64,000 nucleotides of DNA, from assembly GCA_024137785.1 (NCBI GenBank), contig JAHRHZ010000248.1:65953274-66017273 (forward strand), given 5' to 3'. The translations under genes and the position numbers were made by a program. The notes beneath the pieces are model-generated. The model did not search any database and was not told the DNA's origin. It saw only the letters and a list, made by a program, of their open reading frames with translations. Of the stretch, positions 1 through 64,000 are shown one piece after another (positions within the stretch are counted from its first letter, which is position 1; each line of letters begins with the position of its first letter). This DNA is from Ginglymostoma cirratum. Taxonomy: Eukaryota.

Positions 1-137
1 CATCATGATTTCTGATGAAGGGTTTAGGCCCGAAACGTCAAGTTTTCCTGCTCCTATGATGCTGCTTGACCTGCTGTGTTCATCCAGCCCCATGCTTGTT
101 ATCTCGGATTCTCCAGCATCTGCAGTACCTTTTATCT
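1..137 (+). mobile_element. Penelope-like element terminal repeat (pLTR) fragment with hammerhead-like core
   Basis: Bases ~8-103 are nearly identical to the 3' end of the RT/GIY-YIG element at 22538-22633. CTGATGA at 12-18 and GAAACGTC at 32-39. Directly followed by CR1 sequence. Confidence 0.85.
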
Positions 138-631
138 ATGAAGCTTTAAAGGGTTCAGTAAAGATTTATGAGGATGTTGCTGGAACTGGAGGGTCTAAGC
201 TCCAGGAAGAGGCTGAATAGGCTTGGGTTTTTCTTTCCCTCAAGTGTCAGAGGCTGAGGGGTGATCTTATAGAGGTTCATAAAATCACGAGGGGAATGGA
301 TAGGATGAATAGCCAAAGTCTTTTCCCCAGTGGAGGGGAGTCTAGAAATGGAAGGCATAGGTTTAAGGTGAGAGGGGAAAAATTTAAAATGTACCTGAGG
401 TGAAACCTTTCCATGCAGTGGGCGGTACGTGTATAGAATGAGCTGTCAGAGTATGTGTTGGAGGCGGGTACAATTATAACATTTAATAGGCGTCTGGATG
501 GGAACATGAATAGGAAGGGTTCAGAGGAATATGGGCCAAATGCTAGCAAATGGGACTGGATTAGTTTAGGACGGCATGGATGAGTTGGACTGAAGGGTCT
601 GTTTCTGTGCTGTACACCTCGATGACTCTAT
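138..631 (+). mobile_element. CR1-clade LINE (HER1-like) 3' end
   Basis: Decayed ORF2 C-terminus (LRGDLIEV.KI, RGHRFKV-type motifs) and the tail GAAGGGTCTGTTTCTGTGCTGTA...ATGACTCTA that recurs through the window. Confidence 0.85.
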
Positions 632-1139
632 ATCCCGACTTGCAAGCCTCGTGCGCAAACACACAAGGCAAACATAAAAATTACAGAATAGAGAAAATGA
701 ACTTTGGTCAAGTTAAACTTCAATATGGAAATTTAAAGTTGTAGTTGACATCTTAGAGAAATGCTGCTGTGGAAACCTTTGAAAGCTCTGTACTTGCAGG
801 GATGTCAGTACAGTCAAATGAAGTTATTAACTGGGTGCTAACTTGAACAGAAATAGAGACAGAGTGGTTGCTACCTCCCACAGTTGCTAATACATGTACT
901 TGGTCAACAGAGGTACAGCTCGGTGGTCACATACATTCTCTCCAACTTCCAACAGAAGTTCAATAATCCATTGAATGACTCAAAAAGTAGCTTTGACTAT
1001 TTCATATCTGCGGTTATCCTAAGAAAATCAAGGTATTTTGTCAAACCAATTAACTTCTGGTTGGTTCATTCCTCCAACATTGAAAATGTTGCGTTTCATT
1101 CTAAAGGATATATCTGACAAAGTTCTTAGAATTCTTTGG

Positions 1140-1985
1140 GGAGTCAACCAACAGGATAGGTAAACTAAAGTAGAAATAATATATTTGGATTTCCAACAGT
1201 CAATGAAGTACTGTATGCAAGATTGCTAAAGAATCCTTGATGTTGGGGTTTCAACATTAGCACGACTCGAGGATCAGTTAACAGATTCAGGATAAAGGGG
1301 ACATTTTCAGGATGGCAACCTTCAACTAGTGGAGTGTTACAGGGATCAGTGTTGAAACTGTGGTTATGTACAACATAAATGAATGAATTGGATGTGGAAA
1401 GTTGCCAAGAATGAAATATATATGATATTGGTTAGGACAACCTTTGGAATACAGTTCAGTTCTGGTCTCCCTGCCATAAGGAAAGATGTTGCAAAACTTT
1501 AAAGGGTTCAGAAAAGATTTGCAAGGATGTTGCTAGGGTTGGAGGATTTGAGCTAAAAGGGAGAGCCTGAATAGGCTGGGGATATTTTCCCCAGTGTCAG
1601 GGGCTGAGGGGTGACCTTATAGAAGTTTATAAAATCACGAGGGGCATAGGTAGAATGAATAGCCAAGGTCTTTTCCCCAGGGTAGGGGAGTCCAAAACTA
1701 GAGGGCATAGGTTTAAGGTGACAGGGGGAAGACTTAAAAAGGACCTAAGGGGGAACATTTTCATGCAGAGGGTGGTGCGTGTATGGAAAGAGCCGCCAGA
1801 GGAAGTAAAGGCTGGGAAAATTACAACATTTAAAAGGCATCTGAATGGGTATAGGAATAGGAAGGGTGTAGAGGGATATGGACAAAATGCAGGCATATCG
1901 GACTAGATTAGTTTAGGATATCTGACTGCCATGGATGAGTTGAACTGAAGTGTCTGTTTCCATGTTGTACATCTCTATGACTCTA
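1140..1985 (+). mobile_element. CR1-clade LINE fragments (old RT remnant plus younger 3' end at ~1425-1985)
   Basis: ORF 1655-1906 reads KTRGHRFKV...FMQRVVRVW and ends in the same tail as 138-631. Confidence 0.8.
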
Positions 1986-2070
1986 AGTCTAGCTGCACCA
2001 TGCAAGGAAGTAGTCAGACTATATTGAGAAACCTAAAAATAGTTTTGATCCCTTATCTGAGGAAAGATAT

Positions 2071-2713
2071 TGTCATGGACTAGAGCAGATCCCCTCAAAA
2101 TATTTCAACAAGGTGGCCTAGAAGCTGACTTTTTCTTTTTTAAAGGTGATTGTCTGGTGCTGTGTTCCAGATGCATTTCGATTGGTCAAACTACTGATGT
2201 TAAGCAAAACACAATTTATCCAAACACTATATTTAAAATACAACCAAAGACAGAAAAATTGGAAAAGCTTAACTCTATTGGAAAAACTTAACAGAATAAC
2301 ACATACAGTAACTATTAAGAATTAACTGTTCCAACATAGCAACATCACATAAACACAGCCCTTGGCAAAAAGGCAAATTCAGAAAACAGGTTTTTTCATA
2401 CGCAGTACCCGCATTAGGGAGAGAAACCCCAGCTTCTAGCTGTAATTGAGAGAGGAGAGAAAAACAACAGCTTCTACTTCTTCAAGGCTCCAGCAGCTTC
2501 TGCTGAATCTAAAATCCTAAAAAAAATTCTAGAAATCCTGTACTGTGAGAGCTGACCACATCCATCCAGGCTACTTCTATTGTTCCAACATATTAAATAA
2601 AAACCCAAGGCCTCATGAACCGTTTACTTTCTTACAAACAGCTCTGCACCTCTTTTCTAACTCTCTCTCTTAAAAGAAACCAAGACACCTCTTAAAGCCA
2701 CAACATTGTCACA
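2071..2713. mobile_element. Solo LTR inserted in a CR1 fragment
   Basis: Begins TGTCA and ends GTCACA (TG...CA). Flanked by ATAT at 2067-2070 and 2714-2717. Removing it restores the CR1 string CTGAGGAAAGATATACTGGC. Confidence 0.75.
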
Positions 2714-3470
2714 ATATACTGGCTTGGACATATTCCACAGAAGGTTCACGAGGTTGATCCCACATATAGAGGAATTTTTTTTATGAGGAAAGGTTAATGC
2801 AGGTTGGGCTTATATTCACTGGATTGCAGAGAGACTTTTTCCTTTTGTGGGATTATCTATGATCAAATGGCAAAATATCAGAGTAAGAGTCATTTATTTA
2901 AAACAAATGAGGAATTACTCATTCAAAGGAAAGTGAATCTGTGGAATTCTTTACTGCAGAAGTCTGTAGAGGCTGGTTCATTAAGCATACTCTAATCTCC
3001 ACTTTTGATTATCCAGTGGGTATAGGCCCAAGATGTTCAACCTCTCTCCAATCTCATTAAAAGGGCAGGTGGCACAGTGGTTAGCACTGCCGTTAGCACT
3101 ACAGCCTCATAGCACCAGGTTCTATTCCAGCCTCGTGTGACTGCCTGCATGGAGTTTGTGCATTCTTCCCGTAGTCAAAGGATGTGCAGGCTGGGTGGAT
3201 TGGCTATGCTGGATGCCTGTAGTGTTCAGGGGTGTGTGGTTTATAGGGGGAAATGGGTCTGGGTGTGATGCTGCAAGGGTCAGTGTGGACTTGTTGGGCT
3301 GAAGGGCCTGTTTCTATGCCATAGGGATTCTATGAATTACATATTCAAGGCTCAGATAGCCAAGAGTTTTAAATCAGTAAGGATTTTGAGGAAAATTAAG
3401 ATGGAGATTGTAAAATCCGCTATGATCTCAAACGAGCAGAGGAGGTTGATGGGGCATCTGGTCTTATGTC
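2714..3470 (+). mobile_element. Decayed CR1 3' region, interrupted by an HE1 SINE
   Basis: RKVNLWNSL..KSVEAGSL motif in ORF 2804-2995. The sequence resumes after 3335 with ATATTCAAGGCT.AGATAG. Confidence 0.65.
3063..3335 (+). mobile_element. HE1-type tRNA-derived V-SINE, internally deleted
   Basis: A-box-like TGGCACAGTGGTTAGCACTGC, V-domain-like GGAGTTTG...CATTCT and CR1-derived tail GAAGGGCCTGTTTC...GGGATTCTATGA. Confidence 0.8.
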
Positions 3471-4317
3471 TAATATTGTGAATCTCTATTTCTGAGAAGA
3501 TAGCAATGAGACTGCACATTTCCAAAGTTTAGCGTCCCTGAAGTTTTCTCAGAAACCTTGTCTCCCTCCTAATAGAGTACAGCATATGCTACATACTAAC
3601 AAAAAAAAAACATTTTTGAAAAAAACCATCTCAATGTTTGTGCTTCAATTAAACAAGTTCAAGACATAAAACTAGCCATCGAATTTAAAGTTAATACTCT
3701 GTTATGAACATGTCTTCATAACATTCATTTTGTGCCAGAAGGTTCATCAACAGTTAAACATTCCACTCAGATGACTATTACACACAACCATTAAACTTGC
3801 GATTATATAAAATCTAAAAGCTAACTTGTTGCATTATTTTCAGACTACACTTTACCACATTTACGAAATAAAATGATCAGGATAGACCATTATTAGAATC
3901 CACTCTTGGATCAGGACTTTGGGGACAGACGGGGAATTATTGACGAACAGATGAGAGACAGCTCTTAACAGGTCTTGTAAGTAGACCATGACTAGAAGAG
4001 TAAACTAAAGTGTGTTAGATCATTTGATACCATACCTCCGTACCTCGGTTTAAACCACAGAAAATTTAGGTTAGTGCCTATACATTACAAATTGTACAGT
4101 CCTAACGTTTAGAGGATCATTAGTAAACTATCGATATTCCATTAAAGCAATCAACGTGAATACGAAGGCCAGCTAACCTCCCACCTTCCTTATCGTATTT
4201 TGTTCAAATATGAGAGACTAGAACTAGGCTATACCTTTTTCCTAAATGTCATCGTTTCAGTGCCTACCAGCTAGAATGCGATACACCCCTTTACGAACTA
4301 TAAGACCCACAGATCAG

Positions 4318-4390
4318 TGCGGGCGCGGCCACGCCCCTTTCTCCAGGTGTTGCCGGTGCTGCTGATTGGAGTGCTCGTGGCAACAGCAGC
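4318..4390 (+). promoter_or_regulatory. Candidate core promoter of the MTUS1-like gene
   Basis: Sp/KLF GC box GCCACGCCCC at 4328-4337, reverse CCAAT box CTGATTGG at 4362-4369 and X-box-like GTGCTCGTGGCAAC at 4371-4384. Lies in a largely repeat-poor, CpG-retaining zone (~3.8-6.5 kb). Candidate donors downstream: GTGAGT ~4732 and GTAAGT ~5071. Confidence 0.55.
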
Positions 4391-5651
4391 TACTTCACCT
4401 CAAGGGGCCATCAAACGGTGACTGACATCTCCTTGACTATGAGCCCCTAGTAACAAGTGTACGTAAAGTGGAAATGAATGGATTGTATAAACATTTGCAG
4501 TGACTAAGTGAACGTTTCCCTCCTGTTCCAATGCCAGCTGTCTAGTGACCTTTGCCCTCTTTTTCCCCTGACCTTGTGTTGCATTGAATGAGGAATTATT
4601 TTAAACAGTTGTGCTTAACATCCTACATGTTAGCGTGCGGGCTCATCGTTGTTTTCCCTCCTTTCAAATGCTTTCCCACTTGAAAAGGAGTATGCAGTAA
4701 ACTAACTGACACTGGATGGCTTGCACTTACCGTGAGTGTTAATATTTGTGCTGAACTAAAGTACTTGCTGTAGTCAGTAAAATGTGAACCAAACGAACTA
4801 TTTTTATTACAAGTTCTGTTTTGTTAATTAATAGATGACTGAGCACGTTTTTCTAAAGGACAAAGTAATGATTAGAAAAGGTTTACTGTGTTGGTTCACA
4901 TTCCACGGGTTGTTGCGTATGGGGAAGGATTGGTGTCTCAACAGCTACCAAAATTTTTCTGGGTTGTGGACTGGCTGTTGCGTGGTAACTGAGCTTTTGT
5001 CACTGAGTTCTCTCACGCAGTGTTTATTTTGCTTCGCTTGTTGAATAACTCTTTATCCCTCGGTCACCTCGTAAGTTTTTATCAGCTCGTTCCTTTAGTA
5101 ACTGGCTTATTTTTACAACTAGTAAGGTAAATTATTAAATTGACTTGTACAAAAAAAACCCACATGTTGGAATTAGCTACTTAGTGAGCTGTCTTTTCCA
5201 AACTGCACGTACATTTAAGAGCATAACTTCTTAAAATTGATTTGATCTGATAAGTTTATATTCTTGAGAACTGTTCAGACTTGCGGACCGAAACTGCGTT
5301 TCTACGGCTTCGCTCGGTTTTCTGACTTGTTGCCATAGAGTTACTATATAATCTAGTTTTACAACTAGAACATTCGGAATGGGTTCAAGGGGAAGGGAAG
5401 GTTACATTTTCTTTTCAAGCTGATGTCAACTGGAAATGTGAAAATAATCTATCTGAGCGAATCAGTGAATAACTTAATGCAGTTCTTACGGTTTAGTTCG
5501 TACAAATACCTCGTGAGCTTAGAGGTCACGATAACTAATTCTAGGACTGGTTAGAGAGGCTTTGACTGTGGATTTGGGAAGTGGGGAGGGGTGGTGTTTA
5601 TGACCAGGAGCCTGGCCATAATGATTAGTGTGTGTGGCATTGACCGGTTTC

Positions 5652-5850
5652 ATGTAATCCCTACAGTACGGAAAGAGGCTATTCGGTTTACCGAGTCTCC
5701 TCTGATCCTTAAGTAGAGCATCTTGCCCAGACCCAGCCCTCATCCTATCCCCCTTAACCCCCCATTTACCATGGCTAGCCAACTTAATCCTGCACATCCC
5801 TGGATGCTATGCTACAATTTAGCATAGCCAAACCACCTAACGTGGACATC
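5652..5850 (-). mobile_element. HE1-type SINE, 3' part
   Basis: Reverse complement resembles the GATGTGCAGGTTAGGTGGATTGGCCATGCTAAATTG segment and tail of the copy at 41948-42256. Confidence 0.65.
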
Positions 5851-7419
5851 TCCTTTCCATCCTGCTGTCCCAAGGGGACAGGGAATGTCAAAAGACGAGA
5901 TGATGAAACTCGGTACTTATAGAATAGAAGTTCTAATACCCTGCTGGTGGACTTTAAGAATTATTGCACTCTCCCTGAAATCGCTCCACTAAGGGCCAGT
6001 CTCCTACAGACTGCCCTGGAATTAAGGGATAAAGGACGCCCCTTGGCAATCCCTTTAAAATATGGGGTAGTTGATTACTTTGCGCAGGTTTGTGGGCACA
6101 TGTTTAATGCTGATACTTTTTTAGGCAAAACAAAAACAACGACCGAAATGAGATTGACCTTTACCACAGCAGTGATTGGGAGGTGTTGTCTAATCGGGCG
6201 TCTTTGAATGTCAAGATTCTCCTGGTATTCAAATAATGCAGGCGTGTTCTCCTTAACTAGCATTTAGCGCAACGTTCTTGGTTTGAGAAGATTACGTGGT
6301 GAATATCTCATTTGGGGGAAACTTGCTGTAGTGTTTTTTTTTTTTTGCTAAGCTTCCTACACTTAAGTTGTAAAACGCTTTGTCCTGAGACATGACAGGC
6401 ACCATATAAGTGCGTGCCTATTTGTTTACCAATACCCCGCTACTGACGTGTCAGCAATTCTTTGACATTTTTGGTAACTGGCTGAATAATTCTGAACATT
6501 CAAGGATATAAAGCAAGAGGAAGCAATTAGAATGGTGTTATAATGGAATAACTTTTTAATGCTTAGTTGTGTTAACTGGAATGCATTACTTTCCATAGAG
6601 AATTGTTGCTACCTTGCTGACTCTTGGACTATTGAGAATCTGTCAAAAAAAAGTAGTTAGGTAATGTTTGGATATGGGAAATATTTTCTTAAGTGAGTAA
6701 CTTTGAATGTGGGTTGATCCAATGAACAATTGGCAATGTAGGAGGCATGTTGCTGCACCTCCTGAAATGAACCAGGTTTTGCATTGTGGTGAACAGACCA
6801 CAGAAGTCATGTTATTAAGACACTAGTCTAAATATTAAGACAAGGGATTTGAGTGTGATACATTGAGGGCAAACAGTAAAGCAAAAATTTATTTTTGCAA
6901 CAGTTTTTTAAAAATTTGAGTAAATGTGGATCTTTTGGAGTTAACTATGAGAATTTGAAATGTTTTTCCCCATCTCATTTTGTAGTAGAGAAAATGGGAC
7001 AGGTGGTAACGTTTGTGTTGCATTATTTATCCAAATGTTCTGACTTAAACATATTTAATTTGCTTTAAGTACCAGGCACCAAGACTTGAGAATGAGAATT
7101 TTGTGGCACTGGAAACAGCTGCTCACATGACAATGCAATGTGGTTGACTACAGTGAACAGATAATCTGTACCAAGTTTAATATGTACAAACAATTTGAGA
7201 ATTTTTGTGCTGAGAAATTGATCCCAACTGTTTTCATTGGTACTAGACACCATCATTAACCATGTTTGCTTCACTGGCCCCTGCCCACATTTAATTGTTA
7301 TCAGAAATTAAACTTTTAACCTTTTAATTACCCAGCAATTTACTTGATTAAGATTTTGTTCCAGTTATCCTTGACATAGTTAACTATTGCCTTTAAACTG
7401 AACATCCTAAGTTGTTTTT

Positions 7420-7545
7420 TGCAGTCTGGCAGCATCTGTGGAGAGAGAAACAGTTCATGTTTTGAATGTCTGTCTTTTTTTTTGATTTGAGCGTGAAATC
7501 TGGCTGTTTCTCCAAATGCTGCCAGACCTGAAGAGTGTCTCCACT
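7420..7545. mobile_element. Decayed fold-back PLE-derived element
   Basis: GTCTGGCAGCATCTG on the left pairs with CAAATGCTGCCAGAC on the right. Similar to the elements at 33295 and 39229. Confidence 0.55.
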
Positions 7546-7579
7546 TTGAAAGGATGAAATTAAAACAAGGTAGTATTTC

Positions 7580-10500
7580 ATAGAACATAGAACAGTACAG
7601 CCCTTCAGCCCATGATGTTGTGCTGACCTATTATCCTACATAGCCTACATTTTACTATCCTCCATGTGCCTATCCAAGAGTTGCTTTAAAAGTCTCTCAT
7701 ATCTGATTCCACACACCCACCACACTCTGTGAGAAGAACTTACCTCCGACATCTTCCCTATGCCTTCCTCCAATCACCTTAAAATTATGCCCCCTTGTAA
7801 TAGTCACTTCTGCCCTGGGGAAAAGTCTCTGGCTATCCATTCTGTCTATGCCTGTCGTGTACACCTCTATCAAGTTGCCTCTTGTCCTTTGCTCCAATGG
7901 GAAAAAACCCTAGCTTCCTCAACCGTTCCTCATAAGACCTGCTCTCTAGTCCAGGCAGCATCCTGGTAAATCTCCTCTGCACCCTCTAAAGCTTCCACAT
8001 CCTTCCTATGATGAGGTGACCAGAACTGAACACAATATTCCAATTGTGGCCTAACCAGGGTTTTATAGAGCTGCAGCATAGCCTTGCAGCTCTTAAACTC
8101 CAATTCCCCTGCCGATGAAAGCCAACACACCATACGCCTTAACAAGCCTATCAACTTGAGTAGCAACTTTTGAGGGATCAATGGAAGTGAACCCCAAGAT
8201 CCCTCTTGTTCTTCCACGCTGCCGAGAATCCTGCATTCAAATTCAACCTTCCAAAATGAATCACTTTACACTTTTCAGGGTTGAATTCCATCTGCCACTT
8301 CTTTGCCTAGCTCTGCATCCTGTCAATGTCCCGTTGCAACCTACAACAGTCCTCCACACTGTCCACAACTCCGCCAACCTTCATGTCTTCGGCAAACTTA
8401 TCGAACCACTCTTCCACTTCCTCATCTGAGTTACTTATAAAGATCACAAAGAGCAGAGGTTGCAGAATAGATCCCTGCAGCACACCACTGGTCACTGAGC
8501 TCCAGGCTGAATACTTTCCATCTACTACCACCCTCTGTCTTCTATTAGACAGTCAGATTTCCCTGAATCCCATGCCTCCTTACTTTCTGAATAAGCCTAC
8601 AATGGGGAACCTTATCAAATGTCTTGCTAAAATCCATATACACCACATCCACTGCTCTAGCTTCAGCAATGTGTTTTGTCACATCCTCAAAGAACTCAAT
8701 AAGGCTTGTGAGGCATGACCTGCCCCCCCTCAAAGCCATGCTGACTATTTCTAATCAAACTGTGCTTTTCCAAATAATCATAAATACTGTCTCTCAAAAT
8801 CCTCTCCAATAATTTGCCCACTACAGAAGTAAGACTGACCAGTCTAATTCCCAGGATTATCCCTATCCCTTGTTCAAGAAAGGGAAATGACATTTGCCAC
8901 CCTCCAATCATCTGGTGGTACTCCAGTGGACAGTGAGAATGCAAAGATCATTGCCAAAGGGGCAGCAATCTCTTGCCTCGCACCCTGTTTTAACCTTGGG
9001 GAGATCCCGTCTGCCCCAGGGGACTTATCTATCCTCATGTTTTTCAAAATTTCTAGCACATCCTTCTTCCGAACATCAACCTGTGTTAGTATATCTGCCT
9101 GTTTAATGCTGTCCTTGCAAACGTCCCTCTCACTGGTGAATACTGAGGCAAAGTATTCATTAAGGATCTTCCCTGACTCTGCACATGAGTCCTGTTCACT
9201 GTCCCTGATTGGCCCTACCTTCACTCTGGCCATCCTCTCGTTCCTCACATAAGCATAGAATGCCTTGGGGTTTTCCTTGATCCTACTTGCCAAGGTTTTT
9301 TCATACCCTCTTCTAGCTCTCGTAAGTCCACACTCTAGATCCCTCCTGGCTACCTTGTAGACCTCTAGAGCCCTGTCCGGTCCTTGCTTATTCAACCTTA
9401 AGTAAGCTTCCTTCTTCCTCTTGACTAGATGTTCCACATGTCGGAGTTGTGATCACTGTCACTGAAGTGCTCTTCCACTGAGTGATCTGACACCTGGCCT
9501 GGTTCGTTGCCAAGTGCCAAATCCAATATGGCATCCCCTCTAGTCAGCCTATCTACATATTGAGTCAGAAATGCTTCCTGGAGACTCCTGACAAAATCTG
9601 CTCTATCCAAACTATTCGTACTTATGAGGTTCCAGTCTATATTAGGGAAGTTAAAGTCGCCCATGACAACAACCCTATTACTTCTGCACCTTTCCACAAC
9701 CTGTTTCTCAATCTGTTCCTCATATCTCTGTTGCTATTGGGGGGCTCGATAGAAAACTCCTAATAAAGTGACTGCTCCTCTTCTGTTTCTGACTTCCACC
9801 TGTACTGACTCAGTGGACAAACCCTCCTCCATGACCCCCCCTTTCTGCAGCTGTGATACCATCCCTGATTAGCAATGCCACTTCCCCACATCTTTTACTT
9901 CCCTCACTATTTCTTTTGAAACATCTATACCCCATCCAACAACCATTCCGGTCCCTGTGTTATCCAAGTTTCCATAATGCCCACAACATTGTAGTTTCAA
10001 GTAATGATCCATGCTCTAAGGTCATCACCCTTATTCCTGACACTTGCATTGAAGTAGACACACCTCAACCTGTCGCACTGACTACTACATTGCCCTATCA
10101 ACTGCTTATCCTTCTTCACAGATTCTCTGCTTGCTGTATCTGCCTATACACCAGCTACCCCATCCTCTGATCTGTAGCTCCAGTTCCCATCCTCCTGCCA
10201 AACTAGTTTAAACCCTCCCGAAGAGCTCTAGCAAACCTCCTGCCCGGGATATTGGTGCCCCTCCAGTTCAGCTTCAACCTGTCTTTCCTGTACAGGTCCC
10301 ACCTTCCCCAGAAAGTATCCCAGTAATCCACATCTGAAGCCCTCCCTACTACACCAGCTCTGTAGCCATGCGTTCAGCTGCACTTGCTCTCTATTTCTCA
10401 CCTCACTAGCCCATGGCACTGGTAGTAATCCTGAGATTATTACTCGACTTGTCCTAGCTTTTAGCTTCCATACTAACTCCCTATTTTCAGGTCCTCATCC

Positions 10501-10680
10501 CATTTCTTAGTTATGTCATTGGTACCGATGTGTACCATGACTTCTGACTTCTCTCCCTCCCTCTTAAAAGTCCTGAAGACTCGATCCAAGACTTCCCTGA
10601 CTCTGGCACCTGGGAGGCAACATACCATCTGGGAGTCTCGCTTGGTTCCACAGAATCTCCTGTCTCTTCCATTTGAGTCT
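7580..10680 (-). mobile_element. Long CR1-clade LINE with ORF1 esterase, APE endonuclease and RT remnants (frameshifted, internally deleted)
   Basis: Minus-strand peptides VCCLPGARV and VMVHIGTND (SGNH esterase ORF1), VVMGDFNFPNIDW and SDHN (APE), KSPGADGISPR, VDVVYMDFSKTFDKVPH, SGVLQGSIL and KFAEDMKV (RT), [15 protein letters not shown]. Tail ends in CATAGAACATAGAAC on +. Confidence 0.95.
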
Positions 10681-11389
10681 TTTGCTTGTTTGGTTTGAAA
10701 TGTAATTCATGTTATCACTTGGGGCTGGGGAATATTGTGCCTCCTCTGAACTAAAGCAGTGTGCTGTGGTGAATTTTTGGTCTGACAGTCCTCCTTGAAC
10801 CCTGCACTACAATTCTGCACCTTCCGCCGCCTTTTCCACTACTCTTGGCACTTGTAGTCCTCCAGTTTTATAGCTGCCTACTGTACCCAGATTGCTCATT
10901 TCTTAGATTTGTATTTCCTCTTTGTTGCAATTGGATATTGATCACCAGAAAATCTTTTTCAACATAAATACTGAAGTAAGTTACATTTGCAGTTGAATTG
11001 TTTGCTGTTAACTCAATTCATTCCTTTTTGTTTTTAGCTTATTCTATTTGAAGAGGTTCAGGATCTTCTTCTTGGATGTCTCCTTTTCCAACATAATAAC
11101 ATGAAGTTGCTATTCATGTGCTCCTGTTCAACATTTCATTATATTTCTTCTCATCCTTCAGACTTTCTGGTTCAGTGACTTTATTCTATACTCTTTGTTC
11201 ATCTTGAATGTTACATAAACTTTGGAGTAGCTAGAAAATAACACCAGTTGGAACTTTATCATCTCATACTCATGATTTCTTTTTCAGGAAACTTTCTGAA
11301 TATCTGACTTTATTTGATTTGACTTGCTGTAAATGATCAGAACCCACAGATGGCATGTTATCTGAAACTTTAGCAATTTTTTTCATCCC

Positions 11390-11670
11390 AGGGTGGAATA
11401 GTCAGTTACCAGGGGCCATGGGTTTAAGGTGTGAGGGGCAAGGTTCAAAAGTGACATGCGGGGCAGGTTTTTTTAGAGGTGCCTGGAACTTGCTGCCGGG
11501 GGTGGTAGTGGAAGCAGATAGTGTAGTGACTTTTAAAGGGCGTCTTAACAAATATGATGGGAATAGAGGGATACGGTCCCCGTAAGGGTAGGGGTTTTTT
11601 GTTGTGACAGGCAGCATGTTGGTGCAGGCTTGGAAGGCTGAAGGGCCTGTTCCTGTGCTGTAATTTTCTT
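11390..11670 (+). mobile_element. CR1 3' end
   Basis: GAWNLLPGVVVEADSVVTFK in ORF 11355-11585 and tail GAAGGGCCTGTTCCTGTGCTGTAA. Confidence 0.75.
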
Positions 11671-11839
11671 CATTCTTTTCTGTCCAAGCTTTCCACTTAG
11701 TTGTATTCTTCTCTTTTCAGAGAAGAAAGTGATTTATTCATCTCATGATCTGTGGTGGTATTCTAACTGCTATGGAAAAACATTTGGATGCATTGCATCC
11801 CATGTTCCTTGCTTCTGGTCGGCTGCTTTTTAATGTACT

Positions 11840-12810
11840 ACCTTCAGAATGGAGTGCCCACAGATCAGTGCTGAAGCTGCAATTACTTAAATATGCATTA
11901 ATGACTTGGATGAGGAGCGTAAATGTGCAGTAGCTTATTTTGCAATGACCAAATAAGCGGGAAGGCAAGTGGTCATGATTATACAATCTGCTGAGGGAGA
12001 TAGATAGCTGTGTCTATGACTCTGCCAGTGGGCAAAATCTTGGTAGATGGAAGTAACATGCAGAAACATAAGGTTATGCACTTGAGGAAGAATGGAAGAG
12101 CTAATTATGATTTAAATGCAGGTTGCTACAAAACAGGGATTTGGAAGCTCTTCTGCATAAATCACGCAATGGTAGCATCCAAGTTAAGTTGTTAATTGGG
12201 AAGGTAAATTGAAAGTTGGCTTTTATTTCAAATGGAATGGAACACAAGTAGTATTTTGCTAAAACTATCCAAGGTACTAATCAGACCACAGGTGGAATAC
12301 CATGAACAGTATTGCCCTCTTATCTAAAGAAAGCTATACAGACATTAGACTTTGGCCAGAGCAGATTCACTTGACTGATATCCGATATCGATAAGGGGGA
12401 GGGAATTGTCTTATGAGATGAAATTGAGTAGTTTGGGCCTGTACTCATCGGAAACTAGAGGTCATGTTATTGAGACGTGGGAGATTCTTGGGGCCTTTAC
12501 AGGGAGGATATGTTGAGCTTGTTTCCCTTCTGGCTGTGTCTGGGACCAGAGGGCATGATCGCCTCGGATATCATCCATTTAAGACCAACAAGGAGTTTCT
12601 TGAGGGTAATGAATCTTCGGGGTTGTTTACTTCAGAGGGCTGTTGAGCCTGTCATTCAAGTATATTCAAGGCTGAGAGATTTTTCCTCTAAAGAAATGGG
12701 GTTATATGGAAAAGGCAAGAAAGTGGAATTGATTCAGATCAGCCATGATCATCTTCTCTAGTAGACCGGAGTCGGTGGATGAATGGTTGACTTCTGCTAC
12801 GTCTTATGGT
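11840..12810 (+). mobile_element. Old CR1 RT-to-tail remnant
   Basis: Degenerate GVPQGSVL, KVMHL and RPQVEY motifs, plus tail CAGATCAGCCATGATC. Confidence 0.65.
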
Positions 12811-14699
12811 CCACACATTTTTATGTATGCGGGCTATTTGTTTTTTTTTTTGGTTCTGTTTGTATCCTGAAATCCATAGACATCTTGAAGGGTGTGGATA
12901 TTTTTGTTTTTTGGATGTTTGCAGGATGGGTTGCTGGCTTAGTTGGCACTTCATTCTGGTGTTCACCTGTTTCCTTGAACTGCAACAGTTCATCTGGTGC
13001 AGGTACACCAGTATTACTGTATGAGGATTTCAGGATTTTGCCTCAGTGATTTTTTTTTTGAGAAAAAAGTATCATTGAGTCAAAATGGTGTTGGCAGAAG
13101 GGGATCTTGCAGATGGTAGTGTTCTGATGCATCTGCTGTGCTTGGCTTATTCTTGACGTGGCTTTGGAAACACTTTCTTTTTAACCTATTAGTTATGCAC
13201 ATTTTTCCAATAGTTTGGCTTTCCGTAAACTTAGTAGTTTGAACCACTGTACAAAACAGTTCCTATTTGTGAACAACAGTTGTTTCCCTCTTTAGTTTAA
13301 TTGCATGAACCTGGTCCCTGAACTTGGATTCATTGGCTTGCCATTTGGATAGTCAGTATTGTCTTTGGGATAATAATGCCTTCATATTGCCTTTATTGTG
13401 TCACTAACCCGTGACATTAAGCTTCCACTGTCTGATCACACTTCAGGCTGTCCAGAGTTGGAGATGAGCTCTTGTATAGTTTTTGAGCTGGTTCCTTGAA
13501 CTTGAACTTAAACACTTGCTGACTTTGAACTGTGCATTGTCATTTTTGCAATGAAAATTCCATCCACCTGCCCCCCCCCCCCCACAAAATCTAACATCAA
13601 TTTGGATTGATTGTTCTCACTTTTATTTAGAACTGTTGAATTATGATGTTTGGTTTTGCACTCTATGCCTGTTACTGCTGAGTGTTGGGTTTCAAGATGC
13701 TCAAATCTTGCTTTGAGGCACCTGAAGTTGATAGGTGCATTGTTTCCAGATCTCGCATGTTAATGGCATGATGCAATATTGCCTCTGGTATAGATTGCAT
13801 TGAAGTGCTGAGTGATGTAGCAACCTGGATATTTGTATGTTGTCACAATGCAAAACTACCACTTGCAGCTCAGAACCTGGTATAAGCTTGTCTGAAACGA
13901 TTACTCTTAATGGCCTCAAGTATTTTCTTTAAGACGTTAACTTCCGTCTAAGTGCTTGAGAACCAATTAAGTCTGTTTGATGTATGAAACTGACAGTAAA
14001 TTCTACAAACCCACCAATTGGTTTTTAAACTTTTTAAATAGTACCTTTTGTGGAAACTTAAATTTACCTGAAATGGTCATTTGGGACTTGCTGGTGCTTT
14101 CTCTGGAAATACTTTAAACTGAGTGCAATGTTCTTCTGTATTATGCTCACATTCCTGGAGTAGGCTTTGTAACCAAAGTGACAGAAATTTAGCACGTGCT
14201 TGTAAATTACAGCAACTTAATTTAAACACTTCTGATTTAAAGTCACATCTTTTCAGATCCAGCGATGAGTTGTACCACCAGAAATTTAGCCGACTATTTC
14301 CTATTCTTTTCATTACCATTGTCAAATGCCTTCAAGTAACCAAGCAGCTAGGACTTGAGTTGACCGTGCAACCTTTTTTTATAAGGCTTCAAGCTTGACT
14401 CTTTCCATTTGGCTCAGTGCCAACTTGTGCGCTTCATGTCAAAGACATTACATCGATACAAGTTACAGAATTGAAAACCTGGTAGTCAAATCTTTGTATT
14501 TCTACTTCTTAAAAATAGAAGCCCTATTCTGGCATTTCTAATGCTTCCTGAGTGTTTGTACAAGCCTTGTGTAAATGCCTTTTGCCTCGATCAGCTTTTG
14601 CAAGTCTGGCGTAGGTTGTTTATTGGGTCCACGCCCACCTCATTAAAACCGTGTATTCTAGTTCACCTATTCAGAGTTTCGATTGTTCAATTCGGAAGT

Positions 14700-14880
14700 A
14701 GCATCTGCTGTTCTTGCTGGAGTCCGAGATGACACTGCGGAGCTGGAGGAACACAAGCCAGGCAGCGTTAGAGGAGCAGGAAAGTTGCCGCCGGGAAAAA
14801 TGAAGGGTCCCGACCCGAAACGTCAATTCTCCTGCTCCTCTGCCGTGTTCCTCCAGCTCCACACTGGGTTGTCTCCGATT
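14700..14880. mobile_element. Fold-back PLE pLTR pair with partial hammerhead core
   Basis: GGAGCTGGAGGAACAC (14739-14754) is the reverse complement of 14845-14860, and AGAGGAGCAGGA (14770-14781) of 14830-14841. Centre reads TGAAGGGTCCCGACCCGAAACGTC. Confidence 0.75.
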
Positions 14881-16361
14881 GCTGCTTTACTCTAATTGTA
14901 GTGGAGCCTGCATTAGTCCTCTACCCTTAAATCTTTGTCTTGAGGGTAGCATTGTTTGGTTTGCCAGCTTCTTTACGCCCCTTTTTTGTTTTTTTAGTGC
15001 CTTGCATCTTAATTTTAATATTCTGACATGAAGCAATTTCTCAATTTTGAAGCCAACATTCCGTTTTTTAAAAATGCACGTGAGAATTACAACTCGCCCA
15101 CTAACGGTATATCAAATTTAAGAGGTTTACACTTTGGAAAAATAAATGTCATTGACAATAGAGGCTACATTGGTGATATTTTAATAACAAATGAGTTGCT
15201 GTTAAATAACGAGTACTAATCCTAATCAGACTTCAAGAGCACTTGAGACTGATGCAATGGGCACAAAGGGTGGATGACTTTCGTCAGAGAATTAAGTGCA
15301 CTTTGGGGAGATGGTAGTCAATATGGACTAAGTTTTATACAGTTTTCAAGGAGGTTATAGTAACCAAGATAAATGCACTTTTCCTGCCTTTTGTAAAAGA
15401 TTATTCTTGTTGAGAAACTGTTTTAAGTATGGCATATTTGGGATTATTGCCATAAACCACACACTATGACAGTAAGGATGTTGAATAGGCAGCTAACATT
15501 TTGATGCCAGACAAGACCACTGAAATGTTGAGCTGGTTAGGCACCAGTAATCATGTCCATTTTGAGTAGACAAGTGCTATTTTGGTCCAGGGACTTGAGT
15601 GAAGGCACAGGATTTTCCACTGTTTTGAACAAACGGCAAAGAACTTCATAAATTCTCAAACTTGTAATGCATAGTAATGGACAACACGCATTTAACTTTG
15701 ATTTTTAACATTCAGAATTGTATTCTAGTAAAAATAGATCATAGTGTGACCAGACATCCTACAGTATTCGTTAGATAGTTGATGTGATCAAGAAAGATCT
15801 GTGACTCTCCCCGCCAGACATTGGTGACATGATTATCAAATCTCAATTGAAGGCATTGCAATTCACTTTTTTTTTGGTCAATCTGGCCTTGAAACCACTT
15901 AGTTGTCATGGACTGCCTTGACAACTACCCCTGCTTTGGTTGATCACTGTCCTGAGCCTATGCTGTCATGGACTCCAGAAACTTCACTCTTTCACTGAAG
16001 GAAAGGCAACAATGGTTTTCAAATCCCATACTCTGCTTTCTTGATCTAATCAAAGCACTTGGCTTTTTCTAAGCCACGACACCTTTTTTGGGGACTCCCT
16101 CTCTTCCTGACCACTGATTAAACCCTTAGTTAGTTGATATCTTTGATTTCTGCCCGAATTCCAGTAGTACAGATATTCAACTGTTCTCGACTTGTTCTCA
16201 CTGTGTCTCCCACACAGTCTAAATCGTTCAGTAGCTTTCCCTGCAATATAACTAAAAATCAGCACTTCTGTTTTATAATCTACTTTCTCCACCACAACTT
16301 AGTAACATTTTGATTGTCGTCTTTTGAACTGCTGTTCAGTGAGCATTGCATCCAAGTTGTC

Positions 16362-16813
16362 CTAAGACCGTAAGACATAGGAGTGGAAGTAAGGCCATTT
16401 GGCCTATCGAGTCCTCTCTGCCATTTAATCATGGCTGATGGGCATTTCAACTCCCACTTACCCGCACTCTCCTTGTAGCCCTTGATTCCTTGCGAGATCA
16501 AGAGTTTATCAATCTCTGCCTTGAAGACATTCAACGTCCTGGCCTCCACTGCGCTCCGTGGCAATGAATTCCACAGGCCCACCGCTCTCTGGCTGAAGAA
16601 ATGTCTCCTCCATTTCCGTTCTAAATTGACCCCCTCTAATTCTAAGGCTGTGCCCACGGGTCCTAGTCTCCCCACCTAACGGAAACAACTTCCCAGTATC
16701 CACCCTTTCTAAGCCATGCATTATCTTGTAAGTTTCTATTAGATCTCCCCTCAACCTTCTAAACTCTAATGAATACAATCCCAGGATCCTCAGCTGTTCA
16801 TCGTATGTTAGGT
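16362..16813 (-). mobile_element. Young 5'-truncated CR1 LINE, second subfamily
   Basis: ORF 16509-16778 reads YSLEFRRLRGDLIETYKIMHGLERVD...TRTRGHSLRIRG, followed by FFSQRAVGLWNSLP. CpGs are well preserved. Confidence 0.9.
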
Positions 16814-17989
16814 CCTGAATTATTTACTGAAAACTTTACAATAAACCTTTCTCCTATCCTAGGTTTGCCCTTAGGGAAACTGGGAAGGGATACTGGGAAA
16901 TGAAGTTTTTGGTTCTTTATTGGAGCTCCATTTTGAAGTCTGCAAAACCAGTGTGTCATTTGTCAGTTTTATTTTTATCCTTGGGGAATTTCTGGGCAGA
17001 ATTTAATGTTGCCACATAGCAAGATGTGGAATTCCATTTTCGTGAATGTTACAATTTAATAAATGGCTGGCTTGCCACAAAATGGATGTAATGAGAGAAT
17101 TTCATCACTGACTAATTAGCTCCATTGGAGTAATCAGGGCTATTTGGTCTAGATATGACTCTTGTGGAAGGATGGAAAAATAATGAAGTTGCATAGATTA
17201 CCTGCCAGAAGGGAGGAACTAATTGGACAAGTTAGGACGTGTTGGAGCACAAATTTGATACTAAATCTTCTTGGATAGATTCTGAGGGCTGAATGGCCTA
17301 CTCTGTTCCCATGTGGACTAGAAACCATTGGCTGAAGGTTTTGGAAATTAGGTAAAGACAACAGCAAAAGAACCATTGGGCTATGAACTGTCTGCACCTG
17401 TCATTATTTTTGAGCATACATGCCCAGTTGTTTTGGAAGGCTGTGCAGGAATGAACCAATTTTCCAAATCTTTTAAAACACAGGCACAGTAGGCAGAATA
17501 ACAGGTTCCTATGCTGACTGTGATATGCATGCCAGCAAAATTCAGGTTAGCTGTTCCATGACATGCCTAAATTAGACATCTGGAGAACTTTAATTTGGTA
17601 GTGAGAATCACCAAATGTTTTTGTCACATCTTTTTGAGGGGTTCAAGCTAAGTGGGGTGGTTAGCTAATTGGTTCAAGTGTAACATCAGATAGAAAGATA
17701 ATGAACATGACCAAGCTTAATGGTAAGATGGAGCATTATCAAAGTATCTTAAGTGACCATAAAAGATGACTAAAAATGTACAGCAAAAAATAAACTAAGG
17801 CTAGACTTGAGTAATATCGAAACACATCTCTCTAAAGCAAGAGGTCAGTGTGAATTTCAATGCCTTGGAGAATGAGGCAGGTGAGTTAGAACTAGGAAAA
17901 AACAGACAAGTTGAATACATATTCTGCATTACTCATCATAGTTTTTTGAATGCTATTTGTGTTTACTATCAATGGGTAAAAGGAAGAGG

Positions 17990-19735
17990 GGACATGACTC
18001 ATGAGGAAGAACTGCTAGTGTAACTAATCGGGCAAAAGACATGTTCCCTGAACCTGATGGGATTCCTCCTGGGAATATTTAAGAAAGTAGCTGCAGAAAT
18101 AGTGGAAGCACTGGCAGTAATTTTAAAGAATCCTTAGATTCTAGAAAGTGCCAGAGGATTGGGAAACTGCCAATATAGCATCCTTTTTTGATCTTTTTAG
18201 ATAAGAGGCCAGTAGTTTGTTAGAATGCATTGCAGCCTATTTTAACAAAGTTGATCCTTTAGGGAGATTATGGTCTGGTGGTATCATCACTGGGCTGTTA
18301 ATCCCAGTGACCCAGGTAATATTCTGGGAACCCATGTTTGAATCTTGTTATGGCAGATCGTGGCTGTGATTAAATAAAAATCTGGAATTGAGTTCAATGG
18401 TGACCACAAATCCATTGTTGGAAGAAGTTATCTGGTTCACAAATTAACAATTTCCTAAACTGGTCTGGCCTACATATGACTTGAGACCCACAGCAATATG
18501 GTTGACTCTTAACTGCCCTCTGCACATAGGCAATAAATGTTGGTGCTGGCCAGTGACACCTTCGTGTTGTGAATGAATTTTTTAAAAAATTCAAAGCACA
18601 GGCCACAGTGTCATGATGGGAAATTGTCCGATAAATGTATTGGCATTTTAGTTGGAGTAGGTAACAAGCAGGGTAAATAAGAAGCAACCAGAAGATCTAA
18701 TACTTAAATTTCAACAAGGCATTTGAATTACCATACAGCCTATGGTGTTTGTTGTATTTGCACAGGTGGAGGGCTTGCTAATTGGTAATTGCAATAAAAA
18801 GGGCATGTTTGGGATGGTAACCTGAACTAGTAAAGTGTCACAGGCATCAGTGGTGGAAGTGCAGTTATTGATTTGTAATTATGCATTAAGACTTGCATGA
18901 CTGTGAATGTCTTATTGACAAGCTTGCAGATAACACTTGGGTTGGAGAGCAAGTGGTGATTCTAGGAGTTGAGCTATATAGACATGTTAATAGTGAGCAA
19001 AAATTTAGCAAATGGAATATAATGTGGGAAAATGTGTATTTTGCACGTTGGGGAAAATTAGACCCCAGAAAGCAGCAACACTGCTCTGGAGTCCTTGTGC
19101 ATTTGAGCTCATGTTCAAGTTCAGATTATAAGTAATTCAAATGCCATTTGACCTTTATTTCAAAGGGAATGTTGTATAAAAGTAGGGAAGCTGTGTATTG
19201 TTTTACAGAGCACGACTTATTTCAAAGTTGAAATACTGTGAGCAGTTCTGGTCTCCTTTTTTGTCTAAGGAAACATAATGGCATTGGAGGCAGACCAGAG
19301 AAGGTTCGCTAGGTTTTTCCCAGGTATGGAGGACTGTCATGTCAGATGTTGAGTAGATTGTGCTGTACTTTTTGGGAATTAGAATACTGAGAGGTGACTT
19401 TATTGAAACAGATTTTTGGTTTGGATAAGGTAGATGCAGAGGGGTTTTACCTTTTTTTTTTGTGTAGTACAGTCTAGCATCAGAGGGTGTAATATCAAGG
19501 GGCCACCCAGTTAGATGAGATGTTGCTTCTGTCAAGTTAGTGAATGTGTGGATTATTTGCTGAAGTATTATAGAGGCTGTCATTTAGTATGTTGAAGGTT
19601 GAAAGAGTTTATTAATGGAGTCAAGGTTTATGGGGATAAGGCAGCAAGTGGAGCTGAGTATGATCAGATCAGCCATGATATCATTGAAAAGTGGTGCAGA
19701 CCTGATGGGCTGAATGGTCAACTTCTGCTCTTGTC
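17990..19735 (+). mobile_element. Old CR1 ORF2 remnant interrupted by a SINE
   Basis: Degenerate VPEDW, KLADNT and LRGDFIET motifs. Tail GATCAGATCAGCCATGAT near 19665. Confidence 0.65.
18262..18589 (+). mobile_element. tRNA-derived SINE, non-HE1 family, with ...GGCAATAAATG...TGAATGAA tail
   Basis: tRNA-like head, central CTGGTCTGGCCTACAT.TGACT..AGACCCACAGCAAT.TGGTTGACTCT and an A-rich end. A homologous copy lies on - at 60504-60812. Confidence 0.75.
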
Positions 19736-20893
19736 TCTTTTTTTAATTTCAGATATGCTGAAGGTTACTTTTGAAAGAAACTGTGTTTTGGTTACTTTAT
19801 CATGAACTGGCCATGAATGAGGTTTACAATTAAATGAAATCCAACCAGTAGAAACTGCTTCTGCCTTCTAGTTGACTTGATTCTTCCAATCTCCAAGAAA
19901 AGGAAAGTATTATGAATGAATTATCACAGCTGGGAATAATAAGCAAAATGGAGAGCTTGGTTTGACACATTTGAGCTTAAACTTAAGGAATATGAGAGAC
20001 TTCAATTCTAAATTGTTTGAAAAACTTTTTTAATAGACCTGACTGTTAATTTTTGATCATTCCATTTTTTTTCACACTTTGACCACTGCTGCCAAGTTGT
20101 AGATCTGTTTCATTGTCATATTGAAGTGATCAAAGGTATAGTTGACAGTGAAGATAATCTAAGATTACAAAGATCCTGACCAATGGGTTGAGGAGTGGTA
20201 GATTTAATTTGGATAAATGCGAGGTATTGCACTTTTGTAAATCAAACAAGGGCAGGCGTTAGAGTTAATGGTGTGAGTCCTTGGGTAGTGTCGTCGAACA
20301 GAGAGACTGAGGGGTTCAGGTGTGTTCTTCAAAAGTTGTATCACAGGTATATGGATGTCTCAGAAGGCATTTTGCTCGCTTGTCTTCATTGCTCAAACCA
20401 CAGTATCGGAGTTAGGAGGTCATGTTGAGATTGTACAGGACATTGAGGCCTCTTCTGGAGTATTGTGTACAGTTCTGGTCATCCTGCTATAGGAAGTACA
20501 GTACTGAATAGGAGAGGATGCAGAGAAGATTTTAAGGATGTTACTGGGACTGGGAGGTTTGAGTTAATAGGATAGGCTAGAAATGTTTTCCTTAGAACAC
20601 AGGAGGTTGGCGGGGGGATTCTTGATAGAGGTTTATAAATTAATAACAGGCATAGGGTGAAAAGCAAAAGTCTATCTTCTCTAGGGTGGGGGAGTTCAAA
20701 ATTTGGGGACATTCTTAAGATCCTTTTTTAAATCCGACAACTTTTTCACAGTATGGTTCTTAGATGGAATAAACCGCCAGAGGAAGTGGTAGATGTAGGT
20801 ACAGTTAGCACGTTTAAAAGGCATCTGGATAGGTGCATGAATAGCCAAGTTTTAGAGGGAGATGGTCCAAACAGGCAAAAAACATATAGGCAA

Positions 20894-22633
20894 TTTTTAC
20901 TATGGACGTCCAGTCCCTATACACCTGTATTCCCCATGCTGATGGCCTAAAGGCCCTCCGCTTCTTCCTGTCCTGCAGAACTGACCAATCCCCCTCCACC
21001 GACACCCTCATCTGCTTAGCCGAACTCGTCCTCACCCTCAACAACTTCTCTTTCAATTCCTCCCACTTCCTACAGACAAAGGGGGTGGCCATGGGTACCC
21101 GCATGGGCCCAAGCTATGCCTGCCTCTTTGTAGGTTACGTGGAACAATCCCTCTTCCGTACCTGCACTGGCCCTAAACCCCACCTCTTCCTCTGTTACAT
21201 TGACTGCATCGGCGCCGCCTCGTGCTCCCACGAGGAGCTCGAACAGTTCATCCACTTCACCAACACCTTCCACCCCAACCTGAAGTTCACCTGGACCATC
21301 TCCAACACTTCTCTCTCCTTCCTGGACCTCTGTCTCCATCTCGGGCAACCACCTAGAAACAGATGTCCGTTTCAAGCCCACTGACTCCCACAGCTACCTG
21401 GAATACACCTCCTCCCACCCACCCTCCTGCAAAAATGCCATCCCCTATTCCCAATTCCTTCGCCTCTGCCGCATCTGCTCCCAGGATGAGACATTCCAAT
21501 CCCGCACATCTCAAATGTCCTCATTCTTCAAGGACCGCAACTCTTTCCCCCCCCCCCCACCACAGTTGTCGAGAACGCCCTTGACCGTGTCTCCCGCATT
21601 TCCCAGAACACGTCCCTCACGCCCCGTCCCCGCAATAATAACCAAAAAAAAAAATCCCCCTCGTCCTCACATACCACCCCACCAACCTCCGGATCCAACG
21701 CATCATCCTCCGACACTTCCGCCATCTGCAATCAGACCCCACCACCAAAGACATTTTTCCCTCCCCACCCTTATCTGCCTTACGGAGGGACCACTGCCTC
21801 CGCGATTCCCTTGTCCACTCCACACCTGGCACTTTTCCTTGTAACCGCAGGAAGTGCTACACCTGCCCCCACACCACCTCCCTCGCCCCAAGAAGACTTC
21901 CCACATCAGGCAGATGTTCACCTGCACATCTGCCAATGTAGTATACTGCATCCGCTGTACCCGTTGTGGCCTCCTCTACATCGGGGAAACCAAGCGGAGG
22001 CTTGGGGATCGCTTTGCAGAACACCTGCGCTCAGTTTGCAACAAACAACTGCACCTCCCAGTCGTGAACCATTTCAACTCCCCCTCCCATTCCTCAGATG
22101 ACATGTCCATCCTGGGCCTCCTGCAATGCCCCAGTGATGCCACCCGAAGGCTGCAGGAACAGCAAATCATATTCAGCCTGGGAACCCTGCAGCCCAATGG
22201 TATCAATGTGGATTTCACAAGCTTCAAAATCTCCCTTTCCCCCAACTGCATCCCAAAACCAGCCCAGCTCATCTCCACCTCCCTAACCTGTTTTTCCTCT
22301 CACCCCAAGCCCCACCCCCATCTCCTATCTACTAACATCATCCCGCCCCCTTGACCTGTCCGTCCTCCCTGGACTGACCTATCTCCTCCCTACCCCCCTA
22401 CCTACACTCACCTTTACTGGCTCCATCACCGCCTCTTCGACTTGTCTGCCTCCTCTCCACCTATCCTCTCCTCTATCCATCTTCTATCCGCCTCCCCCTC
22501 TCTCCCTATTTATTTCAGAACCCTCTTCCCCTCCCCCATTTCTGATGAAGGGTCTAGGCCCGAAACGTCAAGTTTTCCTGCTCCTATGATGCTGCTTGAC
22601 CTGCTGTGTTCATCCAGCCCCATGCTTGTTATC
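20894..22633 (+). mobile_element. Penelope-like retroelement, 5'-truncated: RT, GIY-YIG endonuclease and pLTR (frameshifted)
   Basis: MDVQSLYTCIPH, QTKGVAMGTRMGPSYACLFVG and FLCYID (PLE RT). NVVYCIRCTRCGLLYIGETKRRLGDRFAEHL (GIY-YIG). Probable TSD ATAGGCAA (20886-20893) / ATAGGTAA (22634-22641). Confidence 0.93.
22538..22573 (+). ncRNA. Minimal type I hammerhead ribozyme motif in PLE terminal repeat
   Basis: ATTT-CTGATGA-A-GGGT(CTAG)GCCC-GAAACGTC-AAGT: intact core boxes, 4-bp stem II, palindromic ACGT stem III, short stem I. Activity is not shown. Confidence 0.7.
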
Positions 22634-22899
22634 ATAGGTAAATGGGACTAGTTTAGTTTGGGAAACTTGGTCGGCATGGACGAGTTGGGCTGAAGGGTCT
22701 GTTTCCGTGCTGTATGCCTGTAACTTTATTGATGCTTGTGATTTTGATGAATGTGTGCGACAAAACTTTGAACTTGTCAACTAAAATTTCACAGCTTGAT
22801 AAATGTTCAACAACTGTTTTTGAAGTGAACGGCTACCCATTTCTTTACTCGGTGGTTTCTTCTGGAAGTGTTCGTCCTTTTGGGTTAGTTTTTTTGTTT

Positions 22900-23700
22900 T
22901 TGCAGCCTTTGGAATTGTGCCCGCTGAAACGTCTGAACTCTTCAGAGATGCTTCAAGGACACTCCGAAAGCATACCACTGCTTTCTAGGTGGTCGTGTCC
23001 GACCACGAGAGTTCAAAGTCAGCCGGGAGTCTGGGGTGCGGCACATTACATTACATCTCTCGCTCGGAGCGGGCTTTGTGTGATTAGTGTCTCGACGCTG
23101 AGGGTACTGTTAGCTGACTTGCAACTGAATTTTGAGGAATGTTGCAAAGGCACTCTTGAATATTTCTCCAAAGCTTGGATTACTTATAGGCAATTCAAAG
23201 TCGTCTGCTTTGAAATTAATTCACTGTCGACTGAAGGCTCTCCATACGGGGGAAGCGGCTTGCTGATGGGTAGTAATTTAAACTTTGTTTATCCTTCTGT
23301 ACTGTGCATTTGATCCTTTCTCATTGTTCCAGAAAATAGACTTGATATGAAACAGTTAACGTAACTTAGCCTGGCTGATCAGGCACTCCCATTTCGTGAC
23401 GGCGGCAGCAGCAATTTGCTCGTTGCTGAAATTTGGCTCAGTAGCTTGATTGGACCTTGAACTGCCGCACCAGAGTATCACTACATCCAGAAAGAGGCAG
23501 TCTGCAGATTTGCAATGAAGTATTGCCAAGACTTAGTAAATTCCTCGCTGTCTGGGGAAACAGAATGCTTGCTGTTACTGCTGCATGGTTGAGTTAATCC
23601 GTAAAGAGTACTCCCCTGAGAGAGCCCGTAATGCAAGCTGATAGTTTGGTTTACAGTACAATTCTACTTGTGATCGCAATCAACAGAAAAGCTCAAGTCA
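22900..23700. promoter_or_regulatory. Second CpG-retaining non-repeat region, possible alternative promoter or enhancer
   Basis: Many intact CpGs (e.g. CTCGCTCGGAGCGGGC, TCGTGACGGCGGCAGC) in a CpG-depleted intron, and no repeat similarity that I recognise. Confidence 0.4.
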
Positions 23701-24279
23701 GCCTGTGGAATAATGAATGCATTCAGTTAAAGCACCAGCTGTCGCAGGAAGCTTTCGTGGTTAACTTTTCAACCTGCTGTCCTTTATTACATATGTTTTA
23801 CAGTAAGTTACCTTTTTTATTCTACCAGAGTTGATCCTTGCTAGTTTTTCTCTAGAGTACATTCCATCGACCTTTTTTCTTGAGAATGCTTCCATAATTC
23901 AGACAGAACTAGCAGATAATAAATGATAGGTAAAAGTACCACAAAATAGTTAATCAAGTGCAAGGAAGTTCGCAAACTAAACTGTCTTAAATAATTTGTC
24001 TTAAAATTCAGAAGGGTGAAAAAGCAAGCTTTTGTTCTGTGATGTGAATTATTTTAGTAATACATCTCCAACTTCCATTTGGGATCTTAGTGAGCTGCAG
24101 AGCTTTATTTCCTTGGTATTTAGAAATTCAACATTAAATGCAAGATGGATTCAGCCATGAGTCTTGTTTTACTGGTTTGAAGGCAACTGTTTGTTCTTCT
24201 AGTGTCCTAAAATTGATTTTGTTACACAATTCAGTTTGTGCACCAATTTATCACAAGCAAAATGATATAACTGTTCTTT

Positions 24280-24480
24280 TGCTGAGGTATGAGCATTGCT
24301 GGCAGGGCATCCTGTGCACATCCCTCATTGCCCTTGAGTTAAAAGGTATTGCAAGGCCATTCTGGTGGGTTTTTGTCAATTATCCAATTACTGTGGGTCT
24401 TGTGCCACAAGTAGACTAGTCAGTAAGTATTGTAGATTTCCTTTCCTAACAAGCATTAGTGATTCCGCTCAATTTTAGAA
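24280..24480 (-). mobile_element. Decayed copy of the non-HE1 SINE
   Basis: GAGCATTGCTGGCAGGGC...ATTGCCCTTGAG...TGTGGGTCTTG resembles 60504-60650. Confidence 0.5.
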
Positions 24481-25698
24481 TGAGCAATGGTTTAATGGTA
24501 GTAGATTTATGCAGTGATGGCACAAATCTCATCATGAATCTTTGTCTTTGCAAAGTGGAATGAGTATATCCATGCAAAATCATGAATGAAAAGAAATTGC
24601 AACTAATAGCCTGAGCTAGTTTTGGTGGTGAACACAGACTTGGCACTGTTTGTTTATAGCCTGTGTCTTTCTTTTAGGAATAGTTCACATAAATGATTTT
24701 TTCTTTCCTTGGCAAACTTGGTTTAGGATAAGTAATAGCAAACCTTGCTTTTTTTTTTTTGGCCTTCCTAAAGAACATTATACTGTTAACTATCTGGTTT
24801 GGTTTGATGCTTTGTGACACAAACTGTTGTGTTCAGTAGGATATAAAAGCCAGAATCTGTGGGCATGCAAGAAATGGATCTATAATTGCTGACTGAATCC
24901 ATCTAGTCAGTAATGCTGGATGATTTTGGCTGCTTGTCAGCTGGCTGGTACCATTTTAATATGTAGTTTAACTGTTTTGTTCTTTATCACTTTAAGATGT
25001 TATTCTTCATGCGTAGTTGTTAAACGCGTGCTAGTGAGCAGCCTCCTTGTACTGTTGTAGTTCAATGGTTAGAGATAAATCTACAGGCCCTTTTTTTTGG
25101 TAGGGAGTTCCCCCTATTTTAACCCAGTGACAATGTAGTGAATATTTCTAAATCTGAGGTATGTGCTTCAGATGAAAATGTTGTGGATAACGATGCATCC
25201 ACTGGAAAGACTTGACAAGGCAGATTTTTTTAGGTGTTATGTTGAGGTGGAGTCCATTATTTGAGGTTATCTATGGATAAATGGAGATTTTTTTTTGGTA
25301 ATTTTGTAGGACAATTGGAATTTCCTATTAGAAAAGGTCCAAGAGGAAGGAGGGAAATGGTGTATTTGATGGATGTCGTTGTTGGGACAAGTGTTGGTCA
25401 GTGCAAGAATCACCAAGAGTGGAGTGGAGATAACGAAATAATGTAAAGTATGACGAGACTAGTAGTTGGTACTAGTGGGAATCCAAAAGTCTCCCAGTTA
25501 TGTGAAAGTAGTCCTAGGTTGATTTGACAGCGAAGTATCTTTTGAGACGTGGAAGATTGAGCACATGGCTGAAGTATTAAGTGCTTTGTATTAGTTGTTA
25601 CCAAGTTAATTAACACTAAACTGTCACCTCCCTCCCTGCAGTTGACAGAGGGGTCAGAAAATTGAGACAGGATGTCTTAAGTTAAAAAGGTAACTATA

Positions 25699-26785
25699 AG
25701 ACCAACGGGTGTTGAGCTGGATGAACACAGCAGGCCGAGCAGGAAAGCTGACGTTTCGGGCCTAGATCCTCCTTCAAAAATGGGGGAGGGGAACGGGGTT
25801 CTGAAATAGGGAGAGGGGGAGGAGGATAGAGGATGGATAGGTGGAGGGGAGGCAGACCGGTCAAAGAGGTGGGGATGGAGCCAGTAAAGGTGAGTGTAGG
25901 TGGGGAGGTCGGTCAGTCAAGGGAGGACGGACAGGTCAAGGGGTTAGGATGAGGTTAGTAGATAAGAGATGGGAGTGGGGCTTGAGGTGGGAGGAGGGGA
26001 TAGGTGAGAGGAAGGATGGGTTAGGGAGGCAGGGACGAGCTGGGCTGGTTTTGGGATGCAGTAGGTGGAGGGAGATTTTGAAGCTAGTGAAGTCCACATT
26101 GATACCATTGGGCTGGAGGGTTCCCAAGTGGGATATGAGTTGCTGTTCCTGCGACCTTCAGGTAGCATCAGTTGTGGCACTGCAGGAGGCCCAGGATGGA
26201 CATTCCATCTGTGGAATGGGAGGGGGAGTTGAAATGGTTCGTGTCTGGGAGGTGCAGTTGTTTAGTGCGAACCGAGCGTCGGTGTTCCTCAAAGCAGTCC
26301 CCAAGCCTCTGCTTGGTTTCCCTGATGTAAAGGAGGCCGCAACAGATACAGTATACCACATTAGCAGATGTGCAGGTGAACATCTGCTTGATGTGGAAAG
26401 TCTTCTTGGGGCCTGGGATGGGGGTGAGGTGTGGGGGCAGGTGTAGCACTTCCTGCGGTTGCAGGATGGGTGGTGTTGGGTGGTGTGGAGCGGACAAGGG
26501 ATTCACGGAGGGAGTGGTCCCTCTGGAAGGCAGATAAGGGTGGGGAGGGAAAAATGTCTTTGGTGGTGGGGTCTGACTGCAGATGGCAGAAGTGTCGGAG
26601 GATGATGCATTGGATCCGGAAGTTGGTGGGGTGGTACGTGAGGGTGAAGGGGATTCTGTTTTTGGTTTTTATTGCGAGGAGGGGGTGTGAGGGCTGAGCT
26701 GCGGGAAATGTGGGAGACACTTGAGGGCGTTCTCGACCACTGCGGGGGTGATGTTGCGGTCCTTGAAAAACGAGGACATCTGAGA
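25699..26785 (-). mobile_element. Penelope-like retroelement, 3' part (GIY-YIG and pLTR)
   Basis: ORF 26168-26506 reads FTCTSANVVYCICCGLLYIRETKQRLGDCFEEH and is colinear with 21510-22630 in the opposite orientation. Decayed hammerhead at ~25749-25776. Confidence 0.9.
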
Positions 26786-27639
26786 CAACAGGTGCAGGTT
26801 TGCAAGTTTTAATCTGGAAAATCTGTTCAATCACTAGGAAAAGTGCATTTGTTGTGTTGAGGTTAAGTGAAGTTGATACAGTTATGATACACATGGACTT
26901 CAAACAGATGTTTGAAGTGCCAAGTAACAGACTTGTCAAGTTAAGCACAAGGACTAAACAGTGGCAGCATGGATATGAAATTGGTTAAGTGACAGGAAAC
27001 ATCTTAATTTAGGGTTATCTTGCAGACTGAAAGAGCATTGAGTGGGATTCCCCAGGGATCAATACTAAAACCGGCTCTTTGATCCATACGACTGAGGTTT
27101 TGGTGCCATGGGTAGTTTTGCAAGTTACAGGTGCAACAACTTCCAAGTATTGTTAAGTGAAAGGATAATGACAACTTTGAGGTCATAAGCTTTTGGGATG
27201 GGTGGCAACATGGCAAACAAAGTTTGTTTTTTTTTACTGCAGCAAGTATGAATTGAAAGAGGTACTTGTCCAAACAGATTTGAACCAACTTAATACTTCA
27301 GTATTAACAACTGTTTTTAAAAAGTGAGAAACTCAGCAGGTCTAGTAGTTTTCAGTCCAGTGACTCTGATTATGATTGGGAATACAGGGGTTGAGATTGA
27401 ACCTGCACAGTCCACAAGGGAGGTAAGGAAGTGAGATGAGCTACCCTGTTCTTACAGAGAACCAGCATAAGGGCTAATGGCTTTTCTTAGTGGTGAAAAC
27501 AATATGAGCAATCTGATATATTTTATTGTTATTTTAAATTTGCTTAGTGATCACCATCGAAACACAGCAAATAAAGGGAGCCTGGCATTTATTACTAGTA
27601 GACGCATTGTATTATCTAGCACTTATGAAGAAATATAGA

Positions 27640-29500
27640 AAATGGCAGCTGAGTAGGCTACTAAGCACTTGGAGCTTATTTAATCAGATCATGGTTGATC
27701 ATCCAGTTCAACCTCCTGTGTCTGTTTACTCCTGAAGCATCTTGATAATTTTTGCACTAAGAACTCTATCTTCCTCCAAGCATTCAAATTTTTTGGCCTC
27801 AACGGCTCCGGCTCCACCCCCACCCCCACGCACAAAAACCCGCACCCAAAAAAAAGCTTTGGGTGAAGAAATTTCTTATGGCAGGCTTAAATTGCCTACT
27901 CCTTATCGTTAGACTGTGACTCTTAATTCTGGACTGCCTGGTTTCAGGGATATCTGTTCTGCATTTACCCTCTGGAGTCCAGTTAGAATGTTCTTAGTTT
28001 TGAGCAAATTCACTCCAAGCAAATGTCCTAATCAATCCTTTATTCCCATGAAGTAGTCTGGCAGATCTTTGTAGTCCCTCCATAGGCAAAACATCCTCTC
28101 AGATCAGACCAAAACTTCACAACGTACTCCCAGGTGTGGTCTCACCAGTGCCCTGTACAGTTATAGTAAGACCTCTCTGCTCCTGTACTGTAATCTGCTC
28201 ATTAGGAAGCATACATACCAGGCACTGAAGGCAGCAAATGGTGTACTGTACAAGAACTCCTAGGTGCTGTTGCCCATCTCCTTTCCCGGGTTTTTTATTC
28301 CTCTTGTGTTTTTATTAGCTTTCTGATGATAGGCCTTCCTACTCTGCTCCCAAAGTGGAAAACCATCACATTGTACTTCATTTGCCCACTCATTCACATT
28401 CATTAAATCATAATGAAGCATTTCTGTACCCTCTTCTCAATTCACCCTCTTAACCAGCTTTGCGTTGTCTGCAAAAAATGCAAACATTACATTTTGTTTC
28501 CACCTTTTAAATTGTAAACAGCTATTGTGAATAGCTGGTGTCCTAGTACCAAACTCAAGTCCCCAACTGGTCACTGCCTGCCCCACAGATGAAGAAGCGC
28601 CCCCAATCCCATGTGTTTTAATTTTACATTATCGAAAGCTCTCTGAAAGTCGAAATAAACGATTTCAAATGGCTGCCCTCACCAAATTCACCAGTTACAC
28701 CCTTGCAAATTTCCAGGTAGATGTGTTGAGCATGATTTCCCATTTGTAAATCTGTGGCTCTGATCATGTCAGTGTTTTCCAAGGACTGCTATTAATTTAT
28801 ACTAGTCTGGCATTTTTCCCTACCACTGATGTTAATCTGACCTGCCTGTAATTCCCTACTTGTACCTTTTTAAAACATGAAGGGATTACATTAACTACAC
28901 TCCAATCCAAAGGAGTTGTTGAGTCTATAGGATGCCGATAGATGACCACCAATGTGCCCACTTCTTGAAGAAATCTCGGATGCAGATTATTGGCCTTGAT
29001 AATCACATGTATTTCATCAACACCAATTTTTCTTCAGTCCTCCTCTTGCTTTACACCCCTGTGCTGCCAAAAATTGTTGGGATTTTTTGTCCGTACTTTT
29101 TTGTTGTGTTCTCACCAAAGATGTGATTATTTGGTCAGCTATTTCTTTGTTCCCCATGATAAATTCCACTTTTTTTGACTGTAAGGGGCCTACATTCGCC
29201 TTCAATCTTCTTTTTATTCCTCACACACCTAAAGCTTACCCTCCTCTACTTTTCCTCTTCTTTATTCAATCCCCTTGTCCTGATTTTGAAATCTAAATTG
29301 CTCCCAATCCTCTGCTCTAGCTGAAGAAAGCAGCAATTTGTCTACCCCTTTCTTGGATCTGAAATTTCCTTGGTTAGCCACAATGGTCACCTTTCCTATT
29401 TTTGTTTTTGGGTATTTATGCTCTTGTCCTCGCCTGTGGGAGACAATAGTGTTTCTGGAATATTATTTTTCCTACTGGGAACGAACTTTGTGTTTGCATC
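27640..29500 (-). mobile_element. Old CR1 ORF2 remnant
   Basis: Minus-strand DWSVVNVIP...GNYRQVRLTSVVGK (ORF 28797-29006) and a CR1 tail near 27650-27700. Confidence 0.7.
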
Positions 29501-32500
29501 AGTTACATCATTCCTCTAAAAGATAAATGATTTGGTGAGCCTTGTTGTGGAAGCACTGCTCACGAGCAAAGTCAAGTTGACTCTGAGGAATAGGTGAAAG
29601 GCATGTTACAGGCAGATAGTGATGAGTTAACACATGAGAAGGGGCTACCCCCTAATGTGTGAATGCCAGAGTTCTGTTTTAGTTTGTATCAGAAACAGAT
29701 CGTGAGCCAGGATGGATGGTTGGTTTGTTGAAGATATAATTCTGATTTGAGTTGCGTTGTAGTGACCCTGAAGAACAGGGTTTGTTTAACTATGTCTTGA
29801 TCATATTCATAAAACTCAGGTAAAAACTGTCTTCACAGGAGATTCCTGACTTATCCTGTATGAATCAAGACCAGTGTATTGTGCAACTGTCCAGGTATAT
29901 AGTACCACAATTCTACAGGGAGGAATAATGGATGCTGACCTATCTTTATCAAGGACTTGAAGTGTATTTTCCTTTTTAATTGTTTAACCAAAATCAATTT
30001 TTTACCAAGAATTCACTTTTAACAAGTACTTTGGTTGGGTCAGTTTGTTAATCCAATGCTTGAAGGGTTAATGGACCTTAAACACTGACTCTGCTTTCCC
30101 TCCACACTTGCTTCCAGACCTGCTGAGTTTCTCTAATTTGTTTTTGTTTTGGACTTCCAGCATCTACAGTTCACTTTGTTTATTACACTTGAAACAAATG
30201 ATTGGACAACATTTGGCTAAATCCTGTGTGGAAAGAATTTTGCTGAAAACCTCTTTAGAATGGTCACACTAACAGTATAGCTCCTGGTATCAAGCATACC
30301 ACACTAACATGCAGGGGCTATTATTTTGCAGTCAACATGACCTTGTTACAAGCAATATAGGTAGCAACCATTCATTTGGATTTGTTGAAGCAATGCCCTG
30401 ACCAGTCAATCTGCTTCCTTTTAAAATTCTAGATATAGCTTGGAGTTAAGTCAGTCAAGATTAACTACTGCATTCTCAAATGCAACATCTCTAACAATCC
30501 ATACTGCTCTCTTGAACAAAATGTTTATGTTGGTATTTCTTGGTTTTTTTTTTTCCTGTTCAGATATTTCATGATATCTTTTTATGTTTTGTAGAAATTA
30601 AATCATAATTCCACTCTTCGTATCAAGGAGTGATGGTCAGATTTGCCACTTAGTGGACAGAAGTTGAGTTCTGAGTTATTTGCTACCACTTCTGCCCAAG
30701 CAAATAAGGTGTGCAGGTCAAGCAGCTTTTGGATACAGATTGCTTTTATAATTTGAGACTAAAGTGGTGCTTAATGTTGTGAACTCAGAAGCAAATGTCA
30801 CCACTTCTGAATTTTTTATGGCCTTGGGCCTTGGCTTATGACCTTAAGTAACATCTTGCAGAGATGCCTGGCAGATGGTATGATTTACCTCCACGCAACA
30901 ACTATCGTCGTTTTGGGCCAAGTATCGCTCCAAACAATTTCCCCCGATTCACGTTGATTGCAACTCTTTGTTTGTTCAAGCTCCTTGATGCTTCCACTCT
31001 TCCCTAATGTTTGGACCAAGGCTGTAACAAAGTCAGGAGGGTTGTGAGATTGAGAGAACCCAAATTGAGTGTCGTGTGGTTGTTCATTTTGTAGTACTGT
31101 ACAAAATACTGCTGTATTTTGTGCCACTTTGTAGTACTGTCCTAAATACCTTCAGTCTATTCTTGACCAGCCAACAGGTGCAAGGTGACTGGCAAGTTGA
31201 ATTTCCCCTATCCGTTTATAGACAGTGCATCGTTGCACGGGTTTGTGATGTCCAAGGTAATCTGGGCTGCATCCTTGGGTGTTGGGTGCACTGCACATAC
31301 AGTTGTTCTTGTCTCTAAATTTAGGCAAAATTCACATAGACTTTCAAAAATGACTGACCTTCAAGTAAAATATCTTGATTTATTAAAGGTGTTCCAAATA
31401 TACAGGTTTAATTCCTTAATTAGAAGATATGGGTAGTGGTAACTGGTTGCCTAACTGAACATTAACTTTGCAAGTAAGGCAACCCAACAGCCTGAATGAG
31501 AGATTTGGTGTTTGAAAGAGTGAATTAGTAAAATCTCACCAACACAGTATTGGCAGTGTGCTCAGCTGAGATTTTGCTGGATGGATCAAGTATGTGGATT
31601 GTTGTCAACCAATTTGACTTCTAAACGGCTTCATTTCCCTTTTTGTTTTGCAAAGTTTCCTTTCTTCAGTTGTCTATCTTCTTAACTGTTCATCTTTGCA
31701 AATGAATTTCAGAAAAGGAATGTATTCTGTTTTTGCCTTTTTTTTTCAATTTCTAAAAGTGAAAATCGCAAGCATGGGAGTTTTTCCTGTTGTGCAAAAA
31801 GGCAGTGACTTGGGACTTGAATGGCACAAACAAACGCAGCCAAATTTGTATACAATGAGACTTTTGTTTTAAGTATTTTTGGTCTCCACCTTAGGATAGG
31901 AAGAGGAAAAGCAGAGGTTAGGAACATCAAGTTGGAGAATGAATGATTTTGTTTTTGATTACTTGGACTAGGAGTAGAATTGGTACCTTGAAAGCACATT
32001 AGTTTCCCTTGTGAGTTTATTTTCTAAGTGGGCATTGAAACTAAATTCCTAAGATTATGTAGCTCAACTTTATGATCATAGATTGGGTATCCTATTTAGT
32101 AAAATTATTAAATCATACTGAGTATTGCTTGTGTTGATGGATGATCAGATTTTTGAAGTGCTGTACACTTTCAGATGACCATGTGATGCCGACCACTGCC
32201 AACATCTAGGTTAGATTGTGCTTCCTGTCCTCATTTCCTGACTGAGGTAACATGGCCTACTTGACTAAATGATAGTGGGAAAACCACTAGGTGTTCCAAT
32301 GAGAATTGTTCAACTAAGTGTGGTTTATTGCATGATTGTAACTTTGAATTGATTTGGTTTATTAAGATGGACATTGCCTTTGAGGAATCCTTCATCTTGT
32401 CTGTTTTCCTGTCAATCAGGTGTTCTGCTTTCCCCACACAAGTCCTCAGACGTCCGATTTGGTGAATCTTAATGCAATCTTCAGTATTAGATCTTCCAGC

Positions 32501-32529
32501 GACATTAGCTTATCTTACCTTCACCTAAT

Positions 32530-32880
32530 CTCAGAACTGATCTGATTGAAGTCTTCAAGATAACAACAGCAAAAAGGATAGATAAATGATTTCCACTGGT
32601 TGGGAATTCTGGAATTGGTGGGGGGGGCATAGTGTGACGATTAGGGCTAGGCCATTCGGAGATGTTAGGAAGCACTTCTACACGAAAGGTGATGGAGGTT
32701 GGGAACCTTTCCACAAAAGGCAATGGATGTTGGATCAGCTAATTTAAAATCAGTTGTCTTTTAAATTAAGCAAGGCTATCAAGGGATATTAATCAAAGGC
32801 AAGTATATGGAATTAGGTTACTGGTCGGTCATGATCTTTGTTGAACGATGCTACAGGCTTGAGTTGACGGCTTACTCTTC
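32530..32880 (+). mobile_element. Old CR1 3' end
   Basis: GATCTGATTGAAGTCTTCAAGAT and GGGCATAGT...AGGAAGCACTTCTACAC motifs. Confidence 0.6.
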
Positions 32881-33294
32881 CTCGAACAGAAGGTGGCTAC
32901 CTGGTGCACTGACTCCATGACTTCCATGCGTACGTCCCCTGATTTGATCCTGTAATCCAACAAAATTTATTTCTTTCAGCTGCCCATCCAATTTCCATCG
33001 GAAAATACTTTCGTCTTCCGCTGTCTTTGGGCAGCAAGTTCAAAGCGAGAAAAATTTCTTGTTTTTTCTTTATATTTTTTAAGAGGCTATATCCCTAGTC
33101 TCACAGTAGGAACTGCCGCTGCTAGAGAATCTGAGATGACAAGGTGTAGAGCTGGATGAACACAGCAGGCCAAGCAGCATCTACATTCCTAGTCATCCCT
33201 CTGCATGTTTTGCCTGAGATTTTAAAAACTCACTGGCCCAGCCATCTCTTTGAACAATGACTGGTCATCCAGCCTAAGGTCAGAAGTGTGAATC

Positions 33295-33510
33295 AAAAAC
33301 AAATTGCTGGAAAAGCTCAGCAGGCCTAGCAGCAGTTGTGGAGAGAAAGTGGAGTTCATGTTTTGGGTCAAGTGACTCTTCCTCAGAATTGGGGACTGGT
33401 GTTCTGAGGAAGGGTCACTCAGTTTGAAACATCAGCTCTGATTTCTTTCCACCTGCTGAGCTTTTCCAGCGATTTTTGATTTCCAGTATCGGCAGTTCTT
33501 TGTTTTTGTG
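33295..33510. mobile_element. Fold-back PLE-derived element (family 2) with two opposed hammerhead-like cores
   Basis: 33306-33324 is the exact reverse complement of 33452-33470. 33371-33388 pairs with 33402-33419 with 1 mismatch. Contains CTGAGGAAGGGTCAC...GAAACATC. Confidence 0.75.
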
Positions 33511-35377
33511 TAGTGAACATGCACGTTTCTGAATAATCAGCACCATTTGACTACTTGGATACTAAAGCAGTCCATGTCCACGTGTGCTAAATTACACTCT
33601 CCATCCTGATGTGGAACTATATTACCATTTCTCCACTGCTAGATCAAAATACTGGAACTGACTTCCTCACGACTGGGTATTACTGCATGCTAACACCTGC
33701 AGTAGTTGAACGTATCTCAAATCCACCTCAACAGCAGTTGGGGAAAGGATAGTGCTGATCCAGTTGGTGACACCCATGTTCCATGAAGGAACGTTGTTTT
33801 TTGTTGCTGGTCCTCTTGCCATCAGCTAATGGTGACAAGATTCCTTGTTTGCTTAATTTAAAACCCGTCATGTACATGTCTATCATGTGTCCCCTCAACT
33901 TTTCCGAACTTTTTGCAGTTATTTTCCACACCCCTGGAGCTGCTCTATTAAAGGTACTCTGCAGCTCATTTCCCTGCTCCCAAAAAGGGGCCTCAAATTC
34001 CTGATCTGAGGTGAGTATGACTGGAAACACTATTCTATTTGTGGTCTTGCTACCGTAATGGTGGAGATAGAAAAGTTGACTTGGTTTGGCTGCCTACTTC
34101 TGTATTCATAACAGGGTAAAATTAATCCCTTCAAAAACAGTCTAGTTACTCTAGTGGTTTGATCCCAGCTGTTGGGAATGACTGATCCCAGCCACTGATT
34201 TTTGATCCTTTCAACAATAAACTTAATGTTGTGTTAAACATTAGCAGAGCCAGTTTAAATGAAGTAATCTAATTAATGTCTATGCTTTTAAACCCATCCA
34301 CACAAAGCAGACAAACACCTCTAAGGGATAGATAAAAGAAAATAACAAAACTAGCCAGCCTACTTGAATGTTTTTTTGGTGATGCTTTGTTTCACGTAGT
34401 TGTAGAATCCTCAATAGTTCTGCCGAAGCATTGAACAAGGTCACTTTCAGTTTACTCGGATACAAGTAGTAATACTTCTAACTCTGTCTACTGTCTGGTC
34501 CTCCAGAAGCTGGTGTGGGAAAAGAGGCAGGGAGCTTTCAACTTACTGTCTGCATCGCCAGCCAAGCTCCACTCTTTCACAAAAAAAGTTCAAAATAAAC
34601 AGCTTCAACTCTGGTCCTGTCTCTGAGAGATGGAATAAAAATAATGAAAAATCAGCAAGGGTTCTAATACTATGGAACTTTGGAGTTTAGCATCACTTCT
34701 GTTTGTAAATCCCATTTTTCACTCTTGTGATATATCCTTTAACCTTGCAATGATGCGTTAATTCCAGTTCCTTTGTTTGTACAGGTACATGTAACTATGC
34801 CTTTTAAGTCTGTTGCGTCACTGTATTCCTTTGAACAAAGTGCAACAAATCACTACTTCTGCACAAAGTTCCTTGCCACTTGTTGGCTTGTTCTACCAGC
34901 CTGTCATTTTGGAAACAAATGTAATCCTCAGTCTTCACCCCTTATGTTTGATGTCATCTGCTGTAAGCTTTAAGTTGTCTATATTGCAAATCACTTGGAC
35001 GGAAAAAATGAGCTGAGCAATGCCATCTACTTTTGTTTTATTTTTAAACTGTTTGAGTCCTGCTGGCTTCTGGAGTAAGCCCTCTTTTTATTATCCAATT
35101 GGACAGTTTCTTTTGTCCAATGGCCCTCAAATTTTTCAGCAGCCTTTGTACTTTGCCAAAAATGCTTTCATATGGAGATAACAATCTGTAGCTTCCCTTC
35201 AAGTTTGAAGAAAGTGTTCAGGTAAAAATATCTAAATTAGATTTATCAAATGTGATGTTTGTTTCTTCTACAAATCCAATGCTTGTTCTTCAACTTCAAG
35301 TTCCTGATTCATCTGATTATTTTTAAAAAAAAAACCTCATTCGCTGGAAGCTTAACTGTTGGAGCAAATTGCTACCA

Positions 35378-35562
35378 ATGCTGGAATCTACTGAAGAAAA
35401 CATGCTGGCAATCAAACTTGGTCAGGCAGCATGGTGGAGAGAAAGCAATTTAATGTTTTGAGTTTAGATGACTCTTCAGAGCTGTGAAGAAGTCATCTAA
35501 ACTTTGTTAGCCTGCTCTCCCTCCATGGATGCTGCCTGACCCATTGGTCTCCGGCATTTCTT
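35378..35562. mobile_element. Fold-back PLE-derived element, further variant
   Basis: GGTCAGGCAGCAT pairs with ATGCTGCCTGACC. Central GTTTAGATGACTCTTCA pairs imperfectly with TGAAGAAGTCATCTAAAC. Confidence 0.65.
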
Positions 35563-35794
35563 AGAATGGTTAGAACTGTTCTCATTTCGTAACTGTAAGA
35601 AGGTAGCAAATTGTTCAATTTGATTTTTGATCAATTGATCAATTTTTCAACATTAGATGTACATAGTTTTTCTTTGTAGTGGTAATGGACTATAAATTAA
35701 CCCTTGTTCAATTATTGGTTTCTGAGGATACCCTTGACATTTTAGGGTGGGGAAACTGGCTTTTGAGATTGCAAGGTTAGCAGGGTTTGCAATC

Positions 35795-35910
35795 ATGCTT
35801 GACGTTTCAGGCCTAGACCCTTCATCAGAAATGCTTGGCCTGCTGTGTTCATCCAGCTCCACACCTTGTTATCTCGGATTCTCCAGCGTGTGCAGTACCT
35901 ATTTTCTCTA
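35795..35910. mobile_element. PLE pLTR insertion with inverted 5' segment
   Basis: 35801-35828 is the hammerhead segment on -, joined to the downstream pLTR part on + (GCTTGGCCTGCTGTGTTCATCCAGC...). Confidence 0.8.
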
Positions 35911-37094
35911 ACCTTGCAATCTACTTGTGGCCTCCAACTTGAGCACAAATATTATAATTAGAATTGAGGTGTACAGATCTTTGTCTAAATATTTCACTTC
36001 TGCATCTTGGCAGAAACATTCTTGTTTAATATGATCATTGTGGAAAGGTGTTGTTCCTGGTCCCTGGTTTATTTAGCTTTGAGTGGAAAATTTGGCTTGA
36101 GATTTGAGATGGAATTTAGTACCAGGATGAATGAGAATTAAATAATGACTAACATAGTAAGGGCATGGGCAAAGGCACGATGGCAGTAATCATGCTAATG
36201 CAATTTTTAACTTGTGAAATTTCAAGGACTTTGGTTTTGTATTTTGCTTAGGAAGTGATCCTTGAGATGGAATCTGTGTGCCATAAAAGTTTATTAGCCT
36301 TGGAGCCCAGCTACCAAATCTTCAAATGCTTAGTTTGAGGAAACAGCAAAGGGTGAGTGGTAGTTGAGGGGGTGGGATGTAAAGAGAAGTTGAAACAGTG
36401 TTGAGGACTGAAGGAGTTTTGGTGAAGATCAGTGAATAGTACTAAAGGAGTGGTGAAAATTATCAGTTTAGCTCAGGGTCCTAAATGATTTTCTTTTAAT
36501 GGTGATAAGTGAGTAAACAATAAACCTGAATGAAGCAATGACATGATGAAATGCTGAAAAGAGCAATTTCCCTTTAATGGAGGAAATATTGCTGAGCATG
36601 AAAGTGTTTTCAGTGTCCTGATATTGATTTCTTTTTTTTTTAAAGCACTTCGATAATGGATGGTGATTTTCTTTAACTCAAGAGATTGATAAATTTTCTA
36701 CCTTTTGAGAGGCACAAGTACAGGGGAATAAAAGGCAGAATGGTTTCTGGGTCTTAGTGTGCAGTTGCAGTATCTCTTATCAGAAGGACTGGGTTCAAGC
36801 CAATTTGTTTGAGGTGTGTCAGAACATGACTGAGCAGTTTGATTGCTATTCTGCCTTTGGATATTTCAGCATGAGGTGGACTATGGGAAATTTTACATAA
36901 ATTAGTGCTGAGAATTACTGGTGAAATGACGATGGAAGTCAGTTTGGAATGTCTCTGGTTATGTCTTGTGCTATACACTTTGGATGATTTGAATGTTTGT
37001 TTGACTGCACAAGTTGTCACTTCATTGTACGGAACTTGATTGTTGCAGAAGCTTTTTGTCTGGCACTTAACAGAACAAAGGCAAAAGCAGTCAA

Positions 37095-37990
37095 GTCTAG
37101 GGTGCAGAAGAAGACCCTTCAGCCCATAGACTCTGGTCAAAAACAAGCATCTAGCTCTTATAATGCTATTTTCCAGCATTTGGCCCATGGACTTCTAAGC
37201 TATAGCATTGCAAATGCACATCTAAACTAAATGGTTTAAGGGTTTTATTTCTGCATCTTACCACCCTTTTGCAGGCAGAGAGTTCAGATCCCCACTACCT
37301 GGGTAGGAAAATTCCTGTTCACATCCCCTGCCCCTTAGTTTTGAAGCTATGTCCCCCTGGTTATTAATCCTTCCAAAAAGTGGGAAAGGTTCTTCCTGTC
37401 TACCCTGTCTGACCCACTGATTCAATGTTAATACATCCACATCTCTTCTCTTCCTCCTTTTCCTTACAGCAGAAGAAATTAATTCTAGTCTGTCCAATTC
37501 CCCTGCCACCACCTCCCCACAGGCAACATTCTGGTAAATCTGTTCTGCATCCTCTTTGCTGTAATTTCATCCCTCTTTATAATATGGCTTCCAGAACTGC
37601 GCACAGTATTGTTGTTGTGGCCTAACCAACATTTTATACAGCTTGAACATGACCTCCTTGCTCTTGAACACAGTTTCAAAGTGCCACCTTAACCACTATA
37701 TCTATCTGTCCTGCAACTTTGAGATCAGTGGACGAACGCTAATGTCCCTCTGATCCTCGGTGTTTTCCAGGGTCTTATCATGTACTCCCCTGCTTGTTTG
37801 TCCAGCCCAAGAGTATCACCTCAATTATCTGGACTGAATTCTATTTGCCACTGACGTGGGCCAGTTGAGTAGCCTGTAAACTAAGGCTACCCTCCTGAAT
37901 GTTTACCATCCCACTAGTTTTCATTTTGATCTGGAAATCCATTTTGTGTTATCACAAACAGCATGGGCCCAGCACTGATCTGTATGACAT
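37095..37990 (-). mobile_element. Old CR1 RT-to-tail remnant
   Basis: Minus-strand KRMQNRFTRMLP (ORF 37485-37679) and tail GAAGACCCTTCAGCCCAT on +. Confidence 0.65.
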
Positions 37991-39228
37991 GGCTGTAACA
38001 ATGTTGTAAATGATACCTCCCCTCATTTTTGAGAACTTTTTTTGAGGTGTTAATTTAATGACAATCACTTTTGTTAAATGTGGACAGTTTGCAAGCATAA
38101 TTTTTTTCTAATCATCTCAATATTCTACCAAATTTTAGCCATTGGGAGTATTTAGTCATCAACTTTTATAATAAATTGCAGCTGATCTAAAATTAGAGTA
38201 CAAAGCAGTTGTTTGTCGCCACTTGGTTTGAATTTGAGTGGTAGAATTTCAGTTAAGTGAATTGAGTACAGATGCAAAAGTTGGCTTGATCACAGTTGCT
38301 GTTTAAATTTTCATGTACCCAATTTTTTTGAAGGGAATATTGCTTGTTAAACAAGATTCAAGCAGTCCTCTTAGGGTATTCAACAATACTCTTCTCTGTA
38401 TACCTTGATTTTGATGAGTTGGGTCTCTGGACTGGGTGTAGTTTCAAGTGAGTGTTTAAGGACTGCTACAGACGATATACCAAGTCATTTGGAGCAGAGA
38501 TTACAGCCAGCCAACCAGCTCATCTGAGGGTGCAATTGCTTTTCTCTGAACACTCCTGCTTTTCTGATTTTTTTTTTTTTTAAACAATTGCATGTCCTAA
38601 TTTTGTAGTCATCAGTTGATACATGTGATCCAATATACATGATCACAAAATAGGCCTTTTGTTAACAAGTATTAACTCTAGCCTGATCTGCCTTCAACCA
38701 GACTTGTGCAATACCATATATTTATAACCAAGCAGGTCCCTTAATGCCACGTACACGTTACTGTCGGCTGTTCTAGTATCTGCTCATTTTTAGGGAGTGT
38801 TCCAATGGCATCTGCTGTTGGAATAGTAAATGGTCTGATGTTTTGGTTTGGTGGTCCCCTGGAACTGATGGTTATTCTGTAATCTGAACAGGTAGTGAGA
38901 TTACATCTTGCTGATGGGTGTTCTGGATGCAAACCATTTCTCCTCCACGTGAAGTTTGGTTGTGTGTGATGTGAGCTGAGTTTTACAAGAGCTTTGAGCA
39001 TTTGCAGATCCGTTGTCTAAAGCTGAGCTCTTGCAATGACTTGATGGTTTTATCCAAGTTTTTTTTTTCTTCTTGTTTGTTTGTCACCTTTTTTATGCTT
39101 GTTTAAATCTTGCTTGGGTAGCTTTTTCTTAATATTGGAAGAGTAGTTTGGATGCATTGTGACATGATTCTTCAGACTAGAATCCTTGCATTAAGTTGGT
39201 ACAGTTTTCCATTCGAGGTTTTTATAAG

Positions 39229-39372
39229 GACCAAAAACAGTTGCTGGAAAAGCTCAGCAGGTCAGGCAGCATCTGTGCAGGAGAAAAGAGTTAATGTTTT
39301 GGGTCCGGTGACCCTTCCTCAGAACTTTGTTCTTGATTTACAGCATCTGCAGTTCTTTTGGTTTTTATTTAG
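39229..39372 (-). mobile_element. PLE-derived short element (family 2) with decayed hammerhead core
   Basis: Minus strand of 39288-39326 reads AGTT-CTGAGGA-A-GGGTC(ACCG)GACCC-AAAACATT-AACT, i.e. GAAACGTT with two CpG-type transitions. Confidence 0.7.
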
Positions 39373-39719
39373 ATTTTATAAATCTGGACTTGCTCAAATA
39401 TTTTGTGATCCCTTCAGCAATTTTCATTGTGGCCTCAGCTTTTACAGTGGGGGAATAGTGTGGAGATGGAATGCTGAATTTCTCAAAGTTGTGAATTGAG
39501 GACCAAGATCATTCTAACTGGAATACCATTTCTGAAGTGTGCTTTCAGGCTGTAATAGATATTTTTAAACTGTTGGGGATCTTTATTGAACACCACCTGA
39601 AGCAGGTGTGACTTCAGAAGGCAAACTGACCAGAAGCTTGAAGGAAGCAAACTCAGTGGGAATGAAGAATTGATGGTAATGATCTTTGTTACAAACAAAA
39701 TTCTAGGGGGGTGGGTGTG

Positions 39720-41475
39720 GGGGTTAGAAATTAATGGGACTGAAAACTGAAATCCCAGGGTCTGATACCTGTTATCCCTGGGTACCAAAGATATCCATGG
39801 AAATAATGGACGCATTGGTTGTTGCAGAATTGTGCAGGGTCTGGAACAGTCCCAGCAGATTGGACAGCAGCAAATGCAACCTCACCGTTTTTAAAGGGAG
39901 GAGGGACAAAACCAGGAATTAGTTATTACTGTAACATCAGTAATAATGAAACTGCTGGAGTCTATTCTGAAGGATGTGATAGCACAGCACTTAAAAAGGT
40001 TTTATAATATCAGTGATTTTTTTTTTCATTTAGATGTAGGAGCAGAGCTAGAGACCTTCTCAGCCTATTGAGTCTCCTCTGCCATTCATTGGAATTGTGG
40101 CTAGTGTAATCCTCCTCAACTCCACTTGGCTACCTTCCCCACCACGCCCCCATAACCATTGATTTTCATTACTGATTTAAAAATCTGCATTGAACATACT
40201 TGACCCAAACACACACTCTAGTCATTTGTGGTAAAGGTTTCCACAGATTGATGAGAAATTTTGAGGGTAGTCACTTGTCTTAAATGTGATGCTCTTGAGG
40301 TTATGCCCTTGGATCCGAGAGTATATCCCCACCAGAAAAAACAACCTTTTCTCCTTCTATCACATCAACGCCAGCACCCAGTGTCTCTTCCCACCACCCC
40401 CCCCCCCCAACCAAGAAAACTTTGTTTCCTTTTTTTTTGAGAAGTCTAATGACTAACCTACTGAAACGCTTCTTGGAAGGCAGTCCTTCAAATTTGGTAT
40501 CAACCTACCGAACCTTGCTTGGATTGCCTCCAATGCTAGTATATTTTATGGAGTCAAAACTGTTCAGATTTCTAGACGTGGTATGACTAGTACATTGCAC
40601 AGTTCTGTCAGGACCTCTCTATTTTTATTCTCGTGTCCTTTTGCAAAAAAGATCACCAATCCATTTGCCTTCCCTATTTTCCATTCAACCTTGTCAGTGT
40701 TTTGTGATTCATGTATGAGAAATGCTAATAATGCTGTTTTCTACAGTCTATTTTTCAAATAATATTCAGGTCTTTCTGTCAAAGTAAAGAACTCTCATTT
40801 TCTGACATTGTATTTCATCTAGCATGTTTTTGCCCACTCTGCTAACCTTCATATGTCCCTCTAGAGATTCCTCATCCTCACTCCTTGCCTTCCCACCAAA
40901 TTTTGTCATCCACAAGCTACAGCTAGTAAGTGTTTGATAAACCTACTAGAGACTTTTCAGAATGTAATGAGTAGAATAGAGGAGGAAGAACCAGTGGAGA
41001 TGTGTTTGTATTATCTGAAAACTGGTGAAATATTTCCAGGTAAGAGGTTATTGTGCAAGATCAAATCACCTGGGATTGGTGGTAGTGTATTGGCATAAAC
41101 TTAAGAATTGGTTAACAGACGGAAAATAGCAAGAAGCAAGTCCCCTTCAGAATGGAAGGTGGTGAACCCACTTAATTTCCAAGTTTGCTGGCAGTACAAA
41201 ACTTGTTGGAAAGTTGTGATGAGAACATAAAGGCTTCAGGAAAATGAAGACCAGCTGAGTAGGAAAATAATGATCAGTTTAATAAATATAGATAAATGTA
41301 AAGTCCTCCACTTGGATAGCAGAACCAGAAAGACTGTGATTTTTAAATGGTAAAGTCAGATAAACATATGGATGATAATGGAATAGTGTAGGTTAGATGG
41401 GCTTCAGATTGGTTTCACAGGTCGGCGCAACATCGAGGGCTTGAAGGGCTTGTACTGTGCTGTTATGTTCTATGC
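39720..41475. mobile_element. Mosaic of CR1 remnants in both orientations
   Basis: SGTVPADWTAANATSPFLKGG on +, a minus-strand tail-to-RT remnant at ~40030-40920, and a short younger 3' end at ~41380-41473. Confidence 0.6.
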
Positions 41476-41829
41476 TGATTGCTGGGACAGTAGGAATGTC
41501 TCTTTTTCATTCATGTGTGGGGTGTAGGAGTTGCTGGCTCAGATAGCACTTATTAGCCAACCCTAACTGCCCACCGAGCAGTTCAGAGATGGCCATGACT
41601 CTGGGTCTACAGTCACGTAGTCCAGGCCAGGTAAGGCTGACTGGTTGCTGTCCCAAGAAAATATAATGGAACCAGATAGGTTTTTATTACAATAGACTAA
41701 TGGTGACCATGTAACCACAGTCAATCTGCTTTTATTGCAAATTTTTAATTGAATTAAAATCTCACCATCTGCTGTTTTGTGGGTTTTGAACCCATGAATT
41801 CAAACCATTAGCCTAGTGAAGAATTTTTT

Positions 41830-42945
41830 TCACCTGAGATGTGGGCATCACTTGGTAACTACTTTGCCCAGTCCTGGTTGCCGTTGAAGGTGGTAGTGAG
41901 CTGCATTGAACCTCTGCACTCCATTTGCTGTTGATACACAGACAATTGGGGAAGCACAGTGGTTAGCACTGCTGCCTCAGCGCCAGGGACCCGGGTTCGA
42001 TTCCAGCCTCGGGTGACTGTCTGTGTGGAGTTTGCACATTCTCCCTGTGTCTGCGAGGGTTTCCTCCGGATGCTCCGGTTTCCTCCCACGGTCCAAAGAT
42101 GTGCAGGTTAGGTGGATTGGCCATGCTCAATTGCCCGTAGTGTTCAGGGATGTGTAGATTGAGGGTTATAGGGGGATGGGTCTGGGTGGGATGCTCTGAA
42201 TCGGTGTGGACTTGTTGGGCCGAAGGGTCTGTTTCCACACTGTAGGGATTCTATGAATCCCACTAGGTAGGGAGTTCCAGGATTTTGACTTGGCAACAAT
42301 GAAGGAATGTTGCAATACTTCTGAATTAGGATGGTGAGTGACTGGAGGGGAGCTTGCAGGTTGATATTCCCATGTGTTTTCTGGGCTTGTACTTAGTGTT
42401 GTTTTGGTTTGGATTGTGCTGTCTGAGGATCTTTGAATTTCTGATACTCCTGAGTGTCAAGTGAGGAAGTGAATGTTTTGTGGGTGTGTTTCCAACCAAG
42501 TGGGTGTTGGTGACCTGGATGGTGTTGAGCTGGAGTGCAACACACTGAAGCAAGTGGGAGAGTATTCCATCACACTCCTGACTTGTGCCTTGTAGATTGT
42601 GGACAGGATTTGGAGACTTGGGTGTCTCTTGCTGGAGGATTCCAAGTCTCAGACATGCTATTGTGGCCAATATATTTATCTGGCTGGATCACTTCAGCTT
42701 CTGGTGAAAGGCAACCCCAGCATGTTGACAGTGGGGATTTGGTGATGCCACTGAACATCAAGGGACAATTCTCTCATTGGAAATGGTCACCTTGCTTGGT
42801 ACTTTTGAATGTTGCCCAGGTCTCGTTGCATTTGGGCTGCTTGGGTAGCTGAGGAGTTGCAGATGTTACTGAACAGGGGACGGTCGTCAAAAAACATTCC
42901 CTCTTATGATAGAGGGAAAGTCATTTAAAGCAGCTGAAGATTGTT
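41830..42945 (-). mobile_element. Old LINE remnant (L2/CR1-group) interrupted by HE1
   Basis: Minus-strand STIYKAQVRSVMEYSP in ORF 42457-42645. Confidence 0.65.
41948..42256 (+). mobile_element. Full-length HE1-type V-SINE
   Basis: CAGTGGTTAGCACTGCTGCCTCA, B box GGTTCGATTCC, V domain TGTGTGGAGTTTGCACATTCTCCC...GGGTTTCCTCCGG, and a 3' tail shared with the CR1 copies. Confidence 0.92.
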
Positions 42946-43107
42946 GGTAGATAAAATAGGAGGCTGGAAGAATACAGCAAGCAAGGATGTATCTGGAGGC
43001 AAGGAGCAGTCAATTATTAGTCCTGAAGAAGGGACTAATAGTTGGACTTAGGGCATTCCTCAGATCTCAAAGATCCTGGAGCTGAGATGACTGATCTCAA
43101 ACAACCA

Positions 43108-43645
43108 CAGCAAATCATATTCAGCCTGGGAACCCTGCAGCCCAATGGCATCAAGTGGATTTCACAAGCTTCAAAATCTCCCCTCCCCCAACCGCATCCC
43201 AAAACCAGCCCAGCTCATCTCCACCTCCCTAACCTGTTTTTCCTCTCACCTCAAGCCACACCCCCATCTCCTATCTACTAACATCATCCCGCCCCCTTGA
43301 CCTGTCTGTCCTCCCTGGACTGACCTATCCCCTCCCTACCCCCCCACCTACACTCACCTTTACTGGCTCCATCCCCGCCTCTTCGACTTGTCTGCCTCCT
43401 CTCCACCTATCCTCTCCTCNNNNNNNNNNNNNNNNNNNNNNNNNNNNNNNNNNNNNNNNNNNNNNNNNNNNNNNNNNNNNNNNNNNNNNNNNNNNNNNNN
43501 NNNNNNNNNNNNNNNNNNNTTTATTTCAGAACCCTCTTCCCCTCCCCCATTTCTGATGAAGGGTCTCGGCCCGAAACGTCAAGTTTTCCTGCTCCTATGA
43601 TGCTGCTTGACCTGCTGTGTTCATCCAGCCCCATGCTTGTTATCT
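43108..43645 (+). mobile_element. Young PLE 3' fragment with intact hammerhead core (43553-43580), spanning an assembly gap
   Basis: Near-identical to 22160-22633 (QQIIFSLGTLQPNGI, polypyrimidine tract, pLTR). Confidence 0.9.
43420..43519. other. Assembly gap (100 N)
   Basis: Run of 100 N. Confidence 0.99.
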
Positions 43646-44759
43646 CTCAATAATAAGCATCTTAGTTTGTGCCTCATAGACTTGAATCGGTGAAAAGTCT
43701 TCCCTGTGATCCCCATTCACTGCAATTTTGCAGTTGGACCACCCCTGTCTCCCTGCTGGATAACGTTTTCTTTCTTTTTGGGTCATGTGCTGCCCAATAT
43801 TTACATGCTTTGCTTGGGCATAGGTCTGTCCCTGTTTGCTGAAAACAAATTCTCATTTGGCCTGGAATGTGTCTCATGATGTAAAACATTTGTTCACCCA
43901 TGTGATTTTCCAGCTGATGGATAATCACAACTTCTGCACATCTCAGTCACTTTCTTGAGTAAACCTCTTGTGACTAACAAACTAGGAGCAAGAGAAAGCC
44001 ATTTGACCCTTCAAACCTCCTTTTCCCCCATTGTATTAGATCATGGCTGATTCTCCTGTCTTACTGCCATGTTCCTACTTTCTCCATGCTTCTGCCTTTA
44101 AAATCAAAAGATCTGTCTGTCTCGAAGATATTTGATAATATGGCCTCCTTAGCCTTCTATAATAGAGAATTCCATTTGGACCTATGTCTAAAATGTCCAT
44201 CTGAGATTATTTTTCAGTCATCCAAGCTCATAGGATACAGCTGGATCGCACTGATCAACAGTCTCGTGCTTTCCTTGAGTGCTGACTAAATACTCTAAGT
44301 GCCTTATTAGATTCTCTGGTTTTTCTGCTCCTTCAATTTAGGCTGCAATGAAATTTGCACACTTTCCACAGTATGGATAGCTGGTTGCTACTAAATTGTA
44401 TGATTGTTTTCTAATTAGTTCTGTTGTTATCTTTTTATTTCTGACACTGAGTGGGGAAAAATGTCAGTTCTGTCATCTTGCTTCATGTCCACAGCAGCAG
44501 GGAGTGGAAAATCTGAAGCTTTTATGGACTCTTCCAGCAATTCCAACCTGCTTTTAGTAAAACCAAAAGTTGTTTTCCTAATTTTAAGCTGTTCTCCAAG
44601 CTTGAATAAACTAATGTTACAGCAGCTCAATACCATATTTCAAATGGTGTTCATTTGCTGCTGCAGACTCTGCAAACAAGCATGAGAGCAGACAGAGGCT
44701 ATGTGACTAAGGCAAGCTGGGCAGTAGACACTGCAGATTATTCCAAGCAGAAGTGTTTT

Positions 44760-45076
44760 GGGCAGCACGATGGCTTAGTGGTTAGCACTGCTGCCTCACT
44801 GTGCTAGGGACTTGGGTTCGAATCCACCTCAGTTGACTGTCCGTGTGGAGTTTGCACATTCTCCCGTGTCTGCGTGGGTTTCCTCTGGGTGCTTAGGTTT
44901 CCTCCCACAGTCCAAAGATATTCAGGCTAGGTGGATTGGCCATACTAAATTGGCCATAGTGTTCAGGGATGTGTAGATTAGGTGGGTTATAGGGGGATGG
45001 GTCGGTGTGGACTTGTTGGGCTGAAGGGCCTGTTTCCACACTGTAGGGATTTTTATGATCTATGATTCTATGATCT
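44760..45076 (+). mobile_element. HE1-type V-SINE
   Basis: Same head, B box (GGTTCGAATCC) and V domain as 41948-42256. Ends in TATGAT(T)C repeats. Confidence 0.9.
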
Positions 45077-45649
45077 GTTGAATTGTTGGAACAAGGCAGT
45101 TTTAAAGTCAGTTGAGTAAAGCTGTAAATGACTACAGGGTAATAGTTGAGGAGGAACACGAGAAATCTGGCCAATCATTTAATTGTGATTGAATCGGGCT
45201 TGATTTAATGACAATCAAGTGCTTGCTGTGGATCTCCAGCTGCTCATGAAGATCTTTTGATCTTCGAGTTTGTATTTTTCCAAAAGTTTTCTTTTGAATT
45301 TGGTGCTAATTTGAAGCGATTTCTATGTACCCAGTAAACGTGACATTAAGCATTCCGTGACACTGAAGTAATCAGATGGTAAATCAGGAAGTAAGGTTTT
45401 TTTCTAGGATCAAATAAATGTGAAGCAAATGTGCTTTTAAGGTAACAGCTGAAACATACCCAATAATAAACTTCAAATGTATTTCTTTCATGAGGTTCAG
45501 TATTGTTCTCAGAGCTAGCTTGGATGTTGGCCAGGTGTTGATTGACAGCTTATACTCAATGGTGCTGTTGTGTGATCATGATTGAACATTGCCGCGTTTC
45601 TTCTTTTCAGTTGGAGGGAAGATGATTAACACAGATGAAACTGGTTGTG

Positions 45650-46625
45650 TCTAGATGGGCCAGTGGGCTTAAGAGTGGCAGATGGGGATTTAATTTAGAT
45701 AATGGAAAGGCAAGTCAGGGCAGGACATAAACACATAATGGTAAGGTTCTGGGGAATGTTGAACAAAGAGACTCGAGTGCAGGTTCATAGTTCCTTGAAA
45801 GGGGAGTTGCAGGTAGATAGGACAGTGAAGACGTTTGGTTTGTCTTTATTGGTTGGTGCATTGAGTATAGGAGTTGGGAGGTCATGCTGTGTCTGTACAG
45901 GACATTGGTTCAGCCACTTGGAGTATTGCATGCAATTCTGATCTTCCTATAAGAAGGATGTTGTGAAGCTAGAAAGGGTTCAGAAAAGATTGGAGGTCCA
46001 ACCCTGCTTCCTTGACCTTACACAACCTGTCCATCTTTTTCGACATCTGTACCACTCCCTCCCTGCGCTCACCTACCTTCCCCAGCCTAACCCTTCCCCT
46101 CTCTCTTTTTATTTCCTAGCTCACTTCTGAAGGAGGGTCCTGGCCTGCTCTGTTCCTCCAGTTCCACACTGTTGTCTCTGACTCCAGCATCCGTAGTTCT
46201 TGCTATCTCTCCTTTTGAGGATGTTGCTGGGATTGAAGGGTTTGAACTGTAGGGAGAGGCAGAATGAACTAGGGCTGTTTTCCCTAGAGTGTCAGAGGCT
46301 GAGGGGCATGGGGGTGAATGGACAAGGTCCTTTCCCTGGGGTGGGGGAATACAAAACTAGAGGGCATAGGCCCCTGGTGAGAGGGGAAAGACATAAAAGG
46401 GACCTAAGGGGCACTTTTTTTTTTCATGCAGAGGGCAATGCATGTATGAAATGAGCTGCCAGAGAAAGTAGTGGAGGCTGGTAAAATGCAACCTTTAAAA
46501 GGCACCTGGATGGGTATATGGGCCAAATGCTGGCAAATTGGACTAGATTTATATAGGATATCTGGTCAGCATGGACGAGTTGGACCGAAGGGTCTGTTTC
46601 TGTGCTGTATATCACTGACTCGATG
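45650..46625 (+). mobile_element. CR1 3' region containing a PLE pLTR fragment at ~45991-46210
   Basis: HLEYCMQF and KTRGHR motifs and a CR1 tail. The inserted pyrimidine-rich segment ends in CCTGCTCTGTTCCTCCAG...CTCCAGCATC. Confidence 0.75.
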
Positions 46626-47337
46626 CCTATCTTGAGCTCCTAAAGGGCTCCTCAGATGCAGTGGTAGTGTCCCTAATCCTAGACTAGAAGGGAAGGTTTT
46701 AAATGCCACCTGCTGCAGAGACGTGGAATAACATCTCTGAACAGGTGGTTAACAGAATATCTACCTTGATCTCCAACATTGGTGTCTTTGGACTTGAATG
46801 ACCTCCAACCAGCACAGTTGTCTTTTGAGAATTGGTTTTAGCTAGTGGAGTAGGCTCTTCTCTTCCTTCCCACAGCCCTGTTCAAATTCCACATGTACTC
46901 CAATTTTTCCAGGGCTCTGCAATACCACATGAATATTGCTGTGAGGGCAGTCTTACTTCTATCACTTCTGGAGATCAGCTGTTTGAGATGTCGTTGGATC
47001 AAGGCTGTAATGAGGTCCAGAGCTAGATGACCCTGGCATAAATTTTAACTGGGCCTTGGAGAGCAGAATTGTGTGAATGTGTGGAAAGCAGGGTAGTAGT
47101 TTTCCAGGTTCTGTTTTTGTATTGTTTACAACTGCCCAATTTCCATCAGGTTTTTACTGCTAAATAACAATTCTCATTAATTCCCATATTTCAAATTGAT
47201 TGTGTTAATGGACCTGAACCATGCATCTTGAAGCAATATAACATTGCACCAACAAATCCTAGATTTCTGCATTTTAACTGTGCATTTGTAGATTTCTGAA
47301 CTTGTTGCTTTTGAGGACCAATAGCAGTCATGGCTGA

Positions 47338-47474
47338 GAGAAAAGGTACGGCAGATGCTGGAGAATCCGAGATAACCAGCATGGGGCTGGATGAACACAG
47401 CAGGTCAAGCAGCATCACCTGCTCCTATGATGCTGCTTGACCTGCTGTGTTCATCCAGCCCCATGCTTGTTATC
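47338..47474. mobile_element. Young fold-back PLE pLTR insertion with 16-bp TSD
   Basis: 48-bp arms at 47370-47417 and 47428-47475 (1 mismatch) around a 10-nt loop. TAGCAGTCATGGCTGA is duplicated at 47322-47337 and 47475-47490. Confidence 0.92.
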
Positions 47475-47613
47475 TAGCAGTCATGGCTGATGTTGGTTTC
47501 ATCATGACTTAGCAAAGTAAGACCAATGTAAACAATACTGCAGATCTTAATTTTGGTGTTTTACTGTTAACTGTGTTGAATTTATCAGGTTTTACAGCAC
47601 TGTAACACTTAGT

Positions 47614-49212
47614 TAACTGGCCACAGTTAACTGAAACAGTATCTCCAGAGTTTGCTGTAATACACTTGAACTAATATTTACTGCAGAACTCCACTTGATC
47701 TGCAAGCGCTCAGCTGACTTGAGTAGCCCAAGTCAAAGTTCCATTCTGCATTTGGCTACATTCTTTGACTTTTGAAGTCCAACTCCAATTGTCTGCCAAG
47801 TATTTAAATAAACCTTTGACCTGGCCGAATAGCTTTGGACATCTGGATTAAATGAAGGGAAATGAAATTGAGACTGACGTATTCGTCTGCTAGTGGTTAC
47901 TGAGTGCAAGTATTTTATCCAATTCCACGTATTGAAATCTACTAGTAAATAAAAATGAGCTTTGTCTATGTTTAACTTTTTGGTATCTGCAAAATACTGA
48001 TCCATCTGCTTGAAGAGATTTTATTGTGGTGAGGGAGGCCACTTGGCCCATGGTATCTGCACTTTTTTTTTCAAATGAGCATCATGAATTGGTGTCATTC
48101 TCCTGCCCTTGCATGCTTGATTCTCTTGGGCAGGAACAGTTCTTCCTCTTTACTAACCAGACCTCGTAATTTTGGAGACAGGTCCAAGGAGTATTTCCTT
48201 TCATCTTTCTTCCAATTTCTCTAGTTTTTAAAAACTGTAGTACCTCACCCCTGGCCTTGTCATAAATAACCTTGTCACACTCTCCAATACACTGAAGGTT
48301 AATGTGGCACCCAGAACTAATACACAAGACTCAAGCTGAGGTTGAACTATAGCGTCTACAAAGGTTCAGCATTTGTTCTGTTCTTGTACTCTATGCCCCT
48401 AATAACGAAACCTAACACACCAAATGCTTAATTGCCGTCTACCTGTTCTGTGTGCAAATCCAGGTCTCTCTGCTCTTCCACATCATTTAGAATAGTGTCC
48501 TTTATTTTTGTACTGGTTCTCCATGTTCTTGTGAGGTGATGCAGCTTACAAGATTTTGCTAAATTTATTGTAATCACTGCTCACTCCAACTTTAAGTCCT
48601 ACCATGTTTTTGCAATTTACAATGCTTCCAACATGTTATCAACAGTAAGCTTAAATTGTACCCTGAACTCCCAAGACTTTAAATCACTAGGAATGAGTTA
48701 GTCCTTTTTGCTATCCTCTATGATTTAGGTGTCAGTTATTATCCTAAAACCCCTCACTTCACTTCTTTTCAGTTGTTTTCTAGACTTATGAGAATTGTGT
48801 TTAGCTTGGTTCTCAGTTGTATTTCCTACCTGACACTTTGTTTCTGTTCTAAGTTTCTTTGTTCATCAAAACTGTTGATGTCTGTCTAGCTGCCTTGTCT
48901 CTTTGAGGGAATATACTTTCTGTATCTAAACCAGTCTGAAAAGAGTCTTGAGCCCCAATTTGTTAGAAGAATCAAAATGAGTTATGTAGCTGTTAAAGAT
49001 CTGGGTTTCCTCATTTTAAAATTTACCCTGGGAAAACTGCTGCCCTTGGTCTGCCTTCCAGTCAACTGGCCATAAATGCAGAATGGAACTTTGGCTTGGA
49101 CTACAAGTCAGCTGAGTTCTTGCAGATGAAGTGGGGTTCTGCAGTAAATATTAGTTCGAGTGTTACAACAGCAAACCCTGGAGATACTGTTTCCGTTAAC
49201 TGTGGCCAGTTA
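47614..49212. repeat. Inverted repeat pair of ~140 bp (47614-47753 and 49074-49212)
   Basis: TAACTGGCCACAGTTAAC.GAAACAGTATCTCCAG.GTTTGCTGT...AAAGTTCCATTCTGCATTT is present on + in the left arm and on - in the right arm, with scattered mismatches. Confidence 0.9.
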
Positions 49213-50399
49213 GCCAACCATACAAATGTGGTTGACTGTCATCCAGTAGGAAAGTGAGCTACTTGTATTTAAAAACACATGTATTGTTATAGTGAGGACT
49301 ACAATTATTGAAGTTAACCCACTGCCATCTGTCCAGAGCATTCCACCATTAATCCTGACACCAGCTAATTTCCACTTTTTTGATTACCCAATTTTAACTT
49401 GAATAATTTTTGGTTCTAGGAACAACAATGTTCTGAAGAATACAAGTGACTAAAAGTATAATGCAAAATTAGTTTGGGAAATGCTTTTATGAGGTTGTAG
49501 ATATGTTCACAGAGCCATTGGGTTTGGTTGCAAATATTTTGTCACCCTGCTAGGTAACATGGTCAGTGCGCCTCCAGTGAAGCATTGCTGTTCTGTCCCA
49601 TTTTGTTATTTACATATCTCGGTTTGTTGGGGTGTTTGGTACCACTTTGGGTTTTGTCTGTATACTGGGTCCAGTTCAATGTGTTTGGAGTTTGGTTAGA
49701 AAACCAGGCCTCCAGGAATTCCCTGGCATGTCTCTGTTTGGCTTGTCATTCCAGTTGAATTCGTGTCCCTCATTGTCAGTGTGTAGTGAGAATTGGTTGT
49801 GTCTCTCGGTGGCTAGTTGGTGTTCATGTATCTGTCCTGTTGGTTTTCTGGTTTGGCCTATGTGGTGTTTCTCAGTCCTTACAGGGTATTTTGTATATTA
49901 CCCCAGTTTTGGGTATGGGATCCTTTTACGTTTGTCAGTAGCTGTTGTCGGGTGGTTGGTTTGTCGGCTACTCTGATTATTAGGAGTCTGAAATAGTCTT
50001 GTCTCTGAAATGTCCTTTATGTACAGTAGGGTAATTTTAGTGATTCTGGTCATGTGTCTTCCTGTCGTCTGTCTCAGAGGTAATGGCGGATTGTGCTTTT
50101 CAGGTATCCATTCCTTTTTACGCCTCCATATAGGTGCTCCTGTTATGCTTTGTCTAATTCCCAGTTGCTGCAATGTGTTGTGGCTCATTTAAATAACATC
50201 CTGAAGCATCTCTATTTGTGGGTGTTGGGGTAGTTGAGAGTGCAAGTGAGTATCTGGTCAGTATGTGTGGTCTTTCTATATATGCTAGCCTGGAGTTCCC
50301 CCATTGTTGTGTTCTACCACTTCGGTCCAGGAAGGGCAGTTGGTTGTCCTTTTTCTTTTTGTGAATTTTATCCCAGTAAGGATGTTTGTGTCGGTGGGT

Positions 50400-51180
50400 T
50401 TCTTGGGGTCCACGTCTATCAATCTCTGAAAGTTGCTATCCAAGTTGATAGGGTTATGAAGAAGGCATATGGTGTGTTGGCTTTCATTGACAGGGGAATT
50501 GAGTTTAAGAGCCATGAGGTTATGGTGCAGAGACAAGAGGAACTGCAGATGCTGGAGAATCCGAGATAACAAGGTGTGGACCTGGATGAACACAGGCCAA
50601 GCAGCATCATAGGAGCAGGAAAGCTTGATGTTTCGGGTCTAGACCCTTCATATGCTGCAGCTCTATAAAACCCTGGTCAGACAACACTTGGAATATTGTG
50701 TTCAATTCTGGTCACCTCCCTATAAAAAGGATGTGGAAGGTTCTTGAGAGGGTGCAGAAGAGATTTACCAGGGTATTGCCTGGACTGGAGGGCAGGTCAT
50801 ATGAGCAAAGATTGAGGGAGCTAGGGCTTTTTTGTCCCATTTGGAGCAAAGAAGGATAGATGACTTGACAGAGATTAACGAGATGATGAGAGGCATAGAT
50901 AGAGTGGATAGCCAGAGACTCTTTTCCAGGGTGGAAATGACTATTACGAGGGGGCATAATTTTAAGGTGATTGGAGGAAGGTATAGGGGAGATATCGGAG
51001 GTAGGTTCTTCACACGGGTGGGCGTGTGGAATGCGCTGCCAGCAGTGGTAGTGGTGTCTGATACTGGAGACTTTTAAGCATATCTTGGATGGGCACATGG
51101 AGGATAGTGAAATGTAGCATATGCAGGGTAGATTGATCTTAGGATAATAAGTCAGCGCAATATTATCAGCTGAAGGGCGA
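50400..51180 (+). mobile_element. CR1 3' fragment, same subfamily as 7580-8170
   Basis: QVDRVMKKAYGVLAFIDRGIEFKS and TRGHNFKVIGGRYRGD. Confidence 0.85.
50531..50650 (-). mobile_element. PLE pLTR fragment with 10-bp TSD
   Basis: Reverse complement of the pLTR at ~15-137. Flanked by TATGGTGCAG (50521-50530) and TATGCTGCAG (50651-50660). Confidence 0.85.
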
Positions 51181-51900
51181 TAATATACTAACAAAGATGT
51201 TAGTTACTGATGGATACTCATTTTGTACGTTTAGTAATCGCAAAAGTGTCCTCTACATATTGGACACAGTTTTTGGCTTGCATAGTCCTGATATTGGGCA
51301 TCCCACTGGTTTTCTGTTGATTTTGTTTGTATATGCCATTATTGAAGGTGAAGTGGGTTGTGAGATACATATGCCAAACAAGACACGTCAGGGAATTCCT
51401 GGAGGCCCAGTATTCTAACCAGAACTCCAACAAACACATTGGTTTGTACATTGGGTCTAATTCATTGAGAAACAGAACTGGAAGTGGTACCAAACAGACC
51501 TATAAATAAACAAACAGGACAGAACACCGCTTCAGCAGAGGCACACTGACAATGTTACCTAGCAGGGTGACGAAATGTCTGCAACCAAACCCACCGGCTT
51601 GGCAAGCACGTCTACAACCTCATTCACAACCCAAGCTACAAATCTTCTCAAACTTTAAATCCTTTCCTATGTTAGGAGAAAGACGTGGGCTGAAGTTTTT
51701 CTAGAGGTGTGGAAGACTCGAGTACAGTAGATTTTTAAGCTGTTACCAACAAGTTACAACTGTTTTCATAGAAATCTCTAAACTTTAAATCATAAGCCTG
51801 GTCAAGAAGACTTCCTAAATGTATAATTTTTCCAGCAGCTTTCATGAAATTTGTAATTCTTGCTGGATTTGCTGATGTAATTATTTTCTTTTTGTTTTAG

Positions 51901-52109
51901 CCCAAGCATGAACATGATATTTAATTGAAATCCTGATTGCTCAAGTCAAGAGTGGAGCAAGCATTGCTACTTTGGAAGAAATTCACACCTTCAATCAAAT
52001 TAACTTGGGGCCAAGAATCAATTTTGACTGTTGCAGGAAAGTGGTGGATGCATTGCTTTGATCATAAATCTGTTCTAAAGGTTTTAACTTAAATGAAATC
52101 CCTACTAAA
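51901..52109 (+). other. MTUS1: 5' UTR part of the first coding exon, containing uORFs
   Basis: Strong acceptor TTATTTTCTTTTTGTTTTAG ending at 51900. A weaker alternative TTGCAG ends at 52036. Confidence 0.6.
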
Positions 52110-54332
52110 ATGAGCTTTCAAGGCAACAATTCCAGCAAGGTGGAGTGTTCAGAAAACGAGAGAAGAAACCACTTTCAACTCCCTGTATTGATCAGTGATC
52201 CGAATGGCAATCAAGTTGCCTGCAGCACAAGAATATCTTCTGAAGCTATCGGTGTTAGAACACCATTGACTAATGGAAGCTGCGAGTGTCCAGATATGCA
52301 GATAAACCCAGTTAATATTGGTGTTGATGTCAGGATAATGGTTTCAGACCAAACAGCTTGTAGGCCTCAGGGTGTGCACAGACCTGAATTGCAACTTGCT
52401 GGTGACTCGCTCTGTGATCATGCAGCACCTATTAGCATGGTTTTCACCAGTTCGCAAAGTCGCTGTTCAGATCATCACAGATGGCTGACTGATAATTGTT
52501 GTCATGCAAGGTGTTCTGTCATATCAGATCCAGGGCAGAGGAAGATGGGACATGAACAAAATACAGTTGATGCAAGACAAATGACTTTAGACCAAACAAT
52601 GAGTGAGTGCCATGTGACAGATTGTGAGTGCAAGTTAAGCTCTTATGTTACCAATGAAGCTCACCTTAAGAGTCTGAAGCATCGTGTTTCAGATGACTGC
52701 TTTAAGTTATGTCAAAGTGTCAATCCTAATGACACAGTAGTGAAAACTGCAATGAATAAGGAAATAAATTTGGAACATTCAGTACCATCTTCTGAATCCA
52801 AGTTAGAAATGAAGCACAATGTAGATGATATGGAATATGAATCTGGTGTGCCTGTTGCTGAATCATCTGTATTTTCAAACAGTTCAGGTTATTCATTTCT
52901 AATGTCAGATCAATCATTAGAGACATTTGAAAATCCAGGTGGGACTGAGACTCGGAATGTTACACGAACTATACATCAACTGTCTGGGGAAGCCAACTTC
53001 AACGTTAAACAGTGTGTACCATTGCAGAAGATTCAGTTGCATGTCTTAGATAAAGTTGAAGAAACACACTCTTTTGACCAGGGTACTGGCCCAGCCCAGT
53101 GCCCCACACTAAATTCACGTCACAATTTTGGAGATCAAGTAGGTGGAACGAGCTACGATAACTTTGATAAAGATGTGAAATCTGAACCAAATGAAACGGT
53201 AGATAGACTGTTACCAGTTCTAAATGAACATTGCAATGAAAGAAGGCCTGTAGCAGAAATGGGTGAATCTAAAGTTTATGAAATGCCAAAAAGCTCCGCA
53301 ATGAACACAACATTCATAGTGTTAAAGGACGTAAGTAATGATTCCAAATTTGAATCTGAAATTGACGGTTGGGTGACTGATGCAAAGGAGCTTGTATCCC
53401 AACCAGAAACATCTGTTGGAGGAAATGTAAGTGATCAAACCTTTTTGGTCTCCAGTCCGGCATTTCATGAACATGATAATTCCGCTTCAAATACGTCGAC
53501 TCCTTTGCCAGATTCCAGGAAAATAGTTTTCTTTGGCTTACCATTTCAGAATCCAGCAGGTTTATCTGACAATGAAAACTGTTGCACCCCTCCAGTGGAA
53601 GAGTCCCCAACTAACATGATTCTGCAGCCAGGTGCTAGGGGTTCTGTGCAGAAGCCAGGGTTCAGAACTAAGTGTAACACCTATATGAAATCAAAATTAT
53701 CAAAAGTGGAAATCAAATCCTATCCTAAACCGAACTTCAATAATGTCAAACCCAAAGTTGTATCTCGAGCTCAGCAAATGTCATCAGTGTCAAAAAGCCA
53801 TATGTCTCCTGTAGCAGGAGTTTCCTCATGTTTTCCAAGGTGCAGCAGTTCCGTCTCATCTGTTGAGTCTCCATGTTCTCTATCTCCTGCACCAAAACAG
53901 AGAAAGGAACAACTTTCACAGTCAGCCTTGAAGCTAAAGTCTGACAATGCACAAGTCCAGAAGATGGTATTTAGGAAGAGAATCTATGCAAGCGAGCAGC
54001 AGACTTTTGCAAAGACAGAAAAGAGAAACTTCAAATCCAGTCGCAGTATCAGCTGTCAAGCCAGAGTACCTTTGACATCTACTACTGTCAATGGAGCTGA
54101 AAGTCAAGTGTTTAGCTCACTGCACATGGCCAAGGCATGGCCTCCTGTGGGAGCGAATGCATGTGAACTTAAAGCTCATCACTGTGGAGTAGAAGACATC
54201 AATCTGTCAAAGCAGATAATTCCAGGAGTTAAACCAAGGCCACGATGTAGCAGCTTGGCAGGCGAGACAGATGACCTTCTGCTTAGCGGTAACTGTCCAG
54301 CAGCTGCTGCTTGTGAAGTTCACACCATTCAA
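52110..54332 (+). CDS. MTUS1: Microtubule-associated scaffold protein 1 (MTUS1/ATIP3-like), large first coding exon, 741 codons
   Basis: The only long non-TE ORF. KVEIKSYPKPNFNNVKPKVVSR matches my recollection of human MTUS1 KTEIISYPRPNFKNVKAKVMSR. ISDPNGN, ETFENP and TSTPLPDSRKIVF are colinear with recalled human motifs. Phase-0 donor CAA/GTAAGT at 54332/54333. MTUS2 is not formally excluded. Confidence 0.85.
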
Positions 54333-56565
54333 GTAAGTGATCGTTTATTTACAAACCCCACAGACACTTTTGGGAAACTTTTTTTTTCTTGTGAATCAAT
54401 GCAGCTGTCAGTATTAAGTATTTAATTGCATTGTGGCCAATCCATGATTAACCGAAAGTGTTTACCTTAATTCTAAACTGAATTTATTGTTTGTTTAAAT
54501 TAAAGTATGCAATTTAAGGAATGGATTACTGCTCATATTGTGTTTTTTTTAATGTACCTTTTTCTGCTTGGCTGACACACTTGAATCTGAGTTCTTGTCT
54601 GCCAGCCTTAAGAAGGTATGGTAGTTAATTCAGAAATGTGTAACAAGGCAATATTGGATGATGTTTGAACTAACAATGTTGGATAAATTATTAATATTCC
54701 AGTTTAAATGGAAACCGTGTATAAGGGCTGCTTCCTGTCTGAGATTTATCTAATTGGGCAAGTAACATTGGCCTTTTAGAGAAATTACTTGGGAATTTGA
54801 TTCCTCCATCATGGGCTCAACCATCACTTACCTATGCAAGGGGTGGGGGAGGATGCAAAAGAGAAGGATGTGGGGTTATGAGGAATCTGGGCAAAAATTT
54901 TAGTACAAATTGATGCAGCAGTGATATGGGAAACAAGTATCCGTTTTAGGAAAGCAGTTTTGGAACATGGTGAATCAAACGCTGTGTAGCATGCTGGCAT
55001 GTGTTTTGAGTTTTGGAAAGAAGTTAAGTTCTGGGCAGATTATTAAACCAGCAAATTGCGCCATGTGTATGTGAGATCACAATGTGGAGCAAGTCACTCT
55101 GCCACTCGAGTTGATCTTGACTAATCAGAGCCTATCTTTTAAATACATTTGGCCTGTCTATCTTGACACTTAAATCTAAATCAAGGCCTGTCAAACTGAG
55201 CTTTCTGGATGTCTAATTTGAGGTCAGCCTGTACTACACTCCAACAGGTCCATTGATTAGTGACCTCTAAAAGAAAATAAACAAACTTTTTTTTATGCTC
55301 CTCAGTCTTAAATGGAATACTTCTTCTTCTTCTTTTTATTCATCAAATGTGCCCTCATACATTCCTCCTACATCCCCACCTGCCCTAACCCCACTGAGAA
55401 TAGCATCCCGTCAGCATTATTAACTGTCTCCACAGATTTGACTTTCTCAAGCACTGTTTTTAGTTTCAGGTCTCCAGCATTCACAGAATTTTTGCCTTCT
55501 ATTTTTCAATATCACCCCTGTCAAGTTTCTTTCATGACTCTCTCCTTTGTATGTTTTTTTAAAAGAAAAGTCCTTTTTGCATGGTAGATTGTCATGAATA
55601 TAGCCCCAAATTGTGCAACCTGTCCAGTCAACCCTTTCACCCCAGGAATCCACCTAGGAGGTCTGAACTGGTTCCATTAAACAGTCTTTTAGTCTGGTGT
55701 GTGTGTGTGTGCCAACAGATACGCAGTGCGATTTTCCCCACATTTTATAATACAGCCATATTACAAGAAAGACTGACATTGTATCTGCATGCAGATGCAG
55801 ATTTGACCATTTTTGATCTACAAGGATACTAAATCTGTTGAATGACCGTTTTCTGTACGTTTACATCAGCTTTTTGAGCTTGTCTGAGCAGCCCCCACCC
55901 CCCTCCCACATGTTGAGCTACACAGGCCCAAAACTTTGTGCATTATAATCAGTTCAGGTAATTCACAAGATTTGATCCCTGGGCTAAAGTGATTGTCTGG
56001 AAAGCAATGCTGTGCTTGCTCTCGCTCTTGCTCTCGTGCTCTCTCCTCCTTCCCCAGCTATTTTTAGCTACCATGCTTCAGTTTATTACAAAATTCAATT
56101 TTGTTCTAACTGTTTAGGCCCAGCACTAATCCCTGTGGTGGGCCAGTTGGTAAATCTTTCCAACCTGGAAATGACTCACTCATTGGTATTCTCAGCTTCC
56201 TTCTTTATCCTGTTAGTTTGTTAGTCCCTACACAGTGAGCTGCTTTTTTTTTTGTTATTGAATCCGTTCTGGAAAATAAGTGTGCCACATCCACAGGTTC
56301 CCCTTGATCCATGTTGAAGACTGCATAAGTTTGTGGATAGCAGCAGAATATTCCATATGCTTAAGGGAGCTTTCAGTGTTTCAAGCACTGAATCTTTACT
56401 CAGTGTGCTTAGACAAGAAATGGAAATTGGGAAGGTTGCCAGTTGCTGCAGGCATAGTTTAACAGCAGGTTTCCATAAATAGCTAATGAAGTAATATCTT
56501 GAAGGAAAACGAGGAAACTTGCAGGATGTATGTCCTCTGTTGCCCAAAATAACTCTTTTTTGCAG

Positions 56566-56782
56566 GCTCCTTTAACAAAATCATCAGCACCCAGCGTCAC
56601 ACGGGTTCCAGTTGGACAGAAGCCATCCCTTGGTGGTACTACTAAGAGCCAGAGTGTGCCGTCTCCATCTGCAAAGTTAAGAACGCTGTCTTCTACATCC
56701 ACATTGCAACAAGGTCGTGTGAACCATAATGGTCATGCTGGAAATATGCGTAGTTCAAAAAGTAAACAACCATTGATCTCTG
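56566..56782 (+). CDS. MTUS1: MTUS1-like second coding exon, Ser/Thr/Lys-rich
   Basis: Acceptor CTCTTTTTTGCAG ending at 56565. Phase 0 matches the upstream donor. Open frame APLTKSS...KQPLIS, then donor TG/GTAAGA at 56782/56783 (phase 1). Confidence 0.8.
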
Positions 56783-58199
56783 GTAAGAATCTGTTTTTAG
56801 TGTACGTTCTTAACTTTATGCAGTTTCACTGAAGCTAATGGAAGCATTGACTGAAATTACCGAAGTTGATTACCTTATCTAAATATTTCAGCATCTGAAC
56901 GAGACTAAAAATGATATTTTCTAGAATTGCCACTGACTAGAAAGATGGAAACCATTGCAGACTAGCTTGTCATTCTGTCGGAGCAGTCTTGCTGTCTTGC
57001 AAAACCTTAAGCTCCAAACTTCTACAAAGTACAAGAGTCTTCTCCATCAACACCGTTGCATTTTTTTTTTACAGCATTTGGAAAAAGTGAAAGCCTATTT
57101 TTAACTGAGGCAAATCTGTACTGGTGGTCTTGAGCTTCTCAACTTGTACTACAGATGGGGCTATGGCATAGTGGAAAAAACATGGAAATGATAGCAAGTT
57201 TGAAATCAAATTGAATATGGCTGTTGATATATTGTATTCTTTAACTGCCAATAAGCATTTTTAAACAATTTCTGAAGCATTGTTGCACAAAAATTAGACA
57301 CCACCTACATCAATTCCATTTGGAAGATATTGTATTTGAAAAGTCATAGAAAAACATTTTAATAGCTGTTTGTTACATTTTCAAATCCTGGTTATTGCTC
57401 ATGTCGTGTCATTGAAGCAAACAAAGGCTGAAAACTCTCACCTGGAGGGCGATTTCTTGTCTGTTTCAGAGCATTGTTATGCTTCTCTCAATTCCATTGC
57501 AAACACTTCACATTGAAAAGTGTGTTTGATACTTAACATCCTTTTTGGCATTGGCAATAACAGTGCAGGCTATTTACTAACTGTAAATGCTTGAAACTGT
57601 CAGATAGAGGTTGCCTTTTGATCATTTTTTTGAAAAGAGGCATAGAATCTTTATTTCCAATGTTCGTTTTTTCATTTTCAACACAACCTGAGCCTCAACA
57701 TGTCTCTCTCGACTGCTGGTATTTAGTGCTCAATCACTTTGTTCTGTCCCCCTTTTTATTTGAAGTACTCTTTCTCTGATACCCTGATACTGTACTTGAA
57801 AGGTAGTGTTCTCTGCATTCCTCTCTCAACCTGTGCATGGAACCATTTCTCATCACTTTATTCTAACTTCCATCTCACTGCCTGGGCATTTTATTCGAGT
57901 AGGTGTTGCTGGCGAGAGTCCAACCATGACGACCTGCAACGTTTGTGGTAAACAGCAGTCTGTGGGGTGGAGTGAAATCCAGAATTATTACCCAGTGATA
58001 GTGAAGGAATGTGGTCTAGTTTGGTCAGGATGGTGTGTGGCTTGGAGGGAAATTTGCAAGTGGTGGTAGTCCTGTATATCTAGTGCCCTGGCCTTCTAAG
58101 TGGCAGAGTGTTTGGTTTGGGAAGCTGCTATCTAATGAACCTTGAGCATCTACAGTGCGTCTTGTCATTGTACACACTCACTGTTTTGGTAAGGGATAC

Positions 58200-58310
58200 C
58201 AGTGCTGAAGAACGTTCACTGGACCTGAAATGTTAATTTTGGTTTCTGTCAACAGATGTTGCACAACATGCTGTGATTTTTTTTCCAGCATTTTCTGCTT
58301 TTGTACTTAA
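58200..58310 (+). mobile_element. Decayed PLE-derived short element
   Basis: CTGAAGAACGTTCACTGGACCTGAAATGTTAA...CAGATGTTGC...TTCCAGCA resembles family 2. Confidence 0.5.
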
Positions 58311-60503
58311 TTTCTTCTTGACAGACTTAAGGAATTTTGTTTGTACCTGACAAACGAGATGACAATTTTTGCAGTCAAGTGGGAGTAAGGGTAAGATAAA
58401 AGAAAGGGCCCCGATTCTATTCAGTTAAAATATGTCTGGGTAGCTCTTACCTGTGATTTGCACATCTATCCCAATGTGGGAAATCTACAAAGTCCTTGTG
58501 GTCTGGGTGGTGGGTGAGCAAGAGGTACCTCTGGTTAGATCAATGCATGCCCTGTGTTTTGAGGCTCAAGCGGTAGCTGGAGGCACATGCAAATACGTGA
58601 CTTGTAGTAAATAAGGTGGGAGAGTTGGACTGATTCTAACACCACATTGCATTGTGACAGAGACCTGGCTCAAGGAAGGGCAAAATTGCATGGTAAATAT
58701 TTGAGTATAAGTTCGGGAATGGTAAAGGAGAAGCATTAGTATTTAAGAAGGGTCTTGAGTCCTGGAGAAGGAAGATGTTGGAGTTCAAGAGCAGTCAATT
58801 TGGCTACAGCTATGGATAAAGGGTGAAATTTCATTGGTTGAGGTAGTCTACAGACTACCAATTAATGCAAAGAACATGGAAAGGTTAAAAGGAACAAATC
58901 TGCAGTGCAATGCCCAGGTTAAGAGTAGATACAATGGGGAACTTCAAACACTCAAATGTAGACTGTGAGATACTGGTAGTGTACATGCAGCCAGGGGCAG
59001 TGTTCCTAGATTGGTTTCAGGAGCGTTTCCCACAGCAGGGGTCCCATCCAACAAAGATTTTGGATCTGATCCTTGGAAAGGAAATGCACGAAGTGATTCA
59101 AGTGTCAATGGGTGAACACTTTAGGGACAATAAACATTGTATCGTAAGGTTCTGGATGGTGTGGGAGAATTCTGACTCTAGATTGTTTTAAGTCCGTCAA
59201 AGTCAAATGACAGAACTGACTTTTAATGGAGCAAGAACAGAGCTGAACAGGATTGATTTGGAAGAAGAGATTGGTGGGAAAGCCATTAACTGAGCCATCT
59301 TGAAAGAGCAGCTGCTTGGGTACAGTCAAGTTCTATTCCCTCTAATGAAAAAGTTAGGATAAACAGTGTCAAGGATGACAAAGGTGGAAATGGACATGAA
59401 AAAGAGTGCATTTATGGCCAGTGAGAGATTGAGCTTACGTGGCTGATTTGTAATGCAAGAGGTAACCATTAAAGGCTCCCATCACAGAGGGTATGGTGAC
59501 CCTCTAGTTAAACTACCACTAGTCATCTCTGAAATGAGGAAGGAGCATGTACAGTCTTTTGAGTATAGCAACTTTATAATAAGACAGACAATTGGGAATA
59601 AACAGGAATCCTGGCAGTTTGGGGTAGGGGATGGGAGAGGTGAAAAAGCCAATAAGAAACTCTGACAAAAGGCTAGTAGCTATCATAAAAGGAAATCCCA
59701 AAATGTTCCATCAGCAGATAAATAGGAAATGGGTTAAAGGAAGAGTGAGGCCAATCAGTCCAAAAAATGGATTTATAGATGGAGGCAGTGTCCATGGCTG
59801 AGGCATTATATGCTTTATATCTCTTTTTTACAAAAGAGGATACTGCCCAGGCCACAGTGACAGAAGGCATCTCTGACACTAGAAAGATCAAAGTTATTGA
59901 GGGAAAAAGTCTTTGATAGATCCTTGGCAATTAAAATTGACAAGGTGTCAGGTCTGGCTAAGGTGCATCTGTGGATTTTGAAGGAAGTGAGGGTAGAATT
60001 GGAGAGGCATGGGCCATAAATGTTCAGTCATCTTAGTCTTGGGAGGTACCAGAAGACTGCAGAATTGGAAACATTGCAGCTTTGTTCAAGTCTGCAAGGA
60101 TAAGCCCAGCAGTTGCAGACCTGTTAAAGTTTGCTGGTGGGGAAAACTCCTAGAAGCAATTAATTTTGGATAGAAAAGCATAAGTTGATCTGGAAGAGGC
60201 AAGATGAATTTCTAAAATTGCTCTGTTGCATACATGCATTTGATAAAGTGCTACAAGAAAGTTGCAGGCACGGAATAAAAAGGGCAGTAGCAACGTGAAT
60301 ACAAAATTAGCTGAGTGATAGGAATCCATAATGGTCAATGGATATTTTTAGGCTGGAGAAAAGACTGTCCCTCGGACCCTTCTGATAAATTATCAATGAT
60401 ACAAATCTTGGTGAACAGTGGACAGCCTCCAAGTTTATAGATGACAAGCTAGGAAGAATTGTAAATGAAGAGGACAGTGGTGTTTTGAAGGTTGTCTTTG
60501 TAG

Positions 60504-60812
60504 TTCATGGGATGAGGGTGTCACTGGCTAGGCAGCATTTATTGCCCATCCCTAACAGCAGAGTCAACCACATTGTGGGTCTGGAGTTACATGTAGGCCA
60601 GACCAGGTAAGGATGGCAGTTTCCTTCCCTAAAGGACGTTAGTGAACCAGATGGGTTTTCCCTGACAATGAACAATGGATTCATGGTCATCATTAGATTC
60701 TTAATTCCAGATATTTTATTGAGTTTAAATTTCTCCATCTGCTCTGGTGGCATTCAAACCTGGTCTCTGGATTAACAGTCCAGTGATAATACCACTACGC
60801 CACTGCCTCCCC
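60504..60812 (-). mobile_element. tRNA-derived SINE (non-HE1 family), well preserved
   Basis: Minus strand begins GGGGAGGCAGTGGCGTAGTGGTATTATCACTGGACTG and is homologous to 18262-18589. Confidence 0.85.
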
Positions 60813-61214
60813 TTTATGGATCATTAAGGTCGAGAGAGTGGATAGGTGGCAAATGACTTGGAATGCAGGAAAATGTGACGTGATGCACTTTGGTACATAG
60901 AAAACCAATAAAATGGGGGTATAATTCTAGAAGGGGTGTAGGAGCAAAAGAAACCTGGTGCACATGTGCACACATCAGTGAAAGTGGTAGGACAAGTGGT
61001 GAGAACAATTAAGAACACCTTTTATTGGCTGTCATAGGGGCATAAGTACAAGTACAAGAACAAGGTAATGTTGAACTTGGATAAGACACTTAGACCTCTG
61101 GAGTATTGTATATAGTTGTAAGGCCACATTACAAGAAATATTTGAATTCATTGGAGAGCAAGAATGGTTTGTGGAATGAGGAATTTAAACTGAGGACAGA
61201 TTGAAGAAGCCGGC

Positions 61215-61500
61215 AGATAGCAAGAGCTGTAGATGCTGGAGCCTGAGATAACAGTATGGAGTGACAGGACTGTTTCGGGTCGGGGGCCCCCCTTCCATCT
61301 CCCCATTTCTCGAGGGGGAGTGGAGATGGTGATAGGTGAGTGCAGGTAGGGAATGGTTGGGATTGGTCAGTGAGGTGGGAGGGGTGGATAGGTGGGAGCG
61401 AAGATGGGCAGGTCATCAAGTCGAGGTGTGGATGAGAGGGATGGTTGGACATGGGATGGGGCTGGGGTTGGGGAGATTTTAAAACTGGTTTTTCAGGTCT
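61215..61500 (-). mobile_element. Decayed PLE 3' fragment
   Basis: GCTGTAGATGCTGGAGCCTGAGATAAC, a G-rich tract and GGGAGATTTTAAAACTGG resemble 25700-26100. Confidence 0.7.
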
Positions 61501-63049
61501 GGGAGAGGGAGGTTCTAAGATTGATTGTAGTGCCAGAAGATGCTGGTGCATTGCATTGTTTACTTGACCCAAAGGGAAAACAGTTTTTGGAAGCTCTGGA
61601 TGTTGTGTATGTGGCACTGTTTCTTTTCCTTGGGGATGACAAGGCTAAGAGGAGATTTGATAGAGGTTTTCAAAATCCTGTTTTTGATTTGGGCTGTCCA
61701 GTAGGGAGAAGATGCTTTAAAATTGAATAGAATAAGGGCACCCATTTCAAGTGATATGCAGCTGGAGTAAGGATAGTATGAGGAAAACTTTTTGGGGATG
61801 CACTGTCAGGAAATGTGGAGGCGGATTCAATTGAGGTATTCAAGATGACATGGATGACTTAAATAGAAATGGGATTTTAGGGATATGGCAGGGGTGAAGC
61901 AAAGGTTTGCACAAGATAATGGGACTGGTGCAGGCATGATGGGTTGAATGGCCTCCATCTGGAGTATAATTGTGATTCCATAATTTACCTGTGTGCCACC
62001 GTTTGCAACGGCATGTGGTAATCTCAGTGCAGTTTATTTCTTGGGCTGTCAATTGTACAAGTTTCACATGTTCCTATTAGTTTAAGTTTGAGTCATGAGG
62101 GTTGTGGGTGATTTTGTTTAATATATGGATAGAGTAATTTGACACTATTGAAATCAGTATGTTTAATTGTTGGAAACTATGTACAGGAAGATAAATCAAC
62201 AGTTGAATGCATTGTATTGCCATGTAAAGATGAGATATGGTTGCAAGTGGTTGGTTATAAACATCAAAGCAATGATAAGTGTCCTTGATGTTGTTTTTAA
62301 TCTATTGTAACTGTTCTTGTCAAATTTCCCTGTAATTCTGCCACCAGCAATAAAACAAAGCCTGGGTTTGCAACACAAGTTGTGTTCTGCTTGTAATTAT
62401 GTAGTCCAAAAGTGCAAAATGACCAGAAGGATTTGGAGGTGATTTTTAAAACCAGCTGCTTTAATCACTGCTGTATGATATTTGTCAGACCAAAAATCCT
62501 TTGAGGGTGGGATTATGCTTTAACTTGTGGCATGGAAATCATCGACATGATGCTATGACACTTACTGACTGAATTCACATTTCTTGCATTTTGGTTTTAA
62601 TATTTTCAGCACTTCTGGAACTCTTGAATTCAACACTTCCATGTCTGGGATATTTATTTAATGCTCAGCCAATCAAATGAGATTGTATTGGGTTCTCCAG
62701 TGCAATTTGCTTGAAGCAGGGAGAAAACACTAAAGACATTTTAAGATAAAGTTGCTGTTAAACTTTGCAAAAGCATGCTGAAAATGCTAATTGTGGAAAA
62801 AGCATGTTGGAGGGCAGCCTTCATCTCAATAGTCACATCCCAGATCTCTCAAGGACCATTGAGTTTACACTGACTGTCCATTGGCAAACCTTTGGTCATG
62901 TTCTTTAAAAATGCTTTTTTCACCTTCTCAAATCTTTTATTTGACTCCTCTTAAATGCTTGATAAGCCTACATTCAGTTGCCAAGCACTTGGTGTTGGAA
63001 GTTGACATAAATGTAAAATACATCAAAGGACAATAGATGGTTGAGAGTG

Positions 63050-63480
63050 CCATTGGTAAGATACAATAAATTGGGCCATGCAGCCCGTTTTATGTCTGCT
63101 GTGACATTCAGATTGTGGCTGATAGTTGTCAACTCCACTTCTGTGCCTCTTTTCTCTCTTTTCTCTCTTCCCCACCGCCCCCCCCCCCCCCATAACCCTA
63201 AAAAATCTGTCTATCTCAGCTTTGAATATACTTAATGATACAGCCCCTGCAGTAGGGAATTCTACAGATTGAGTACTTGGGTTGGGGGGCGGGGGTGCGG
63301 CAGGAAGCGGTGACGAAGTAGAATTGGGTGACATTACGCTCGCTGGTCCTTGGTTCCCTGTGTGGGAATCTAGGACCAAGCTCCTGCATCAACACTTTCA
63401 AGCCCTTTTTGAAGAATGTAATGTTTTATAAGGCTGCCTCTCATTCTGTACTTGAGTACCAATCCAACCTATTCAACATC
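63050..63480 (-). mobile_element. Old CR1 3' end
   Basis: Minus-strand SLSIFKAEIDRF in ORF 63023-63379. Confidence 0.6.
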
Positions 63481-63979
63481 TGCTTATAAAATCCCTCCAT
63501 TCCTGGGACCAGCCACATGAACTTACTGACACTGGAGGCAGGTGGGACTGTTTTCCTTTCAATGAGGGTACTAAAACTGTCAGTGTTTCAGCTGTGATCT
63601 GAGAAGTGTCTTGTCTAGTTTTTAGCAATATCTCCATTTCCTTAGAAACAAAGATCAATGTTAAATTTGCCCAATAGCTGCTGAACTTAGAATTAAATAG
63701 GCTTAAACTTGAACCATAGCTTAATTCGTGGAACACAAGTGCAACTTGTGACTACACTATCAATTTTGTCAAAAGCAGTTTCACTTCTGGAAGCAAGCTT
63801 AGATAATAAATCAGGTGTTGCATCTCCAACTGAAATGCATGTGTAATTTTTTTCTCATGTCAGCCATTTTGGGAGACAAAAAATTAACCACCGTTGATTT
63901 TATTGTGAAACCTTGGTATCTTGAGCGTTCAGATGCAATATTTTGAAAACCATTTGATCATGCTTTTCAAACAACACCG

Positions 63980-64000
63980 GATTTCTTTCTTTCTTTTCAG
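63980..64000 (+). other. Probable splice acceptor of the next MTUS1 exon
   Basis: ATTTCTTTCTTTCTTTTCAG ends exactly at the window edge. The exon itself is not visible. Confidence 0.45.

What the first reader, a model, noticed from the sequence alone, without database searches (positions are those of the whole stretch)
8..51585. Minimal hammerhead ribozyme cores shared by at least three PLE families with co-varying stem II
Seen: family 1 has CTGATGA-A-GGGT(NNNN)GCCC-GAAACGTC at 12-39 (loop TTAG), 22542-22569 (CTAG) and 43553-43580 (CTCG), plus a variant on - at 35801-35828. Differences among the three + copies fall in the loop. Family 2 has CTGAGGA-A-GGGTC(ACCG)GACCC-[G>A]AAAC[G>A]TT on - at 39288-39326. 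Family 3 has CTGAC[G>A]A-T-GTTACC(TAGCAG)GGTGAC-GAAA[C>T]GTC at 51546-51579. Stem II sequences differ but still pair, each has one extra base after CTGANGA, and stem III is reduced to the palindrome ACGT. Established: PLEs are known to carry minimal hammerheads thought to act as dimers (Cervera and De la Pena 2014). Inference: this genome has a dense, multi-family set of ribozyme-bearing PLE ends, about ten recognisable cores in 64 kb, most of them decayed. I do not know whether the shark families have been described.
Basis: partly seen in the sequence, partly recalled or inferred. Interest (0 to 1): 0.75.

Follow-up and report, generated by a model that had tools for sequence, protein, structure and literature searches.

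The report
Hammerheads in shark Penelope retroelement ends
The small self-cutting-RNA motifs are really there, but they are the already described "minimal hammerheads" at the ends of Penelope-like jumping genes, and in this shark DNA most copies are broken and likely inert leftovers of old insertions.

Summary
The cores are at the stated places. Four family-1 cores are complete (0 in 12 shuffles). 13 cores can be put in register and 9 are broken, mostly by CpG decay. Family 1 lies about 280 nt behind a decayed RT + GIY-YIG frame with a Neptune-type linker. Family 3 follows a Poseidon-type endonuclease. Family 2 is a homologue of family 1 (73% over 82 nt), so there are two independent lineages, not three. 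'Co-varying stem II' is overstated: within families 1+2, 0 of 4 stem II pairs change on both sides. RNA reads show no pile-up at the cut site. The anatomy is that of Cervera and De la Pena 2014. One lead: short copies and fold-back joints cluster at the ribozyme's 5' edge, often in stem I register. This scan noted the motif and the 5'-edge clustering before on other shark DNA. New member of a known kind.

The parts
20890..22262 (+). 5'-truncated, frameshifted PLE ORF: RT core, thumb, C-X4-C-X2-C linker (about 21837-21860), GIY-YIG endonuclease. RT catalytic YxDD has lost one Asp in this copy. Neptune-type.
   Evidence: Pfam RVT_1 E 1.4e-5 (below cut-off) and GIY-YIG E 5e-5; 90% identical to a whale shark protein; tblastn map; linker
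22263..22633 (+). pLTR of family 1, ending at the short 3' end without tail; 8-bp target-site duplication (1 mismatch) at 20886 and 22634
22538..22573 (+). Complete minimal type I hammerhead: stem I 22538-41/22570-73, core 22542-48, bulge 22549, stem II 22550-53/22558-61, GAA 22562-64, palindrome 22565-68, predicted cut after C22569
8..140 (+). Short family-1 copy starting 4 nt before C3, complete core 12-39, with the roughly 35-nt tail
43051..43646 (+). Truncated family-1 copy (EN end + pLTR, assembly gap 43420-43519), complete core 43553-43580
35797..35913 (-). Fold-back insertion: inverted pLTR/tail arm joined to an arm that is only the hammerhead (core 35828-35801, complete, G-U at 10.1-11.1), 8-bp duplication
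25716..26785 (-). Older family-1 subfamily copy (80% identical over 1140 nt): RT thumb, EN, pLTR; decayed core 25777-25750
50521..50651 (-). Short family-1 copy starting inside the core (3 nt after C3), with tail and 8-bp duplication
14715..14875 (+). Fold-back family-1-type copy: sense arm starts 3 nt after C3 (core remnant 14800-14824); inverted arm starts 4 nt after the cut site by alignment (within about 1 nt by eye)
46092..46190 (+). Family-1-type pLTR with the 3' half of the hammerhead deleted
47335..47475 (.). Fold-back family-1 insertion without hammerhead (arms start 7 and 17 nt after the cut site), perfect 16-bp target-site duplication; source of the spurious Rfam miRNA hits
33100..33181 (-). 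Short family-1 3' end with tail, no hammerhead, 10-bp duplication
39232..39372 (-). Family-2 fold-back insertion; core 39322-39293 with G12>A and G16.2>A (CpG decay), 5-bp stem II, 4-bp stem I, GUU triplet; 10-bp duplication
33294..33513 (.). Family-2 head-to-head pair: decayed cores 33386-33357 (-) and 33404-33433 (+), 17 nt apart on opposite strands
58205..58290 (+). Decayed family-2 copy, core 58205-58234 (further remnants near 30055-30150 + and 7424-7490 -)
51373..51623 (+). Family-3 (Poseidon-type) EN C-terminus + pLTR; core 51546-51579 with G8>A and C15.2>T, 6-7-bp stem II; an ATG opens stem II as in Anolis PAc
   Evidence: PMC11167929
49489..50310 (-).

Best explanation
These motifs are minimal type I hammerhead cores in the pseudo-LTRs of a Neptune-type and a Poseidon-type Penelope-like retroelement lineage of a shark, and the copies here are likely inert passengers copied from uncleaved element RNA. 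Inferred mechanism: in the source element the RNA would form stems I and II, complete helix III only by pairing its 4-nt palindrome with a second copy, probably with help from the element's protein, and cut weakly after position 17. Reverse transcription likely starts about 65-100 nt downstream of the ribozyme (short end or tail) and runs through the intact motif. Every insertion that passes that point therefore carries a core, and very many short ones stop or fold back at the motif's 5' edge. After insertion the cores decay neutrally at CpG sites. Shown: sequence, context, decay, junction positions. Inferred from literature: dimer or protein-assisted cleavage, internal initiation. Not tested: cleavage.
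For: Four perfect cores against 0 in 12 shuffles. F1 core about 280 nt 3' of RT + GIY-YIG on the same strand. C-X2-5-C-X2-C linker in 47 of 48 F1 RT homologues with an EN start, and in 0 of 5 F3 EN relatives with at least 70 aa upstream, matching the Neptune/Nematis versus Penelope/Poseidon split (PMC8557442 passages). F3 shares the core boxes although blastn finds no other likeness to F1 or F2. Stem I pairs 2.1-1.1 and 2.2-1.2 switch from U-A/U-A to A-U/C-G between lineages. Among listed high-frequency read variants, 4 of 5 free places (N7, loop 2) against 0 of 14 core places (Fisher p=0.0013); both listed stem II changes keep a pair. 12 of 16 non-truncation core defects are CpG transitions. 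Two 3' ends with and without tail, inverted arms and target-site duplications. No pile-up of RNA ends at the cut site among 40,446 laid reads (table 6), as reported for Anolis.
Against: No cleavage was assayed. The core is not significantly more conserved than the flanking pLTR in the read table (0 of 14 against 26 of 206, p=0.38), and 93 of 133 variant rows were not shown. Several listed loop and stem rows rest partly on a run with only 52 reads. No two-sided change in stem II within F1+F2; whole-structure covariation has 6 of 500 shuffles as high, which relatedness alone can give. The monomer's predicted fold is an alternative rod (-9.3 kcal/mol) rather than stems I+II (-3.4), and fold z-scores are not significant. 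Rfam hammerhead models do not hit. F2 has no ORF-linked copy in the window. PolyA libraries are a poor test for cleavage ends.
Confidence: 0.87

Rival explanations
1. The ribozyme cuts a substantial share of element RNA in vivo, and insertions record this: fold-back copies join a cDNA from an uncleaved RNA to one from a cleaved RNA whose 5' end is nucleotide 1.1.
For: 8 of the 14 best-supported inverted joints have their second side at 22571-22579, 1-9 nt after the cut. The inverted arm at 14784 begins within about 1-4 nt of the cut site.
Against: No read-end pile-up at 22569/22570 (table 6). No loose-end peak at 22570 among the rows shown. The same joints fit stem I microhomology: 6 of 14 lie within -1..+3 of the stem I register. 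An indel at 22571-22574 between subfamilies blurs these positions. HHR mutants do not impair PAc insertion in vitro.
Confidence: 0.08
2. The motif is kept for a reason other than catalysis, such as a DNA or RNA signal overlapping the ORF start or a protein-binding site, and only resembles a hammerhead.
For: An ATG lies inside the motif in F1 (in box CUGAUGA) and F3 (start of stem II). The predicted monomer fold is not the hammerhead fold. Core not shown more conserved than flank.
Against: All catalytic boxes, the 9.1 bulge, G10.1-C11.1 and the palindrome are shared by two lineages with unrelated flanks. The homologous PAc motif cleaves and is killed by C3G or G8C, with partial rescue by the double mutant (PMC11167929).
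Confidence: 0.03
3. The intact copies here are co-opted: three complete sense-strand cores upstream of the MTUS1 coding exons pair in one pre-mRNA and cut it.
For: MTUS1 exons at 52107-54335 and 56563-56787 lie on +; 3 of 4 complete cores are on +.
Against: The three cores are 21-22 kb apart and 98-99% identical, that is, simply young. No upstream MTUS1 exon was located, so an intronic position is not shown. The family is very abundant (0.31% of reads of one polyA run touch the 281-nt stretch). Older cores decay neutrally.
Confidence: 0.02

Closest known systems
Minimal hammerheads (min-HHR) in pLTRs of metazoan PLEs (Cervera and De la Pena 2014, PMC4209133; read parts 1-2 of 4)
   Same: Type I, no helix III, palindrome at 15.2-16.2, extra nucleotide between 9 and 10.1, G10.1-C11.1, short helix I, several consensus families per genome, mostly solo truncated copies, pairs on opposite strands; reported in Xena, Poseidon and Neptune PLEs of fishes, and thousands in coelacanth and Xenopus.
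   Different: Sharks are not named in the parts read, nor in 2 of 3 supplementary files (file 1 could not be searched). F1 has a 4-bp stem II and a 3-4-bp stem I, at the short end of the range. A junction hotspot at the 5' edge is not described in what I read.
PAc, Poseidon of Anolis carolinensis (Frangieh et al. 2024, PMC11167929; passages and section 3 part 2)
   Same: HHR in pLTR, ATG at the start of stem II (F3), two 3' ends separated by an optional tail, no RNA-seq ends at the cut site.
   Different: PAc is intact and assayed (protein-assisted cleavage, dispensable for insertion); the copies here are decayed and untested. F1 and F2 are Neptune-type.
Neptune/Nematis and Penelope/Poseidon EN+ PLE clades (Craig et al. 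2021, PMC8557442; passages)
   Same: RT then GIY-YIG, pLTR, inverted 5'-truncated arm, 30-40-bp tail; Zn-finger-like linker present in F1, absent in F3 relatives.
   Different: Clade placement here rests on the linker and on similarity, not on a tree with named references; Neptune versus Nematis was not tested directly.
Non-LTR retrozymes of vertebrates (Li, Clavereau, Pollet 2026, bioRxiv 10.64898/2026.07.22.740005; read parts 1-3 of 5)
   Same: Type I HHR units derived from PLE pLTRs; found in the one chondrichthyan sampled. Contigs laid here show head-to-tail re-entries (22577>22537, 22570>22541) elsewhere in the sequenced organisms.
   Different: No tandem array in this window; copies are solo or fold-back insertions with target-site duplications. 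Its supplements were closed, so its shark families may or may not include these.

Membership tests
PLE minimal hammerhead (min-HHR) | Catalytic boxes CUGANGA and GAA-A...UH intact | tested here: met
   4 of 13 registered cores complete, all F1; no complete F2 or F3 copy in the window
PLE minimal hammerhead (min-HHR) | Stem II with G10.1-C11.1 and one extra base after A9 | tested here: met
   Extra base in 13 of 13; pair 10.1-11.1 G-C or G-U in 12 of 13; 91% of stem II cells paired in 11 F1+F2 copies
PLE minimal hammerhead (min-HHR) | Type I topology with a short stem I | tested here: met
   3-4 bp in F1/F2, 2-3 bp in F3, with compensatory switches between lineages
PLE minimal hammerhead (min-HHR) | Helix III reduced to a palindrome | tested here: met
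   4-nt palindrome at 15.1-16.1 in intact copies; self-duplex about -3.1 kcal/mol
PLE minimal hammerhead (min-HHR) | Located in a pLTR, sense to a PLE ORF | tested here: met
   F1 and F3 directly; F2 only by homology to F1
PLE minimal hammerhead (min-HHR) | Covariation and conservation beyond flanking sequence in family consensuses | tested here: inconclusive
   Free places vary more than core (p=0.0013) but core not less than flank (p=0.38), 40 of 133 rows; 0 of 4 stem II pairs with two-sided change in F1+F2; no genome held
PLE minimal hammerhead (min-HHR) | Self-cleavage as dimer or with protein | not testable with these tools
   No assay; no RNA end pile-up in two RNA runs
Rfam hammerhead families | Covariance-model score | tested here: not met
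   No hammerhead family among 5 matches at E up to 5
EN+ PLE, Neptune type (F1) | RT followed by GIY-YIG with C-X2-5-C-X2-C linker | tested here: met
   47 of 48 homologues
EN+ PLE, Penelope/Poseidon type (F3) | C-terminal GIY-YIG without the linker | tested here: met
   GIY-YIG in 3 of 7 relatives scanned; linker in 0 of 5 with enough upstream sequence
EN+ PLE clades | RT phylogeny with named reference elements | not tested
   No named references held
EN+ PLE insertion unit | pLTR, optional tail, inverted 5'-truncated arm, short target-site duplication | tested here: met
Non-LTR retrozyme | Tandem units each with a complete HHR | tested here: not met
   No same-strand cores closer than several kb in the window; tandem joints only in contigs from elsewhere

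The most novel reading that the evidence does not exclude
The hammerhead fixes where Neptune-type reverse transcription ends. The enzyme runs through the uncleaved ribozyme, stops at the 5' strand of stem I, and the cDNA snaps back on stem I to self-prime the inverted arm. The ribozyme fold, not its cut, would then make the head-to-head pLTR hairpins and the flood of solo cores in shark genomes, and junction maps would give a genomic read-out of PLE RNA ends.
Probability: 0.2. Interest if true: 0.5.

Novelty: new member of a known kind. Interest (0 to 1): 0.2.

Why it matters
As stated, the finding extends a 2014 result to shark PLE families and changes no concept. The role of PLE hammerheads is still open (PMC8557442 and PMC11167929 passages), and shark genomes hold so many copies that their junctions could test it. 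If starts and fold-back joints sit at the 5' edge of stem I rather than at the cut, uncleaved RNA is the in vivo template and the ribozyme's structure may shape insertion architecture.

Tried and rejected
No whole genome is held, so no genome-wide family alignment. Rfam scan: only miRNA-like and viral hairpin hits on fold-back copies, all below gathering scores, rejected. Metagenome scan with a pLTR 3' motif: 120 loci, median GC 0.64, no blastn match beyond about 32 nt and one core-like chance string; not PLE copies. Descriptor hit at 44925 - (2 mismatches, in another repeat, no sibling core): treated as chance. Word-based protein search with the F3 EN fragment found nothing; the HMMER search found 12, of which P0129 and P0140 looked unrelated and were not used. 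ESM Atlas on the long ORF was only a weak lead. Fold z-scores of the cores are not significant. One pair count used a structure shifted by one column and was replaced. The first fuzzy scan timed out. Lunse et al. on dimer cleavage is not held; I saw it only as cited in a review. Rejected: retrozyme array in the window; three independent families; host co-option.
Full report
Observation. A relaxed hammerhead descriptor finds 4 perfect cores (12-39 +, 22542-22569 +, 43553-43580 +, 35828-35801 -) and 5 with at most one mismatch, against 0 and 0 in 12 Markov shuffles. At two mismatches the window adds 3 hits (39322 -, 51546 +, 44925 -) against 0-3 per shuffle, so families 2 and 3 need other support. 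They have it. Ungapped scans and blastn recover 4 F2 cores and a second F3 core at 49566-49533 -. In all, 13 cores can be put in register; a half core at 46127 and remnants near 30060 and 7460 were left out of that count. 4 of 13 are complete, all F1. Of 21 core defects, 5 are 5' truncations and 12 of the other 16 are CpG transitions. Rfam's hammerhead models do not hit.

Context. The window is shark DNA: an RT fragment is 90% identical to a whale shark protein, and MTUS1 coding exons lie at 52107-54335 and 56563-56787 on +. The core at 22542 lies about 280 nt behind a frameshifted RT + GIY-YIG frame (20890-22262) on the same strand. Its linker holds C-X4-C-X2-C, as do 47 of 48 RT homologues that reach the endonuclease (of 120 listed). 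By Craig et al. 2021 (PMC8557442, passages) this marks Neptune/Nematis; the 2026 preprint found only Neptune and Poseidon in vertebrates. F3 follows a different GIY-YIG: 3 of 7 relatives scanned hit Pfam GIY-YIG and 0 of 5 with enough upstream sequence have the linker. An ATG opens F3's stem II, as in the Anolis Poseidon element. F2 has no ORF-linked copy here but is 73% identical to F1 over 82 nt including the sequence behind the core. So there are two lineages, one with two sister families. Short copies have PLE hallmarks: two 3' ends with and without a roughly 35-nt tail (table 7), inverted arms, and target-site duplications, one a perfect 16-mer (the 8-bp ones with a mismatch are weak singly).

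Structure. On 11 F1+F2 copies, 85% of cells pair (51-58% when slid by one), stem II 91%. However, 0 of 4 stem II pairs change on both sides and 4 vary on one side; 2 of 4 stem I pairs show a two-sided change, partly in truncated copies. 'Co-varying stem II' therefore rests on one comparison, F1/F2 against F3. The monomer is predicted to prefer a rod that buries the core (-9.3 against -3.4 kcal/mol), and the palindrome duplex gives about -3.1. This fits weak or assisted activity but proves nothing.

Reads. I laid 22400-22680 on 4 of the 24 runs listed. In a polyA RNA run, 40,446 of 12,895,792 reads read (0.31%) touch it, unstranded and mostly in part; a second RNA run gave 52. Of 133 variant rows, 40 were shown, apparently those with about a quarter or more in some run (my inference). 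Among them, N7 and three of four loop-2 places vary (4 of 5), no core place does (0 of 14; p=0.0013), and both stem II changes keep a pair. Against this: core versus flank is 0 of 14 versus 26 of 206, p=0.38, some rows lean on the 52-read run, and hidden rows may include core CpG changes. No place shows a pile-up of molecule ends (table 6), so there is no sign of cleavage, though polyA libraries are a weak test.

Junction lead. RNA depth doubles between 22530-39 and 22540-49 (6,063 to 13,050), with 2,076 unlike loose ends before 22539. 12 of the 14 inverted joints shown (15 of 167 rows shown) have one side at 22535-22539, the 5' strand of stem I, and 6 of 14 pair it with 22571-22575, within -1..+3 of the stem I register. 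Head-to-tail joints also re-enter at 22537-22541. In the window, 4 of 9 short F1 arms start within -5..+3 of C3, and F2 cores share no upstream sequence beyond their own inverted overlap. Rows are not independent loci, part of the depth step comes from subfamilies with other upstream sequence, and an indel behind the cut blurs positions. Self-priming at inverted junctions was already proposed for PLEs (PMC3846280, passages); tying it to stem I is my inference. I noted the 5'-edge pattern before seeing that this scan had reported it on other shark DNA.

Mechanism. Most likely, in source elements the motif works like other PLE min-HHRs: helix III forms only between two copies or with the element's protein, and cleavage is weak (PMC4209133; PMC11167929; review PMC6765202). 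Reverse transcription likely starts at the short end or tail and copies uncleaved RNA through the core, so most insertions carry one. Copies then decay neutrally. No two same-strand cores here are close enough to suggest a cis dimer. Rivals (in vivo cleavage footprint, non-catalytic signal, host co-option) are given with their evidence in the rival list.

Prior work. Searches found no paper that describes shark PLE hammerhead families or the 5'-edge hotspot. The library lacks most subscription papers, Lunse et al. is not held, one 2014 supplementary file and all supplements of the 2026 preprint were not visible, and that preprint reports PLE-derived hammerhead retrozymes in one chondrichthyan. 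PLE expansion in whale shark introns is published (bioRxiv 10.1101/443036, passages). The other papers listed were seen only as search listings.

Verdict. Real, correctly recognised, known kind; new species members at most. Interest 0.2. The junction geometry is the only part worth following.

Noticed in passing
window 52107-54335 and 56563-56787 (+): First large and next coding exon of shark MTUS1 (71% identical to a Chiloscyllium punctatum protein); all hammerhead copies but one F2 remnant lie 5' of them, no upstream exon located.
   Followed up: partly
window 22400-22680, reads: A>G plus T>C make up 55 of 98 variant places in the polyA RNA run against 20 of 63 in the contig run of another organism (transitions only, p=0.017). 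This may be A-to-I editing of fold-back pLTR hairpins; it needs matched DNA.
   Followed up: partly
window 22490-22519 (+), also 25805-25830 (-), 43520-43530 (+), 46100-46122 (+): Polypyrimidine tract ending in YAG about 5-22 nt upstream of the F1-type cores, like a splice acceptor; a pLTR intron ending near helix I is described for D. virilis Penelope.
   Followed up: no
window 35797-35913: Insertion with target-site duplication in which one arm is exactly the hammerhead from the 5' to the 3' strand of stem I and stops 3-4 nt after the cut site.
   Followed up: partly
contigs X1, X9 laid on window 22537-22577: Head-to-tail joints 22577>22537 and 22570>22541 point to tandem hammerhead units of about 36-41 nt elsewhere in these organisms, natural candidates for dimer cleavage or retrozyme-like arrays.
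   Followed up: no
proteins P0131, P0133, P0136: Behind their endonuclease these gene models carry peptides compatible with a read-through of an F3-like hammerhead region, suggesting the same motif in related Poseidon-type elements of other animals (inferred from protein only).
   Followed up: no
window 141-630, 1429-1994, 7600-8199, 8874-9452, 20400-20880, 45864-46632, 50401-51178: Fragments of LINE-like repeats (recalled as CR1/L2 type, not tested); several PLE copies are inserted into them, for example 50521-50651 splits one.
   Followed up: no
window 47384-47460 and 14733-14866: Fold-back pLTR insertions score as miRNA precursors in Rfam below gathering thresholds; a likely source of false miRNA annotation in sharks.
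   Followed up: partly
window 43420-43519: 100-N assembly gap inside the pyrimidine-rich pLTR of the 43553 copy.
   Followed up: no
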